Assembly (NCBI GenBank): GCA_965178125.1
Contig: OZ237760.1
Span: 744,001-808,000 of the forward strand
DNA length: 64,000 nt
Reading direction: 5' to 3'
Origin: Bilabrum cf. latius
Taxonomy: Eukaryota
In this document: piece by piece, positions 1 to 64,000 of the stretch
How positions within the stretch are numbered: the first letter of the stretch is position 1
Layout of the letters: each line of letters starts with the position of its first letter
The notes under the pieces: model-generated
What the model was told of the DNA's origin: nothing
Databases searched by the model: none
Seen by the model: only the letters and a program-made list of their open reading frames with translations
Program-made: the position numbers and the translations under genes

Positions 1-2972
1 CGTGACTTCCATGTAAAAAATTCAAGATGATCTGTCAGTCCTTGGCTCTTCCACCCCGAATGGAGGCGATTGACTGGAGAGCAGACGCAGTTCGATGAGA
101 GGACTCAGCATCTGGTTGGATCGCCTTTTGGTTCCCCCTGCATCCCGAGCTATCCCGGCTCCCAAGACACAAGCGCTCCTCGACCACCTCACGACCAGGC
201 CGCACCTTTCCCAAGCCGAGTCACAGGGAACATTAACTCCCATGCATCCAATCACCCCAGTCAAACATACATCACGAAAACTCACCCAGTCCTTGGCATT
301 CGCATTGGCCCCAGCTGCCACAAGCGCACCCACCACGTCGGCATTGGCTGCCAAGTGCAGCGGTGTGCGCTTGTCCTGTGAGGAAGGAAAGCGAGGGACG
401 GCAAGGGAGAAGGGAAGGGATAGCCAGGGAAGGCCAAAAATGGGGGACAGCGAACGGAAGTCACAACCAGAGCATCGGCGCCGCGCAATCCACCCATGGA
501 CTGGCCTCTGGCCCCCACAGGTCCCGCTGCACCCACTCGCCCAAGCACCCAGCCAACACTGGCACCATTCCAGCATATGCAACCCCAATCACAAATCACA
601 TCCCACAACCAAATTACCAGACTACACATTCAGGAATCCAGGACTGCGGCAAGGCCGCCCGGCGGTCATCATCGCAAGCTTAGCGCAGTCGGCTGAAGTC
701 GGTAGATCGCGACTGTTGCATTGTGTGCATAATGCGCCCATCGGTCGACACTCGATGAGAGGACTCAGCATCTGGTTGGATCGCCTTTTGGTTCCCCCTG
801 CATCCCGAGCTATCCCGGCTCCCAAGACACAAGCGCTCCTCGACCACCTCATGACCAGGCCGCACCTTTCCCAAGCCGAGTCACAGGGAACATTAACTCC
901 CATGCATCCAATCATCCCAGTCAAACATACATCACATCAACTCACCTAGTTCTCGGCATTCACATTGGCCCCCGCTGCCACAAGCGCACCCACCACGTCG
1001 GCGTGGCCACTTTCGGCTACCATGTGCAGCAGGGTGTACTGGCCCTGTGAGGAAGGAAAGCGAGGGACGGCAAGGGAGAAGGGATGGGAAGGCATGGCAA
1101 TGGAAGGCCAAAAAGGGGGGACAGCTAACGAAAGTCACAACCAGAGCATCGGCGCCGCGCAATCCACCCATGGACTGGCCTCTGGCCCCCACAGGTCCCG
1201 CTGCACCCACTCGCCCTAGCACCAAGCCGGCATTGGCACCGTTCCAACATATCCAACCCCAATCACAAATCACATCCCACAACCAAATTACCAGACCAGT
1301 CCATCCAGCCATGCAGGACTGCGGCAAGGCCACGCCCGGCGGTCATCATCGCAAGCTGGGCGAACCGCAGTCGGCTGAAGTCGGTAGATCGCAAATGTCG
1401 GAGATTGTGTGCATAATGCGCCCATCGGACGCAGCTCGATGAGAGGACTCAGCATCTGGTTGGATCGCCTTTTGGTTCCCCCTGCATCCCGAGCTATCCC
1501 GGCCCCCAAGACACAAGCGCTCCTCGACCACCGCACAAGAACTCACCCAGCCCTCACCATTCACATTGGCCCCCGCTGCCACAAGCGCACCCACCACGTC
1601 GGCGTGGCCCTTTTCGGCTGCCATATGAAGCGGTGTGCGCTGGCCCTGTGAGCAAGGAAAGCGAGGGACGGCAAGGGAGAAGGGATGGGAAGGCATGGCA
1701 ACGGAAGGCCAAAAAGGGGGGACAGCTAACGAAAGTCACAACCAGAGCATCGGCGCCGCGCAATCCACCCATGGACTGGCCTCTGGCCCCCACAGGTCCC
1801 GCTGCACCCACTCGCCCTAGCACCAAGCCAACACGGGCACCATTCCAACATATCCAACCCCAATCCCATATACAAATACACAATCATATCCGCGACCAGA
1901 CCATCCAGCTATCCATCCGGGACTGCGGCAAGGCCACACCCGGCGGGCATGGTCGCAAGCTTAGCGCAGTCGGCTGAAGTCGGTAGATCGCGACTGTCGG
2001 ATTGTCTGCAACTTGCGCCCAGCGGACACTCCTCGTCTGCTACCTGCAACCAACTGCGCTCTGCCTCTATTGATGCAGAAGATCATCACCTAGATCTAGT
2101 CGCCGGAAGGAGGATTCCTCGCGCAAAGACACACCCCGCTACATGAACCAGCTGAATATCCACACGAAACGTGAGACAATACAAACTATGGGCACATCAC
2201 AAGCAGGCACCATGCATCCAAAACCTGCTACAACCGATCTAGTGGCCCGTGATGGGCCCCTGGAGAGTGCTTTCACGTCGCCAAGAAGAAGGGCAACGAC
2301 ATTTGGAGCCCGATTTGCATGCGTGATAGACATGAATCACATATTGTATGTATGGACTCACGTCATTTTGGGCATCGACTGCTCCCCCAGCCTCCAGCAG
2401 CGGCACGATGCACGCCTTGTGTCCGTTGTGGCTCGCCCAATGCAGCGGGGTCCATTTCTTGCTGCCACTAGGGCCCTGCGATCCAAGCAACGGCGCACAC
2501 TTAAATATCACTACGCCGTGGCTTGTGGTTGGGCCAGTGGAGGGAAATAGCCACGCACTCCGGATTGGTGGCGGATAGTGACCAACGGCAACCCATGATT
2601 CTGGCCGATACCATCCCTTTCAACACCCCAGTTTGCCAGTTGATATCCATTTTTTCTAGAATATCTCCTAACGTGCGTGCACACTCACGTCTCCTGTCAC
2701 GTTTGCGCTCGTCCCAGATGCCAGCGCCGACTGCAGCGCCTCCAATTGGCCGTTCTTGGCCGCTTCAAGAAGGGCAGCTGACCTGCAGAAGGTGGAAACT
2801 GACATAAATACCATTTCGCTTACTTCTGGTGAAGCTAAAACAGCAATCATCCTACACATTCGGAACAAAGCCATCGAGCAATCCAGACACAAAGTACACA
2901 CGAAGTCTTAAATGCGTTCCCTAACTATCCATCAAGGAGAAGATATGCATAGAACAGTACATGTGCTTACAT
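1..2972 (-). CDS. Ankyrin-repeat protein, one repeat per exon; 3' end runs off the window start
   Basis: Exons: 2972-2971 (AT|gtaagc, start codon split by an intron), 2782-2689 (SAALLEAAKNGQLEALQSALASGTSANVTGD), 2475-2362 (KWTPLHWASHNGHKACIVPLLEAGG), 1645-1547, 1044-946 and 375-286 (TPLH...DVVGALVAAGANxNA). All are bounded by cag / gtgagt. Exon 1044-946 ends in an in-frame TAG. Confidence 0.8.
92..2000. repeat. Tandem exon+intron duplication units, about 660-680 bp, 3 copies
   Basis: TCGATGAGAGGACTCAGCATCTGG recurs at 92, 752 and 1436. Intron sequences are near-identical and each unit carries one ankyrin exon. Confidence 0.9.
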
Positions 2973-3141
2973 GGTCCAATGATGCAGGAGTATGCGCTGT
3001 TGTTGTCAGCTAGTTTGTTGTGTGGAGTAGATCAACCAGACGTCAACACAAAAGATCTAGGCCTATCATCAGAGACGATATATTAACGGGATTCTCAAAC
3101 TACACACTACCCAGGCTAAGATGTCAGAGAGAATATAGATG

Positions 3142-3463
3142 GTCAAAAAGGGGGGACAGCGAACGGAAGTCACAACCAGAGCATCGGAGCCGCGCAATCC
3201 ACCCGTAGACGGGCCTCGGACCCCCACACGTTCCGCTGCACCCACTCGCCCCAGCATCAAGCCGGCACGGGCACCATTCCCGCACATCCACCCCCAATCC
3301 CAAAATACAAACACACAATCATATCCGCGACCAGACCAGCCGGCTATCCATCCGGGACTGCGGCAAGGCCGCCTGGTGGTCATGGTCGCAAGCTGGGCGA
3401 AGCGCAGTCGGGTAACTCGATGCCCCCGACTGCCAGTGGGGGGGCGATGCGAGGACTCAGCAT
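3142..3463. repeat. Solo diverged copy of the ankyrin-gene intron repeat, no exon
   Basis: GGGGGACAGCGAACGGAAGTCACAACCAGAGCATCGG...GGACTGCGGCAAGGCCGCC...GAGGACTCAGCAT matches the intron parts of the units at 92-2000. Confidence 0.8.
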
Positions 3464-3466
3464 GAT

Positions 3467-3818
3467 CTAGTCGGCGCGGTATCGGACTGCAATGTCCCTA
3501 GAGGCTCAATTATAAGATGGTTCGTGAGCTACGAGAAAAATATCTGAGACTATCGCGGTTTACCTCTGCAATGCGAGTAGGTCCCCTCCAAAGGTGTCCT
3601 ATCTCAAGAACGCAGCCCATTCACGGATACTGCCTAGAACTGGCTTCCCTCCGCCAAGATCTTGCAATGGTTCGTACTCTACTAGAGTTAGGAGCTGATC
3701 CCCGCCTTGGTGCGCCCGTAACAGCGGCTATCCCAAAGAGCTACCACCGAGGTGCTCGATGGACGGCCTGCGTGATTCCCGGGGGTAAGCAGCCGCGCTG
3801 GATCACGAAACAGGCAGT
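3467..3818 (+). pseudogene. Inverted partial duplicate (352 bp, about 95% identical) of ankyrin gene segment 14209-14560, including its intron
   Basis: Reverse-complement match with about 17 mismatches counted by eye. Both gene ends are missing. Confidence 0.85.
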
Positions 3819-3976
3819 GTATGAAATTAAGTGGGATCTGGGATGGTCACTTATCAAATCCAATTGAATGGTCCCTAGTCCGTTTGGACCTTGATCAATG
3901 ATCACCTGGTGCATCCATACGCCCGCGGTTTCGAGTCGCGAAGACGGAACAGCACCCTCGAGTATGCTACGTAGGC

Positions 3977-5866
3977 TCACGAGTGCTCCACGGGCCGCCC
4001 CAGCTGCGGCAGCGCCGCCCCACCCTATACTCGGCGTCTCGCCGCCGCATCAAGTACCCTCATCAGCACGGCCGGCTCCGCCCTCGACAGCTCGCGCGCC
4101 AGCTGGGCCGCAAGCACCACGCACTGCCGCTCCTCGTCTCCGAGGCCCTCGTCCGGGAGCACCTGCAGCTGTGACGAGTGTGCCTCACCGTCGCCACCTG
4201 CGGCGGCGGCGGTGGCAGCGCCTCTGCCGCTGCCGGTCAGGACCGAATCGGTGGGGTCCCCTGCAGCTGTGGAGGCGGCGCTGGATCTTGCGCCCCCGCC
4301 GCGGGGCGGGGTAGAGACCCCCGACCCCCCCCTTGTCCCCCCGCGGCCCTCCAGATGGGCACCGTCCCCGCCGATCAGCATGAAGCCAGACGCTCGCAGG
4401 TCTTCCACAGAGGCCATGCCATCGCTCCCAATCGATCCGCTGCCCTTCGCCCCTGCTCCCGCACCGGCACCAGCATCACCGACGCTGCCGCTGCCACCGG
4501 AAGCCTCCCTGCTAGCCCGCTCTAGATCGCTCACAGACACGGCCAGCGACACCCCGGGCGCGGCTGCGGCTGCCCGGCCTCGGGGGGAGGAGGACGTGTC
4601 TGCGCGGCGCCAGGCGCGTTCCGCACGGGAGCGTGCGTCGGTCAGGACACGCGCTCGGGCGAGCCAGGGAACAATTGAACCACGGGTAGATCGCTCGTTC
4701 CGCAGGAGTGCGCGGCGCCCGGGCACGGCTTGGGAGGCCGCAAGCAGCACGCGGAGGGCGGGCTGCGCGGTGCCTGGTTCCGCAGCGGGGCCCGTGGCAG
4801 TCGTCAGCCAGACAGCTAGCGGCGCCGCGCCTTCCCCTAGTTCCGCACAGAGGGTCGCTAGCGCGGCCTGGGCCACCACGGAGCGCTCGCCGCCGGTGGT
4901 TGCCGGTGCCGTGAGCGTGACTGCGACATTGCAGGCCAGGGCGAGCGCTCGGCGCCTGAGCTCGTCCGAAGCACCTGCTCGGGTGGCAACCGAGCATGCC
5001 TGAGCAAATGCCCCCCTCTGCAGCAACTTGGTCGCCGGGTTCTTCCGAAGGGCGAGGTTCCCGAGGCAGTGGAGCGAAGGGAGCAGCGGGTCGTGCTCGC
5101 CCAGAGCAGGTGCGCCGCCTTCGCCCTGTTGCTCGGCTGCCGTGCGGAGCGGGTCTTGCAAGACGTCGAGCGGACCGACGGACCGCTACGACTGCGATTG
5201 GCGCTGCAAGTCGAGAATGAGGTCTGACGCAGGGGCGTCGGAGCAGTAGTTCCGGATGCACTGCAGCAATAGCGGCGCCTCGGCTGGTGAGTGCCCATGC
5301 GGGCCCGATCGCGCAGATACACCGGCGAGCCGAAGGAGAAGCGCCTCAAAACCTCCAAGCCGGGTCATTTCCATTCTTAGAGCTTTGTGGGAAGCGTGCC
5401 GGAGGGCAGCTTTGGCGGCAGCAGCTTGGATATCGTCTACATCCGAATGAAGACCGGCTATCACGTGCATCACGCTGGCCCCTCGACCGCCCCCATCGAA
5501 GAATACGGTTCGCAATTCAGTTTCGCTGAGACCGGGTGCATGATGCGACCCCCGTTGGCTTTCGTGGCCTGGCACTGGGTCCTCCGGGTGGTCTGACGGC
5601 GCTCTCACGGAAGGGTCCAATTCCCCGCCATCTGATCTGCTATCTCCGACTGGGTCTGACGCATCGTCTTCTATCGGCCTAGAAGCGCTGCCAAGCAAGC
5701 TTTGAAGTACATCGAAACCAAATCCGAATCTAGCAACCGCGTAGGCAGTCACGATTGCAGCTCCCCCCGCACCCAGCGCCCACAGGAGGGACGACTGGGC
5801 CGGACCTTCGTCTTGCTTAGAAGTCTGGGCGTCCTACTAGCGCCGTCTTCGGACCGTGCGAGGCAT
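3977..5866 (-). CDS. Protein with an N-terminal transmembrane segment and armadillo-like helical repeats
   Basis: ATG 5866 MPRTVRRRR**DAQ..., hydrophobic LLWALGAGGAAIVTAYAVARFGFGF, ARM-like LHCLGNLALRK. One frame through TAGs at 5837, 5834, 5186 and 4025 to TGA 3977. Confidence 0.6.
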
Positions 5867-5991
5867 CCTCTCGGGTATTTGGTGGTCATCTTCGTCGCTT
5901 GGTCGCATCTCACGGAGGCGCCGCGCGACTTCACGGGCCGGTTCCGCTTGCAGCCACATGTGCTCGCCTCACCTTTGACCGCTCCTACACG

Positions 5992-6966
5992 ATGCGATTC
6001 CCTGAGCTCATTCATATACTTGCTGCAATATGCATTGTGTCAGGGATTGCTCAGCGATTTGACGACGATAGTACTGAACAGGCTCTGAGTGCCCGGAGCC
6101 TTTCGCCGTTGCAAATAATCAAGTGGGAAGATCACTCCACAACACTAGCCGTAGTGTTCGTTCACGAAAAGGGACAGAAGTCTGATTTTATGCGTGCTGT
6201 CGCAGATTTGGCATCCATCGAGGTGGCCTCAGCCGGGGTTGCAGTAGCAGTCGGCACCGTCGATGTCCACGAATACCCAGATGCTATGCACAGGTTCGGA
6301 CTAAAAGAGGTGCCAGCCGTGCATATATACCCGTCTGGGTTGGGGGCAAAGTTCCCCATTGTGGTTCCGTACGCGGACCCGTTGCCGGCGCAGCACTACG
6401 TCGACAGGATCATGCGGCTGCACTCGCTCGCCTCGGACAGCAACGGAGACTGCGACGACATCGTTGGCGTGATTGCAGATGTAGTGCATGCCTCTGATTA
6501 TGAGGGCACCAATTTGATTGACATTCACGCGTCCGGTGCGGCAAATGCAACAGATGCCGCGCACCGAACCCAGAGTCCTCCGCGGCGATTCTCATCAGCC
6601 AGTCTGGCAGATGCCGGAGTCACACTTGTCGAAGGGAGAATCAAAGGCCTTCAGGCCCGCATTCGGCGGATGGAGGTTCTTAGGGCTGCAATCAAGCTCA
6701 TAAAGGAGGCAGGGCCGGGAAGCCTCGCGAGCGAGGTCTCCGAAAGGCAGCAGGCCATGCTTAGCTCGGGAACGTATGCTAGCTAGGCTAATTCAGAGTA
6801 GAGAGACATGCTTCTTCTGGAAACGGCCATTCTGCGCAGGGCGATGCAGGCAGCTCTGGACCCGAGCAGCCCGCAGCGGTTGGCAGCGGCCGCACGCGCA
6901 TAGCGAGTAGCCGCAGATTTGCCAGCAGAAGAGGGCGAAATGGGGGGTATGGTTGACGAAACTTGA
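5992..6966 (+). CDS. Secreted/ER thioredoxin-fold protein without CxxC, with an ERp29-like helical C-terminus
   Basis: Signal peptide MRFPELIHILAAICIVSGIA and thioredoxin-like VAVGTVDVHEYPDAMHRFGLKEVPAVHIYP. Reads through TAG 6784, 6799 and 6901 to TGA 6964-6966. Confidence 0.6.
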
Positions 6967-7127
6967 ATTTGGTCCGAGCAATACGACCTTAGGTGTGCGC
7001 GATCTAGTGTGTGCCGGAACCCGGGCAAGTGTTTGTCCTAAAGCAGACAGCCATTCGTAAACTGCACGCTACATGCTTCGCAACCGGTGGCGCCACCTGA
7101 CATTCGCTCTCTTACCGCGCTCTAAGT

Positions 7128-10100
7128 ATGGCTTCTGGAGGTCCACCGCCATTCATGCGATAGGTTGCAGAACTTTGCATCCGTGCGCAGAATGACAAGG
7201 ACGAAATCAGAGAAAAAGGTGAGCGGCTGCGGCCCGAGAATTGACGGGAACTCTGCATGCATCTGCAAGCACACACGCTATTCCAAACACTTCTATCGCA
7301 TGTTTTGCCGCTTCAATTACGCTCTATGCATTTGCTTCCTTTTCACCACTTAAAACGATCGCAGCTATCGCTGATCTCCAGGGAATGCAGACTACGCAGC
7401 CAGAACTTGCAGCTACACTTCTTCAGCTAGTGGGGGAACCGAAAGCGCCCCAAGCTGCGCGCCTCACTGCAGCGTTTGTGTTCAAAAACTTCATTAGGCG
7501 AAAGTGGCATGTGGTGAGGCAGTTCGCGGCTAAGAATACTCTGCACGGGTGGATTCTAGACAGACAGCACCGCGCACCTGCTGCAACTGGCATCCATTGT
7601 TCCCGAAAACTACTGCCCTCTACGCGAAACAGTACTTTCAGCACCTTATTTCTTTTACCGCAGGATGCCGCCATTCCAGGGCCCCAGCGCGAGATTGTGA
7701 AGCGAGAGATTGTCAACCTCATGACAACATGTCCCGAGCACCTGCGTCGCCAGCTCACCGACTGCATCGCAATCATTGCAAACGTAGACTTTCCCGATCA
7801 GTGGCCGGGTTTCCTCCCCGAGCTATCCTCAAAGATCCGCGCCACGAAGGATTTCGCCGTCGTGGCCGGTCTGCTAGAGGCCGCCAACTCTGCATTCAAG
7901 CGCTTCCGAAACGCAGCGCACACCGACAAGACGCTGGGCCCGCTCAAGGCCGCGGCGGAGCAGTTTGGAGAGCCCCTGCGAGATATCTTCGTGAACCTGG
8001 GGAAGATGCTCTCCACCGTGCCCTCCACTGGCGCGGGCCGGGGCACCGCCAGCCAGCTGGTCGAATGCCTGAGGCTGTGCTGCCGGTGCTTCTTCTCCCT
8101 CAACTGGGTGGATCTGCCGGCCGTGTTTGAGGACAACAAGCACGTGTGGATGGGCGGGTTTAGGCAGATTTTGATGCTCAAGCGCCCGGAGCTGGTGGAT
8201 GACGAGGAGGCCGTGGCGGCTGGCCCCGTGGAGCGGTGCCAGGCCGCCGTCTGCGAGAACCTGGGGCTGTACTGCGAGAAGTACGACGAGGAGTTCGAGG
8301 AGTTCATCAACGGTCTCTCGCAGTGCGTGTTCGGTCTCCTGCAGACGCTGAGCACGCCCAAGCCGCAGGGCGCATCGGAGTTCACGCTGTTCGGGGTGGA
8401 CCGCATGCTGGCGCGCAAGTACGACGGGCTCGTGTCGCAGGCCATGCAGTTTTTGGAGCGGGGCGCCCGCAAGCGGTCCCACGACCACCTCTTCAAGGAC
8501 GACAAGGTGCTCGCCAGCCTGGTCAAGCAGGTGATCGTGCCCAACCTGTACGCGAGGGAGTCGGACAAGGAGACGTACGAGGACGACCCCATCGATTACA
8601 TCCGCAGGGAAATCGACGGCTCCGACACAGACTCGAGGAGGCGGTCTGCGACCAACCTGCTGCGTGCGCTGGCAGAGCGCTCGCCGGAGAAGGTGGGCAT
8701 GTTCTGCCAGCAGACGGCCAAGCAGCTTCTGGGCAAGTATGCCGCCAGCCCAGCCAAGGAGTGGCGCAGCAAGGAGGCTGCCCTGGTCCTGACCCAGGCC
8801 ATTTGCGCCAGGGGGTACACCCGCAATCTCGGGGCCACCACCCTGCACGACTCGATCGATCTGGGTGCCTTTGTCAAGACGCACGTGCTGCCGGAGCTCC
8901 AGCACTGCAAGCCCGGTGCCAGTCCCCCGGCCGGGATCGCCAGCGTGACTGACGCCCCCATGCTCAAGGCCACCTGCATCAAGTTTGCGACCTTTTTCCG
9001 CTGGATGTACTCGGGGGAACAAATGGTCGGTCTGCTGGGAGTGATCGCACCCGTGATCGCCGCTCCCGACATGGTGCTCCACACCTTCGCCGCGGACTGC
9101 ATAGAGCGGTTCCTGACTGTCAAGGCCCTTCCCAAGGGCGAGACCGCGGAGGCAGTTAAGGGGCCCAAGGCACCGCCCACAGGCAGCGGGACAGACGACG
9201 CTCTGGCCAGGGCGGCCAGGGCGCTCACGGGCGCGGCTCGCATCCAGCGCATCTACAAGAGCGTGTCTCAGCCTAGGGTCCCCAGGGACTTTGTGGTCAG
9301 CCGACTGCTCCGGCCTGTGCTGACCAACCTCTACGCCAAGATGGACAGCCCGACGCTGGGGAACAACGAGTTTCTGGGGCGGTGCCTCATGCGCCTCGTG
9401 TCTTTCTGCGGTCCCGCGGCGGCCCCCGCGCTCCCCGAGGTGTGCAAGCGGTGCATCGGGGTGATCATGCGGGTGTACAAGGAGCCCTCCAACCCCTAGT
9501 ACTACCACTACCTGTTCGAGGCGATGGCCATCTCGTGCAGGCACGCCGTGGCAGCGGCCAAGGCAAAGGCGGGTGACGATCCTGCGGCCGCTGCGGCCGG
9601 GATCCGCGCCGCCACCGGTGAGCTGGAGAAGGTGCTGTTCCCTCACTTTTAGACCCTGATCAAGGAGGACATCCTGGATTTCCACCCTTACATCTACCAG
9701 ATCATGGCCCAGGTCCTCGACCTGTACCCCGCCCCTGCCTCGGGGCAGCACAGCATCTCGAGCGGGTTCGCGAGCTTCCTGCCCATCTTGCTGCAGCCAA
9801 AGAGGTACGAGGAACCCGGGAACGTGAGGGCGATCGTGGTGCTGCTGCGGGCCTACCTGCGCAAGGGCAGCAAGTTCATCGTGGATCAGGGCAGGCTGCA
9901 GCACGTGCTGGGCGTGGGCCAGAGCCTGCTCGGCCGCAGGAGGCACAAGCTGCCCCCCGACGGGTACAAGCTGTTCAGCGCAATCGTGGAGGAGGTCCCT
10001 GTGGCTCAGCTTCAGCCGCTCATGCCCACCCTCCTGCAGATCCTCATCAAGAACCTCAAGGCTCACCAGAAGACGCAGAACCTCAGGTTGTTCCTCAGGC

Positions 10101-10672
10101 TGCTTGGCCTCATCGCTGGCAAGCACGGAGGCATGGCCCTTGTCGGGTCACTCGAGGCCGCGCAGAAGGGCTGCACGCCGGACATCCTGTCCAGCCTTGT
10201 GGCGCCACACGCCAACAAGGTGCTGGGCCGGCTGAACCGCAAAGTGGTCACGGTGGGGTACACGCGGGTTCTGCAGGATGCCGCCGGATTCTTGCTCCAG
10301 AGCGATGCGGGCAAGAAGGCGTGGCGGGGCCTGTTCACGGGTGTGGTGCAGCTGCTGGAGGCGCCCCAGGACGAGAGCGAGTTCGGTGAGGGGCAGGAGC
10401 AGGACGCTGCCATGGCCTTTGCCTCCGAGGTGCAGGCGGTCGAGCACAGGGACGAGGTAAGGTACAACCGGCTGGCCATGGCCGCGTCCTCCGGTGAGAA
10501 GGACCCCTTCAAGGCGGTCAAGGACACGAGGCTGCAGTTCGTGCAGTCTATGGCCACCCTGCTGGGGTCGGAGGCGGGGGCGGCCGCGCGGCCCCTGGTC
10601 GCCTCTTAGCCCGAAAAGGTGGTGCAGGCATGCATGGCATACCAGAAGAAGGCAGGGGTGAAGCTGCTATGA
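7128..10672 (+). CDS. CSE1: Exportin-2 / CSE1 (importin-alpha export receptor)
   Basis: Exons 7128-7218, 7365-7513 and 7664-10672. Motifs FKNFIRRKW, IANVDFPDQWP, YEDDPIDYIRREIDGSDTDSRRRSA, NP*YYHYLFE, LFPHF*TLIKEDILDFHPYIYQ. In-frame TAG at 7161, 9497, 9650 and 10607; TGA stop. Confidence 0.95.
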
Positions 10673-10787
10673 TGTGCCGGAGGACTGCGGACAGCTTTGG
10701 GTGAAGTGGGAGCAAGTTTAGAATTTGCGGCTGTGTTGAAGCGCAACGGTGGTGGTGCTAGCTTCAGCGTTGCGCGTTGCGCGTTGC

Positions 10788-10829
10788 GCTTTGGCTTTGG
10801 CTTTGGCTTTGGCTTTGGCTTTGGCTTTG
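10788..10829. repeat. (GCTTTG)n microsatellite between convergent genes
   Basis: About 7 hexamer copies. Confidence 0.85.
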
Positions 10830-10884
10830 AAAAGAGGTAAGCTTTGTTTTGGGCAAATCAATACATGGTTTGCAGCGCTGCAAT

Positions 10885-12543
10885 TCACCCCATCGCCTCC
10901 TCCAGCAGCTTCACGCACTCCTCATGCCCGCCCAATCGAGCCGCCTCCAAAGCGGTCACCTCGTCTCCCGCCCCGTCCACCTTGCCCCGTACCACCAGCG
11001 CGCCCGCCAGCTTGCCCAGCCTGAGCCTCCTGGCCAGCTCCAGAGGCCTGCCCTCGCTGGCCGCCGCCCACGCCAGGCCCCTGTCCTGCAGGCCCCGGCC
11101 CGCGTGCCTCCACCGCACGACTGCCCTCGCCCTCCCAGGCACCGCTGCCGCCATCCCTGCCTCCCATCCCTCGAGGGCTTCCTTCTTTCTAGTGCCCGAC
11201 AGAATCCGCTGCAGTTTTCGGTGGATGGCCAGGGCCACTGCGGAACTAGGGGCGCCGCGCCCGCACCCCGTGATGACGGTGTGCCAGAGGACCATGGCAG
11301 CCTGTACGGGCATGGGGCCTAACAGCTCGGACGCCTCGCGAAGCGCGGCGCCTTCTGCGGAACCGTCCTCCATGCGCTTGACGTAGACGATAGCCTCCTC
11401 CTCGGTCATTTTCTCGTCGCCATAGTAGCGGGCCACGAAGCATAGTCGCCTGATGTTGAGGTCCAGTCTGTCCTTGACGGCGTGCCGGTCGAATATCTCA
11501 AAGCTGGCTGACCACGGCAATTTGTACTTGTGGTCCATGACAAGTGCTCGGGCGAGCACCTCTGGCAGGTTGTAGGACACCGGGCTCTGCCGCGTAAGCA
11601 GGAGAGCAACTGCCTGCAGGCAGGGTCGCAAGCACAGCAGGCAGTCAAACTTGTGCATGGACTCGCTCGCGTACTTGCTGACGCATGGGTTCGCACCGTG
11701 GTCGATCAGGTAACTTAGGTAGGCAAGCGTCTTGGGCCCGGATCCCTCGGCCCAGTACCGCGCATTTCTGCAGGCGTAGTGCAGCAAGGACCAGCCCCCC
11801 GACGACAGGGCGTTGATGTCAGCCCCTACATCGAGCAGCAGGTCCAGCTCGGGCTGGAGGTAAGAGGAGCAGCAGCAGTGAATTGGAGGTGAGCCGCCCT
11901 GTGAAGTCAAAGGGAAATATGTTTCTTAGTTTCGAGACACCTGCTGTGCGTAGTAGTGTGACACACGCCACTACAGAATACGAGACGAGCTCACCCAAGC
12001 GGGCTTCCCGGGATTTGCACCAGCCTTAATTAACAGATCGATCACTTCCTAGCGTCTTGCACTCTCCTTAATCGGGCTCTCGACCCCGCAGCAAGCAGCT
12101 ACAGACTCGAAAGCCGGGAACAGTAGGGGGTTGTACAGTGCAGCATGAATAGGGTATCCTGAACTCGGATTTGCGCCGAGATCTAAAAGTAAGGCTACCA
12201 TGTCTCTTTCCATGCAATTCGCAGCGATCTCCAGGGGCTCGGACAGCTGAAACCGCTCAGGATCGGTGGACTCTAGCTTCGCTCCTGCAGCATGAAGAAG
12301 ACGTACAAGTGAGGCTTTTCCAGCTCTTACAGCAATTCCAATAAGACTGATAGTGACACGACTATCATTCGGCGACCCGCGAAGGCTCATTTCGACAGGG
12401 TTTCCGAGAGCGAGGTAGCTCTACAAGGCCTGTTCCTGGTGCGCCTCGTCCGCATGATACAGCTGGTTCCAAGCTGCCGGAAATGGCTTCGGTAGAGAGT
12501 CTGCCGGAGAAAAATGGTGTGTAGGAGCGAAATTGCATTCCAT
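10885..12543 (-). CDS. Ankyrin-repeat protein (paralog B)
   Basis: ATG 12543, intron 11994-11899. Repeats ALLLDLGANP, R*EVIDLLIKAGANP, LLLDVGADINA, YLIDHGANP and terminal TALEAARLGGHEECVKLL. TAG at 12421 and 12049; TGA 10885. Confidence 0.75.
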
Positions 12544-12684
12544 TCGCGAGTGTGCAGCCTGGCACTGAAGCTAGTTGTTCCAGTCTCGGTGTGACCCACA
12601 CGAAACCCGGAGCCACGCAGCACACGAGACAAGTGTTCGGTTGGGAGCACGCCCACCCGGTTTTTGGGCTCGCCGCCCTCCAGA

Positions 12685-14845
12685 TCACCCCATCGCCTCC
12701 TCCAGCAGCTTCACACACTCCTCATGCCCGCCCAATCGAGCCGCCTCCAAAGCGGTCACCTCGTCTCCCGCCCCGTCCACCTTGCCCCGTACCACCAGCG
12801 CGCCCGCCAGCTTGCCCAGCCTGAGCCTCCTGGCCAGCTCCAGAGGCCTGCCCTCGCTGGCCACCGCCCACGCCAGGCCCCTGTCCTGCAGGGCCCGGCC
12901 CGCGTGCCTCCAGCGCACGATGGCCCTGTGTCTGGGCGAAGCAGCCAGCGCCATGCCGCGCCTCCACCCACTCGTCACACCACTCCAGGGCAGGTGCTCC
13001 TCCAGGCACCGCAGCACGGCAGCCGTCACTGCTGGGCCCCTGGCTTCGACCTCCGTGAGGGCTTTGTGCAGCGCACTGCAGCACCGCGCGACGGTCGCGT
13101 CCTCACCGGACGCCCACCCAGACACCACGGCTTTTTCCAGCCGCGCGTTCTCTAGTGACTCTGCAAGGGCATGCGCTCGCAGGGCAGCCATGATCTGCTT
13201 GCGGTTGTCCCTACCGCGCTGAGCTTTCTTTTCCTTGGAATCAGCTCGTCCTCCTTCCTGTCCCTGTCCCTTTCCCGAGCTAGGACCAGCGGGACTGTCG
13301 GGCGACCTACTGCCGTCTATATCCAAGTAGACGTCTATGCCAGACAACGCGCGATTCTTCACCATGTCTTTTCCAGAGGCCGGCCCCCGCACGTCGTACG
13401 GCACCATGACGAGCCCGGCCTCCCGCAGCGGCTTTCCGGCCTCTTTCTCTTTCCTTATGAGCTGTTCCAGGTATTCGGCGAAGTCCGACCTCCATGACGG
13501 CAAGCCGGTCCGGGCGGGCCTGTCTGCAAGCGCGCTCTAGGGCTGTAGCAGGAGGGCGAGCACGGCGGGGTTGCAACCGGCGTTCCTCCTCATGACGTAA
13601 TCGAGCGGCGCCTTGCCTGTGTCGTTGATCGCGCCAAAATCAGCGCCGTAGTCTGCGAGTAGCTGAAGAATGCTCGTCCCCCGTATTTCGGCCATGTGCA
13701 CGTCTGAGTTGCAGCACACGAAGTGTGCGGCCGTCCATCCCCGAGAATTGCTTGCCCGAGCACTTGCTCCATGTGCGAGCAGCAACCGGGCCAGCGGTTC
13801 GTGTGCCTCGGCGGTGCAGGCGTGGAGAGGCGGCGATCCGTCCTGCAAGCAAAATACTAAGTGGAGAGTGATGCAAGCTTCCGATGCACGCATGCAGTCA
13901 GCGAGCGAGGTACGCAGCGACTGTTGGCATGACGTCTGGCTGAGACTCGCACAATCGCGGCTCTCACTATACCCTTGGCGTTTGGATCCGCACCGGCATC
14001 GAGCAGCTCCTTCACGATGACTAGCGCAGTATCCAGCGTATGCACACCAGCGGGAGATTTGTTCGACGAGAGTCCCTTCCGAGAGGCGCGGGTGCGACCG
14101 ACGGCAAGCAGAGCGGCGCTGCCAGCCGTCTCAGCGGGCTTTATGCAATCGAATCCATCGGACTCCCCTGGGCGGTAGTGCCCTGTTGCTAGTTGCAGCT
14201 GGACTTCGACTGCCTGTTTCGTGATCCAGCGCGGCTGTTTATCCCCGGGAATCACGCAGGCCGTCCATCGAGCACCTCGGTGGTAGCTCTTCGGAATAGC
14301 CGCTGTTACGGGCGCACCAAGGCGGGGATCAGCTCCTAACTCTAGTAGAGTACGTACCATTGCAAGATCTTGGCGGAGGGAAGCCAGTTCTAGGCAGTAT
14401 CCGTGAATTGGCTGCGTTCTTGAGATAGGACACCTTGGGAGGGGATCAACTCGCATTGCAGAGGTAAACCGCGATAGTCTCATATATTTTCTTCGTGGCT
14501 CACGAACTATCTTGTAATTGAGCCTCTAGGAACATTGCAGTCCGATCCCGCGCCGACTAGCTTTTGCAGCAGCTTCGTGAGACCCAATTGAACACCAATT
14601 TCAATTAGTGTAGGATAGTCTGGGCACCCAGCAGGAAATGCGCAGGACCGTAGAGCGCTTGCTTGTATCGTCAAATCAAGAGGAATGTTGCGCGCTCGAA
14701 GCATTCCAAGCATGGTCTCCGTGGTAGCGTCATCACCGGATGCGGCGGACTGGATCGCTTTCTCAAACAAACTGTTGACGAGACGGCGGGTGTCGGTTTC
14801 CTTCGCGGTGTAGTACTCGCTAGAATCAAATGACCAAGATGACAT
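12685..14845 (-). CDS. Ankyrin-repeat protein (paralog A)
   Basis: ATG 14845, introns 14503-14412 and 13967-13843. Repeats TLLELGADP, LLDAGADPNAK, GWTAAHFVC, GKAPLDY. TAG at 14507 and 13537; TGA 12685. The 3' ~235 bp is near-identical to paralog B. Confidence 0.75.
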
Positions 14846-14963
14846 ATCGTTGCAAATCACAGGAATGAGCATCTTGGGTCATGCCGCACCAGTTCTCATT
14901 CCGGGTTGCTGTGTCCGCTTGGCGGCACTTGATGAAACCCCCGGGCCTGAATCCATCGCATCA

Positions 14964-17900
14964 TCACACGAAGTAGTGCGGCGATACCTCCAGGTCGCGC
15001 AGGGCGGCCGACTCCTCCCTGTCAAACCTCTGCGACTCGCGCTCCCAGTCAGACGCGTGCGTCCGCCTGAACTCCTGGAAGGCTTTCTGCACCGACTGCT
15101 TTACCTCCCGCTGCTTGTCCGAGGCCCCGCGCCGTGCCAGGGCTGCTGCAAAGGGCGGCAGCCACCTGGGCACATCGTACGGCTGGGTCTGCAAGATGGC
15201 CCCGGCTCCCAGCGCACCCCCGAGCCGCAGCCTGCGAGCGCGCTGCCAGGCGGCCTTGACTCCCGCCGCCGCGTCCTCCGATGGGGCAGGCGCGTTGGCC
15301 CCTTTGGCCGCCTGTCTCACCAGAGCATCCATCGCGTCCCTGCGATCCACAGGGGCCCAGCTCTGGCACGCGCTGCGCAGCGCAGCCGCGGCAGATTCCC
15401 TCACCTCGGCCTGTTTGTCGGACAACAGTCTCCTCAACCCGGCCTCCAGCCTCGCCCTGCCGCTCCCCGCCCAGAGCGCCATCCACCGGGTCGACATGAG
15501 CGCGGTCCTGGCAGCCGCGCCCTCGCGCACGCGCCACACGCGGGAGCCGCCTGCACCCTGCAGGTGGTCGAGCATGGCACCCGGCCCCGTGTGCGCGGCG
15601 CCTCCGCCCAGCGGAACATCCCCTCGCAGCCCACGCCCCCCTGTGAGCTGCTCCTGACCCGCCTGCAGCGACCGGGCTGCGGCTGCCTCGGACAGTGCCG
15701 CCGCGAGCGCGCTCGCTGTGGGTGCCTTGCCCTTGGCTGCACCCCCTGCTGTCTGCTTGTCGCCTCCCGAGTGACCCCCTTCTGCCTGGCCCGCGGCATC
15801 CAGCAGCCCGTCCACCTGCGCCGGGAAGTACCGCCCAAGCACGCTATCGATGGCGTGCTGGGCCTCCTTAGCCGTGTCCTCGTCCCCACCGAAACGGTGC
15901 TGCGCGTGCAGCAGCCTACCGACGGCAGGCATTGCCATCAGGTCGGCAATGACCCCACCGGCACCGCTGGCCGCAGTGGCCGCGGCCAGCCCCACCCTAA
16001 GCTCCGACAGAGCCACCGCAGCGGCACTGTCCTCCTCATCCTCACCTTCCTTCTTTTTCTCTCCCTCATCGGCGGTCGCCTTGCTCTTCTTTGCGAGTCC
16101 TGCCGCGATCGAGGTGGCGCGGACGGGGTCTGGAAGCAGCGCCACGCTCCAAGCCGCCACCCGCGCGGCCCTAGCAGGGGGTCCCAGCGCCACGGCAGAG
16201 CACAGGACCTTCCCGGCCGCCTGCCTCGCATCGTGGTAGGCGAGGGGCCGCGCCTGCAGGGCGTCAAGAAAGCACGCCCGTGCCATCGTGGAGGCATCGC
16301 GCCCCTCGTCATCGTCATCGCCCTCTGCTCCGCCTGCGCCAGGACTGGAGAGCCTGGCGCTGGCCTCCGCCCCCTGCACCACCATGAGCAGAACGGTCCA
16401 CTTGATGTGCCGCTGGGCCGTGTAGTGGAACCCGGGAATGCCTGCGCTCGAGCTGAACCCGCTGCTGCTGCCTGCTGCACCGTGGCCCTTACTCCCTGAC
16501 AGGGGGGCCTGCAGCAGACAGGAAGCGGCGCGCCCCACGACTGCGGTCGCGAGGGGCTCCCAAAGCACCGCGGGGAGGCTGCCGATGGCGGAGTCCAGCA
16601 TAGAGGCCCAGTCCCCTGCCCAGCCGAGGGGGCATCCCTCCAGGCCGGGTACCAGCAGAGTCTCGGCCAGCACGGCAAGCTCCGTGCGCCACGACCCCTT
16701 CGGCTCTACCGCCCCCGCACCGCCATGCTCTGCGGTCTGCTTGCCCGCGGCAGCCTCGGCCTCCCTCGCTCCCCTGTTGGACTCCTCAACGGCAGCTGCA
16801 TCGGGAAGGGCGATGGACCCGAGGACAGGACCCGAACCAGAGCCAGACCCCAAGGCTGCGCCGCCGGTGCCCTACGCACCCTCGGCTGCCTCTACCGCTG
16901 CCGCATCCAAGACGCGCGGGCGGGACGCCCCCGTCCCGGCGCCTGCCCGCCAGCCAACCTCGACGGAACCGCGGTGAGCTGCCGCCCGCGCCAACCCGCC
17001 GAAGACCATTGCAGCTGTCGCAGAGCACGCCCGCTTCTCTCCGATCCCCATCCTCTCCCTCTCCTTGTCCTTTTCCTGCCCCTTTCCCTCTGGCGTGGCG
17101 CTGCCAGTCGCTGCGCCACTACTGCTGCCACCGTCCTCGGATTCGGCCGCAGCCCCAGCCCCCGCGCGCTGGAGCAGCTCGCGCGCGCTCGCGACCGCCT
17201 GTCGGCCGAAGCCCTCCCCAAAGCAGACACGCGCCGCCTCGAACAGCCCGGACGTCTGTTCCGAAGTCGCCACGCGGCGGCCGCCCCCGCCCCCAGCGTC
17301 GATCTGCGGGCCACGCGCCGCCGCCGGCAGCAGCCCCCAGTACCCCGAGCCTGGCAGGCTCTTGCAGTTCTCCACGATGTTGACACCCTGCGAGACGAGG
17401 GCCTGCCCTGTGCCCGACCCGTAGCTCTGCGGGCCGGAGGACGCCGACCCCGACGCCGCGCCCGCGCTGGCTTCGGGCAGCGACTGCACCACCGCCGCCA
17501 CCAGCGCAGAGACCCACGGAAACGACCCCACCTCCACGGCCCCTCCCTTCTCGCCGGCGAACATGGCGTAGACAGAGGGTGCTTCCTTCTGCAGCATGGC
17601 GGGAGCCAGCTCGCCGATGCTCACGGGCGCCGCTCCAGCGCCTCCTGCTGCAGCTGCCCTTGTCTCGGCCTCCTCGAGCGCCCGCTTCTGCACCGAGGAC
17701 AGCAGGTGCCCCAGCACGAGCAGAGAGGCCTTCCGCATGGGCGCGACCTCTGATAGGATCCCGCGGACGGCCCAGCGCCACAGCAGCTCAGGGGCGGGGA
17801 GGCGCGCCCTTGATCTCGTCGACAGCAGCAGCGGCGCCACGGAGCTGGCCGCGAGCTGCTGCCTCCAGTTGGCGGAGGAGGAAGGCAGCGCGCCCGATGG

Positions 17901-20900
17901 CAGGGGCGCGTGCGACCCGTCGCACAGCACCACCAGATCGTCGCTGCCCGACGACGCGCCCGCGGCCTTCCCGCCAGCACCGGTGGGAGCTTCACTTTCT
18001 GCCTCTTTCTCTTCTTCCGACACCCCCGCGGCACGCAGCAGCTGTTCCACGTCCTCGGCGCCCCGCTCCGCCGCCTCCCTCCTGTGGGCATCATCCGTGG
18101 CAGACTCGCCGCTCGAGAGCCTCCCGCGGATCCTCCCCGCGTACCCTCCGAATCCCTGGGACATCATGTAGACGGCCAGCTGGACCATGTACTGCTCGGC
18201 AGCGGGGTCTGCCAGCTCCAGCACTGCCTGGGAAGAGGCGATCGTGGACAGCATGGCCACTCTCAGCTCGGGGCTGCGGTCCACAGTAGCAGCCGCGGGA
18301 CCGCCGTTGCCCAGGATGCGCAGCAGGCCAGTGAACACGCCGCGGGTGCCGTCCTGGAGCGCCTGCAGCGCGTCCTTCTCGGACTGCTTGGGCAGCAATG
18401 CCTGCAGTCGCAGCTACAGGCCGCCCGATCCGTCGCCGGCACCCTCTGCCGCAGCATCGACCAGCCCGCCCGCCGTGATGGCCACGAGCAGCCTGCCAGT
18501 CACAGCAAGCAGATTGTCGCGATTGGCCACCGACACTCCGCAGATTGTGGCCGCCTTGCGCACGGCCTTGGCCACTGCCTCCGTGCCGCCGGCCTCAACC
18601 ACCGCCGCCTGCGCCTGCCCGAGCACCCTCGTCACACCCTGCAGCACCCGCGCCACGCCCGCACCCGCACCAGCGGCCACGTCCGCCCCTGCACCCGCGC
18701 CGGCACCGGCCGCCTGTAGCACGTCCCCGAGCCTTGCCGCGGCTTTAAGAGCCAGCAAGGCTGGGGAGGCCGACTTGCACGCGGCTGCCAGGGCCGCCAT
18801 CCTCCGGACCATCTTCCAGCCCAGCGGCCTCTTGAGGCAGGCGGTCTGCTTCATGGTGCTAGCCATGTACATGGCGTACAGGCCCTGCACGGCGTGGGTG
18901 TTGGCCACGCTCGCGTTGATCACTGCTGCCTGGCACGCCACGTACGGCTCGATGCCGGCCAGCATGATCACAGGGTCATATCGTTTCCCGGCCTTGCTGC
19001 CCTTGCGGGACCGCAGGAGCTGGCCCACCTGCGGTGCGGCCAGCCACAGGCGCGCGCTGGCACGGGGACCTGCCTCCTCCTCCCCGTCCCCGTCCTCGTC
19101 CAAGCCCGCTGTGCCCTCCAGCTGCGCCACGACGCCCGCCTTGTTCTCTTGATCCGACTGGGCTTTGGCCACCTCGGCGCCCTCCTCGTCCTCTTCGTCT
19201 CCGTCGCCGTCGCCTCCATGGGCAGCACCGCCTTCTAGGAGGAGGTGTCGTGCAGGGCGCCTCGCGTGCCTTCCGGAGAAGAACGCGGCAACGGTCTCGA
19301 TGACCATGCCCTGCCGACGGAAGAGCTGCACCAACGCACGCTCGGCCAGCAGCGGCAGCGGCCTCGCTGTGTTCTCAATCAGCCCTAGCTTCATCGCGTG
19401 CATGGCCTCTGGAATATCCCCGCTCGGGCGTGCCACGATGCTGGCAGTCCAGCCGGCCACGGCGCCCTCTGCAAACAGAGCCTGGGCAAGCACACCCGCA
19501 GCGTCGGCAGTGCGGTCAGCCGAACGGAGCATGCGGGCTGCCGCTGCACGAGAGTCCAGGCACCAGGGCTGGCCCGCGGCATCGGTCTGCGCGGCCGCGA
19601 GCCACTCCTCGCAGGGAACTCCGGGGCGTGCGGCGCCGCTGGTGCACGCGACAAACACCCGCTTCGAGGTGGAGTCCGGCGCCCTCTTCCCAGTGACCGC
19701 GATGGCGTTCAGCGCCTGCAGCTGTGCATCGCCCTTGTACCTCCGGCGGCCCCTCTTGCTCATGCTGCGGAACAGCAGGCCCGCAAGCGAGCGCGCCACG
19801 CGCTGGCTCCTCGAGACCTGTGCCAGGCCCGGGGCGGCATCCAGAGAGGCTGGCAGGATGGCCAGGCCGGGCCCGGGGCTGCCCTCCCGCGGCACCACTG
19901 CGGCCTGCCTTCCCTAGGTGTATGCCACGCACGCGGCGAGGGTGCCTACCAGCAGGTGCCTGGCAGACGGCGCGGCGCCTGCCTCGCCGCCGCTGCTGCT
20001 GCCGCTGCTGCTGCCCAGCGCGGACAAGAGTTCCTCGGCGGCGGTTTCGCCCAGCACGTCGCTGGCGGTAAGGCCTTGGCCTTCCTCCAGCGAGGTGCTG
20101 GTCGGCATGCCCACGTCAAGGCAGGCAGCGCGCGCAGCCCGCAGCGCCGAGCCTACGGTGCGCAGTGGCTTGCCGTCCTTGCCCACCGCCGATGGTGCGG
20201 GCATCAGCAGGTGCAGCCCAGCCGCGGCCTGCAGCGAGGGAGGCAGCAGGGCACGGGCGGATTCAAGCGACGCCTGCCCGTCGGCCTCAGCGAGATAGGG
20301 CTCCAGCGGGGAATGGTCTCCGCCCTTGCCGCACCAGTCGGGCAAGAGTCCAGACCCGCCCTGCAGCACGGCCTGCGTCAGGCAGATGGCCGCCTCCCAC
20401 CAGTTCGGGTCACCCGCTTCACCCTGGCTGTGGATGCCGCCAGCACCGGACTCGCCGGCCAGCGCCTGCAGCGAGGCGACGGGCCTGCCCCTCGCTGTTC
20501 CCTGGGATAGAGCCAGCGCGGCCATGGCGGCCAGTGTGGGCCGCAGGCACTCTGCTAGGCAGGCCCTGGCGAGCTGCAGAGCCTCGGCCCCGGGAAGCCT
20601 CCACAAGGGATCCGCATCGGCCCAGACCGGCGAGAGACCCCAGGTGCACCACAGAGCGCCCTGGCTCCACCGGGCGGCGGTCACGCTCCGCACGCAGCCC
20701 GCCTCGGTCGTGCACAGCGAAGTCAGCGTCGTCCGCAGCAGCCGCGCTCCGGCGGCACGCACGGCCGGCGACTCCCGCTGCCCATCGGTTTTCACCGCAG
20801 CACCACTAGCCGTGCACGCGCCCCCCGTGCGGGTGGCTGCCGCAGCCAGTGCGAGGAGGGCCTGCCCCAGCCCACTCGAGGCGAGGGCCTCGCTGCCCAG

Positions 20901-23900
20901 GCCCCTGGCGAGACCTGCAGCCAGGCGGAGCCGCCACGCTGCCACGAGCGGAGTCACCGCTCGGTCCCGTGCCGCCTTGCTGCTGCTGCTGCTGCTGCCC
21001 GCACCTTCACCGTCTTCCATCGGCACAGAGGCACCCCCAGAGCGGCCCAGCTCGGCTGCGGCCCTGGCCTTCGGTCCGCTGCTCGCTGCTTCCCGCAGCC
21101 CGGCGAGAGCCGAGGCCGCGCTGCGGCCCCACTCGCCGCACGCTGCCGCCAGCGGACCGCTCGTCCCCGCGATCCCATCGGCCCTGTCGTCCGCTGTCTC
21201 GTCTCCGCTGCGCACGCCGGGCCAGGTAGTATCACCGCACAGCACGGCGGGGCCCAGCACCCGCGCCGCCTCCCTGGGACAGGTCCTTGCGGCTCGCATG
21301 ACCGCCTGTGCCACCTCGTCCACGCTCACCAGAGGGCTCTGCACAGCGAGCCACTCGGCCAGCCGCCGCAGCAGGCCCTTGCGGAGCTCCGGGCCAGCCT
21401 GCTCGAACACGGGACCCACCAGAGCCCCGACGCCTAGGCCGCCCAGCACGCCCGCCAGACCTCCCGCAGTGGCCGGGGCCACCGTCGCCTCCTTGCCCAT
21501 GGGGAACCCCTTGCTGGCGCTCCACACGGCGGTCCCGGACTTGACCCCGGTCGGCTCCCCCAGCCCCATCTTCGCCTCAAAGTCGTCGGCCGAGGGCCTG
21601 GCCGTGCCCGAAGAGCCGCCCTCGTCCAGCCCCAGCGGACCCCCGCCCACCCCCGCGCTCTCCGCCTGCTCCAGTGCCCTCAGGCTCGCGTCCAGCACGC
21701 CCTCGGCCCATCTGCACAGGCGCGGGGTGGACGCCCAGCACTCGCGGAGCAGCTCCGTGGCCCGCTCGGAGGACACCTCCTCGCACCAGAGGGCCGCGGT
21801 GCCCGGCCGCGGGCTTGTTCCCTGGGACAGCAGCTCCTTCAGGAAGGCCTCCCTGCCTGCAGCGGCCTGCCCCCCCGTGCGGAGGACAGCCCGGAGGGGG
21901 TGCCTCTCTGGGAGCATCCCCGCAGCGGCTGCCCCGCTGGCCAGGACCTTGTCGGGGCCCTCCCCTTGTTCCCTGAGCCCGGGGTGCGTCAGGCCCTCCG
22001 ACTCCGCCACGGGGTCCGCCGCTCCTCCCGCGCCGACTGAGCCGCCGCCCGCGCCCGATGCGGCCGCCCCCGATGCCGCGCTGCCTCCCGCCATCGCGTC
22101 CACCGTGGTTGCGTCCACCAGGGGGAGCAGCCGCAGGGCGGCCGCGGCCAGCGAGGCAGCAGCCCGTGTCTTGGCCGGGTCCGAGGGGTCCAGACCGGGG
22201 AGAGAGGCCTCTAGGATGCCCGCCACAAAGGGGGCCGCGTGGGGCACAGGGAACAAGAGGGGGGCGAGGCACATGGCCAGAGCGTACATGGCGGGGGCGG
22301 CCTCGCTGGACCGATCCACGGCCTCGGGGGACAGCGCGTCGGCGCATTGGGGCAGCAGCACCTCTGCCACGGCCCCGGGGCACAGCAGGGCCATGTCTCT
22401 CATGGCCCTGCACGCGTCCATCCGAGCGTGCGCCGAGGGGGAGAACAGGAGCAGGCGGCACGGGCGCAGCATCATGTGCACTTGTGCCCGGACCGCGGAC
22501 GGCGTCACGCCCACCCCCGGCCCCGCGCCTGCGCTGCCACCGGGCAGCATCCCTTGCAGACCTTCATCTGTGAGCAGCCCCGCCGCATGCCTGCCCACCT
22601 GCTTGCCCACCGCTTCTGCCAGGCTGTTGGCCATGTAGGACAGTGCCTTGGCGACGTGCGGATTGCCACCATTGAGGGGGAAACAGGCCGCGTCCACCCG
22701 CCTGTACATGCGTGCGAAGGAGCCCAACACCGAGCGGCCCCCCGCCTCCTCAGGCGCAGGCACCAGGGCCAGCGCGCCCTCGGCGTCACCCGGCAGCGCA
22801 ATCCCAACATCACCCTCCAGCGAGCCGTCAGCATCTTCCGACTGCATCTTCGCCTGGCCACCCACCCCCCCCGCAGCATCAGCATCCGCTCCCACGCCCA
22901 GGTGCCGGATGGAGCTCAAGAGGCACACGAGCTGGTAGGCCGCCTGGTGGTGCCCCACACCGATGGCTCGGCACAGCACTGCTGCCGTGGAGCCGTCCAG
23001 GGCGTTGTCCGTCTCCCTCGCTGCGCGGTTCAGGTGACCCCCCCCGTTGGCCACCCCCAGCCTGATCTGCAGCCTGAGAGACGCGAAGGGGACGAGCTGG
23101 CCCCACTCCGCGGGGAGCATACCCGTCCAGCCGGCCGGCACCCCGTCTGCCGGGACCGATCCGCTCGTCACACCATCGCCGAGCAGGTTCAGCCTGGCGG
23201 CGTGGTCCGCGGCAGCGATCGAGTCCAGCAGACCGCCGACGAGCGCGTCGGCCTCCGAGCACGTGACGAGTGTGGCGCTGCGGGCCCACGCGCGGGCCAG
23301 GCGGCGCACGTTGGCGGCACCCACGTCAGCTGACGTGGCACGGTCAGGGTGGGACGCGAACAGCATGACGAGTGCGGTGGTTCCGGCACGGCCCGCCCGT
23401 GTGACGAGCGGGAGCATGGTGTTCCACAGCGGCCCCGCTTGAGATGCGGGCACGAATGAGCTCATGGCCATGAGCAGCTTGATGGCGGACTTGCCGTGCG
23501 AGGCCAGGACTGCGTACGGCTCCGCTACGTGGAAGCGCCTCAGGTGCGTGTCGCACAGCTCGAGGAGGGCAGGCCTCCAGTCCATGGCGAGCAGGGCCGG
23601 GCCCGCGGCCTGTGCGTCGGAGCGACCCAGGTGCTTGGCCAGCGCTTCCATGATCCGCGCGTGCTGCGCAATGGAGGCCCGTGCTTTGCGGGAGGAGAAG
23701 GCGGCGGCGTGGAGAGCGAGCGCGACCTGCTGCCAGAGCTCGAGGTCCACGGCGTACTGCAGCTTGTGCATCTCTTCCTGCGCAAATGTGAATAATTTAC
23801 AAGCGCAGGTAGTCGCGAGTTTGGAGTGTGTTCGGTGCGAAAACGACGAGGCGATCGTCTCTCGCGGAAGATTGGCAGCAGAACAATGGCTGAGAGTTTC

Positions 23901-24417
23901 GGCCCACAGTGTCACAGCAAAGGCATTCAGGAAATCACAAGCCCCGGAAGACTAACAACGAATAGCAACACGCTGGCGATAGGCAGCAGATGTGTTTGTG
24001 GTGTTCGGTTCAAAAGGATCTTTGCAGAGGCCACTCGTCCACGCCCGCCAACGCCACCGCCCAAAGAGAGGTATGGAGTGCTGTCAACAACCGGTCAATT
24101 CTACCTCAACCATAATTTATTGGCAATTGTCGCACTGCTGGCGCACTGAGGGCTGTAAAAGCTAGCTCCACGTCGAGCCGAGCACTCCTTGGCAGCACGC
24201 TGTCGGCCTGCACAATAACACATTCTCAGCTCACCATTGCTCTCGATATCCTCATAGCCAAGCCAGAAGACATGTTAGATGCACTACAAAGGGCTTCGTC
24301 GCACATAGACTTCAGTTCGGCAAGTCTTGCGCTCTATTCCCGCGCCAACGACGACTGCATCGATTTGGGCAGCAGATCATTGATGGGATCCCCATGATTC
24401 CCAGCTGCTCCGGCCAT
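14964..24417 (-). CDS. PSME4: Proteasome activator PA200/Blm10 (about 3000 aa, with Ala/Gly-rich insertions)
   Basis: Exon 1 24417-24235 (INDLLPKSMQSSLARE*SARLAELK); exon 2 23777-14964 in one frame. SLPGLDPSDPAKT and C-terminal PYDVPRWLP...FQEFRRTHASDW...SPHYFV. TAG at 24334, 19914, 18414 and 16872; TGA stop. Confidence 0.9.
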
Positions 24418-24643
24418 ATCGATTCTTTCGCTCTGTTCCTATTCGTACTTTTAAAATCGAGCCGAACAGCGGGTTGGAATAGACCGAAGTAGACCTATTC
24501 GAAGTGCGCCCGGGCTTCCGAGTTGCCGTCGACGGGCCAACCCTGGTTGCAACCGCCAGTGGCGCTGACGACCAGACATCCGATCCGGCACCCGGATCGG
24601 ATTCCAACAACTCGGGCCCGAACAAGATGGACCCAGCAACGCA

Positions 24644-25878
24644 TCACTCGCAAGCCCCTCGCACCACGTGCCCCGAGAACACCGCCTCCATGTGCGCCCC
24701 CTGGATCCGCTTGAGCTCCCCCAGGTCAGCGTCCTCCCACCGATCGTCGGGCGCCCCCGCAATCATCCAGTTCATCCCGTTGTCGGCCAGGAACACGCCG
24801 TAGCTCTGCATCCCCAGGCACACGGCCTTGGCTTGCGGCGGCATGGACCCGCAGTCATAGTCCCGCCGCAGCCTGAAGCGAGCACCCATGGGAGCAAGCG
24901 AGCTGCTCGTGTGCGGGCTCGCGTAGTGGCTCGCGGGGGGAACAAAGGCCGCCTGAGACACCGCCGCGGCGAACCGGACCGCGTGCTGGATCCCCCTGTT
25001 CTCCGCGATAGCCTCCTAAACCTCGTCGTAGGTCACCAGGCCGGGCAGGATCGGCAGCCCCGCCGCGTCTGCGCTGGTCCAGCACTGCTGCCTCCCATCA
25101 GCTTGCCTGGCACCGCTCCAGCTCATCGGGAATACCGCACCGGACACGCCGCTCCATCGCACCGCCGCGGCGGCAGGGGAGGACGGGGTAACGATTTCCT
25201 TCGTTTCTTCCTATTGTGCCCGTGCCCCGAAGAGCTCGTAGAGAGTGCAGGTGGAGGCGTCCAGGACGATCGCGTGGCGGTCGGTGTGGAGGCGACGCAA
25301 GCGATCCGGGCGCAGTTTGGATCTCAGTTTATGATCGCGGGCCTGACTGGGGACGCGCTAGGCGAAGACTTGGAGGCGTTCAAGGCGGTCGGGCTGAATG
25401 GAGTATTGGGCAAGCCAGCGAGTGCTGGGTCCCCACCAGCGCCGCACGTGAGCGTCTCGTTCGGGAAGCAGCCCTCGATGGGCGTGTCAGCTCGCAGCGG
25501 GTACGGGCCAGCGTCGGACTCCGACCAATCAGAAAAGTTGACGGGGACGGGTGCAGCTCCCGGCGGAGGAGACGCATCACTTGAGCCGTAGTCTCCGAAC
25601 TGCAACTGCGAGACTTGGCTGCCGTTCACTACCTGATAGGGAATGCCGTTCGGCTTGCCGAGGTACACCTACCCAAACCCAGGATGAATTGGCATCGTGG
25701 TTGATATGCTCGACACCCACTTGTCGGACAGCGGGTGCAAAGGCCAGGCGTCCACTTTGACGTTGAAAGGGTGCGTCTGCGGGAGGATCTGGCACCCGCC
25801 GATCGACCTCCCCCTACCTGAACCTGGCAACCACTACAAGACGAAGCAAAACGTGGATACAAGCGCGGCGACTCGCAT
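24644..25878 (-). CDS. Secreted protein of a bacterial-type uncharacterised family, interrupted by a 149-bp frameshifting insertion (possible pseudogene)
   Basis: Signal-like N-terminus, then GCQILP, GIPY, ESDAGPYP, PIEG, [GG]DRH, CTLYEL, WTSADAAGLPILPGLVTYDEV, HAVRF, PMGARFRL, YGVFLADNG. TAG at 25834, 25669, 25211 and 25016; TGA 24644. Confidence 0.75.
25279..25431 (+). other. Inserted fragment of a response-regulator receiver (REC) domain, antisense to the host gene, flanked by a GGTC direct repeat
   Basis: The + strand reads GVEATQAIRAQFGSQFMIAGLTGDALGEDLEAFKAVGLNGVLGKP. GGTC lies at 25279-82 and 25428-31. Removing 149 bp restores GGT GGG GAC CGC CAC (GGDRH). Confidence 0.75.
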
Positions 25879-26175
25879 AGTACCCCGGGTACAGTGGTTG
25901 CCGTCATTCGGATCTCGGCGAGCCTTGCGACCAAGCCATGCGACAGTCTCGAGTGACGGAAACCCCTGTGGCCACAAAAGACTCCGTGCGAAGCAAGCGA
26001 AGTGCTCGTACGAGTGCCACCCCTTGCGTCATATCTGTTATTGCGAGAAACGGCCCCTCACAGAGACGCGCGGTACGCTTGAGATCAACCCGCCGCTGAA
26101 CAGGGCTGCGCGGCTCGCGATTCGACTTCTGGATAAGTAGCACCGTCCCTGCTTGGAATACCGCTCAGTGCTATA

Positions 26176-28218
26176 ATGAGACGAGGCTTGATGTTGACAG
26201 TGGTAATAACTTACCTGCTAGCCAGCTTTACTAGGTCACAAGTTACGATTGACCCCACAGTGGCTCGATTTGTAGAGCAGGCACGCACTTCAGTTAGCGC
26301 GATCGCGACAGAAGCGAAGCGGCTGTACGACAATCGGTGCGACGCGCAGTGCTCTGAATGCGTTATTAATGCCTGCAGGTCTGGCTTTCGCGGGCAGCCC
26401 GAGGACGAGCAGTGCTTGCTGCAATTCTCGACGTCTTCAGTATGCCCGGCTCCCGGCCAGACGCTGCTGCCCGACGTGTCCGCTGTCCGGATTGCCGAAG
26501 GGGTAGAGCTAGACCCATCCGTAGATGCGGGCGCTTTGGAAGACGCTTGCACGTACAGCGACCTCTCGTCGACCTTCCAGAGCAACTTCAACGCCCTGCC
26601 TGACGTCCGCTGGCAGTACTTTGCGACCGTGCAGGGCGTGCATAGGACCTATCCAGCCAAGCTCTGGAGCATCAGCGGCGAGGACACGTGCAACCCGTAT
26701 GACCCGCGCCGCCGCCCGTGGTTCGTGTCCGCCGCGTCGGGCCCGAAGAACGTGATTTTGCTGCTCGACGACAGCAGCAGCATGGGCATCGTTGACGAGG
26801 GCGAGTCCAAGCAGAGGATGCAGCTCGCAGCAGAGGCGGCAGCAGACGTTCTCTCCACACTCACGTCGAGCGATTTCTTCGCTGTGCTCCGTTTCTCGGA
26901 CCGGATCACCTCCTGGAGCACCGAGGGGACCACTGGCATGGTGCGGGCCACGGATGCTCACCGCGCCGCCGCGCTGGCCTGGGTGAGGGACACGAGGCCG
27001 CAGGGGTCCAGGACCTCATTTGCGATGGGGATTCAAGAGGCCGTGAGGCAGCTGGACGAGGCCATCGCCAACGATTTCGAGAATACTCGTCACACCAACT
27101 GCCTGAGCACCGTCGTGATGCTCACAGACGGCCAGGCCCAGGACGGTGACGGGGCCGTGGAGGCCGCCGCGCAATTGCGGAACCGGGACCCGCAGACCAT
27201 CCTATTCACCTACTCGTTCGGGGAGTCCGCCGCGGCGCAGGACCGCGACAACATCGGGAAGCAGATGGCCTGCGCAGGGGGCGGCCTCTGGCTGGGCGTG
27301 CCCGGCAGCAGCTCGCTGGCCAGCGCCATGTCGCAGTACTACCAGTTCGTGGCCGGGCTGCAGGCGGATCGCTCGGGTGCTATTGTGTGGTCCGACTTGA
27401 TTATCGACGCCAGTGGGCTGGGCCTGTCGGTGGTTGCAACCGCACCCGTGTACTCGGACGACGGCGTGCTGGTGGGGGTGGCGGGGACGGACCTCGCCAT
27501 TGACGACCTGGGTGGAGACAGCGCGAACCTGAATCTGCTGACGTTTCTCAGGGACAGGTCCAGCCAGTGCGCGGCCGTTGTTCCCTCAGAATGCCTGCTC
27601 CAGCGGCTCCGTCAGGCCGCGGCCCGGCGTGTTGGAGGCAGGAACATGCAGGACAGCAGCATCTGCTCCTTCTCCACCAATGCATCCCACCCCCTCTACG
27701 CGCCGGCTCTGGACAACTGCACCGCGGCAGGGAACAGCACAGGCACTGGCAGCGCCGCTGGGTGCCCCGACGGCCGCCCAAGGGCCCGCCTGTGCCCCGG
27801 CGAGGACATCAACCTCGAGCTGTTCAAGCAGGGGGCCTGCTGCGGCGAGCCCAAGGACGAGAATGAGCTGCCGGTGGCCGTGGTGGTGGTGGTGGTGGTG
27901 GTGTGCGCGCTGGTGGTGGCAGTGGCGGTTTGGGGCTGGTGCGCGGGCTGGTGCGAGGGCGAGGGCGACGGCAGCGCGCATCCAAGAGGGCGGGGCAACG
28001 GGAAGGTGTCACCTAGAACCGCGGCTGCGATGCAGCACGTGTCGGGGGGACGCATGGTCGCTGATGACCCGAGGCACGGCGGTTCCAACCAGCCAGGGGG
28101 AGGTGGCCAGCCCGGGTACCAGGGGCAGAGCCAGAGCCAGAGCCAGCAGGGACCTGGGTTTGGGGTATCTAGCAGTAGCGGGGCCCAGTGGAGTGACGGA
28201 CACTAGGGGTATGCCTAA
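26176..28218 (+). CDS. VWA + Cache-domain type I membrane protein (calcium channel alpha2-delta / CACHD1-like)
   Basis: Signal peptide, WQYFAT, YDPRRRPWFVSAASGPKNVILLLDDSSSM, MLTDG, LVGVAGTD and a poly-Val TM segment. TAG at 28204, then GYA and TAA 28216-28218. Confidence 0.85.
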
Positions 28219-28278
28219 GTGAATGGGGATGGGAGTCGGGAGTGACTACAGCGATGTGATGCATCTGGGGCTGCTGCT

Positions 28279-28435
28279 TAGAACACTGTGGACAAGGGCT
28301 CAGTGGATCTACTCACACAGGCGAATAGTATAGAACACTGTGGACAAGGGCTCAGTGGATCTACTCACACAGGCGAATAGTATAGAACACTGTGGACAAG
28401 GGCTCAGTGGATCTACTCACACAGGCGAATAGTAT
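28279..28435. repeat. Perfect 52-bp tandem repeat, 3 copies
   Basis: TAGAACACTGTGGACAAGGGCTCAGTGGATCTACTCACACAGGCGAATAGTA starts at 28279, 28331 and 28383. Confidence 0.95.
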
Positions 28436-28589
28436 TCATGCCGGGTAGAGGCGTGGGGCTATAGGTAGCCGGGTCGCTTGCAGGGCTGCTCCTTTGAGCG
28501 CCTCGCAGCGCGGCAACTGCACACCTGAACGCCTGAGTGGTGTGGAGGTGGAGGCCATTGAAATGTTTGTGCGCTGTCCGCAGGACACC

Positions 28590-28652
28590 AGTGATCAACT
28601 TGCTCGGCTAAGGATCCGGAGTGATAAACTTGCTCGGCTAAGGATCCGGAGT
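28590..28652. repeat. 30-bp tandem duplication
   Basis: AGTGATmAACTTGCTCGGCTAAGGATCCGG twice. Confidence 0.85.
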
Positions 28653-28710
28653 ACTTTGAAACACACACGCACATGGGCCAACGTCATCGTTTCACTCGCG
28701 CCTGCCTATC

Positions 28711-29895
28711 TCAAGCCTTACCTGCGGATACCCCCTGACCCTGACCCTGCCCAGCGAGCGCCCTGGCCGCCTGCAGCCCCTCCCTCTCCTGCTCCAGCCG
28801 CTTTGACCACCTCGACCGCTCCTCCTCGATGATGCCTTCCAGCTCCCCGATCCTTCCCACCAGCGCCCCGGCCTTGCGCTCCCCATCCGACAGCCTCTGG
28901 CCTAGCTCGGCCACCGAGGACTGCAGCTGCCTGTACGTCGCGCTCCTCTTCTGCATGGCTTGCTTGAACCACTCGTCGTGAGACTCGAACAGGTGGGCAA
29001 ACTCGTCACTGTGCATGGCCTCCAGCTGCGCAGACGGATCCGCACGCGAGGGAACAAGGGCACCCCCCCCAACCAGAGCCAGGGAGGAGGAGGAGGGCTG
29101 ACCTGGGGCGGCGCCGCGCGACGGCACCGCGCTGTGCGGAACCAGCCCGCTGGCCCCGGGGCTCATGCCGAACCCCGATCCGATTCCGCTGCCGCCCAGA
29201 CCGCCCCCCGCCCCCGCTCTGGCCTCCCCGGCTGGCCCGGCGGATCCCAGCTGCGAGCGACTGAGTCCGGCCCCCGCGCCAGAAGCACCCAGTGAGCTGG
29301 CTCCGCCTTGCTGCCCGGGGGAGTCCGGGCCAGACACACCGAGGCCGCCAGAGTCGCTACCTGCGCCCGGTGGGGACAGTGGGGTTGCCGTGGAGTGCCC
29401 CCCCGCTGGTGCTGCAGCGGCCTCGCCGCCGGTGCCAGCGGTGGACGGGCCGGCGCTCTGCTCCGCACCTGCACCCGACCATTCCGCCGCTCCATTCCCA
29501 GCAGACTCGGGAAGCTAGGGTGCTTCCGAGGTGGATCCTATCAGCTGTTCTGTGGGAGCAAGGAACTCCACGGGGACGAATCCTACCTTGCTCGCATCGC
29601 TCAGGGACTAGACTCGCGCCCACCCGTCCGGCTCCCCCGACTGTCCGTCCTCATCGTCTGCAGTGGAGCGAGAAAAATAGTCACCAGACAATAATCTTTC
29701 AAACTAATGCGCGCACGAGCTCTGCTAAGGACACGGGAAGATGGCATTAGACGCCAACGGAAGGATTCGTGTCTCACCTCGTGGAAGCGCAACCAAGACA
29801 TGCCCCTCCTCAACCGAAATCTCCCCCTCTCCTTCGGCCGTAAAGGGAAACTATACAGTGTAAACTCGCCCAGGCTCTGCAGTCGATTGCGCCAT
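28711..29895 (-). CDS. SH3 domain + C-terminal coiled-coil protein
   Basis: Exon 29895-29778 (VYTV*FPFTAEGEGEISVEEG), intron 29777-29658, then GWARV*SLSDASKVGFVPVEFL. TAG at 29851, 29608 and 29515; TGA 28711. Confidence 0.8.
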
Positions 29896-30026
29896 GGCTA
29901 GATTGCAGAGGTTTGGATCGCTTGCACCCGGACATAATGTTGCGAGTAGTTAAAACCATTTTCTCGGTTTCCGGATCGGATCGAACACCAGCCAGCCCAC
30001 GAAAGCATATTTGTGGGATTCTTGCC

Positions 30027-31229
30027 ATGGCAGACAGCATCCTGACCAAGTGAGGCTAAATCATAAATATTGATACTAATAAAAACCTGTTGGACCGCTG
30101 CTTTACCCGTGGTTTCCAGAGGAACGATCGAACGAGCCGGAGGTTGCCGTAGCTCTGGCATTGCTGCCAGTCCTAGCGGCTGTGTGCCAGGTGGAATTAT
30201 AAAGCACAAAAGTAGCCCAACCCAATCGATACTATCATATGTTTTCAATCTAATCGTCGTTTTGCAGGGGCCGCGATGAGGACCTGAAGGCTCTGATTGC
30301 CGCCAAGGCCCACCTGGGCACGCGCAACACTAACTACCAGATGCGCCCTTACGTCTGGCGTCGCTCCACCGACGGTGAGTAGTTGCATCAGCATGTTGTA
30401 CCCGTCCGATTGGCGGGATATCGTGGTGGAGTGCGTACTTGACGCGTTCTAGTGTCGCTGCAGCCACCGGCAACTCTTCCCGTCTTTCCTCGATCTGTAC
30501 GCCGCAGGCACCCACATCATCAACGTGGGCCGCACTTGGGAGAAGATCCAGCTGGCTGCCCGCATCATCGTGGCCGTGGAGAACCCCGCCGACGTGGTCG
30601 CCATCGGTGCCCGCCCCGTGGCCCAGCGCGCCGTGCTCAAGTTCGCCAAGTACACTGGCGCTCTGTCCATGGCCGGCCGGTACACCCCCGGCACGTTCAC
30701 TAACCAGATCACCAAGAAGTACCGCGAGCCCCGCGTGCTGGTGGTCACCGACCCCTACTAGGATGCCCAGCCCATCCGTGAGGCCGCCTACTCGAACGTG
30801 GTGGTGATCGGCTTCTGCAACAGCGACTCCCCCGTGCGCAACGTGGACGTGGCCATCCCCGCCAACAACAAGAACAGGCTTTCCATCGGCCTCGTGTTCT
30901 GGCTGCTGGCCCGCGAGGTGAACCGCCTGCGCGGCACCGTCTCCCGCGAGGACAAGTGGGACGTGCCCGTTGACCTCTTCTTCTACCGCGACCCCGAGGA
31001 GATCAAGGCCATCGAGGAGGCCGAGAAGAAGGCCGCCGAGGAGGCCGCCGCCGGTGAGGTGGATTGGGATGACGCCGAGGCTGGGGAGGGCTTCGACGCC
31101 GAGGGCGCCGATGGCGAGGCCGCGGCCGGCGGAGCCGACGCTGCTCCCGCCGCTGACGAGTGGGACGCTGGCGCCGGGGCCGGCTGGGAGGAGGGCGGCG
31201 ACGCCGTTGCCGCTGAGTTCACTTCCTGA
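30027..31229 (+). CDS. RPSA: 40S ribosomal protein SA (uS2)
   Basis: Exons 30027-30049, 30268-30374 and 30508-31229. [67 protein letters not shown] at 30759; TGA stop. Confidence 0.97.
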
Positions 31230-31457
31230 GTGATGTTAGGATTGTGAGATGCGGATAGGTTGCGTGGTGCGGGTCGTAGCGCATGCCGGGGGTGAGGCGC
31301 AGTCAATGTGCTGTGCGGAGCTTTTCGGATTGAACCATATACGCTCGTTCCACTTAGCAATTATTTGATGTGCCTCATGCATGCAGGGTGATTCAGATTA
31401 CATCCACTGGCAAGCAAATTACATTCAACATAGCTTGGCTGGCGCCTCGAGACGCAC

Positions 31458-34400
31458 TCAGTCGTCTGCCGCGGACATCCATTCCACTGCATCCCTAGCA
31501 CGCTGCAATGTATCGATGTCCCTAATTTCACTAGTCCAGGTGCTCGCGATACTGGTCAGCTTTCCCATGGGGCGACGAAGCGCTTGCCGAACGCTTTGCT
31601 GCACCCAAGCGGCCATTCCGTCGCCGGACCCGACCGTCCCCACTAGCGCCCAGGCGTCCTGCACCAGCCGGCCGCACGGTCCAGTCCGCCCAGCGCCGAG
31701 CACTTGCGCGCGAGCGAGCAATTTGGCGGCGGCGCCCCGCTGCAGCACGGCGAGCCGCTCCCAACCGGCGCCCGCGGAGGGTCCAAGCGCCGACTGCCGC
31801 GCCTGGCGGATTGCATCCGCGCCACCCCGCGCGCTCGCCGCCCCACCTCCAGCCCCACCCCCATCATTTGCTCCTCCGGCTCGCAGAAAGGCCTCGGCCA
31901 GCCCCGTGTCCAGCAGCGCCTGCACCCATCGCCGACCACCAACCGCCTCCTGGATGCTGGCACGGGGCTCAGCACGAGGCCGGGCATGAGGCTCGCCAGC
32001 AGTGGCACGGGGCTCAGCACGAGGCCGGGCATGAGGCTCGCCAGCAGTGGCACGGGGCTCAGCACGAGGCCGGGCATGAGGCTCGCCAGCAGTGGCACGG
32101 GGCTCAGCACGAGGCCGGGCATGAGGCTCGCCAGCAGTGGCACGGGGCTCAGCACGAGGCCGGGCATGAGGCTCGCCAGCAGTGGCACGGGGCTCAGCAC
32201 GAGGCCGGGCATGAGGCTCGCCAGCAGTGGCACGGGGCTCAGCACGAGGCCGGGCATGAGGCTCGCCAGCAGTGGCACGGGGCACTGGGGGGTGCGCCTC
32301 TGTGGGTGCAGGAGCTCCAGCCCCCGAGGATGGTTGTTCGCTGGAGCTCAGCGAACCTTCGCTGGGTCCTGTCCCCGGGCTGTGCGCCGCCTTGTCCGCT
32401 CCCGCCTCGAGAAGGCGATCGGACGCTTCCTGGGCCCGCACTGCAATGCGGTGCAGCTCCGCCGCTGGCCCGGGGCACACAGCGAGCAGCAGCCCCCACG
32501 CGACTTCCTCTTTCTCCTCCTCGCTACCATCTTCATCTTCGTTACCGTCTCCTCGACCCATCGAAAGCGCGGTCGTCGCAGCAGCAACCCCACGGCGGCG
32601 AGGCGACAGGAACAGGGCGCCGCCGTCCGCACTCGTCACACTAGATGCCCCCACCAACGCCCCCTGCCCGCTGCCACTCGCTCCTGCCGCCAGCTGCAGA
32701 AGCGGAACCAGCGCATGCGCGGCGCCGGCGGCATCCGCAGCCAGCGCCCCGAGCCCTGCGCTCACCTGTCGAGCCAACGCACCGCTTTGTGCCCCTGCCT
32801 CTGCCTCACCCGCAGAGCCTCTATCCCCTGCAGCATCAGCCACCGCGGCGGGACCCATGGAAAGAGCCTCGGCGAGCGCCCGGGCGACGGCCCCTGCCAC
32901 GGCCGCGGCTGCCTGTGCCTGCGCACCGCCCTCTGTGGGCAGCGCCGCCAGCCCGAGTCGGGCCACGTCCTCCGATGTGGCCCGGAGCTCCTGCAGCCAC
33001 GCTGCCGGTTCCGCTACCCCACGCAGCAAATGCGCGGCGCCCGCCTCGCCACCGCCGGCATCGCTTCCACTGCCGGTCGATTGCTTCGCAGCTCTCGCAA
33101 CGGCTGCCCGGATGCGGACGAACGCGCGGGGGATCTGGCGGCGGAGTCGGGTCACAGCGCGGTGAAGACGAGGCAGCAGCAACAGGGCCGCGGCGCCGCG
33201 CATTGCGGAACTTGCGGCTTGGATCGGGGCTGCCACGTGAAAGCCCCCCGCCGGACCCACCCGCGCACCCGGGAAGCCACCCTGGGGTGCACTCGCCACA
33301 CCTCCCTACGGTCCCGCATCGACGGATGTCTCAGGCAGGAGGGTCCACGCAGCCACGCCTCCCCCGCTGCTGCCTCCCGCAAACTCCAGCCACCTCTTGG
33401 CAATCGTCACACTGTCCCCGCTGATCGCAACCCCTCCGCTCCCAGCTGCACTGGCCCCGCTGCCGCCAGTGCCAGTGCCAGTGCCAGTGCCAGCGGTAGT
33501 AGCTATTGTTCCCTGGTGGGAGCCCACCCGCTCCAGCGCCGCCAGGGATGCTCGCCCCAGGGATGCATCGCACTGCAGCACGCGGGCCGCCAGCTGCAGC
33601 TGCAGCTTCGCTCGAGCCTCTTGCCCCTGCCCCTGCCCCTGCCCCGTCCCTGCCACGCCTGCGCCAGGCCCAGCATCAAGCGGCAGCAGTGGGAGCCCGC
33701 GCACCAGCAGCCGTGCCGTCATTGCGGAACATGCTGCCGCGCACCCTTCCGCCGCGAGGGACGCGCCCAGCCACGGAGAGAACGCGCAGGAAGCGCGCAT
33801 CGTGCGGGCGGCCGGGCCCAGGTCACTCGTCACACTTGAGCAGCGCGCGAGCATCGGGATCCACGGATTGCCGCCAGCGCCACGGTCGCCAGCGGCTGAG
33901 CTGGCTCCAATATCGCCCCCAGTGTCCCCATCCCCGCCGCTCTCCGAGTCTGGGCTGCCCACCTGCATCAGCGCGCGGGGCAGCTCGGTGGCTTCGAAAA
34001 TCGATTCCGGGTCCATGTCCAGCCCCGCGCCGGCTCCACCCCTCGGTCCCCCCGGAGGAGCGCCGCTCGCGGCCTGCAGCCGAGTCACCGGCCCCTGACC
34101 CTTCCACTCCTCCCCTGCCTCCGCGCGTCCTCCCTCCTCCCCCTCCTCCCCCTTCTCCTACTACTGCTCCCTCCCCCTCCTGCCAGCTGCAGCCCCGGCC
34201 GCACCCATGGCAGCACCCTCTCGCACCAACGAGAGCACCCTTGACAGTCCCTCTAGCGGCGGCCCAGCCTCAGCGGGCCACGCCGAGACAGACTGCAGCA
34301 GCTCAGCACCCAGTGCCCTGCCCAGGGCGGCCACCTGGGCGTAGGCGGGGGCACTGGCGCCCGACGATGATGACGATGACGTGGACGACGGGGCGAACGG

Positions 34401-37136
34401 GGAGGAGGAGGACGAGGCCGCGGGAGTGCTGGCGGACCCTACCCCCACACCGGACAGTCCCACCGCCTGTGCCCCCACAGCCCCGCCAGCTCGCTCGGCC
34501 CCGGCCACTGCTCTCACCGCCCATGCGTGGGTCAATTTCAGCGCCGCACGTGCTCCCGCCCTGGTTGCAACCGCCGCCATGGGCATCCTAAGCATCGCAA
34601 CTGCCACAACCGCCTGCCGATCCAGATCCGGATCCAGGTCCAGACCCAGATCCGTTCCATGAATGGATGCTCCCGGGGGCTCCCATCCACCGGCTCCTCG
34701 CAGCATGGACCCTGCCGCAGCCGCCCACCCCGCGCCGCTGCCCTCCCTGCACGCCCCGAGGGCCTCCTCCACCAGCCTGCTCTCCAGCTCCGCGGCGCCT
34801 GCGGAACTGGGCGCGCAGGCATCGGCCAGGGACCGCAGCCTGGCCGCGGCCCTGTTCCCCGCGGAGAGTGTAGGTCCCTCCAGCGCCCCCGCAAGGAGGG
34901 CCCTCTCCACGGAGGTGCCCCCAACAGGGTGCGAGTCGGCCCAGGCACCCAGGAGTGCCGCGAGGTGTGACGAGTGGGATGGGGTGGACGGGGCCACGGC
35001 GCCTGAGCCGGTTGCCATTGAGCCCACCCGGCCGTTGCTGCACCGCATTGCCAAGCTCGGTGGCAGGGCGAGCCGTTTGGCCGCACCAACCCCTGTACCC
35101 CCACCCCCCCCACCACCACCACCGCCACCACCTGTCCTCGCTGATGCCGAGCCGGATAGACGGTCCAGCGCCGCGAGCAGCGCCCGCCGCACCCTCGGCA
35201 AAGATCCCTGCAGCACCTTGGCAGCCACAGTGGTGGTGGTCAAACCGGCGCTGCTTCCCTCGGTGGACCGAGTCAAGGCCCTGACCCACGAGGCGTCCGC
35301 GCTAGGCACACCAGCCAACGAGGAGGACGAGGACGAGGGGCTGCTACTCTGAGCCGTCGCGTCTCGGGCCACCTGCACCACGCGGGTGTCCGTCGGCTCT
35401 AGGACAGCGCCTGTCCCTGCCACGTCACTCGTCGCACGACTATCACCACCCGACGCGAGCCCCTCCGCCAGCACTCGCCGCAGCCCCGAGCATAGACACC
35501 GCCAGAAGAAGCCAAAGGGAGACTCAACGGAGACTGTCCCAGCCCCAGCCCTGACATGCGACCCCTAAACAGCCCCTGCCTATCCGTCGCCGACTTCACC
35601 TTCTTCCGATCCTAGTTCCAAATTTGTACCCTCCCGCGAAGTCAGGCAGGCCCTCCCACGCAGGCACAGCTGCAGCAGGGACATCTCTCCGCCTGCGTTG
35701 CTCAAACCCCCGAAGCTCCCACGCACCGCCATATCGCCACCCGCCCCCCTCAACCCAAGTTTAGAGCCACCCGCGCTCACACCCGCCCCGGCCGACGCCC
35801 TCGCCAGCACCCGCTGGAGGTGCCACACCCTGACCCCCGAGCGGTACAGCTTCTGGCACACGCCCTCCAGCTCCTGCCACACCCAGTCCTGGGGCTGGGC
35901 CTGGGGCTGGGCCTGGGGCTGGGCGGAGCCCCCGGCCACTGCACTCGTCACACCTCCCTCGTCCTTCCGCAGCAGCGCCTGCATCCCCGCGACCACCTGC
36001 GCCGCGGCCCTGCCTGCCTCGGCCAGCACGCACGCGGACAGCGCGTCGGCGGAGTCGCTGTCCGAGAGAGCTTCCCCGCTAGCGCCACCAGGGGGGGGAT
36101 TGCCCCCGGGTTGACCCCACGTCGGGGTCAGTCCCAGGGCAGCGATTCCCTGGCAGGCGCTGACGATCTCGCCGGGGGACAGCCGGTTGACCGCCGTTCC
36201 CAGCCGCGCGCGGAGACTGCCGTGCAGTGCAGTGCAGCAGCGCCGGACCCAGGGCCAGGCCTCTGCCACCGGGCGGAGCAGAGAGGCTCGCGGGGGTGAC
36301 CCGTGTGACGAGTGAGCCGCGGGGCAGGCGGCGACCGCCGCCCTCCGTGCGAGCGGGGCAAGTGCCTCTGCCCTCCTGCACTCCAGGGCGACCACGGCGA
36401 GCTCGTGCTGACGAGTGAACGACTGTGGGGCGAGGCCGGTGGCTGCCCCGTTGCTGAGCCCGGCCTCTCCTGCTGCCTCCGTCCCAGTTATCCCGCTGCT
36501 GCTGCCAGCAGCCGTGCTGCCGGTGCTCGCACTAGGCGAGGTGGCAGCGGCAGCGGCAGCCCCCTGGCTCCCGGCCTCGCCCACGCTGGACACCAGCTGC
36601 GTGATGGCGCGTGCCGCAGCTGCACCAGAGCGGGCAAGCACCGCGGCCCGATGCGCAACCCGCAGCCTGTTCGCGGCTTGGCGCAGCTGCCTCGCGGGAG
36701 CGAGCACGTGCGAGCGAAGCGGGGCGCAGGACTCGTGCAGACGCAGCGCAGAGTTGCGAGCCGAGGCGACCTACCGTCTTAGCTCGCCCGCCCTGGAAGC
36801 AGACTGGGCAAGTTCATTCCCTTGCGACGCCAAGGCGCCGCGAAGGCATTCCTGAAGCTGGGCATCCGCCTCGTCGAGCCGCTCCAGAGCGGATCTGGCA
36901 GCGACCGCCGCCTCATCCGAGCTTGGCTCCTTGCTGCCGTCTCCACCTAGCCTACATTGCAAGCTGTATTGAGATAGGTCGGCAACGGGGACATCCGACC
37001 GAGCGAGCCCCGTGGTTTCGGGCGCGGTCTGAAACGACTTCATCAAGTGCAACACTTTTGCCACTACATGCCAGTCCAACGATTTATCGGCCTTCCTGTC
37101 GGCTTCATTACTATGCGATGAGCCATATTGGTCCAT
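31458..37136 (-). CDS. COG5: Conserved oligomeric Golgi complex subunit 5-like (about 1890 aa, many low-complexity insertions)
   Basis: N-terminal coiled coil (LERLDEADAQLQECLR...LAPARQL...RLRVAHRAAVLAR), VWQELE...VWHLQRVLAR, FFWRCL. Five track ORFs join in one frame via TAG at 36771, 35580, 35565, 34161, 34158 and 33306; TGA 31458. Start uncertain. Confidence 0.7.
31958..32283. repeat. Coding minisatellite, 45-bp unit, about 7 copies (PRATAGEPHARPRAE)
   Basis: TGGCACGGGGCTCAGCACGAGGCCGGGCATGAGGCTCGCCAGCAG at a 45-bp period from 31958. Confidence 0.95.
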
Positions 37137-37326
37137 CGCTCTGCCCAGCGTAGTACCACAAGGACTATCTGTCCGAATCTTTGTCAATGATGAAAAGAGT
37201 TGAAATCGTGACGAGTGCATACGAAAGTACACGGTACAAGGTATTTGAGCGGCGCCGATGCATGGCGTCGTGTCCAGTTCACGAAGCTTTTTTCACCAGC
37301 TAGAACGGTTAATACTATTAATAAGT

Positions 37327-38411
37327 ATGGCAGGGTGAGTCTGAACTGGTGTGACCTGGCGTGGATCTGGCTGGTGTGCAATATACTGCGCCACGGCAGC
37401 TCTGCGATGCTTGCACATGGCTTGAGATTGCTCTCAGGTTGGCGATGCAGGCTCCGTTCAGCGGCAGGCCACGTCGCCCGTAATTTTGCGTGTTGTGTAT
37501 TTTGACTGAATTCATCGCGTCTCTACCGAGGTTGTCTGCTTCGCAACTGCTGCTAACGCTGCATTCCCAACATGCTCAGTCAAGCGAGCTGGAGCGGATC
37601 CATTGGTTCTATCCGTTCGAACGCGCCACATTTTCGCAGATATGATAGAGCAATCACAGTGTTCTCCCCAGACGGGCATTTGCAGCAGGTAGAGTACGCC
37701 ATGGAAGCAGTGAAGCGCGGGGCAGCGATCGTGGGAGTGCGTGGGAAAGGCACGGTGGTGCTTGCCGTGGAAAGGAAGAGCACTGCAAAGTTGCAGGACC
37801 CTCGCACAGTACACAAGATTTGCCTTTTGGATAGCCACCTAGCTCTCGCGTTCGCCGGGCTGCACGCGGACGCCCGCGTGCTGGTGAATCGCGCGAGGAT
37901 CGAGGCCCAGTCGCACCGCCTGGCGGTGGAAGACCGAGCCACCGTGGAATACATGTCCAAATACATCTCGGGCATCTAGCAGAAATACACGCAGACGGGC
38001 GGGCGCAGGCCCTTCGGGATTACGACCCTCCTGGCAGGCACGGACGTCGACGGTCGCCCGCGCCTGTTCCAGACCGACCCCGCGGGTGTCTCTAGCGAAT
38101 GGAAGGCCCAGGCGGCGGGCAGGAACGGGAAGACCCTCCGCGAGTTCCTTGAGGCGAATTACGAGGAGGATGCGTCGGAGGAGGACTGCTGCGTGCTGGC
38201 CTGCCGCACGCTGCTCGAGGTGGTGGATTCCGGCTCCGGATCGATCGAGCTGCTGGTGGTGAGGGAGGCAGCCGAGGGCGCGACCGCGGGCAAGGTGAGC
38301 ATGGTGCCAGAGGATAAGGTGAAGGAGTACGTGGAGGCGGCAGAGAAGGCGACGGAGGAGGCGGCGGGCAGCAGTGGGGCCGCGAGGCCGGCGGCAGGGG
38401 GGAGCTCCTGA
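37327..38411 (+). CDS. PSMA7: 20S proteasome subunit alpha type-7 (alpha4)
   Basis: Exon 37327-37334, intron 37335-37639. [61 protein letters not shown] at 37977; TGA stop. Confidence 0.97.
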
Positions 38412-38695
38412 GTCCGGAAGGGAAGGAGGAGAGGGGAGGGGGGAAGGGGGCGGGTCATTGCAGGACTAGACTGAGGATTGCCGGAATCGTTTGTGCTACC
38501 AGTGCGTACGCCATGTTTTGGTTTTCAGTTGTAGGTAACATCCATGCAAGTCCCAAATATGCCACCCACGGATACATGCTGCTGCCAGCCCAGCCAGCTG
38601 CTTTCCATCCGCACCAAACGATCTCCAGCAGCCCGACCACCACCACCCCCCCCCCCCACCCCCTCCAAAAGCAAGCATAGGATCTCGCAGGTCCA

Positions 38696-41600
38696 TCAAT
38701 CTACCCCTACTCCCACCCCTGCCATCTCCACCTGCTCCACCTCGGTGCTCCCGCTCCTCTCCCCGAGCAGGCGACTCCCCTTCGCTCTGCCTTGGCCGCC
38801 CCTCCGCTGCAGTGGGCCATCAGCAGCATCCCCATCCCCACCACCGACGCTGCCAGCGCCAGCAGCGCCCCTGCCCTTGCCGCCACCATTGATCCTCTTC
38901 CTGCCCTTGCCGCTGCTCCTTGCCCCTAGCCTCGATCCACCCGCCGGCTGCCCTTGTTCCCTCGCCTTAGACCCCGACTTGGACCCCGACCTGGACCCGG
39001 GGCTGGGCCGGATCAGATCCAGGAGACGAGTGCGGCTGCCGGCAGACACTGGGCCGGTGCCGCTCTGACCACCGGCAGTCGGTGTGGACGGGGTGGCGGG
39101 CTGTGTCGGAGCCGCGGGGGCCTGTGCGCTCGCCGTGCCAGGCGTGCCTGCCGTGGTGGGCTGTGGCCTGCCGCCCTGCAAATGCCCTCGCTCTTGCCCC
39201 GGTACTTGCCCTGGTCCTCCTCCCCTGCTTCGCCCACCTTTGCCTCCACCTCCACCTCCACCTCCGCCTCCCCGTAGCACGATGGGCGTGGAGGGGGAGG
39301 GCGATGTGGCCCCAGGGGAGGCCATGCCGTTCAGTCGGACACCCCCGGGGGATTTCCCCTGACCCCGCAGCGGGGATCCCCTTCTGGGGGCAGAGCCAGC
39401 CCCCCTGGCCCTGATCAAAGCCCGGTGAGTCGGTGGAGTGCCTGATCTTTGAGCCTATCGGGCATCCTCGCCCTCCGCCTCCTCCTCCTCTTCCTCCTAG
39501 TGGTACTCGCTTCCTTCCCCTTGCGGGGCGAGCTGCAGCTGCCGGCGAGCGCCAGACTCTGCCCTCCCCCTGCCCAGCGGTCTCGTGCTGCCGGCACTCG
39601 TCACACTATCACCAGCATGCCCCTGCCCTTGCCTCGTCCTCCCACCAGCCAGGCGACCGGCAGCCGACAGCCCACCAGCCGCGGCTGTCCTAGCCCTGTG
39701 CAGGCTGCGGCCCTGTGCATTCATCCTGTCGGTGCCCACAGTGGTCTGTGCCTTACCCCCAGTCCCTGTTCCTGTTCCTGTTCCCTGGCCCGACCGCAGC
39801 CTCGTCGCTGCGCGATGTGCCCCCGGAGAAGCGATGCTGCCAGCGGGTGAAAGAAACCGCCTGGCTGCCCCCGGAGTCACCCTGGGGCCGGCGCTGCGGG
39901 GCCCCGCGGTGCTTGCGGTTCGTGCCACGGAAGACCCCGGGGCGCGGGAACTGCCTGGCCTCTTGCTGCCGCTCCTGCTCCTGCTCCTGGCGCCTCTGGC
40001 GCTGCCCGGGCTTTCCTCCACTGCCAGCCGCGCCGGCGTGCGCTGGCCCTTCTCGAAGATCCTGAACCAGCCAGGGGTTACCGGGGAGAACCTCGCCTCC
40101 TGGCTGCCGAAGGGAACAACGGGCACGTCTGTGGGCGAGGAGGCCCGAGAACCCGGCCCGCCGCCATTGCCATTGCCATCGCCCCTGCCGCCTCTCCTGA
40201 CCCTCCTTCGCCTGCCGCTGCCAGCCGAGGACATGCCCATCGCCGTCTGTTTCATAGCCATCGCAACCTCATCCTCTTCCTCGTCTTCGTCCTCCTCTTC
40301 CTCATCGGCTGCTCGGCCACGCCTTCCCCCCCCCTCCATACAGTTGTCAGACCCGTCCCGCGCCCGATCCCTCCCCACGGTGCCTAGCCCGAGCCCGAGG
40401 GAGGGGGAAGTGGCAGGCCGGATCATGCGGTGCAGCCCCTTTCCCTGCCCCTGCCCCTGCCCCTATGCCTGGCTCACGGGTCTCTTGCTGCGGCGAGGCG
40501 AAGAGGGCGGCAGTCCCGCCTCCTGCCCCTGCTCCTGCTCGTCGCCTGACCCACCAGACTCCCCCGGCACCTCCTGCTCCTGGCCGACTGCCGAGGCCCC
40601 GGCCCGCGGGGGACCGTCCGTGTACGTCGCGACGTCCACGTCAACCCCCTGGCCGGCCGACTCGGAATTGGAATCGTCCACGTCCAGAGCATCCGCCGCC
40701 ACCACTGCGACATCCGTGCCATCGAGCACCCCCTCTTCTCTCCCTTGCTCCTCGTCCGCTGTCTCGATCTGTCTCGCCCGGTTGGCACCCTCATTGGCAG
40801 CAGTACTGACTGCTTCGTCCTCACCGGCAAGCTCTTGAACGCTTCCATAAGATCCACCCTCTGCCCCCACTTCCTTGTCAACTTCCTATTCCTATTCGTC
40901 CCCGCTGCTGCCGAGGGACAGCCCAGCCGAGGCGCTAGAGCCCGACATCGCATCGCCACCCCTCTGCTCCTGCTAGTCACCGTCCTCGTCGTTCTAGTCC
41001 TCTCGGCCTTCGCTGCTCACGCCCGGCTTCCCAGTGCGCCTGTCATCTTCATCTTCATTGCCGTACTCCACCACAGACCCCGCCGCCTCCACCTGACCCA
41101 AGCGCTGGCGTGCACTGTCACTCTCACCCCCACCGTATACCTCCACCACACGCCCCTCGCCGATGCCCGTATTGTCACTCGCGTCACTGACAGCCTCATT
41201 ACCGCACGGGCTGTTCCCTGGGACGCACCCCGCCACCGACAGCCTCAGCCGGCGCATCCCCTCGGTGCGGGGGCCGAGCCCGGGCGCGTGCTGCTGCAGG
41301 GCACGGTGTGACGAGTGACCACGCTCCGGGTCGTGTTCCTGCATGGCGGCCTCACCCCACTCACTGGACAGCGACCTACCCCGGCTGTGTCCGGGCCGGT
41401 GGCTGCTGCGAGAATGGCTCAGAATACCGCTGCTGCTTCTGCCGGCGCTCCGGTAGGACGGGCGCACGCTGCTGGTCCTGTAGCCCGCATGCCCACCACC
41501 GTCATCGTTCTGGCTCGCATCCGGGCTGACGTCGAACGCGCGGGCCCCAAGCACAGCTGCCGCAGGAGAGGGCGACACCGAGGTCAGAGTCCCTGCCCGG

Positions 41601-42230
41601 GAGGGGTTGCCCCGCGAGTGGCTTGGTGCATCGCTGCCAGTGGCATCGTCCAGGCCAGTGGGATGACCCCGACCGCGGCTGCCGCTGTCCGCCGCCCGCC
41701 CGTCTGCAGAAGGTCCTGATGCGGAATATCCGGACGGAGAAGTGTACGTGCTTGAGACCGTGCTTGGCGGCGACTGCACATCTGTGTCGCGAGCAGCTGC
41801 CCCAGTGGCGCTCGGTCCGAGCCCATGTGCTTGGTGGTGCGACGGATTACTCCCATGGTTTTGCGGAGACCAGTCGCAGTCGCTCTATACATTGTGTGCA
41901 ATATGTTGGCTCTGTGGCTGGACGTCTTTGTTAGGGCTGATAATTTGCCGCGGCCGTCTTTTCGTGCGACATGGCTCATCCACGAACGCTAGAGGCGCGT
42001 GTGAGTCTCGGCCCGCAGCAAGGTCAGGCGGGGCTCGGTTGTCAAACTCAGCTTTCTTATCTGCGTTATTTGAATGGCACACAACCAAGCGGATATAGGT
42101 CAGCAGGATGCTTGACAAGCAGGCAGCTGGCCCAATACCGATCCGCATGGCGCGGAGTCTCTGTGCACCACACTATCCGCCATAACTTACCACCATGACG
42201 GGCTGCTTCGACGGAAATTCCACAACCCAT
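38696..42230 (-). CDS. Large low-complexity, probably disordered protein with an N-terminal MGCGxS acylation motif
   Basis: Exon 42230-42191 MGCGISVEAARHG, intron 42190-42061. One frame through TAG at 41885, 40994, 40973, 40892, 40886, 40463, 39497 and 39455 to TGA 38696. Confidence 0.65.
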
Positions 42231-42409
42231 TGCAATGAGTTCAATCAGTAACAGATCAATATTCTGAGTGGAAAACAAGAGGTCGAGCTATCCAACGGGC
42301 CGGAAGTGCGCCAGTGTAAGGTAAGGTGTAATTTGGGTAGCGATTCGGAAAAATAAGATAATGCACACCTCGCTGGCTCCCAACCACAGGGAGCTCTGTA
42401 GCGCACCAC

Positions 42410-43563
42410 ATGCGCGCCAGGGTCGCGTGGGCCGGATTGATAGTAAGTTTTCGCACATAGACCTCTAGTTCATACGATAAATCGGGTCCAAGCACGCATT
42501 TTTGCTGTGGCGACTGCTTCATTCATCGCAGATTTTGCAAGCTAGTTGGGTGCTGTCGGCAGACGTCGCACTCCAGGGAAGCGAAGAATTGAATAGTATG
42601 CGAGTTCATGCAGCAGAGACCCTGCTCGAACGAGATAGCCAGCTCAACAGCGAGGAACGTCGAAGGGTGGCGCATTACATGGCTGCCGCCGCCCACATGC
42701 AAGACGAGGCTTCTTTGCGCCGAGGAGATAGCTCAATGTCAAGATAGCGCCGGCTTCAGGCTTTGCTAGAAACGGAAGAGGCTGAGGTGCCGGTCACGGG
42801 ACGGCCCCAGCGCGCGTGGGGAGGAGAGGGAGTATCGCTGGCGGCGCTGCGAGAGGGAGCCAGGCTAGCAGCAGAGAACGGAGCGAGAGCACATGCTGCG
42901 CTTCTGGCTAGGCAATCCAGCAATAGGCGACCAACCACTGCCGCAGCGCTGCTAAGTCTGGAGGCAGGGGCAGGTTCGAAGGCGGCACCAGCAGGCGGGG
43001 GCGGCAAGGGCGGGGGGGGCGGCAAGGGCGGGGGGGGCGGCAAGGGCGGGGGGGGCGGCAAGTCCAAGGGGGGAGGAGGCGGGGGAAAGGAGGCCATCAA
43101 GGGCCCCTGCGCCACGTGTGTGTTCATCACAGATCGGATCACAGCGGGGCAGACCAGGCTGCTCCCTCAGATCTGCCAGGCCATCGCCGACCTGGACCCC
43201 GCCGCCAGCAAGGACACGGCCGAGGCGGTTATGCACTGCAACAGGCTCATGGTCGCGATCGCGAGCGAGAAGGACAAAACGGTTGTGAACACTTTGTACG
43301 CGGCGCTCAACTACGGGTGCTTGGAGGAGAGGGAGTTTGGGGGCATCAAGCAGGTCACGATGCAGGCACCGTGCCCCTACGACGTCACGTGCTCGCTGCT
43401 GCACGTGCTGGACGGCGGGAAAGCCATGTGCAAGGCGCCGGAGAGGCCATTTGCCAATGAAATAGGGGTGGCTGAGGAGGGTGGCGGTGATCAGGGAGGA
43501 GGGGGGTCCAAGAATGGAGGTGGCGGCGGAAAGGGGGGAGGGTCCTAGGGCGGGAAGAAGTGA
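42410..43563 (+). CDS. Secreted Cys-rich protein with a saposin-like cysteine pattern and Gly/Lys linkers
   Basis: Signal peptide MRARVAWAGLI|ILQASWVLSA (intron 42443-42531), CATCVFI...ICQAI...CNRL...YGC...PCPYDVTCS. TAG at 42745 and 43546; TGA 43561-63. Confidence 0.6.
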
Positions 43564-43824
43564 CCTTCCGCCGGCGTGCGTGCAATGTTGTGCGATCAGA
43601 GAAGACTTCCCTAGCCTGCTGTGCATTTGCTTGTATTGGCCTGATCACTCACCGAATCGCAACGACCAAACCGCGGCCAGTAGTCCCACGGACAGACGAT
43701 CGCACTGCCAGTGCATGCCAGTGGGCCGGGCCCCGGGGTTCGCCCGCGGAGGAACGAACTCTCCAGAGCCAAACGGTTCCGGCTGGCGACGAAGCTCGCA
43801 ATCGGCAGCTTAGAAACGCAGGTC

Positions 43825-44924
43825 ATGGGAGATTCAGGAGCAGGATCTGGTCTTATCGATTACTTTGGATGCGCAGCATCGGCTGGAACCCCACTGTACG
43901 TGTTGGGGCGCTAGAGGATCGTGCATGCACTTTCGTTCATCTCGATCATATTCTTGATCGCGGCACTGGCAAGCCCGTCCTGGGTCGAAGGAGCTGTAAA
44001 CGCGCAGTGCAACCTGCCGTTTGGAGGCGAGGAAGCGGGGCGGGACGCCTTTTTCGGGACCCTGGCAGACCAGGGGGCTCCCGGTCGCGTAGGGATCACT
44101 GGAGACATCCAGCAGATCGACGTGGGGCTTGGAGTGGCACAGTACGCGAAATCGCAGATCTCTACGTTCAAGGGTAATAACACCACCCGCACTGTCGTGA
44201 GTCGACCTCGAGGCTGCCTCTCCGCCGGTGCGCATCTCGCAAACCCAGCTGCAGACTCTTTGCACTTCTCAGCCTCCCACCCCCTTTTCCGATCCACCCG
44301 TTCCGGTCTTCACAGGAAGGAATCTGCCTGTATGATATTGATGATGGAGTCTTCGAGCTGAACAGGGTTATCGATGCGCACAACGCAAACCCCTTTACAA
44401 AGACAAAATTCCCCGATTTCAGCAAGGATGATCTCGACGTTGGGGGTCAGCTTATCCTCGCTGCCCTGGTGCTCACCTTTATCATGGTAGCTGTGTCACC
44501 CATGCAGTGGATCGGCTGGCTGCCGTACCACTCCGCCTGGGCAGTGCGTGCCGTGCTCCCGCTGGTCGCTCTGCTCACCCTCGTGGCCCCCATCCTCATC
44601 GCGTCCGGGAAGACCCGCACCGCCCTCTGCGATGTCCTGTCGTTGGCAGGGGACGAGTGCACTCTCTACTGCCGCCACGGCGCCGCTTTCGCGTGCTCGA
44701 TCGTGGCGACGATCATCCTGATCGCGGCTGCGCTCTCCTCGTGGATCTTCATGCCCATCGGCTCCACGGACGTGGCCTACGACCAGCCGTCCTACGCCAC
44801 GATGGACAAGGACGCGGACGGGCTCGGGGAGACTTCCATGGCCACCTACAGCGACTCGGCAGCGGGCGTGGTGCCCAACAGGGGGAGCTATGGGACAGGC
44901 GGTGACGGAGACGACGCCGTCTGA
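43825..44924 (+). CDS. Multi-pass membrane protein with claudin/PMP22-like topology
   Basis: TM1 followed by ASPSW and GLG, intron 44197-44315, three further hydrophobic segments. TAG at 43912; TGA stop. Confidence 0.6.
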
Positions 44925-45385
44925 GGCGTGTGACGAGTGAGAGAGTTGCACGCAGCGCTGTGCCGTGGCCCCGATCCATGGAATTCGAGCTGCCGGAGTG
45001 GTTGCCGCGAGGGGATGCCACCTATTGGGACACTGAAGAAGAGGGGGGGAGGAGAGTGACTGGTTCTGATCTTGATCTTGATCTTGGGCTGGGCAAAAGT
45101 GCGGGCCCTGCTGTCGGTGGGGTAGTTGAGGGCTGCGCGCAGATTAGACAAGAGATAGAGAGAAGAAGAGGCAGACAGGAGTGTTCCTGCGATGGTTGCA
45201 TCAATGCGGCGAGAGAACGAAGGCGCGCGAAGGAGGAGTTTGGGCCACGGGGCTGCTTGGCTTTCAATGGCGTGGCACATGCACGATGATTGGTTTTGGT
45301 GTCGGTTGGAGAGCATGTTCAGTTTATGATTCTAGTCACAGCACGCATTACTATCGCACGCCGCGCGACCGCGCACTCAATGAAC

Positions 45386-48300
45386 TCAGAGGCCGTCCGG
45401 CATCGCATCTGCTGCCCCACCCCCTGGCTGTTCCCCACCCTGATCCCAGCCATCGCTCCCCCAGGCCACGACCCGCTTCTTCCCTTCTGATCCGACCCCG
45501 CCTTCAGCAGTTGCGCCATGCAGCACAGTGCCGTGCACCTGGGCACGCTATCCTTCTTCTTCCTCCTCTCCTTGTTCACGTTGGGCCAGCCCCGCGGCAC
45601 AGCCCAGCAGCACGCGAGCCGCCTCCTCAAGACCTCCACAGTGCGATGCACCCGCGATCCCCCCCAGCCTCCCGATCCTCTCCATGCACCGCTGCAGACC
45701 CTCTGCAACCGTGAGTCTCAGCTCGGCATTGCTTCTCTTTCTCCGACCCCCGCGCACCACGATGGACGCGTGCTCCCGCAGACACAGCCCCAGCGACACC
45801 GCAGCCGCCCGAATTGGGGCACCATGGTGACCCTCCCCTGCCCCATACGTTGCCGTGGCCTCCTCGATGCGGTGCAGCAGATCGTCCATCCTGCGGGAGA
45901 TGACGAGTGCAGCGCCATCGTCGATACGTCCACTACCAGCACTGTCTCCATCACACCCTCCGACGCCGTTCACAGGCGGCATCGCGTCGCCTACCACAGG
46001 TGGCATCGCGTCGCCTACCTCGGCTGTTGCCTCCGCAAGCGGGCTGTCTGCACCCTCCATGTACGGGAGACCACCGTCGGATTGATCCGATCCCTAGGAC
46101 TCGGAGTCGGAGTCGGATTCCGAGTCGGACAGCTCGATCACCCTGCCGCCCCCAGCAGCACCGGCACCACCTCTACCTCGATCATCTCCGCCGCCGCCGC
46201 TGCTGCTGCTGTCACTGTCAGAGCCGTGCAGTTCCACCGGCATTGCTGCTTCAGTTGCATCTGGTCCTCGTCTAGCTGCACGACCTGGAACCCCCGCGCC
46301 AGCAGCACCCCCTTCCCTTTCCCCCTCCCCCTCCTCCTCACTGGATCCCGGCACCACTCGACCCAACACCCCCCTTGCAGCGCGACGAGCAGCACGATCC
46401 GGCAGCCTCCGCCTCCTGCCCCCACCTGCTCGCCCCTCCGGACCCATCCCAGCCCCTGGATCCGCCGCGCCTGAGCCTCCAGGCGCATAATCACCATCGT
46501 GCAGTGCACCCGTCTCGCTACCTGTTGATTCGCCGTAGTCAGCCTCCTCCTCTTCCTCCTCCTCATGCCCCGCCTCTCCCGCCTCAATGTCCACGAAAAC
46601 AGGTGTCTTGGCCCCCCTCTTCCTTGCTGTGCCCCTTCCGTTACGTCGGCTCCTCGCACCTCCACCTGCCGATCCACGGCCCCAGTGCCTCTCAGGGGTG
46701 GCCGCGACACCCTCCCCGCCTCCACCGCCCCCGCTCTCATTCGTGTCGCTCGCTCGCAGCACGTCGTCGTGCGCAGTCACGTCCACGATACATCCGGACC
46801 ACCTCTGCCCCACCCAAGACAGCCCGGGGCTGGCAGCTGCCGCTCGTGCTCCCATCGAGGCGCTCCCTCGGCTCCCTCGCGCCTCTGCACCCGCGACTAT
46901 ACGCCTGCCCCTTTCCACTGCCCCCTACACCCGACTCACGTGCCTGGCGAGCACCTCGGTGGGGACTTGCACCTCGGGCACGGTGTGCTGGATCCGTGCA
47001 GCCGTCTCGGACCTGTCTGTGGCAGAGAGCTCGAACACTTTTCTCAGGTCCTCACGACTCAGCAGTCGCAAGGGCTGGCCCAGCGCAGCCATGCCGCCAC
47101 CACCACCGCTGCTGCTGATCTTGCGGCCCGACGCAATGCCATGGCTGTCCTCCTCATCCTCGTCCTCCTCTTCCTCGCTGCCGTCTCCGCCCACTCCATC
47201 GCCCCCCACGCCACCGATTGCCTCCCCTGCCCCGCTATCGGCCCCCAGCACTGCCCCCGCCAGCCCTGCCTTGAACACCTGCGCGCCGTACTGCCGCTCC
47301 TCCGCTGTCCCGCACGTCACCAGCCGGTACACCACCACGTCCCTAGTCTGACCGATCCTGAAGCACCGATCGGCCGCCTGCGCGTCCACGGCGGGGTTCC
47401 ACGCCGGGTCCAGCAGCACCACCCTGCTTGCACCCGTGAGCGTCAGCCCGTGCGCCGCCACCCCGGTGGTGAGCAGGCACGCCTCGAGGCTCTCGTCCTG
47501 GTTGAAACGGTCCACGTGCGCCTGACGCTCGCGGCCCGGCACCGACCCGTCGATCCTGCTGTGCTTGCAGCCCGCCGCGTGCAGCACCGCAGAGGCCAGG
47601 TCCAGGAGCCGGATGGAGCGGCTGAAGACAAGCAGTCTGGACTCTGCCCTCCACGCCCCTTGGGCGTCCTGTGAGGTGCCCGCTTGTTCCCTGGGCGCGG
47701 AGGTACCTGCTGCTCCGTTTCGTTTCGCGCCCCGCTTGCTGGCCTTCTGCTTTCGCCTGGCCTTTCGCTAACTCTTGCTCCTGCTTCGTGCCGTGCTCTT
47801 GTCATGCGCGGCCTAAGCTGCCGAGGGTATTCCCAGAGCGGCCTGCCATGCCAGCACAGCCCGACTGGAGGCCGACAGTGCCTCTGGGCCCCTTATTCCC
47901 CTAGCCTGTCCGTCCTCGCTGCTTCCATCTGAGCTCGTCGTCGAGGTCGAGGACGACTAGGTGGAATTCCCGCTGCTCTTGGCACCGGCCTCGGCCTCGC
48001 CAAGTTCGTGCCCCGACGCATGCCCCGAGGCACTCCCGTCGCTCCCACCGTCTCCGCCCAAACCTGACCCAGACCCAGACCACGGCCCGCCCCTGTGTTC
48101 CCTCCTCTTGCTCCTGCCGAGCTCCCTCCTCCGAGCGGTTCTCCTCTCCGCCCTGCACAGCGCAAGGACGTCTAGGAGGGCGCCCATCTTGCTGGAGGCG
48201 CGCACCACCTGGCACACGTCCAGTCGCAATGGGGACAAATCCGCCGCACTGCCATCCGCTCCGGCACGAGCGAACGAAGCGCTCGCATCCCGCAGCACAC

Positions 48301-50842
48301 CAGTTCCAAGCCCAGCCCACCCGCGTAGCCTCGCCGCCTCCTCCTCGTCCGCCACGCCCTTCTGCAGACGATCGGTCTATGCACCAGCCAGCAGCGGGTG
48401 CGCGGGTCCTATAGGCTGCCGCGCATGGTGGCCAACAACGTCGCCCCCGCCAGCACCAAAGCTGCCGAGAGCTTCCATCCCGCCGGCGCCCCCCGCCCCA
48501 TCGCTGGAGCTCTCGCTGGTGCTGGACAGTACCGGCACGCCTGCCCTGGTGGGTTGGCGCGAAGGCACCGGCAAGGCAGCAGCACTGTTCCCTCGACCCG
48601 GAGTGGAAACAGGCGAGCGACTCGAAGGTGTGACGAGTGCGGCAGGCACCCTCGGTAGGATGTTTCGGATGGCCACCCCTGCCCTGCCCCTCGAGTCCAG
48701 CAGCAGGGGATGGTCGCACAGCCGAAGGAGGGCGGAGAGGACCACCAGCGCGTCGTGCTGGCCACCTCTGTTCTTCCTTGCATCACCTTTGCCCTGAACT
48801 CTAGTAGCACCATCCGTCCTGCCGCGCCAGCCCTCCCCGTCCTCTTCTTCGTCCTCTTCCTCCTCCTCGGGCACCAGCGCTGCTCTCGCCTCTGGGCTGC
48901 TGAGGAACGCGCGGTACAGCGCCAGCTGCACGCTGGAGGGACGGCACCAGAGAACAAGCTCCTTCTTGTGCGGCTGCGGAAGAGCCGGGGGAATAACGCT
49001 TCCTGACCTCCCCGCGGAACCGTCTCCAGACACCCCGGAACCACCGCTCGCAGCTGCGCTCGCGCCCTCCTTCTCGCCCTCCAGAGCAGCGGACCCCGGC
49101 CCCGCCACCCTCACGTCGCTCATTCCCCCGGGCCCTTTCTCCCTCCGCAGCATGTGCGGGGCAAGCACCGCCCTCAGCGCCTGGGAAGCCCTCGCCCCCC
49201 TCGCTCTCTGGGTGTCACTGGCCCGCGCGTCCCTCGCCCTCTCGAGGGGCCCCGCCACACGATCCAGGAACCACTTGCGGGGGCCCAGCAGCTCGCCCGG
49301 GCAGGCCAGGTCCACCAGGGCCCAGAGCTCGTCGGTGCGATTCTGCAGAGGGGTGCCCGTGAGGAGGAGCCGCCTGCGGGCGGGGAGTGCCCTGAGCGCC
49401 TTAGCTGTCTTGGTGGAGGGGTTCTTGGCAGCGTGAGCCTCGTCACAGATGACCCAGTCGAATCCCATGCTCGGCGTCAGGGGTGGGGTCCTCCCGACCG
49501 GGGAACGACCTGGTCTTCTTCTTTCTTTCCTCTTCGCGCCCTGAGATTGCGACGTGTCGCTGTCGCCATGTGAGTCGTTTTCCGATTCCGATCCCGAATC
49601 CGACCCGCTCTTGTCGTCGCTGGAGTCACCATCAGACTCGGATCCACTGGACGAATTGGGCGAGGAGGAAGAGGCGCAGGTAGACGATGACGACGAATCA
49701 GACCCAACAGCTGCTAGCGCTGCTGAGGCCCGTCTTCCACGCTTCCCTTCTCCTTTCCTATTCCCGCTTGAACCCCTGTCTCCTCCTGCCCGTGCCCCGC
49801 TACGAACCACAGCAATACCACCGCCGCTGCTGCCCCCACCCCAGCGCTGCTCAAACCCATCGTGACCCGGCACCAGCCCCCTCTTCCACTCCTTGCGCTC
49901 CCCCACTGGCGGCCCCGTGAGGAACCGATCCGCCATTTCACGGAGCTCCTCGATCCTCGTGCTCACAGTCCCGTAGGTGGTCACCAGCACGCCGCCCTTG
50001 CTTGCCACCTGCCGGAGCGCCTTGCGCGCCGCCCCCGCTGCCCCGTGGTAGATGGCCACCCGCACCCCGGGCGCCCACTGCCTGATCTCCTTCGCCCAAT
50101 TGTCCACAAGGGACAGCGGGGCCACCACCACGCAGGCCCGGGCCCGCCTAGACCGGAACAAGCCCCCGAGGAAGGCGGCCACCTGCACGGTCTTGCCCAG
50201 GCCCATCTCGTCGGCCAGGATGCCGCCAGCCCCGCCGGGCAGTGGCACGTGGAAGGGCAGCACGGGGGCGGGGGCGGGGGCGGTTATGCCTGCTCCTGAG
50301 GCATCCCCGCCGCTGCCTTCCTCGCTACCACGGTCTGGGTCGCCATCACTGCCGGCTTCATCGCGCGCTGTTCGAGCTCCAAGGGATCTGTGCTCGCCTC
50401 TGGCTCGGAGCAAGTGCCTGGCCTCTGCGAGCATCGCACGGAGCCATCGATTGCAGGGACAGCCTGTGGGCTGCGCCAGGTGCAAGCGCCAGAGCCAAGC
50501 GATGCCGTCACGCTGGAACGGGTGCAGTTTTCCAAATATACCGGCTGAAACTTCCAATCCTCCGGGCAGCGCGAAGCTGTCCGCCGGGGCGCCCGAGTCT
50601 GCAGATGACTCAGAGCAATCGGAGTCTTCGTATACGATCTTCTCCCATCGGAATGAACCGCGTGCCATCGCAACCATCGACATCAACCTCTGCGCAGCCG
50701 GCGAGGATCTCGTGGATAGCTGCAGCTCTAGCCGCTTGAGTGCATCATCAAACTTATTGCCAGTGCCTTGCGATGATGCGCTCTTTGATGCAAGCAAGGA
50801 AGCTATTTTCCCGGCGCCAACTGAGGGCAGTCGGACCTGCAT
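45386..50842 (-). CDS. SNF2-family helicase, ERCC6/ERCC6L(PICH)-like
   Basis: LHPFQRDGIAWLW, GGILADEMGLGKTVQ, DEAH, LLTGTPLQN, SSKMGAL, LLVFSRSIRLLD, RIDGSV, DPAWNPAVDAQAADRCFRIGQTRDVVVYRL. TAG at 48377, 47957, 47813, 47768, 46925, 46094 and 45548; TGA 45386. Start uncertain. Confidence 0.88.
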
Positions 50843-50958
50843 TTGCCCCAAACTGACGGCAGAAGTGCAACTGCAGCAACGGGTCGGACTTGGCGAATGT
50901 TCCTAAGGAACCTACGAAGTGGATGCGGGGTTTCCGTCATTTCGCAAGCACTGAAGTT

Positions 50959-51842
50959 ATGATGGGTACACTTGCCGCACTCGCAGCAGTTGTGGTTGGT
51001 GCTAGTGCCCTCCCCCCGCCAGTCTGGCCGAGCACGTGGCAGGCCTCGTTCAACGAGACTAGCACGATCATCTTCAGGTAAGAACGGCCGCTGAATTGCA
51101 CGATCCACGATATTTTTCGGCACGACTTTGCCTCGACTGTTTAATCTTCTAATCGATTCTCGCAGTGCCAACAACACTGGATATTTTTGGTGAGCGTGTG
51201 CTCTGGGCCTTGGCAGCCTGGTGTGACGTAGCCAGGGCTCATCCCATCCATCAGCGTTCCGAGCACGACCGCTTCCTTCGAAAAGTCCACTGTTCTACGC
51301 GCAGGTATGATGCTGCAAACACGAGGAGCAGAACCGACCGCAACGACGGTTCCCACGACCGTTACTGCGCTCCCGAGAAGCCGTTCCAGTCGACCGCATG
51401 CACGCACCTGGTGCTGGGCAAGGACCGCTGGCTCGTGTTCCCCCAGGAGAACGACTGCTGCTGGTGCTGCGACGCGAGCCACGGCTGCGGAATCCTCACG
51501 CCCGACTGGCTGCAGCGCTCGAACGCGTCCTACGTGGGCCACCTGGATTCCTACCGCGGGTACCCCGCCGAGGAGTGGAACGCGCAGGGCCTGCAGAGCA
51601 ACCTCTACTATCAGGTGGCCGCGGGGTCTCCCCACGCGGGCGCGCCCATCGCGATCAACCAGGAGCCGGACGACGTGCAGTACTTCGACCCCTCCACCTT
51701 CAGCACGGGCTCCATCCCCGACTCTGTGTTCGCGCTGCCCAGCACGTGCAGCATGGACAAGAAGTGCGGGGGTGTGTGCGCCGTTGTGGGCGGTAGGCAG
51801 CCTGAGGAGGGCAAGGAGGCTGGGTCGCTGAGGGGGGCATGA
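50959..51842 (+). CDS. Secreted Cys-containing protein, possibly ependymin-related
   Basis: Signal peptide, PPVWPSTWQASFNE, exons 50959-51077, 51166-51189 (24-nt microexon) and 51305-51842, CCWCC motif, IPDSVFALPSTC; TGA stop. Confidence 0.6.
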
Positions 51843-52266
51843 GATGAACGGTGGGTACCATGGTAATGAGCCACTGGCAGGGGGAGCTTGAAGCGTTGTG
51901 CCAGCCACTCGTGCTAGTCGCATGGGGGATCCTACCCGCAGGCGCGCGGCATTTTTGTGGGATTTGAGGGGGCTGTGCTGAATGCCGAGTTGCAGGCGAA
52001 TTCGATAGCTCTCTATGCGTGTGACCACCACTTTAGGAGATCAATTTAGTAGTGCTGTGCCATGACCCTCCCACCCCCCCCCCCCCCCCTCCCGCCGCCG
52101 GCGACTCGACGGACAGAACCGGAACGCCTCGCCGGCCCTCCCGGGCTTGCACTGATAGCTTCTTAGAACTAGTACTCCGCACGCAGCGACCGATTTCAGA
52201 AGATTTTTCGTATAAGTTGTAGATCTTGTTCACTACCCCATATTTTGGCAGCGTCAAAGGCACACC

Positions 52267-55200
52267 ATGCCGAAAAAGAAGAAGGGGAAGGAGCTGAAAC
52301 TCCCAACCGCGCGAAAGATCGCCCGAGGGACTCCAGCAAAGAAAGAAGCTTGGACAGAATAGCTTGCTTCAAGATGTGCGGAGCTCATGAAGGGGCAATC
52401 GATGAACTATCGGGCTCGGGGCGGCGGTGCGTTTGCGTTGCAGCTGCTGCGTTCTGCTCCTGGCCTCAACGTGAACTCTTGGAGACACTCAAACTCCAGG
52501 ATGCCGTATTGCCGCAGGAACTTGCTTCAGTTTGCTGTTCGGGGCCATTGCGAGGAGGTGCTTCGACACCTGATCGTGGAACGCGGAGCGGACCCCGGCC
52601 TCCCTGACAAGCTGTCTGGGGACACCCCTCTGCACATAGCAGCCCACCGCGGATACACCATGGTCGTGGCCATGCTGCTATCACTCGGCGCCGAACCCGA
52701 CCAGGTCGGATACCGCGGCCGAACTCCTTGCCATAACGCAGCCGCAAACGGTCACGCCGCCTCTGTGTACCTGCTCCTGCGGGCAGGGGCAGATCCCCAG
52801 CTGGAGGACTCGTTCGGGAAGTCCCCGGCCCGGCTAGCACAGGCGTGGGACCGCCTGAACGCATGGCTGCAGCCGACAGACTCGGCCCGCCGCGCCATCC
52901 GGCGCGCCCAGCGCTCCCAGAGACCCCTCCTGCGTGGCGTGCAGGCCCAGCAGGACCTCGCCGAGGAGCTGCTGGCGCCCAGCAAAGAGGACCAAGAGTG
53001 GTTCGATCGGGTGGAGGAGGCAAAGGCGATGGCTGGGGAAGGAGTCGCGGGAGAAACGCACCGTGAATCCGGTGCTAAGGCTGCGGCAGGGGCAGAGGCA
53101 GCCTCTGGCGGTGCTGGTGCTGGTGCCTTATCTACCGCAGGGGCGCCCGCCCCGACCCATGCTACCGATGCCAGTGCTGGGGGGAGCAGTCACACGGCCT
53201 AGAGGACCCCTTCCAGTGGAAGCATGCTAGTCAGCATGGAGGACCTGCCCGCGCTGCCGAGCAGTCTGAAGCACCTGGAGGAGGACAGTGACCTTCCGAG
53301 TGCTGGTGCTGGTGCTGGTGCTGGTGCTGGTGCTGGTGCTGGTGCTGGTGCTGGTGCTGGTGCTAGTGCTGGTGCTGGTGCTGGTGCTGGTGCTGGTGCT
53401 GGTGCTGGTGCTGGTGCTGGTGCTGGTGCTGTTGCAGGGGCCACCGGGGCTGTAACAACGTCTAGTGGTGACAGAGCTAGGCCGAGTAGGTCCAGCGAGA
53501 AACGCCTCGAGAAGCCGGGTCAGGAGCATGAGCAGGAGCAGTATCAGGATCACCAGGCTGCAGCCAAGGAGCCGGATGGGATGAAGACGGGCACCAGGAG
53601 GACACAGGGCCAGCTGCTCCCGAGACACGGCGATGTTGGTAGTGATGCGACTCTCACTCGGCCTGAGGAAGCAGCTGGAACCGGCAGGAGCAATGAGCAC
53701 GCCACATCGCTCGATCGCACTCCCCAAAGCGGCACCACGATTGCCGCCAGCACCGGGTACGATGATGCGATCGTGTACGGAGACGTGAGCGAGGAGATCA
53801 GGCAGAGGCCGAGGTTGCCAGGCACGTACGGGGACATGAGCGAAGAGATCAGGCAGAGGCCGAGGTTGCCAGGCACGTACGGAGACATGAGCGAAGAGAT
53901 CAGGCAGAGGCCGAGGTCGCCAGGCACGTACGGGGACGTTGCGCATCCGTCCCCGGTACAGGTGCACCCCGCAGTGGCTGCTGCCGCTGCTGCTGGACGG
54001 GGCGCGGGCTAGCCACAGCCAACCCTTCATCCTATCCCAACCCAGTCGGCAGGTCCCGCCGCAGCCCGCCGCTAGATCTAGTCCGATGACAGCAGCCTGC
54101 AGATTCCTTCCGACATCCCGCAGGTGAGCGCCGACCAGGTGCAGCTGCTCGAGGAGATAGGCGCGGGTGGGTTCGGGATGGTGTACAGGGCCTCACTGCG
54201 GAGCATGCCCGGCACGCCTCTGGTGGTCAAAGCGCTCTACAGGGTGGGCAAACTGGACCAGGCTGAGAGGCGCGCCCTCATTGCGGAGACCCGACTCATG
54301 GCTCTGGCGGCCCGCCCGCCCCACGAGAACGTGGCCAGCTTTGTGGGATTAATCGCGAGAGAGGGCGGTCGGACGGCGGATGGGAGGCGACTCTCGTATG
54401 GCATGGTGATGCGGCTGTACGAGGGGGGCTCCTTGCGCGACCTGATCGAGGGTGTGGGCGTGCATGCGGGGAGTGCCAGGGTGAGCAGGGGCACGAGCGG
54501 TGGCCTGGGATTGAGTCGGTCGACAGACTCGGGAAGCGCGGGCTCCGGTTCCGGGTCTGGGTCTGGACCGCGCATGTCCAGGGGGGTGTCGGGAGCTGTG
54601 TCTTCGCCTCTAGTGACCGGGAAGTCGGCTCGCGTCCCTGGGGATGACGAGGACGATGGGGACGGCGAAGGCGATGACGAGGACGCTCGGCAGTCCATGG
54701 ACTACTGCCAGCGAGTCCCGCTGCAGAGAAGGCTGGAGATCCTGAGGGACGTGGCGCGTGGGCTGGCCTTCCTTCACCTGGCACAGCCGGGACGCCCGGA
54801 GCGGCTCGTGCACCGGGACCTCAAGCCAGACAACGTGCTGCTGACCACCCCCCATGTGCTGGCAACCAAGGGTGCCATTTCTGATTTCGGGCTGTCGGCC
54901 GTGCGGACCATGCACGGCCAGAGTTTGCTCTCTTCGGCTTCCTCCTCTTCAGCGAGAGAGGAGGCACCTGCCGAATCGTTGCCCCCAGTCGCCTCGGTGG
55001 CATACAGGGCCCCGGAGGTGTGGGGCACCTCAACGAGGAGGAAGAAGGAGCACAAGGGCGCTTCTTCGTCTTCTTCTTCCTCCTCCTCAACTCCCGCAAG
55101 GGCAAGTGGCGGGGCTGGTGCATCGTCCGCCTCGACCTCGACCGAGGGAACAGGCCCGGGTGGAGGTCATTCGGGGGAGGGCCACCCGCACCAGAGCGAA

Positions 55201-55662
55201 GGAACACCGGCCCTGACCCTAACGGAGCAGAGGCGAGCCGCGGCTGTACGGGCCATTCGGGAGGATCCCGCCGTGGACGTGTTCAGCTTCGGGGTGACCG
55301 CTTTCGTGGTGCTGACCGGGCTGGCTCCATGGGGCGGCGAGCGGTCCGTCGCTTCGCTGTACCAGGCCATCGTGATGGACCGGTAGGACATGCCCGGGAC
55401 CGTGCCGGAGTGGTGCGGGGTCCGTGCGGGCCACGCGGAGCTGGTGAGGACCTGCATGCGGTACGACCCGAGGGAGAGACCGAGCGCGCTGCGGGTGTGC
55501 GAGATGCTTGATCAACTGATCGAGGGGCTCTCAGCGGACCGAAGCAAGAGCGCTGGGCAGGGCGTGAGTGCTCGATTTCCAAGTGCATTGCATGGGAGTG
55601 CTGACGACGACGATGAAGCCGGGCCGGGGATTGACAACGAGTATTCCCCCATTGTTGATTAA
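52267..55662 (+). CDS. Ankyrin-repeat protein kinase (TKL-like), 1131 aa
   Basis: Ankyrin motifs GDTPLHIAAHRG and GRTPCHNAAANGH; kinase motifs IGAGGFGMVY, VVK, HRDLKPDN, SDFG, YRAPE, DVFSFG, CMRYDPRERPS. One frame through TAG at 52360, 53200, 54010, 54073, 54079 and 55384; ends TAA. Confidence 0.88.
53302..53430. repeat. (GCTGGT)n coding microsatellite giving an Ala-Gly tract
   Basis: About 21 hexamer copies inside the kinase gene linker. Confidence 0.95.
53775..53939. repeat. 51-bp coding tandem repeat, 3 copies plus a partial (YGDMSEEIRQRPRLPGT)
   Basis: Units start at 53775, 53826, 53877 and 53928 (partial). Confidence 0.92.
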
Positions 55663-55696
55663 TTGAATGCATCGGACATAGCTAGTGTTGTACGTT

Positions 55697-58273
55697 TCAG
55701 TCCCTCCCAGGCCTTGCCATGGGGAACTTGTCCACCACGGCAGCTGCCTCTCCCTCCACGACCACCTGGGCCCGAAGCAGCTCCACTGCGCCCTGTGCCC
55801 GCGCCTGTTCCACATGCTGGGCGGCGGCTTCCTCCCCTGCCATCTCGGGCACGGCCATGGTGTTGGTGGTGAACACGATCTCGTACTCCCCGGGGGCCGA
55901 CAGCACGTCCCCAGTGCGGGGGTGCACCACCCTGAGGGACCCCTGGTCCACGCTGAAGGTCACCTGCTTGGACCCGCCAGCAGGCACGAACACCTTGTCG
56001 TGCCCGAACAGCTCCAGTCGGAGGGGGTAGTCCGCCATCTCGGGGGCGGCCAGTGCCTTGGGCTTCCACATGGCCAGCACAACGACAGAGCTGGACACAG
56101 AGCCCGTGTTGGACACGGTCACGGTATACTGGGTGGCGGGGGCGCTGGGCAAAGCGGCTGGCATGCGCAGAGGCGCGGGCGGCTCCGGATTCCAGCTCAT
56201 CTTGAATGTGGTGTAGCTGAGTCCGGCCCCGAAGGGGTACACGACAGGCCCGTCGAAGTACCTGTAGGTCCTACCAGGGGCGCAGCCCATGCACATGCTG
56301 GTCATGTTCACCTCGTTCGTGTAGTTGGCGTGATACATAGTGAAAGGCAGCCGGCCCGCGGGGCTGTGGTCCCCGAACAGCACGTCAGCCACGCCCCTGC
56401 CCCCGTGGTACCCCGGGTAGAAGCTCTCCAGGATGGCGGGGGCACTGGCCTTCTCCGCGCTGATGTCAACCACACCTCCGTTGAGGAACACCACCACGGT
56501 GCTGGGCTGCACCGCCAGCACTGCCTGCACGAGATCGTGCTGCACGCCCGGCAGCTCGATGTCCTTGCGGTCGAGGCTCTCGCCCTCGATGCTCTGGTCG
56601 ATGCCCATCACCAGCACCGCCACGTCGGCCGACTTGGCGGCCCCCACAGCTGCAGCAAAGCCGCTCTTGTCCTGTGAGTTGACGTCGCATCCCTTCTCGT
56701 ACTGGGTGCTGCCCCCCGCATTGGCGGCCTTGATGGCTTCCTGCACGGTCTGGATGCAGGAGAGGTCGTCCCACTAGTCCCCCGGGCACAGCTGGCCCAG
56801 GTACGACGCCACCAGGGCGGTCTCGCTGTCCGCGTTGGGCCCGATGACCGCCACCCGCTGGCCCTTCTTGAGAGGCAGCAGCCCCCCCTGGTTCTTGAGC
56901 AGGACCGAGGCCTGTCTCGAGGTCTCCAGGGCCAGGGCCTGCGAGCTGTTCTTCCCGAACTCGCTGGTGGAGTAGTTCCAGTAGGGCTGGTCCTCCACGG
57001 GATCGAAGAGACCCAGCCGCACCCTCACTTCCATGGCGTGCTGCAGGGCAAGGTCCACGTCCGATTGCGCGCACTCCCCGTTGGCCACACCCTGCGCGAG
57101 ACTCTCCCAGTACACGGCCCCGCTGTCGATGTCGCAGTGCCCGTCCTTGACGGCCACGCACGAGGCCTACGAGGCGGTGGGGACGTACTTGTGCTGGCTG
57201 TAAATGTCCAGAATCGCGCTGGAATCGGAAGTCTGGTAGCCCTGGAAGCCCCACTCGTCACGAAGGACGTGCCTCAGCTCTGCGCTTGCGCTGGTGGGCA
57301 CGCAGGTCGTGTTCTCCGAGTCGATGAAGGCAACCGCGTTGTAGGACGACATGATGCTGGCCGCCTTGGCGTCCTGCACGGCTTTCTTGAACATGGGGAA
57401 ATAGGTGGCTCCCAGGTCATAGTCGGACACCCTGGCGCAGAAATCGTACCTCGTGTACCCGTCGCTGTCCTCGAGTGAGTATGCCACCCAGTGCTTGAGC
57501 GTGGCCACTGCCCTGAGGAACCGAGGGTCCTCCCCCTCCTGGACCCCCTTGGTGTAGGCCACCGCGTAGTCGGACAGCAGCAGCGGGTCCTCGCTCACGA
57601 CCTCCTGGGAGCGGCCCCACCTAGGGTCCCTGGGCTGGTTGATGGTGGGGCTCCACGTGTCGAGGCCAGCGGGGGGCCTCCCGCTCCACGAGTTGGCCTC
57701 GGGGCAGCCGGTGAGGTAGGCGACGCGGGTCTCCACGCCGATGACGTCTCCCATGGCCCGCCACATGGACTGGTTGAACGAGGCGCCCAGTGCGTTGGGC
57801 ATCGCGAAGCTGGTGGCGCAGCGGTTGTCAATGCACAGCGTCTGCACCCCGTGCAGCGAGTTTTGGCCTGCGGACAGAGTCATCATACACGAGCATGGGC
57901 GGGACCGTACCAGAGCGCACGTATCGCGTTATAGGCCAACTTAAATGCGTGCTTCCGTTGAGCCTCCTCGCCTGTCAGCTTCCTTACCCTTGTCCAGCGC
58001 TGGCACCCCTGCCTTGGGGATCCCCTGGATGTTGCCGCGCGGCCAGCCCCGGGCCGTAAGTAGCTACGGCTTGAGATCATTGTCTGCTTGCGCGACCACA
58101 GCTTTCGCCCTCTCTGATACCGATAGCTTCGTGTTGCAAAAGTCGTACTGATCGAAGCCAGGGCGGCAGGCCCTCGAGCTAAGCACCCCGGACCGGTTCG
58201 GATGGAACGGTGGCTCGATCATTGCGGTGCCGTAGCCCAGTATGATCGTGGTAATCGCGATGGCCAGCTTCAT
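55697..58273 (-). CDS. Glycoside hydrolase family 3, beta-xylosidase-like, secreted
   Basis: Signal peptide, NSLHGV, WSPTINQPRDPRWGRSQEVVSEDP, TLKHW, YQTSD, EGESLDR, PAGRLPFT, YPFGAGLSYTTF. Intron 57987-57868; TAG at 58064, 57167 and 56774; TGA stop. Confidence 0.92.
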
Positions 58274-58516
58274 CTGCAATACTAGTAAGTGTGTTGAGTT
58301 CACAATTAGATCGCCGTGCTACGGCTCGCGATACGCTTTGCTGAGCTTCGTCGAGCTCACAATGGCCGTGAAAATAGTATCAATATAGCAAGAAAAACGA
58401 TGCTGGCGCGCGTAGCGAGGCAAAGTGGAGCGGAGCGACGCCGAGAGAGCAGGCTCGCGGCTCCGAATGACAATAGCCAGCGGTCTACACCTTGCCTGCC
58501 TATGGACTGCACGCGC

Positions 58517-61204
58517 TCATTGGACAACACCACCGGGACCCGCGGCGAGCTCCTGGTCTTGGCAGGTATCCAGCGCCACCGGCTTCCCATCCGGGGTCGT
58601 AATAGTCACCGACAGCACCTCTGCCTCGCCGGTGCCGCTTCGGTCCTCGGCGGATCCAGCGAGACCGTCGCCCAGGTCAGGCTGCGCGCCGCCGAGGTAG
58701 AGGGTGTGCGTGCCGGGCACGATCCACCTGTTGCCCTTGGGGTCCACCCCCGCCATCTGGAAGGGAGTCACTTCGAAGGAAACCGACTCCTGTCCCCCCG
58801 CCGGCACAGTGCGTCGCGCGAAGCCAGCCAGGCTCAGGCGGGGCGCCCTCACACTCGTCACACCAGATGGAGCGGCAGACCCGTCCTAGCCCCCAAAGGA
58901 AGGGCTCTTCAGGTACAGCTGCAGCACCGCGTCAGCACCAGTGGCCGCCCCATTGGTCGCGCTGGCTTGCACCCGGATTCGGCCGCACGCACCCACGCTG
59001 GAGGCGGCCTCTGTCTACACGGCAGCTGGGTGCTCCTGTTCCTGTTCCTGTTCTCTGCCACTGCCCCCACTGGACGGCACGACGCTCGCCTCGTACTTCC
59101 ACTGCCCCGCATAGTCCAGGCCGTACCCAAACCCGAACAGCACCTTCTGCGTGCCGTCCTGCGCCAGGAACCGCAGGGTCCTTCCTGCCACCCCATAGTC
59201 CTCAAAGGCAGGGAGGGAGGAGGACGACTCGAACACTGTGTAGGGCATGCGGCCAGCAGGGGAGGACTCTCCCGACAGCATAGAGGCGAGAGCGGCACCC
59301 GCTGCTGGGCCCGGGTAGAACATGTCCAGGATGGCGTCGGCGCTGCTGGTCACGTTGGTCACCGAGACCGCACCGCCGTTCAGCACCACGAGCACCACGG
59401 GCGTGCCCTTGGGAGCTGCCGCCTGCAGGCGAATGAACAGATCCTGCTGGCACCCGGGGAGACCTATCACGTCCCTGTAGTCGCCCTCGCACGGGTACCC
59501 GTCGGTCCAGTTGGTGCTCTGGGAGCCCCTGTCAGCCCCCTCCCGCTCGATGGTAGTGCCGTCAAGCCCGCCCACCACCACGATGGCGCTGGCGCCTCTG
59601 GCCGCCTGCACCGCGGCATCGAACCCCGACGTGTTCTGGCACCGCGCATCGGGGCACGTCTCCACAAACTGCACGCTGGACTCCCCCCATGCGGCCTGCA
59701 GACCCTGCAGGGGGGTGGACTCCTGGGTGGCGGTGAAGGCCGCGTACGTCCCCCCGTACAGAACCGTGGAGCGGTTGGCGTTCGGGCCAACGACGAGCAC
59801 ATTCGTGCGCTGAGAGGGGGATAGGGGCAGCGCCAAGGACCCGCTGCCCGCATCAGAGCGCCCGGAGGGTCCGCTCGTGGCTCTGTTCTGCAGCAGCACC
59901 GTGCTCTCGATGGCTGCCCGCAGGGTGAGCGCGGCGTGCTCCTTGCTCCCGATGACATCCGGGCCCACGAAGCTCCAGGGAACAACGTCCGGGGGGTCGT
60001 CCGCCCCTGTCTTGAACCGCACCCTGAGCACCCTCTCGAGCGCATTATCCACGCGGGCCATCGTCAGGTTGCCTGCCTGCACCAGGCCGGGTATGTACTC
60101 CTGGAATATGCTCTTGCCGTAGTTCCACGAGCCCCCCTTCTGCTTGGGAGGCCCGCCCGAGGTCATGTCCTGGTCCAGGAATGCGCTGGCGGCGAGTCGC
60201 GCGGCGTCCTTGTACGAGGCAGCGTAATGCTGACCCGTGTACAGAAGTGGCACTCCCATGTTGTCGCTGAACGCGACCCCCTGGAACCCCCACCGGTTCT
60301 TGAGCGTGTCGTTGACCAGCCACGCGTTCGCATTGTCAGGGATGCCTTTGCCTCCATCCAGCGCTATCCCAGAGTAAGCCACCATCACGGACTCGACCCC
60401 GCCCTGCTGCACCGCGGCGTGGAAGGCCTCCAGGAAGAGCTGCTCCGCGTCGGCGCTCGTCGTGCTCGCCTCAAAGGCGGTGCGGATGGAGTCGGGGCCG
60501 GAGTGCACGCCATACATGTTCACGCCGGACGACATGAGCACGTAATGGGTCTCGCCCACGCCCTCCAGCAGACGGGAGCGGGCTTCACTTGGGAGCCGAG
60601 CGAGCAACGCGGATCCAGCGGGCGAGCGCAGCACCGGCTGGTCCCCGCGCAGGCCCTCCAGATGAGCAGAGGACATCTGTCCCGTCAAAAACGGAGATTC
60701 GCCCCAGGTTCGCTTGATTCTGCCCCAGCGAGGGTCCCGGACGACGTTCTCGGTAGGCCCGAAGCAATGAAGCCCGCTCATCATGTGCCCGAAGATCCCC
60801 TGCCGGCTGGCGTTGTTGAACGCGGCCCGGCCCTCAAGCCCTGCTGCAAAGCCAACGTCGCGGATCAGCTCGGGGTCGAATGTGGCGCCGAGGCCGATCA
60901 CGTGGGGGAAGATCGTAGCGTGGCCGTCCCAGCCGCTTCCTTCCCAGTCCGTGCCCGTAAACCCCCAGCCGTGGCAGCATTCGCTCCTCCAGTTGTACGG
61001 GTTCCAGTCAAGTCTTTCGACAGCGGGTGACATGCTCACGAGCTGGTGCGCCTTTTCATCCAGCGTGAGCCTGCCGACAAGATCGGATGCTCTTGCTTCC
61101 GGCGAGAGGTGCCAGTCTTGAAAGGGGTACTTCGGGGGCAATGCTGCGCTTGCAGCGTAAATGAATGCCCATGTACCAGCGATTGCATGGGTCAGTAGCA
61201 TCAT
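58517..61204 (-). CDS. Glycoside hydrolase family 3 with a C-terminal Fn3-like domain, secreted
   Basis: RASDLVGRLTLDEK, ATIFPHVIGLGATFDPEL, RDPRWGR, WGFQGVAFSD, SPAGRMPYT, FGFGYGL, VLQLYL, LAGFAR. TAG at 59015 and 58886; TGA 58517. Confidence 0.9.
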
Positions 61205-61455
61205 TCCTCACGAAGCGGAGACGGAATGGATGCCCCCGGGACCTGTTGCTGTTCCGGTTCCATTCGTTCGGGTAGTTTTGAGCGTCTTCAACTGAATGAA
61301 TGACATGACAGGCACACGTGTACTTGACCTAAATCAGCAATATACGCTTGACGGTAGCACTGCACTGGTGCAGATTGCGAAACGCCGACCTTTCGACGGT
61401 CGATCGCACTGCTCCACACCCGATTCCAACTCTTCACACAGGCGACTCCCAATCA

Positions 61456-62663
61456 TCACAGGATGAAGGGGATGATAGCTTTCCTGCGAAGCACCACCTT
61501 GTTGGGCTGCGGCAAGTCCTTCGCGTCCACACCTCCCTTCTTCACATCCTCGATCGCCTTCTGCTTGGCCTTCTCCTGCTTGACGTACCTCGAGTGCTTC
61601 TGCATCGCCCACTGGGTCATCTGCGCCAGCCCGGTGAGACCGAAGAGCCACCCGAATGCCATATTGGTCATTGCGCTCCAGATGACCCACGCCAGCACCT
61701 CGAACGTGTAGTTGGGGCAGGACACGAGTTCAAACAGGCCCCCGGTCACGGCCTCGCGCACGGCGATCCCCCGAGAGTCCTTCTTGGCCTTCTTCTGGCC
61801 CGTGTTGGCCGCTGCGAGCTGCAGGTGCGTCTGCAGGTTGAGCAGCTCCGACAAGGCGAACGCACCTGCCATCGCGTACAGCACAGTCTCGTCGTCCCCG
61901 TAGGGAGCCACGTAGGCTGGGTGGCAGAGCACGTAGGCGTTCAGGAGGGTGTATCCCCAGTAGTAGCCGCAGTTCTTGAACAAATTAGTGATGGGCATGG
62001 TCTCGCGCGAGAATTTGTGCACAAAGGCCGTCTCGAGGATGCGCTTGAGGTAGTGAAGCACCCAGGCGGCCACACCCAGCTTGGCGGCGAGCGTCCAGGG
62101 CTTGCTGGCGGCGTCATCGCCGAAGAAGAAACCGGGACGCAGAGCCATGAGAGCCATGATAACCATCGGTCCGCCGTACTCGGCGTAGAAGACGCCCTCG
62201 TATGGGAACTGCATGCCAATGTCCTTCAAGATCAGAGTTTTGTCATTGACGTCCATCTCGTTGAGAGTTTTCAGGTCGCGGTCGAATCGAATGGGGGTGG
62301 GCTTCTTCCCATCCGTGCCTTCGATTTCGTACTTGAGGCCCTGGCGCTGGCGGTGGATCCTTCGGACTGCGCGGGGACTAGACACTGGTGGGGATCACCA
62401 GAGACGATCGCTGGCCAGTTTCGTGCATGTATTGGCGCAAATGCCGGCTGTACGAGCTTTACCAATGCAGTTTACGGCTTTGAACGCAAATAATTGGTGC
62501 CAGGAGCGCAAAATGCGCGCTTTCCGAAACTCTCACGGTCTTTGTTGGACGCGATCTCTTCCTTCAGCTAGCGCACAGTTGTATCGCCTGGCATGGTCAT
62601 TTTCACGGGCTTCTCCATGTTCTTGCCACGCTATAGGACTACTTCAAACGATACATTCGCCAT
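61456..62663 (-). CDS. TECR: Very-long-chain trans-2-enoyl-CoA reductase (TECR/Tsc13)
   Basis: Ubiquitin-like exon 62663-62537 (TTVR*LKEEIA), KDIGMQF, EYGGP, HYLKRILETAFVHKFS, NLFKNCGYYW, LVSCPNYTFE, KAIIPFIL. TAG at 62631 and 62568; TGA stop. Confidence 0.93.
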
Positions 62664-62845
62664 GATCTACTCTACCTAGCGAAGAAGCTGCAACAACTTA
62701 TCGGACGCGAGCGAAGTGAAATTATACACGCTACATAAAAACTTCAATCTGATATAGATGCGAGCAGAACGGGGATCGCCCTCAATTTCAAAAGTCTGAG
62801 CGGACACGAATGATTTAACTGCATTAAATAATAATTTGGTTTCTT

Positions 62846-64000
62846 ATGCCGTTTCTGAAGAAGCGAAAATCGTTCAAAGTTCCGTTCCGTGTGCCTAGAG
62901 GGGACGGGCAGAGCGGACCACCTGCGTCGAGCACGGCAACGCCAAAGGTGGCTCTCACACAGGCAAATCCGAATACTACCGGTAGCCATGTTAAGGTAGT
63001 TGGTACTGATCGATCGGGGGTGGCTGCAACCAGCTGCTCGGTTGCAGCTGTTAGCACTGCAGCTGGATTGCCCGAGCAAATGCCTGGAACGCGCGCTGGC
63101 ACTCAACAACAGCCGTCTACCGCTGCTGGCCCGGTGCGTGCCAAGTAGGCACTTGTGCGACCGGCCAAAAAGCCGGGCTTTGCCCCGCCCAAGCCGAGGG
63201 GCGGTCTAAGCAGCGCCGCTGGCACATCTGCCTGCAAATCCAGCGGCGAAGAGGTGCCAGACGCAAGCACGACGAGGGTGTTCCAGGTCATGTACACGAA
63301 AGTGAGCACTAAGAAGCGCAAGACGTGGGAAGACGGCGTCATGGTGCTGGACGGAAAGTACGCCCGGCTGTTCAACCAGGACGGCAAGCAGCTCGCCAAG
63401 CAGCTCACCAAGTTCCGCTCGCTTCGCGAGAGCGAGTCCCTCGCCGTGCAGCGGTACGACACCGAGTGCTACGGAGAGGTGCCCGCGGCCGAGTACATCT
63501 CCGGCAGGATCTTCGTGAAAGGCGCGGCCGCAGGCGCGGGCGCCAAAGCGAGCACCGGCCTGGGAGGAGCTGGAGGAGGCACGGGGGCAGCAGTGCCGAT
63601 TGCCAGGCGAAGTGCACTGGCGCCAGGGAAAGGCAGGACCTCCGTCGGCATGAAAGGGAGCGCGTCCACCTCGAGCGGCCCCTGGCAGGTGGGCAGGGGA
63701 CCGAGGCTGCCCCGCGTGCCCTCCCCCCGGCACAGCCCCTTTGCCCCCGGAGCGCTGCCCCTGTACGTGCCCCCCGGGGCGCAGGCGGAGGCGAGACCGG
63801 CCGCGCCCGACGGGTCCATGCCTGCTGTCCCCGCTGGGTCCGTGCTTCCAGTGTCGGGGGGCGACCGCCCGGGTTCCCAGCGAAGGTTCGGGGCCCCCTG
63901 CGTGTCGGTGGTGCTTGACCCCGTGCTTGCGTCGAGGCTGAGGCCGCACCAGAGGGAGGGCGTCCGTTTCCTGTTCGAGTGCGTGGCTGGGCTCCGCGAT
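62846..64000 (+). CDS. RAD54B: RAD54B/RDH54-like SNF2 translocase, 5' part, truncated by the window end
   Basis: VMYTKVSTKKRKTWEDGVMVL (DUF2439-like) and VVLDPVLASRLRPHQREGVRFLFECVAG. One frame from ATG 62846 through TAG 63146. Confidence 0.82.

Follow-up and report, generated by a model that had tools for sequence, protein, structure and literature searches.

An over-represented exact 12-base word within protein-coding genes of a GC-rich protist

GTGTGACGAGTG is an exact 12-base word that occurs 11 times in the window (the whole stretch of DNA analysed here, 64 kb in length), where 0.01 copies are expected. This over-representation, about 1000-fold relative to chance, is seen in both orientations and within protein-coding genes of a GC-rich protist. 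The enrichment is accompanied by conservation at the nucleotide level, unrelated flanks, independence of orientation, restriction to few reading frames and an unbroken frame across the copies. We propose, with a probability of roughly 45%, that GTGTGACGAGTG is a putative recognition word on duplex DNA, retained where the protein tolerates the peptide it encodes.

All 11 exact copies listed in an earlier reading of the letters alone (hereafter, the sequence-only reading) were recovered at their positions, and its estimate of about 0.01 expected copies is matched by 100 dinucleotide shuffles, with a mean of 0.01 and a maximum of 1 exact copy. Markov models of order 1 to 5 predict 0.007 to 0.086 exact copies; orders 6 and 7 predict 1.1 and 8.9, values that are higher because these models are trained on sub-words of GTGTGACGAGTG itself. 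The match spectrum is sharp, with 11 exact, 8 one-mismatch and 7 two-mismatch sites (26 sites with up to two mismatches, compared with 5.8 expected). Near copies had also been listed, and eight of them are indeed one-mismatch copies, the one given at 4170 mapping to 4169. The three given at 23263, 37208 and 57252 have two mismatches and map to 23261, 37206 and 57252; they retain the 10-mer GTGACGAGTG, and the one at 57252, translated as RDEW within a conserved block of GH3, could match by chance. GTGTGACGAGTG is the sole dispersed over-represented word of the window, the other top k-mers being tandem arrays. A contig of a relative, 3.4 kb long, lacks the word, a result that carries no weight.

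The word is not palindromic; its reverse complement, CACTCGTCACAC, can be parsed as CACTC-GT-CACAC, with two CACNC half-sites. It begins with GT and includes TGA, the sole stop codon. When the word is masked, the flanks (±250 nt) carry no information beyond a G at position -1, present in 11 of the 19 exact and one-mismatch copies, and nothing aligns in register. The flanks had been described as different and a repeat family with common flanks named as a refutation, and no such family emerges. A transposon end, a miniature element (MITE) or an excision footprint was rejected, with no common terminal repeats or flanks, no target-site duplication and no full element.

Because about 80% of the window is ORF, copies of the word must sit in translated sequence, and 18 of the 19 exact and one-mismatch copies lie inside ORFs. 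The six exact copies on the minus strand are all sense. They are found at 12969..12980 in an ankyrin ORF (12685-14130, G-V-T-S); at 32630..32641 (S-V-T-S), 33824..33835 (S-V-T-S) and 35942..35953 (G-V-T-S, about 13 residues before a weak COG5_C match) in a COG5-like ORF (31458-37292); at 39595..39606 in a low-complexity ORF with no Pfam family (38696-42244, S-V-T-S); and at 58852..58863 in a glycoside hydrolase family 3 (GH3) ORF (58517-61207, G-V-T-S), within an Fn3-like domain match. Four of the five plus-strand copies are antisense: 34965..34976 and 36303..36314 in the COG5-like ORF and 41306..41317 in ORF 38696-42244, where the gene reads H-S-S-H each time, and 48628..48639 in a SNF2-family helicase ORF (45386-51049), where it reads L-V-T in the linker after the LRLCDHPLLL block. 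The fifth, at 44928..44939, is the copy previously called intergenic; it lies outside any ORF, 4 nt after the TGA of the same-strand ORF 43491-44924, and the TGA inside this copy falls in the frame of that ORF.

Five one-mismatch copies are sense and on the minus strand: GTGTGACGAGGG at 18626..18637 (G-V-T-R) and GTGTGACGAGCG at 23162..23173 (G-V-T-S, the difference being synonymous) in a PSME4-like ORF (14964-24083), and GTGTGGCGAGTG at 33290..33301 (G-V-A-S), GTGTGACGATTG at 33401..33412 (S-V-T-I) and GTGCGACGAGTG at 35426..35437 (R-A-T-S) in the COG5-like ORF. The remaining three are antisense, comprising CTGTGACGAGTG at 4169..4180 (plus strand; ORF 3977-5968, gene H-S-S-Q), GTGTGACGAGCG at 23399..23410 (plus strand; PSME4-like ORF, gene L-V-T) and GTGTGACGAGTA at 27084..27095 (minus strand; VWA-domain ORF 26083-28245, gene T-R-H). 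The last is the lone copy in its frame and lies in a conserved domain, and may be a chance match.

Copies are unevenly spread over the genes. The COG5-like ORF makes up 11.5% of ORF length and holds 5 of the 10 exact and 8 of the 18 near-exact genic copies; the earlier statement that five exact copies lie in COG5 is thus true of this ORF, whose COG5 matches are weak (COG5_N, E = 0.0067; COG5_C, E = 0.0008; both below Pfam cut-offs). The CSE1, GH3a and ankyrin-kinase ORFs hold none. Genes rich in the word had been described as intron-poor, which is correct only once TAG is taken as a sense codon. In the genetic code used here, TAG encodes glutamine and no stop other than TGA is seen; spliceosomal introns start with GTGAGT or GTGAGG and end with YAG.

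The enrichment survives randomizations that respect coding constraints. The ORFs, 50,757 nt in total, hold 10 exact copies and 18 copies with at most one mismatch, whereas 0.07 and 0.85 are expected from synonymous-codon shuffles (200 replicates), and 0.0 and 0.12 from codon-order shuffles (200 replicates). A dicodon-preserving shuffle, under which the sequence-only reading had allowed that the excess might vanish, leaves it in place, with 0.175 exact copies and 0.93 copies with at most one mismatch expected (40 replicates). Six of the eight Val-Thr-Ser tripeptides are encoded by GTG ACG AGT, compared with 1.7% expected (AGT accounts for 8.6% of Ser codons), and all three HSSH peptides by CAC TCG TCA CAC. 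It is the nucleotides that are conserved rather than the peptide, and a protein sequence motif was rejected on these grounds: a single codon string underlies 6/8 VTS and 3/3 HSSH, and synonymous shuffling reduces the count to 0.07.

Frame use is strongly restricted. Over the five stop-free options, the 18 genic copies read VTS (11), CDE (0), HSSH (4), LVT (2) and TRH (1), the last an addition to the three translations already reported. All 11 sense copies occupy the same one of the two stop-free frames, an outcome with a probability of about 1 in 1000 if both were equally likely, and none of the 10 genic exact copies is in the stop frame. The best coding-potential frame is identical upstream and downstream of every genic copy. 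With respect to transcription, 11 copies are sense and 7 antisense (4 of them exact), not different from 1:1; along 46 kb the exact copies run -,-,-,+,-,+,-,+,+,+,- (5 plus, 6 minus), interleaved and with no visible polarity. Pfam matches cover only 1 of the 10 exact copies in genes, and the surroundings of the sites are GC-richer (P = 0.006) and of lower entropy (P = 0.05), although coding potential scored at the sites shows no significant drop relative to the rest (P = 0.33). The earlier proposal of a DNA-level word laid over exons withstands these comparisons, given the fixed codons, the unrelated flanks, the use of both orientations and the enrichment over codon-aware shuffles; no intron, frameshift or RNA structure goes with the word.

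Our data are therefore consistent with a word that would be read on duplex DNA. GTGTGACGAGTG, often with a preceding G, would be an asymmetric word recognized on double-stranded DNA regardless of the direction of transcription. The sharply peaked match spectrum points to a very specific reader, which we infer to be a protein (or guide) that binds the word; a 12-bp footprint would be compatible with about four zinc fingers or a tandem two-domain binder. Copies would persist where the peptide is harmless (Gly/Ser-Val-Thr-Ser, or His-Ser-Ser-His from the other strand). None uses the frame in which the word reads as the stop TGA or the one in which it forces Cys-Asp-Glu-Cys/Trp, and they accumulate in GC-rich, low-complexity, weakly conserved protein segments. 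What maintains them may be site-by-site selection or, alternatively, a drive based on sequence-biased repair or conversion. From the 64 kb examined, we assume that the word acts genome-wide. Several observations count against a duplex-DNA recognition word, including the coding-potential scores given above. Copies crowd into one ORF and are lacking in the CSE1, GH3a and ankyrin-kinase ORFs, a distribution at odds with a signal required at even intervals, and the match spectrum is equally expected from a recent burst followed by about 6% decay.

Such a burst is the core of the alternative that survives best, one that goes beyond the sequence-only interpretation and that we consider unlikely but well worth weighing: a mutational origin without function, in which breaks repeatedly received the 12-mer (or 9 bp with a 3-bp GTG duplication), perhaps as a repair patch copied from some abundant nucleic acid or as a highly uniform footprint left by excision. 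Insertions would survive in tolerant protein segments because 12 bp preserves the frame. The unit is indeed exactly four codons and never shifts the frame, the copies lie in low-complexity, indel-rich segments, and the ratio of exact, one-mismatch and two-mismatch sites fits the burst with its decay. In the GH3 protein, the loop around the copy exceeds that of the neighbouring paralog by 8 residues, and the segment with the word removed, APSVRAP, remains a good domain match; the ankyrin paralogs can also be aligned without the word, an ambiguous comparison. However, a PDB homolog aligns without gaps across the GH3 copy (VTSV versus VSSV). Target-site duplications are lacking, as are inverted repeats inside the word and, in the window, any element whose termini match. 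A footprint of two terminal repeats would have halves that are inverted copies; those of the word are not. Frame use is so uneven (11, 0, 4, 2, 1) that a selection filter would be needed anyway, and we know of no mechanism for inserting one fixed 12-mer.

Recognition at the RNA level, by an RNA-binding protein or a small RNA acting on mRNA stability, localisation or translation, is improbable. It would account for the 11 of 18 genic copies that are sense and share one reading frame, and for the copy directly past a stop codon, in a likely 3′ UTR. The seven antisense genic copies (four exact), which show no departure from 1:1, would then have to be incidental or act in antisense transcripts, and the other two sense frames, one containing a stop and one imposing Cys/Trp, also explain why a single frame is used. 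No common fold was detected, with z-scores of -1.7 to +1.7 over the 11 copies, and the window has no Rfam match at gathering score, so a structured RNA family was rejected despite a resemblance of the word to the hammerhead CUGANGA and box C RUGAUGA.

Adapter or linker oligos that had entered the assembly would also be exact, short, present in both orientations and set in unrelated flanks. Such an artefact is very improbable, given eight one-mismatch variants, the absence of all 10 genic exact copies from the stop frame and the gap-free homolog alignment across the GH3 copy; the word matches no adapter known to us. Sampled 31-mers of a 9.9-kb stretch with seven copies argue weakly in the same direction, being found at 0.99 in four runs of one sample, perhaps the source sample, and at 0.63 in a run labelled as another organism. 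Even less probable is a splice-site, introner-end or programmed-frameshift signal in ORFs that look continuous because stops are rare. The word does start with GT and contain the only stop codon, TGA, and long open frames occur on all strands of this GC-rich DNA. Yet the actual introns begin with GTGAGT or GTGAGG and end with YAG, the coding frame is unchanged across every genic copy, seven genic copies are antisense, the conserved GH3 domain resumes in the same frame 24 nt after the start of the word, and TGA, at 1% of positions, makes TGA-free ORFs of 1,100 to 3,000 codons impossible by chance. An intron boundary or introner, and a programmed frameshift or recoding, were each rejected on the uninterrupted frame, the former also on the antisense copies. 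Chance, base composition, codon bias or a favoured peptide is a negligible explanation even in a genome that is GC-rich and repetitive at the amino-acid level, as no shuffle exceeds 2 exact copies against the 10–11 observed and codon choice at VTS and HSSH is fixed.

The features of a putative recognition word are shared with over-represented genomic words of the Chi, DUS/USS or HIP1 type: an excess count, dispersed copies with unrelated flanks and restricted coding frames. The 12-mer DUS of Neisseria and the USS of Haemophilus are bacterial DNA uptake sequences that arise from biased competence uptake followed by recombination. Like them, GTGTGACGAGTG is a short, exact, asymmetric word at hundreds to thousands of times expectation, in both orientations and with unrelated flanks, often in genes, in few reading frames and less constrained protein parts, and with few degenerate copies relative to exact ones. 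Unlike them, it lies in a nuclear genome with spliceosomal introns, for which we know of no uptake pathway, and forms no terminator-like inverted pairs here. Chi, an 8-mer with a strong orientation bias relative to replication and a bacterial RecBCD machinery, is likewise an over-represented asymmetric word found about once per 5 kb and tolerated in coding DNA, but the strands of our word are interleaved. HIP1 (GCGATCGC) of cyanobacteria, also short, highly iterated and scattered through genes, is a palindromic 8-mer of debated function, for which a repair or methylation drive has been proposed; our word is non-palindromic. The analogy with these words is a resemblance in statistics and embedding, and the sequence-only interpretation that drew it is partly supported: its core of a DNA-level signal is supported, whereas the roles that it named, in chromatin, replication, recombination or methylation, are hypothetical.

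Among eukaryotic sites, the PRDM9 13-mer hotspot motif, the Tetrahymena 15-bp chromosome breakage sequence and the C. elegans 21U-RNA upstream (Ruby) motif are likewise words of defined sequence, 8 to 15 bp long, whose flanks are not conserved; a dedicated factor reads them, and they occur in either orientation. To our knowledge, none is concentrated in translated exons in restricted frames; moreover, hotspot motifs undergo erosion instead of accumulating, breakage sequences occur rarely and between genes, and Ruby motifs, which are degenerate, sit upstream of small-RNA units. The word shares a TGACG core with bZIP/CRE-type sites, which are 6 to 8 bp, degenerate and promoter-located, whereas it keeps all 12 positions and occurs in gene bodies; by location and degeneracy, with 18/19 copies in ORFs, a transcription-factor site was rejected.

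A more far-reaching and rather doubtful proposal is that GTGTGACGAGTG may be a eukaryotic nuclear ‘genomic word’ kept by sequence-biased drive or selection, a counterpart of the bacterial uptake, Chi and HIP1 words. As a 12-bp tag read by a dedicated factor on duplex DNA, it would spread wherever the proteome tolerates Gly/Ser-Val-Thr-Ser or His-Ser-Ser-His, shaping protein sequence, and might serve as a self-recognition or licensing mark or bias repair or gene conversion. A few bacterial systems are marked by exact short words that build up in coding DNA, and in each of them the word led the way to dedicated machinery; we know of no such word in translated exons of a eukaryotic nucleus, and a limited literature search found none. 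Should the word prove to have arisen by templated 12-bp insertion, the mechanism of mutation would be unusual and would deserve a description of its own. If it is genome-wide, it would offer a sharp, testable handle on a sequence-specific process acting on DNA in a little-known protist lineage with a variant genetic code, and a case of a DNA signal dictating short peptides across many proteins.

The 64-kb window, which was the scope of our word analysis, contains 11 exact copies of the 12-mer GTGTGACGAGTG, five on the plus strand and six on the minus strand, and all 11 had been placed correctly by the sequence-only reading that flagged the word. Dinucleotide shuffles yield a mean of 0.01 exact copies, and Markov models of order 1 to 5 predict 0.007 to 0.086. 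With up to two mismatches, 26 sites are present in the window against 5.8 expected; eight of them differ from the word at a single base, which leaves the two-mismatch class near chance level. A k-mer census of the window returned the 12-mer as its sole dispersed over-represented word, the remaining top-ranked 10- and 12-mers all deriving from tandem arrays (for example, seven 45-bp units at 31958-32283). One of four strings searched for occurs in 354 papers, and those listed look like primer or oligonucleotide uses; other literature searches listed nothing relevant.

Read with the standard code, conserved genes of the window are interrupted by in-frame TAG. One TAG of CSE1 aligns with a Gln of its homolog (LFPHF-TAG-TLI versus LFPSLQTIL) and further TAGs stand inside Gln-rich runs (such as QA-TAG-GQGQGQG); on this evidence TAG is most likely a sense codon for Gln, at 9497 and 9650 in CSE1 and at about 50 other in-frame sites. 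When TAG and TAA are both read as Gln, ORFs of 1,100 to 3,000 codons emerge, all ending in TGA, the terminator of 19/19 ORFs examined. As TGA occurs at 1% of positions, such long ORFs are not open by chance. In-frame TAA is rare and mostly near ORF starts, and its Gln reading is less settled than that of TAG. The genome, with 56-72% GC in the window, has a variant nuclear code. Spliceosomal introns in the window are of canonical type, starting with GTGAGT or GTGAGG and ending with YAG, for example in RPSA (about 30053-30267 and 30376-30507) and in the proteasome alpha gene (about 37336-37639). The ORF products include CSE1, two ankyrin proteins, PSME4-like, VWA and weakly COG5-like proteins, an SNF2 helicase, an ankyrin-kinase and two GH3 glycosidases, and a tRNA scan of the window found no genes. 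The PSME4, SNF2 and protein kinase domains (14964-24083, 45386-51049 and 52156-55872) are split by long in-frame inserts rich in Gly, Ala, Ser and Glu, and their ORFs reach 1.5 to 2 times the usual family length.

Several repeats accompany these genes. The 45-bp array (7.2 units, 100% identity) lies within the COG5-like ORF (31458-37292) and encodes a 15-residue repeat (PRATAGEPHARPRAE), and its perfect identity suggests that this coding low-complexity sequence expanded very recently. Other tandem arrays lie just past the VWA gene (28279-28435, 52 bp × 3, 100%) and inside the ankyrin-kinase ORF (53775-53937, 51 bp × 3.2, 94%; and 53300-53435, GTGCTG × 22.7, encoding an Ala-Gly run). The arms of a 359-nt inverted repeat (3460-3818 and 14209-14567, 94% complementary, 10.4 kb apart) flank CSE1 and both ankyrin genes. 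A lower-GC (56%) block at 60-2025 and 3135-3370 is built of units of ~600-680 bp that are 85-96% identical and include ankyrin-like fragments; it holds no copy of the 12-mer.

Searched against a protein database, the organism showed no near relative: for CSE1 the best match is 28% identical, and the proteasome alpha matches (56-70% identical) are spread over oomycetes, chytrids, animals and plants. UAR is read as Gln in Amoeboaphelidium, according to PMC5304391, which raised an aphelid source; this was rejected on composition, PMC10608142 giving those genomes about 40% GC versus 56-72% in the window. A chlorophyte-type TGTAA poly(A) signal was also rejected, as it follows only 3/19 ORF ends. 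Searching sequencing runs with the stretch returned seven rows from three studies, none recorded as RNA and three guessed to be RNA; runs containing 0.63 and 0.24 of the 31-mers point to relatives. From 148 pattern matches, a metagenome search for relatives confirmed one locus, 3,428 nt long and 64% identical across CSE1 residues 43-229. Allowing two mismatches, the 12-mer does not occur there, which says little at a density of one copy per 5.8 kb.

The excess resides in the nucleotides. In the 18 ORFs used for shuffling (50,757 nt in total; 10 exact copies, 18 with at most one mismatch), exchanging synonymous codons within genes, which leaves the proteins unchanged, left a mean of 0.07 exact copies and never more than 2 in 200 replicates, and shuffling codon order gave 0.0 (200 replicates). 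A dicodon-preserving shuffle gave 0.175 (largest 1; 40 replicates). Codon choice points the same way: 6/8 Val-Thr-Ser tripeptides in these ORFs are written GTG ACG AGT, for which codon usage predicts 1.7% because AGT makes up only 8.6% of Ser codons, and 3/3 His-Ser-Ser-His are written CAC TCG TCA CAC. An origin of the excess in composition, codon use or peptide is thereby ruled out; preservation is thus at the nucleotide level, and it imposes the peptides.

Of the 19 copies with at most one mismatch, 18 lie inside ORFs, 11 sense and 7 antisense to the gene; the exception, an exact plus-strand copy at 44928, begins 4 nt past a gene's TGA. All 11 sense copies use one frame, xGT GTG ACG AGT G, the two unused frames containing a TGA stop or imposing Cys-Asp-Glu-Cys/Trp, and the antisense copies read HSSH (four), LVT (two) or TRH (one). 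The COG5-like ORF, with 11.5% of ORF length, holds 5/10 exact and 8/18 near-exact genic copies (binomial, about 0.003 and 0.0004 before correction for a gene chosen after the fact). Sites are GC-richer (P = 0.006) and lower in protein entropy (P = 0.05), coding scores are not lower there than elsewhere (P = 0.33), and a single exact copy, in one of the GH3 glycosidases, falls inside a Pfam-matched stretch.

The copies share little beyond the word. A position-by-position logo over ±30 nt is flat save for G at -1 (11/19 copies), and the G-richness of flanks accompanies sense copies, not antisense ones, and so merely reflects coding-strand skew. When the word was masked, all-against-all blastn of the ±250-nt flanks found nothing in register, only physical overlaps of neighbouring windows, and neither target-site duplications nor an element with matching ends was found around the copies. 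Pairing the inverted copies 33824/34965, 35942/36303 and 39595/41306 as transposon ends was rejected, as they have no target-site duplications and unrelated interiors. Together with the shuffles, these results dispose of both objections that the sequence-only reading had anticipated, namely that the excess might vanish under a dicodon-preserving shuffle (0.175 expected versus 10 found) or that the copies might descend from one repeat family with shared flanks. Four further sites (23261, 36406, 37206 and 45898), all antisense to the gene, match the word just in its right-hand part, TGACGAGTG, and differ at the left end; they may be copies of greater age that have decayed, or may have arisen by chance.

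The main rival, which we consider unlikely, is that the 12-mer itself was repeatedly inserted by some templated repair process. The GH3 copy (58852, minus strand; ORF 58517-61207) bears on this in both directions: without the 12 bases the protein reads APSVRAP and fits the domain equally well, and the loop is 8 residues longer than that of the neighbouring paralog, whereas a solved GH3 homolog aligns across the copy without a gap (VTSV versus VSSV), suggesting that the word was written onto residues already present. The ankyrin copy (12969, minus strand; ORF 12685-14130) is alignable with or without an insertion, and near-identity of the paralogs does not start until some 60 nt past the word, which decides neither for a duplication junction nor for insertion. 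The neighbouring ankyrin genes are 95% identical at their 3′ ends (10867-11127 and 12667-12927; ~75 codons plus stop), about 60 nt downstream of that copy, and diverged further upstream, suggesting recent duplication or gene conversion. The match spectrum (11 exact, 8 one-mismatch, two-mismatch at chance) fits either a very specific reader holding sites or a burst of recent date whose copies have decayed by about 6%.

A function at the RNA level is improbable: the copies have no common fold (z-scores -1.7 to +1.7), Rfam gave no match in the window, and 7/18 genic copies are antisense. An artefact is more improbable again, and a splice or frameshift signal barely credible, since codon-usage log-odds favour one and the same frame on either side of each copy inside a gene, indicating neither splicing out nor a frame change. 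Chance, with shuffle expectations of 0.0-0.175 against 10 exact copies in ORFs, is negligible.

The core of the sequence-only reading, a DNA-level word laid over translated sequence regardless of the direction of transcription, is supported by shuffles, codons, flanks and the presence of both orientations. Comparison systems include DUS/USS, Chi, HIP1, PRDM9 motifs, the Tetrahymena breakage sequence and the C. elegans Ruby motif. In bacteria, uptake sequences and Chi sit in reading frames that tolerate them, within coding DNA under weak constraint, and the 12-mer would follow the same logic. Our preferred reading, tentatively held at a probability of about 0.45, is that a factor of high sequence specificity would recognise the word on duplex DNA. 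That copies cluster so strongly agrees better with build-up in tolerant places, by drive or under weak selection, than with a signal required at regular spacing; copies would persist or build up wherever the peptide that they impose does no harm.

Follow-up and report, generated by a model that had tools for sequence, protein, structure and literature searches.

The question raised by this locus is what an in-frame TAG means in a gene that codes for a conserved protein. The window, i.e. the whole stretch of 64,000 nucleotides that was analysed, contains on its plus strand a proteasome alpha subunit gene of the alpha-7 (yeast Pre6) type, which extends over 37641..38411 from the conserved start YDRAITVF to a TGA stop. 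The gene matches the Pfam families Proteasome (3.1e-51) and Proteasome_A_N (9.3e-14), and PSMA7 structures of the PDB at 2e-84. Reading of the sequence places a TAG at 37977..37979 in its frame, in the context YISGI-TAG-QKYTQTGG. We consider it likely that UAG is a sense codon for Gln in the nuclear genome of a eukaryote, probably a stramenopile, whose DNA is rich in GC and poor in introns, and that UGA and, within the window, UAA are still terminators.

The TAG at 37977 is one of five in-frame TAGs named in a preliminary description of the locus (37977, 9497, 9650, 62568 and 12421), and all five are indeed present. Two of them belong to the CSE1/exportin-2 gene (7385..10672, plus strand), which ends with TGA and matches Pfam Cse1 (4e-84) and CAS_CSE1 (6.8e-71). 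Yeast Cse1 (PDB) matches it at 2.6e-88 with an alignment gap between query residues 41 and 97, and one intron is apparent near the 5' end, at about 7510-7660. The in-frame TAGs of CSE1 considered here are at 9497..9499 (PSNP-TAG-YYHYLFE), at 9650..9652 (LFPHF-TAG-TLI) and, in the C-terminal tail, at 10607..10609. The TAG at 62568-62570 (TTVR-TAG-LKEEI, minus strand) is located in the putative first exon of a TECR-like enoyl reductase gene (62502..62663, minus strand), which would code for a ubiquitin-like N-terminus and contains a further TAG at 62631-62633. Compared with the PDB, this first exon gave only insignificant matches, the best being the ubiquitin-like domain of RAD23 (E 0.14); the main exon (61456..62394, minus strand) matches Pfam Steroid_dh (1.9e-21) and ends with RRKAIIPFIL followed by TGA.

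The last of the five is found in an ankyrin-repeat ORF on the minus strand, hereafter ankyrin B (11926..12684, Pfam Ank 1.9e-05), in the context EQAL-TAG-SYLALG at 12421-12423; other TAGs of this ORF are at 12571 and 12049. A TAG at 11971 and the TAA at 11926-11928 are probably part of an in-frame intron, and the stretch holding this TAA opens with a GTGAG donor-like site. In the preliminary description the ankyrin B motif was set against the peptide EALQSALASG of another ankyrin gene. The peptide does exist on the minus strand near 2689-2782, but the comparison is not supported: BLASTP between ankyrin B and the ankyrin gene at 2623-2907 gave E = 30 and aligned a different stretch, and the 10-residue match is without statistical support.

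In-frame TAGs recur along the window. The last exon of the ribosomal protein SA/uS2 gene (RPSA; 30510..31229, plus strand, TGA end; Pfam Ribosomal_S2 2.2e-18, PDB uS2 2.4e-76), as we read it, has one at 30759..30761, in the motif VVTDPY-TAG-DAQP; a preceding exon is situated near 30300-30400, and a TAG at 30450 is intronic. The PSME4/Blm10-like proteasome activator gene (14964..23699, minus strand) has TAGs at 19914, 18414 and 16872; its match to Pfam PSME4_C (1.2e-20) continues up to the last residue, and a TGA stop stands at the homologous C-terminus. Seven TAGs (48377, 47957, 47813, 47768, 46925, 46094 and 45548) occur in a SNF2-family helicase gene with a TGA stop (45386..50800, minus strand; Pfam SNF2-rel_dom 2.5e-47, Helicase_C 1.4e-17), and six (52360, 53200, 54010, 54073, 54079 and 55384) in a gene combining ankyrin repeats and a protein kinase (52267..55662, plus strand; Pfam Pkinase 2.6e-21), whose end is the TAA at 55660-55662. 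A VWA-domain gene (26176..28218, plus strand; Pfam VWA 3.1e-11) contains a TAG at 28204 and ends with TAA at 28216-28218.

Two GH3 genes are present on the minus strand: a beta-xylosidase-like gene (55697..57799; Pfam Glyco_hydro_3_C 1.6e-51) with TAGs at 57167 and 56774, and a second one (58517..61207; Glyco_hydro_3_C 1.1e-33) with TAGs at 59015 and 58886. Five PDB alignments of the beta-xylosidase-like protein are uninformative as to the residue, TAG 57167 facing N, S or A and TAG 56774 falling in an insertion. Two long ORFs of the minus strand complete the set. The ORF at 31458..37100, whose extent is that of the ORF only, is not assigned to a family (a weak COG5_C match is below the Pfam cutoff) and has six in-frame TAGs (36771, 35580, 35565, 34161, 34158 and 33306). 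The ORF at 38696..41800 is of low complexity, has seven in-frame TAGs and was counted in the codon statistics; homology search of this ORF returned no match.

Stop codons within frames are exclusively of one type: in 11 genes (12,666 codons) we counted 39 TAG, 0 TAA and 0 TGA, and no frameshift. This abundance of in-frame TAG is far above chance. Third-position GC hardly changes from one side of a TAG to the other (0.733 over the preceding 40 codons, 0.727 over the following ones), but drops to 0.524 after terminal stops. TAG represents about 7.5% of the Gln-type codons (39 TAG versus 427 CAG and 52 CAA). The ORF landscape was summarized by two measures, the summed length of the ORFs that reach 300 aa and the longest ORF, each stop being read through in turn. 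When TAG is read through, the ORF total rises from 20,640 aa to 38,410 aa, and the longest ORF, initially 1345 aa, becomes 3039 aa long. With TAA the total is 23,502 aa and the longest ORF remains at 1345, and with TGA, where many frames are open, the total reaches 58,495 aa and the longest ORF only 1360. Pfam matches run across TAGs in 13 of the 30 long TAG-read-through ORFs scanned, one of which (COG5_C) is below Pfam's cutoff; the families concerned include CSE1, PSME4, the proteasome alpha subunit, SNF2, the kinase and the two GH3 enzymes. Since TAG is found within ungapped conserved motifs, it is not a small intron. TAG is a sense codon in the genes of the window.

The gene ends are of a different composition: 10 TGA, 2 TAA and no TAG (n=12), in a sample so small that an occasional TAG end may have been missed. 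Wherever the C-terminus is fixed by homology (CSE1, PSME4 and TECR), the next stop is TGA. UGA is thus kept as a terminator, being absent in frame and present at 10 of the 12 gene ends.

The amino acid inserted at TAG was approached through five deep homologue columns (proteasome alpha 37977, CSE1 9497, 9650 and 10607, and RPSA 30759), over which log-odds were summed. Gln obtained +6.6 bits, followed by Thr (+0.2), Lys (-3.8), Leu (-4.1), Ser (-10.4), Glu (-12.0) and Tyr (-19.1). In the proteasome column 85 of the 120 homologues have Gln and 35 have Lys, Thr, Leu, Glu, Ser and Tyr being all at 0/120, and an invariant Gln directly follows; the GxQQ motif given in the preliminary description thus holds in the alignment, and the five mammalian PDB chains shown all have Lys at the site. 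The FPxFQ motif given for CSE1 is found likewise (of 150 rows, 119 have P, 123 have F and 76 have Q): at 9650, Gln occupies 76 of the 144 non-gap rows, the next residue being Glu (16), with Leu in 6. The yeast protein has R at 9497 and L at 9650.

The more general statement that TAG sits at conserved Gln positions holds for two of the five sites named, proteasome alpha and CSE1 9650, and fails at CSE1 9497, where the column is variable (K18, R16, T16 and others, with Q7 of 144). Similarly, tabulation of the columns, from which Gln was expected to emerge as dominant, gave this result for two of the five deep columns. The other three are not Gln-dominated: beside 9497, the column at 10607 is gappy (45 gaps) with Leu as its most frequent residue (48 of 105, versus 3 Gln), and RPSA 30759 is dominated by Thr (T 85, V 14, I 8, Q 7 of 119). 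As to Leu, columns dominated by this residue would be expected if UAG encoded it, and Leu comes first only in the gappy one. Ser-dominated columns, to be expected under UAG = Ser, did not appear either (0/120, 13/144, 3/144, 3/105 and 0/119).

Profile scores point in the same direction with little contrast. Summed over six Pfam domains, and with 10 trial meanings of TAG, the bit scores were 796.8 for Q, 795.4 for K, 794.5 for T, 794.4 for E, 793.1 for L, 789.3 for Y and 787.1 for W; the whole range of the candidates is no more than about 10 bits, and the margin of 1.4 bits of Q over K is a weak support for Gln. Taken individually, the proteasome domain favours K, T and L over Q by 0.5-0.7 bits, and the GH3 N-terminal domain favours E over Q by 1.5 bits. 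The Pfam scores of the kinase, GH3 C-terminal and Fn3 domains are of no help in choosing among the meanings of TAG.

An orthologue of CSE1 on a metagenome contig (L001) provides columns of another kind. This gene is 77.6% identical to that of the window over 905 aligned codons, has seven in-frame TAGs and ends with TGA. Nine columns have a TAG in either gene: one TAG/TAG (codon 9497), six TAG/CAG, one TAG/CAC and one TAG/GAA. Of the eight columns with TAG in just one gene, six therefore have CAG as the partner, among them 9650 and 10607, where L001 has CAG; the remaining two oppose TAG to His and Glu, and codons for Thr, Lys, Leu, Ser and Tyr are at 0/8. Of 41 ordinary CAG codons of the window, 26 are opposite Q or TAG, so that TAG behaves like a Gln codon. 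TAG and CAG are one transition apart, and mutational proximity may account for part of the pairing. From these alignments the variant code is common to the window and to this environmental relative. Outside CSE1 we detected no homology between L001 and the window, and hence obtained no further orthologue columns; we found no CSE1 relatives in viral contigs and no RPSA relatives in genome contigs. Because only five deep columns and eight orthologue columns are informative, the support for Gln is carried by few sites. Gln nevertheless appears as the best-supported meaning of TAG, and the earlier preference for Gln over Leu, Glu and Tyr is borne out by the log-odds and by the CAG partners.

Several other explanations have to be weighed. 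UAG and UAA might both encode Gln, with UGA as sole terminator and TAA merely too rare to be seen in GC-rich DNA; according to PMC5304391 and PMC11687900 this is the most common nuclear variant. TAA is scarce throughout the window (146 TAA versus 394 TAG and 601 TGA on the plus strand), and neither of the two TAA gene ends belongs to a C-terminus anchored by homology. In-frame TAA at Gln positions, which such a code implies, was however not observed, whereas about 4.7 are expected if TAA:TAG is set equal to CAA:CAG (39 x 52/427; Poisson P(0) about 0.009), a rough expectation with low power, the ORFs having been delimited with TAA as a stop. Third-position GC falls after both terminal TAAs, from 0.72 in the last 40 codons to 0.45 in the VWA gene and from 0.53 to 0.40 in the kinase gene, and reading through the kinase TAA would add at least 40 codons at 0.40 to a gene whose overall value is 0.70. 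The sole in-frame TAA between coding ORFs is the one of ankyrin B (11926-11928), in a stretch that is intron-like by its sequence context. We therefore hold a common Gln meaning of UAG and UAA to be unlikely. On the basis of two gene ends and of the rough expectation, TAA looks like a stop here.

It is highly improbable that UAG encodes Thr, Lys, Leu, Glu, Ser or Tyr in place of Gln: each alternative agrees with one column at best, all of them are below Gln in summed log-odds, and among the eight L001 pairs only Glu appears, once. Precedents do exist for Leu, Ser and Glu (rhizarian exLh, Scotinosphaera, some ciliates), and particular observations favour one residue or another, namely Thr in RPSA, Leu at CSE1 10607, the Lys minority of the proteasome column, and the Pfam scores of the proteasome (K, T, L) and GH3 N-terminal (E) domains. 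We give equally little credit to a dual UAG of the Condylostoma type, read as Gln within genes and as terminator near some 3' ends. Only 12 gene ends were sampled, and in the VWA gene TAG 28204 sits 4 codons before TAA 28216, so that either could be the true end; yet TAG is needed at none of the 12, and the ends fixed by homology are TGA. The least credible explanation is that the TAGs are not translated as such, being pseudogene lesions, assembly errors, or sites where U-to-C RNA editing restores CAG. Editing would likewise give Gln and fits the TAG/CAG exchanges. Eight sequencing runs contain all or part of the segment 37500-47499, none of them recorded as RNA; three may be RNA (shares of 0.67, 0.36 and 0.34), and one, labelled algae metagenome, has 0.05 of the words. 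The untranslated reading is opposed by the 39 TAGs found with no TGA, TAA or frameshift, by the TAG shared at codon 9497 with an independent environmental relative, and by the lack of TAG at gene ends; nuclear genes of protists are not known to undergo systematic U-to-C editing.

In a proteasome-alpha tree the window gene falls beside Cafeteria and the oomycetes and apart from chytrids, and the best named RPSA matches are stramenopiles, except two ciliate-labelled transcriptome entries. The host is probably a stramenopile, as far as these protein comparisons indicate. An origin from an aphelid, suggested by the UAR = Gln code reported for Amoeboaphelidium, was rejected as the best guess because of this position in the tree and of the stramenopile RPSA matches. 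The names of the ten best CSE1 homologues bear no taxonomic signal, a sponge and Chlorokybus being the only organisms named.

The codon table of a code in which UAG alone has become Gln is that of NCBI table 15. The kind is already known, and the window most likely holds another case of this rare variant among nuclear genetic codes. According to PMC5304391 and PMC11687900, it is represented by Iotanema spirale (Fornicata), Protocruzia tuzeti and two phyllopharyngean ciliate lineages, and the Iotanema/Protocruzia type has in common with the window UAG = Gln and the conservation of UAA and UGA. The evidence is also of the same nature as in the transcriptome-based work of PMC5304391, namely in-frame UAG at conserved columns. 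Unlike in these cases, the host, by its position in the proteasome-alpha tree, is neither a fornicate nor a ciliate, and its GC content is 56-71%. In I. spirale UAA is described as the primary terminator, whereas the main stop of the window is UGA.

UAR = Gln codes (table 6: many ciliates, Ulvophyceae, Hexamita, Streblomastix and Amoeboaphelidium protococcarum) resemble the present one by the passage from stop to Gln, the exchange with CAG and a presumed suppressor-like tRNA-Gln. They differ from it by their use of TAA, which in the window is missing in frame and ends two genes; in addition, an aphelid such as Amoeboaphelidium would be expected near fungi and chytrids, where the window proteasome-alpha is not placed. 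The codes of exLh (rhizarian, Leu), Scotinosphaera (Ser) and some phyllopharyngean ciliates (Leu) likewise decouple the meanings of UAG and UAA. The difference concerns the residue, both Leu and Ser having negative log-odds in the window and neither being found opposite TAG in L001.

In the mechanism that we propose, UAG would be decoded by a tRNA-Gln with anticodon CUA, and eRF1 would have lost the recognition of UAG while keeping that of UAA and UGA. Such a change in eRF1 has been put forward for other UAG-only codes in PMC5304391. The 64-kb window contains no tRNA gene detected by ARAGORN or Rfam, no Rfam family of any kind and no eRF1 gene.

The code may, tentatively, have arisen independently in a stramenopile lineage with GC-rich DNA, near the bicosoecids, an origin that we regard as possible rather than probable. 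If true, it may represent the first departure from the canonical nuclear code to be reported for a stramenopile; among the titles and abstract beginnings covered on stramenopile and bicosoecid genetic codes, no title reports such a case. The change would then be old and fixed in a clade rather than a quirk of a single strain, since an environmental relative at about 74% nucleotide identity has the same code. Nuclear codes giving separate meanings to UAG and UAA were unknown until 2017, and only a handful of lineages are listed in PMC5304391 and PMC11687900. One more case of independent origin, from another supergroup and a GC-rich genome, would add data on the capture of UAG while UAA stays a stop, and would bear on whether GC pressure, under which TAA is rare and TAG relatively common, favours the UAG-only route. 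There is also a practical consequence: callers using the standard code cut the proteins of the host and of its relative at every TAG, so that the genome needs an annotation table with TAG = Gln. Standard-code public gene calls truncated at TAGs are already visible in P0216, P0262, P0271, P0272 and P0321.

TAG is a sense codon in the genes of the window. Across 11 genes (12,666 codons), 39 TAG, no TAA and no TGA were counted in frame, and TGA is the main terminator (10 of the 12 gene ends checked, the other two being TAA and none TAG). The stops of CSE1, PSME4 and TECR, an enoyl reductase-like gene, match the positions of homologous C-termini. When TAG is read through, ORFs of 300 aa or more nearly double in combined length, from 20,640 to 38,410 aa, and the longest ORF grows from 1345 to 3039 aa. 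Reading through TAA changes little (23,502 aa, longest 1345 aa), and reading through TGA gives 58,495 aa with many spurious frames, the longest reaching no more than 1360 aa. GC at third codon positions is level across a TAG (0.733 over the preceding 40 codons, 0.727 over the following 40) but averages 0.524 over the 40 codons past terminal stops. Ungapped conserved motifs surround the TAGs, which are therefore not hidden introns. The five TAGs to which the preliminary description had drawn attention (37977, 9497, 9650, 62568 and 12421) all lie in frame where it had placed them. As far as sequence comparison can show, TAG is translated through; RNA editing at the in-frame sites is a very improbable alternative.

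The genes are eukaryotic nuclear and intron-poor, in a sequence of 56-71% GC. With TAG read through, 13 of the 30 long ORFs match Pfam families. These matches include CSE1/exportin-2 (7223-10672, + strand), three ankyrin ORFs (10885-14130, - strand), a PSME4/Blm10-like proteasome activator of 3039 codons (14964-24083, - strand), a proteasome alpha subunit (37557-38411, + strand), an SNF2 helicase (45386-50956, - strand), a VWA protein, an ankyrin-kinase, two GH3 glycosidases and a ZGRF1-like N-terminus. A second Pfam scan identified ribosomal protein SA/uS2 (RPSA; 30297-31229, + strand) and the steroid-dehydrogenase exon of the TECR-like reductase (61459-62394, - strand). One of the 13 matches of the first scan, that of the long ORF at 31458-37292 (- strand) to COG5_C, is weak and below the Pfam cutoff. 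Searches of the 64-kb window for tRNA genes and against Rfam gave no match.

The amino acid was examined by tabulating five TAG columns against homologues. In the 120 best of 6907 proteasome alpha matches, aligned with MAFFT, position 37977 is Q in 85 and K in 35, with no other residue; K is found in 5 of 5 mammalian PDB chains among the matches listed. For CSE1 we used the 150 best of 2185 matches, two of which (public records P0216 and P0262) are fragments from the close relative represented by metagenome contig L001. In 144 non-gap rows, 9650 is mostly Q (Q 76, E 16, T 12, L 6) and 9497 is variable (K 18, R 16, T 16, H 13, S 13, N 12, A 9, L 7, Q 7, others), and the poorly aligned 10607 has L 48, V 13, M 11 and Q 3 of 105, with 45 gaps. 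Yeast Cse1 has R at the 9497 site and L at the 9650 site. RPSA 30759 is mainly T in the 120 best of 5874 matches (T 85, V 14, I 8, Q 7, P 2, M 2, L 1; n=119). The residue preceding this TAG (30756-30758) is Tyr in the window versus Arg in 116 of the 120 homologues (motif DPR-x-D), which makes the sequence around the codon atypical in this lineage; this odd change in a highly conserved ribosomal protein motif adjoins the reassigned codon. Calculated against a flat background with a small pseudocount, the log-odds of the five columns add up in favor of Q (+6.6 bits), followed by T (+0.2), K (-3.8), L (-4.1), S (-10.4), E (-12.0) and Y (-19.1); without the gappy column the values are Q +7.3, T +1.0 and K -1.7. 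Gln is the sole residue found in all five columns. The proposal that TAG encodes Gln, dominating conserved columns, agrees with the summed log-odds and with 37977 and 9650; in the other three columns Gln does not dominate.

A closer comparison came from a relative. A search of representative proteins gave two short sequences that match parts of the window CSE1 at 76-77% identity, one of which stops exactly where the window gene has its first TAG, and a scan of metagenome contigs yielded L001, a 3606-base contig with a CSE1 orthologue (77.6% protein identity over 905 aligned codons, 73.7% for DNA). This orthologue contains 7 in-frame TAGs, indicating that the relative has the same code, and CSE1 ends on TGA in both. 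TAG occurs in either gene at nine columns and in both at one (9497). Six columns are TAG/CAG pairs, with TAG in the window at 9650 and 10607 and in L001 at 8708, 8900, 9698 and 9887; the other two have TAG in L001 facing CAC (His, 10064) and GAA (Glu, 10613). As a comparison set, 26 of 41 window CAG codons stand opposite Q or TAG in L001. TAG and CAG are one transition apart; at this divergence, however, the pattern more probably reflects conservation of the residue than mutational closeness. Public gene calls of the relative (L001:2-2719) and of the window organism are fragments ending or restarting at in-frame TAGs: P0216 ends in EPSNP and P0262, P0271 and P0272 in VAAQP, each directly before TAG, and P0321, 99% identical to the window RPSA, begins a few codons past the RPSA TAG. 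All five records are truncated by standard-code annotation.

Other lines were less informative. Pfam bit scores summed over six domains for ten trial meanings of TAG put Q first by a small margin (Q 796.8, K 795.4, T 794.5, E 794.4, H 793.7, L 793.1, S 792.9, R 792.5, Y 789.3, W 787.1); K, T and L score slightly above Q in the proteasome domain alone, and E does so in the GH3 N-terminal domain. The TAG sites of the first GH3 gene are uninformative on the residue, and comparison of the TAG-bearing TECR exon with solved structures gave no significant match. The ankyrin paralogue comparison of the preliminary description found no backing in BLASTP (E = 30). In the homologue and orthologue comparisons as a whole TAG behaves as a Gln codon, a meaning for which the informative sites are modest in number.

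The code is most likely one in which UAG encodes Gln while UAA and UGA are stops, since TAA is absent in frame, the VWA and kinase genes stop on TAA and TGA is the main terminator. The main rival, a table 6 type code with both UAA and UAG read as Gln, is improbable: if TAA were used relative to TAG as CAA is to CAG (52:427), the 39 TAG should be accompanied by about 4.7 in-frame TAA, and none was observed (Poisson probability ~0.009), and third-position GC drops beyond the TAA of the VWA and kinase genes. Only one TAA (11926-11928) falls between two same-frame coding ORFs, in a stretch that opens on a GTGAG-like donor site and resembles an in-frame intron. With a length divisible by three, the apparent intron (~11929-12000) leaves the ORFs of ankyrin B and ankyrin A in a shared frame; it contains a TAG (11971) and the TAA at 11926, which on the DNA sequence alone could pass for an in-frame TAA. 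Under the UAG-only code, UAG would be decoded by a tRNA-Gln with anticodon CUA, and eRF1 would have lost recognition of UAG and kept that of UAA and UGA; neither component is encoded in the window.

The best named matches of the proteasome alpha subunit are oomycetes, Cafeteria and chytrids (58-69% identity), and those of RPSA are oomycetes, diatoms, Ectocarpus, Fibrocapsa and two ciliate-labelled transcriptome entries. In a maximum-likelihood proteasome alpha tree of 28 sequences (the query and 27 named ones picked from the 120 matches, unnamed ones excluded), query and Cafeteria form sister branches (support 99/97) that group with oomycetes (97/93), away from chytrids, animals and plants. 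The organism is probably a stramenopile near bicosoecids, a placement that falls short of established because both sister branches are long and the tree rests on one gene with 254 columns. Its code joins a rare, already known type. PMC5304391 describes the first nuclear codes with differing UAG and UAA meanings (UAG as Leu in a rhizarian and as Gln in Iotanema spirale, UAA staying a stop), with tRNA(CUA) genes predicted as the mechanism. PMC11687900 adds UAG as Ser in Scotinosphaera, UAG-only as Gln in Protocruzia tuzeti and two phyllopharyngean ciliate lineages, and UAR as Gln in ulvophytes, Hexamita, Streblomastix and Amoeboaphelidium, the last report being confirmed by PMC6299283. Iotanema and Protocruzia share the codon table of the window organism, which is a different, GC-rich lineage. 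Searches of titles and abstract openings on stramenopile or bicosoecid genetic codes, outside subscription journals and supplements, gave no title reporting such a code in stramenopiles.

Ala/Gly/Ser/Glu-rich low-complexity inserts greatly swell the proteins encoded at 14964-24083, 31458-37292, 38696-42244 and 45386-50956 (all - strand) and hold many of the in-frame TAGs; in the PSME4-like ORF, Pfam covers residues 527-662 and 2954-3039 only. An ORF at 28711-29949 (- strand), SH3-like near its N-terminus and coiled-coil-like at its C-terminus, has five TAGs, two inside an apparent intron, and no Pfam family at E <=0.001. A perfect 45-base tandem repeat (7.2 copies, 100% matches, 31958-32283) inside ORF 31458-37292 encodes a 15-residue peptide repeated seven times, and the ankyrin-kinase has coding tandem repeats at 53300-53435 (6-base unit, 22.7 copies) and 53775-53937 (51-base unit, 3.2 copies). 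Directly past the VWA gene lies a perfect 52-base repeat in 3 copies (28279-28435). Two adjacent - strand ankyrin genes have nearly identical C-terminal peptides and a common 256-base 3' end (10872-11127 and 12672-12927; 95.7% identity), which points to recent tandem duplication or gene conversion. Direct repeats of ~660-780 bases (84-90% identity) with ankyrin-repeat exon fragments occupy 92-2035, with more copies at 3135-3411, and a 352-base inverted repeat (95% identity) pairs 3467-3818 with 14209-14560.

Follow-up and report, generated by a model that had tools for sequence, protein, structure and literature searches.

UAG as a probable glutamine codon and UAA as an apparent rare stop codon in GC-rich eukaryotic DNA

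The 64,000-nucleotide stretch of DNA analyzed here, referred to as the window, has a GC content of about 64% and is intron-poor. An independent census of its coding segments, based on a codon-usage score and Pfam, recovered 21 complete genes, 19 of which stop at TGA and 2 at TAA. The original prediction had arrived at the same numbers, and the two TAA codons that it placed at the ends of a kinase gene and a von Willebrand factor A (VWA) gene are both present. The gene ends that bear most directly on the genetic code are as follows.

52216-55662, plus strand: ankyrin and kinase reading frame, ending in TAA
52267..55659, plus strand: ankyrin-repeat and protein-kinase coding sequence from the first Met of that frame, with 6 in-frame TAG codons and matches to Pfam Ank and Pkinase / PK_Tyr_Ser-Thr
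55660..55662, plus strand: apparent TAA terminator of the kinase gene, the sole robust TAA stop in the window
55663..55872, plus strand: would-be read-through of the kinase TAA, 69 codons to a TGA at 55870-72, which scores -0.47 and looks non-coding
55697..55699, minus strand: TGA stop of the GH3a gene, which is convergent with the kinase gene; 34 nt from the kinase TAA
26137-28218, plus strand: VWA frame, with TAA at its end (28216-28218)
28204..28245, plus strand: VWA gene end, comprising TAG (28204-06), 3 codons, TAA (28216-18), 8 codons and TGA (28243-45)
43546..43548, plus strand: in-frame TAG 5 codons before the TGA (43561-63) of an unnamed gene, one of two TAGs within 5 codons of a stop
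PSME4 end: TGA, with the PSME4_C profile matched through the final residue
RPSA end: TGA, with the 40S_SA_C match reaching 4 residues from the end

Within the 21 main coding segments, which amount to 15,353 codons, there are 50 in-frame TAG, 0 TAA, and 0 TGA codons. The segment frames were bounded by TAA and TGA, and the absence of both codons inside a segment is thus built in. Given that zero in-frame TAA is true by construction, the real test is whether the coding signal persists across a TAA. With flanks of 30 codons and a score threshold of 0.1, an in-frame coding signal was found on both sides of 39 of 771 TAG, 0 of 281 TAA, and 5 of 1293 TGA trinucleotides. TAG also accounts for 33% of the stop-like trinucleotides in the window and yet terminates none of the 21 genes (P = 2.4e-4 from composition). 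The split of 19 TGA to 2 TAA, on the other hand, is what base composition alone would give, as 3.7 TAA stops are expected and the observed count does not depart from this (P(X<=2) = 0.25). Thus, TGA does dominate termination as originally claimed, but no special explanation is needed for it.

The 50 in-frame TAGs are distributed over 17 of the 21 genes, including those for the proteasome, ribosomal protein SA (RPSA), and exportin, and Pfam domains span TAGs in Cse1, proteasome alpha, RPSA, the kinase, and both GH3 genes. The spread of TAGs over so many genes of this kind, with no frameshifts, TAA or TGA, is difficult to reconcile with assembly errors or pseudogenes. In-frame TAGs, at different codons, also occur in L001, a metagenome contig that comes independently from a relative and was the only one recovered in a search of metagenome contigs for the lineage, and protein fragments from other assemblies break exactly at TAGs, as P0219 does at the first TAG of Cse1; both observations also argue against editing of the mRNA from U to C, which would turn TAG into CAG. 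Although editing would account for the TAG-to-CAG correspondence described below too, we know of no nuclear U-to-C editing of such a kind, and we regard it as very improbable that the TAGs are not translated as such. The TAGs that are most informative with regard to their meaning are listed here.

9650..9652, plus strand: second TAG of the Cse1/CAS exportin gene, in a column where Gln predominates (77 of 145 homologs)
10607..10609, plus strand: third TAG of Cse1, 21 codons before the TGA (10670-72) and read through
37977..37979, plus strand: TAG of an alpha-7/alpha-4-type proteasome subunit, in a column that holds only Q (91 of 120 homologs) and K (29 of 120)
40463..40465, minus strand: TAG in the repeat TAG GGG CAG GGG CAG GGG CAG GGA, differing by one C-to-T change from CAG, the Gln codon of the CAGGGG repeat unit

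TAG is likewise found in repeats of the (GAA-CAG) type. Comparison with the relative points in the same direction. L001 carries two genes with 6 and 4 in-frame TAGs and 0 in-frame TAA, one of which is a GH3a ortholog that is 76% identical to that of the window. The six TAGs of this ortholog correspond to CAA, CAG, CAG, CAG, GCC, and GCA in the window, that is, four of the six fall on CAA/CAG, and the TAGs of the window's GH3a correspond to ACC and AAA in L001. Other columns are less uniform: the first TAG of Cse1 lies in a variable one (K 17, R 16, T 15, and others among 145 homologs), the RPSA TAG aligns with T, and a TAG of the kinase gene stands opposite L in the PDB kinases CTR1 and MLK4 and opposite S in P0127, a protein fragment of a relative. 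The columns of the window's own CAR-encoded glutamines show Q in an average of only 22% of homologs. The third TAG of Cse1 aligns with Q in P0261, a fragment from a close relative, and with L in 3 of 3 distant homologs. A reading of TAG as leucine, which the latter column and the kinase column raise, was rejected based on the proteasome column, which is restricted to Q and K and lacks Leu, the absence of a Leu codon from all 8 TAG-codon pairs between the window and L001, the Q in P0261, and the predominance of Q at the second TAG of Cse1. Taken from these alignments, TAG is a sense codon and matches glutamine.

We then consider TAA. Several TAAs separate pieces of what is otherwise one gene, and the introns or candidate introns that contain them are as follows.

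11899..11994, minus strand: intron of the second ankyrin gene, 96 nt, GTGAGC...TTCACAG, containing an in-frame TAG and an in-frame TAA (11926-28)
57868..57987, minus strand: GH3a intron, 120 nt, GTAAGG...CCGCAG, containing a TAA (57941-43) at which the exon-1 frame closes
62472-74: TAA of a TECR-like gene, downstream of GTGAGA at 62536, which is a donor-like site only, the acceptor position not being fixed

Excision of the first of these would restore an ankyrin-repeat-like junction, and the L001 ortholog matches both exon 1 (58276-57977) and exon 2 (from 57868) of GH3a. All of these separating TAAs fall within introns, in the TECR-like case as judged from a candidate donor only. Together with the absence of TAA from the 15,353 codons and of any TAA among the 281 with coding signal on both sides, this agrees with the original statement that no exon holds an in-frame TAA.

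The gene that is most informative about termination at TAA is the kinase gene, whose translation shows the HRDLKPDN, DFG, and APE motifs. Codon scores average +0.12 to +0.17 ahead of its TAA and -0.47 beyond it, where the same bases score +0.33 in the GH3a frame of the opposite strand. The C-terminus (...YSPIVD) is shared with P0127, which is 89% identical and is known as a protein, so that its stop codon is not visible. Because the coding signal ends at this TAA and the relative's protein ends there too, the kinase TAA appears to behave as a true terminator; the end is anchored by this one fragment only, from a close relative. An intron that would remove the TAA (GTGAGT at 55564, with an acceptor at 55700 or 55710) was tried and rejected. 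The window contains 60 + 66 copies of GTGAG, a frame starting at 55711 has a score of -0.6, and the frame from 55701 reaches +0.10 solely via wobble positions common with GH3a and contains 5 TAGs in ~220 codons. In the VWA gene, the tail is of low complexity and unconserved, and the coding score stops 22 codons ahead of the TAA. The VWA terminator is therefore ambiguous and could be any of the TAG, the TAA, and the TGA. The original proposal that UAA is kept as a stop and is decoupled from UAG is thus sustained by the sense meaning of TAG and by the kinase TAA, but not by the VWA gene, which leaves one robust TAA only.

A code in which UAA and UAG both specify glutamine, as in NCBI table 6, and UGA is the sole stop would account for these data if TAA were too rare at high GC to appear within genes over 64 kb. 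The 19 genes that end in TGA would fit such a code, as would the TGA that lies 9 codons beyond the VWA TAA. The four C-termini that are anchored by homology (Cse1, PSME4, GH3a, and RPSA) all precede TGA; that of GH3a (...FPMARPGRD) aligns with that of the L001 ortholog (...FPMPRPGRE), likewise followed by TGA. Distant homologs gave no anchor for the C-termini of the two genes that end in TAA, the kinase and VWA genes. The caveat in the original prediction that high GC makes TAA rare is correct. If TAA encoded glutamine at the CAA/CAG ratio, 5.3 internal TAAs would be expected against the 0 observed (P = 0.005), whereas with TTA/TTG as the proxy only 1.6 would be (P(0) = 0.2), and the probability of finding none can be anywhere between 1e-5 and 0.2, according to which pair of A- and G-ending codons is chosen. 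The lack of internal TAA is therefore only moderately informative. What weighs against glutamine at both codons is, first, that the kinase would be lengthened by 69 codons, which have the strongly non-coding score of -0.47 and run, over most of their length, antisense to the conserved C-terminus of GH3a, even though P0127 ends at the identical residue. Second, the Gln-based expectation of 5.3 is not approached, and L001 contributes another 10 in-frame TAGs and no TAA. We consider this code quite unlikely.

It could also be argued that some genes, for example, the VWA gene and the gene ending at 43561, truly terminate at TAG. In two genes, a TAG comes 4-5 codons ahead of the stop, and TAGs are slightly overrepresented toward the 3' ends, with 2 observed versus 0.34 expected within 5 codons of the stop (P = 0.047) and 5 versus 1.71 in the final 25 codons (P = 0.03), so that some termination at TAG may persist. 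An equal enrichment would arise, however, if these TAGs once ended the genes and are now read through as far as a back-up stop close by. None of the four homology-anchored ends lies at a TAG, and the residues that follow the third TAG of Cse1 align with the C-terminal ends of homologs. Published ambiguous codes, moreover, deplete the dual codon ahead of the true stop rather than enrich it, according to the available text of McGowan et al. (2024, PMC11687900). In this small sample, none of the 21 genes needs a TAG terminator and TAGs are more numerous near stops than expected, whereas an ambiguous stop/sense code of the Condylostoma or karyorelict type would entail a TAG that regularly ends genes and is depleted just ahead of true stops. 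Termination at TAG in some genes is thus unlikely, if slightly less so than glutamine at both codons.

NCBI table 15 denotes a code in which UAG is glutamine and UAA and UGA are stops. We favor, with a probability of roughly 0.8, the hypothesis that the window comes from the nuclear genome of a GC-rich, intron-poor eukaryote with this pattern, also that of Iotanema, in which UGA is the main stop and UAA a rare one. It is chiefly from a single gene, that of the kinase (55660-62), that UAA is judged to be a stop, and UAG and UAA appear to be decoupled. Such a code would call for a tRNA-Gln with the anticodon CUA, which would read UAG and not UAA, and for an eRF1 in which recognition has been lost or weakened for UAG alone, with changes to be expected in the GTS, NIKS, and YxCxxxF regions of its N-domain. 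The original prediction likewise proposed a UAG-blind eRF1 and a CUA tRNA, which accords with the reasoning in the two published studies discussed below. ARAGORN and Rfam found no tRNA genes in the 64-kb window, and eRF1 is absent from its genes.

The closest parallel is the nuclear code of Iotanema spirale (Fornicata), in which UAG is glutamine and UAA and UGA are stops, as described in the available text of Panek et al. (2017, PMC5304391). There, too, UAG alone was reassigned to glutamine, in-frame UAA and UGA are lacking, and UAA is retained as a terminator, and the reasoning put forward for that species, which invokes a tRNA of the CUA type and a modified N-domain of eRF1 (T32G in Iotanema), may apply here by analogy (PMC5304391). 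The main stop in Iotanema is UAA (104 UAA vs 15 UGA; PMC5304391), whereas here it is TGA (19 vs 2), and the window differs further in its GC content and in grouping with stramenopiles rather than metamonads in a single-gene tree. The codon table proposed here is also identical to that of three ciliates, Hartmannula sinica, Trochilia petrani, and Protocruzia tuzeti, in which UAG only is glutamine and UAA and UGA are stops (McGowan et al. 2024, PMC11687900, in the text available). UAA makes up 87-98% of the stops in those ciliates, and the authors argue that it is hence fixed as a stop (PMC11687900). By contrast, UAA is nearly unused in the window, which does not resemble ciliate DNA in that it has a high GC content, long genes, and spliceosomal GT-AG introns.

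Reassignment of UAG only, to other amino acids, is listed in the same text for the rhizarian exLh and the TARA ciliate MAGs (Leu) and for Scotinosphaera (Ser) (PMC11687900); the eRF1 of exLh carries L69A (PMC5304391). These codes share with the window the decoupling of UAG from UAA and differ from it in the amino acid, which is Gln here. Codes in which both UAA and UAG are glutamine are listed there for many ciliates, Ulvophyceae, Hexamita, Streblomastix, and Amoeboaphelidium (PMC11687900). The window resembles these in the change from stop to glutamine and in the dominance of UGA, and differs in having no in-frame TAA in 15,353 codons and one terminator-like TAA, a difference whose power is limited by GC. 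UAG-only reassignment with UAA retained as a stop is thus a kind of code that has already been published, and it is the lineage that looks new. Apart from the cases cited here, full-text searches of the literature turned up no report of nuclear UAG reassignment in a stramenopile or in a GC-rich non-ciliate.

The organism is possibly a stramenopile near bicosoecids. In a proteasome-alpha tree, it is sister to Cafeteria (support 0.94) within a clade with oomycetes (0.97), although a tree of a single gene of about 250 residues gives a hint only. For Cse1, a word-based search returned 4 matches at <=32% identity and an exhaustive search full-length matches at <=38%, and the best ten of these, which include sponge, Chlorokybus, and metagenome proteins, do not place the organism. 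A search of genome contigs for more DNA of the lineage gave no match; among viral contigs, SNF2 had no match and proteasome alpha two weak and irrelevant ones (L002 and L003).

It is conceivable, although we think it doubtful, that this lineage, possibly a stramenopile near bicosoecids, for which the literature searches turned up no change of the nuclear code, has been caught midway in a code change, with UAG taken by glutamine, UAA almost unassigned (absent inside genes and a stop in at most 1-2 of 21), and UGA doing nearly all termination. The excess of TAG just ahead of stops would then represent fossils of former TAG terminators, and UAA would be free to follow UAG. If so, the order of events in the evolution of codes with glutamine at both codons (UAG first, in a GC-rich genome) would be directly observable.

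Few nuclear codes give UAG and UAA different meanings. As a rule, the two change jointly, owing to wobble reading by a UUA anticodon and to their shared recognition by eRF1, and decoupled codes bear on why this is so. Under the favored table 15 reading, a GC-rich, UGA-terminating genome with UAG as glutamine would stand in contrast to the AT-rich, UAA-terminating published cases, and would put to the test whether UAG and UAA stay apart only where UAA serves heavily as a stop. Annotation with the standard code would fragment most long genes in this genome and in its relatives, and we advise the use of table 15. Such breakage by standard-code annotation is visible in the public protein collection, in the fragments P0219, P0261, and P0127.

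Judged from the coding sequence, UAG is decoded as glutamine in this genome and UGA ends translation. The window, at about 64% G+C, contains nuclear genes of a eukaryote, on both strands, identified with Pfam as follows.

Cse1/CAS exportin gene
Two ankyrin genes in tandem, 10885-12684 and 12685-14130, minus strand
PSME4/Blm10 frame of 3,039 codons
VWA protein gene
Ribosomal protein SA (RPSA) gene
Proteasome alpha subunit gene, 37557-38411
SNF2 helicase gene
Ankyrin+kinase protein gene (below, the kinase gene)
Two GH3 glycosidase genes, one of which (GH3a, minus strand) is convergent with the kinase gene
TECR-like reductase gene
ZGRF1-like helicase gene, of which only the start lies inside the window

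The genes are long and seldom interrupted, and the few definable introns measure about 100-120 nt, with ends GTGAG/GTAAG...CAG. Main coding segments were delimited with a codon-usage score trained on the Pfam-backed genes; those of 21 complete genes (15,353 codons) form the census set and hold 50 in-frame TAG, no TAA and no TGA. These frames are themselves delimited by TAA and TGA, and hence the persistence of coding signal was tested separately across every stop-like triplet in six frames (30-codon flanks, threshold 0.1), where it was found at 39 of 771 TAG, 0 of 281 TAA and 5 of 1293 TGA. TGA terminates 19 of the 21 genes and TAA the other two (kinase, 55660-62; VWA, 28216-18), which bears out the original prediction in these counts and coordinates as well as in its lack of in-frame TAA. 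The dominance of TGA that it described is there, but the bias needs only base composition, because TAA makes up 18% of TAA and TGA triplets in the window and two TAA stops are seen against 3.7 expected in 21 genes (P(<=2) = 0.25). A second in-frame TGA directly follows the PSME4 gene (14964-14966, minus strand) and the TECR-like gene (61456-61458, minus strand), giving tandem TGA-TGA.

The identity of the amino acid is indicated by homologs and by close relatives. At the TAG of the proteasome alpha gene, 91 of 120 homologs have Q and 29 have K. Among the three in-frame TAGs of Cse1, one stands at a position where 77 of 145 homologs have Q, and the columns of the remaining two are variable; as a yardstick, the Cse1 columns in which the window has CAG or CAA average 22% Q, and all columns 5%. 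The GH3a ortholog on L001, a metagenome contig from a relative, is 76% identical to the window protein, and its six in-frame TAGs stand opposite CAA, CAG, CAG, CAG, GCC and GCA in the window, whereas the two TAGs of the window gene stand opposite ACC and AAA; a second gene on L001, of the JAB/MPN family, has four further TAGs. Cse1-like protein fragments from other assemblies (77% identity) are broken at points where gene prediction under the standard code would terminate: one (P0219) terminates precisely at the first Cse1 TAG, and another (P0261) has Q at the third, 10607-10609. TAG also occurs inside CAGGGG and Glu-Gln repeats, differing from CAG by one base. Other residues are found opposite TAG: L (two PDB kinases) and S (a relative) in the kinase gene, T in RPSA, and K (mammals) in the proteasome gene. 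These matches fall in variable columns, and none outweighs the evidence for glutamine. Leucine was excluded, given that the proteasome column holds only Q and K and that the window-L001 pairs include no Leu codon.

As a terminator, TAG is required by none of the 21 genes, against about seven expected from trinucleotide composition (P = 2.4e-4). Homology anchors the C-termini of Cse1, PSME4 and GH3a, and that of RPSA to within 4 residues; all four genes end in TGA. In Cse1, the residues after the TAG at 10607-10609, 21 codons ahead of the stop, still match the C-termini of homologs. TAG is mildly in excess near stops, with 2 against 0.34 expected within 5 codons (P = 0.047) and 5 against 1.71 within 25 (P = 0.03); examples lie at 28204-28206, 43546-43548 and 10607-10609. 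We take these as fossil terminators whose reading now runs on to a close back-up stop, although they may keep residual stop function.

For UAA, there is good reason to think that it ends translation at least once, in the kinase gene. The frame continues 45 codons past the kinase domain to TAA 55660-62, and the TGA of GH3a, whose C-terminus is conserved in L001 to its last residues, lies 34 nt beyond (gap 55663-55696). Read-through would add 69 codons, to TGA 55870-72. With both genes excluded from training, the added stretch comes out at -0.47, compared with +0.12 to +0.17 for the last kinase codons and +0.33 for the opposite-strand GH3a frame over the read-through region. In the assembly of a relative, a 160-residue protein fragment (P0127, 89% identical) likewise finishes in ...YSPIVD, which shows, at protein level, that the place where the chain ends is conserved. 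An intron from GTGAGT at 55564 was considered and ruled out. Since the stops are only 34 nt apart, the 3' UTRs of the two genes must overlap.

The VWA gene offers weak evidence for TAA as a terminator. It ends in TAG, GGG TAT GCC, TAA, eight codons and TGA, in a low-complexity tail whose coding score is gone 22 codons before. Three TAAs split frames within one gene, and two of them sit in defined introns.

11994-11899: 96-nt intron of the second ankyrin gene, holding the TAA that separates the frames
57987-57868: 120-nt intron of GH3a, holding the TAA that separates the frames
62472-74: TAA between the TECR-like frames, downstream of GTGAGA, the donor side of a putative intron

How many internal TAAs would be expected if TAA encoded glutamine varies with the A/G-ending codon pair taken as proxy, and their absence is informative but not decisive.

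Internal TAA expected if TAA were glutamine, by proxy pair
CAA/CAG (glutamine's own, 0.096): expected 5.3, P(0) = 0.005
AAA/AAG: expected 8.5, P(0) = 2e-4
GAA/GAG: expected 11.5, P(0) = 1e-5
TTA/TTG: expected 1.6, P(0) = 0.2

The claim that UAA remains a stop is solid for the kinase TAA and weak for that of VWA; the interpretation as a whole is mostly right, and one solid TAA stop carries it. On the boldest reading, a rather unlikely one, UAA would be nearly unassigned and the lineage part-way towards UAR as glutamine.

A code with UAG as glutamine and UAA and UGA as stops is NCBI table 15. It is described for Iotanema spirale (PMC5304391) and for the ciliates Protocruzia, Hartmannula and Trochilia (PMC11687900), and in other lineages UAG alone is reassigned to Leu or Ser (PMC11687900). 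The premise that UAA and UAG usually change together is right, and these sources document exceptions (PMC5304391, PMC11687900). A tRNA-Gln with anticodon CUA would pair with UAG and not UAA, by an established wobble argument quoted in PMC11687900, and eRF1 would no longer recognise UAG, following the discussion in PMC5304391. Neither gene lies inside the 64-kb window, in which no tRNA gene and no match to an Rfam family was found. UAA accounts for 104 of 119 stops in Iotanema (PMC5304391) and for 87-98% in the three ciliates (PMC11687900), whereas UGA is the working stop of the window, whose genome, unlike theirs, is GC-rich; the lineage appears distinct from both. In a tree of proteasome alpha, one short gene, the window is sister to Cafeteria roenbergensis (support 0.94), within a stramenopile clade with oomycetes (0.97). 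The Cse1 homolog search gave no placement, with no homolog above 38% identity besides the close-relative fragments. Our literature searches brought up no report of a nuclear code change in stramenopiles. The code belongs to a known kind, and the lineage is probably new.

On L001, a JAB/MPN and MitMem_reg gene with its four in-frame TAGs (1-987, minus strand) lies upstream of the GH3a ortholog, and an AT-richer spacer (3947-4556) lies downstream in the kinase's place; the neighbours thus differ, and synteny is not kept at 76% protein identity. The tandem ankyrin genes are nearly identical over their C-terminal ~75 residues (...RWRHAGR.LQDRGLAWA.ASEGRPLELARRLRLGKLAG...KLLEEAMG), a pattern suggesting a recent event, either tandem duplication or gene conversion. 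Tandem repeats, perfect or nearly so, are as follows.

28279-28435: 52 bp x 3, 3' of the VWA gene
31958-32283: 45 bp x 7.2, a 15-residue repeat in a 1,944-codon COG5-like frame
53300-53435: (GTGCTG) x 22.7, encoding (Ala-Gly)n in the kinase gene
53775-53937: 51 bp x 3.2, in the kinase gene, each unit encoding 17 residues

Positions 1-4000 have 56% GC, below the rest of the window, and contain two long direct copies (74-1378), seen as a repeated peptide in frame translation; with no Pfam match and slight coding signal by codon score, 74-1378 is probably a non-coding repeat.
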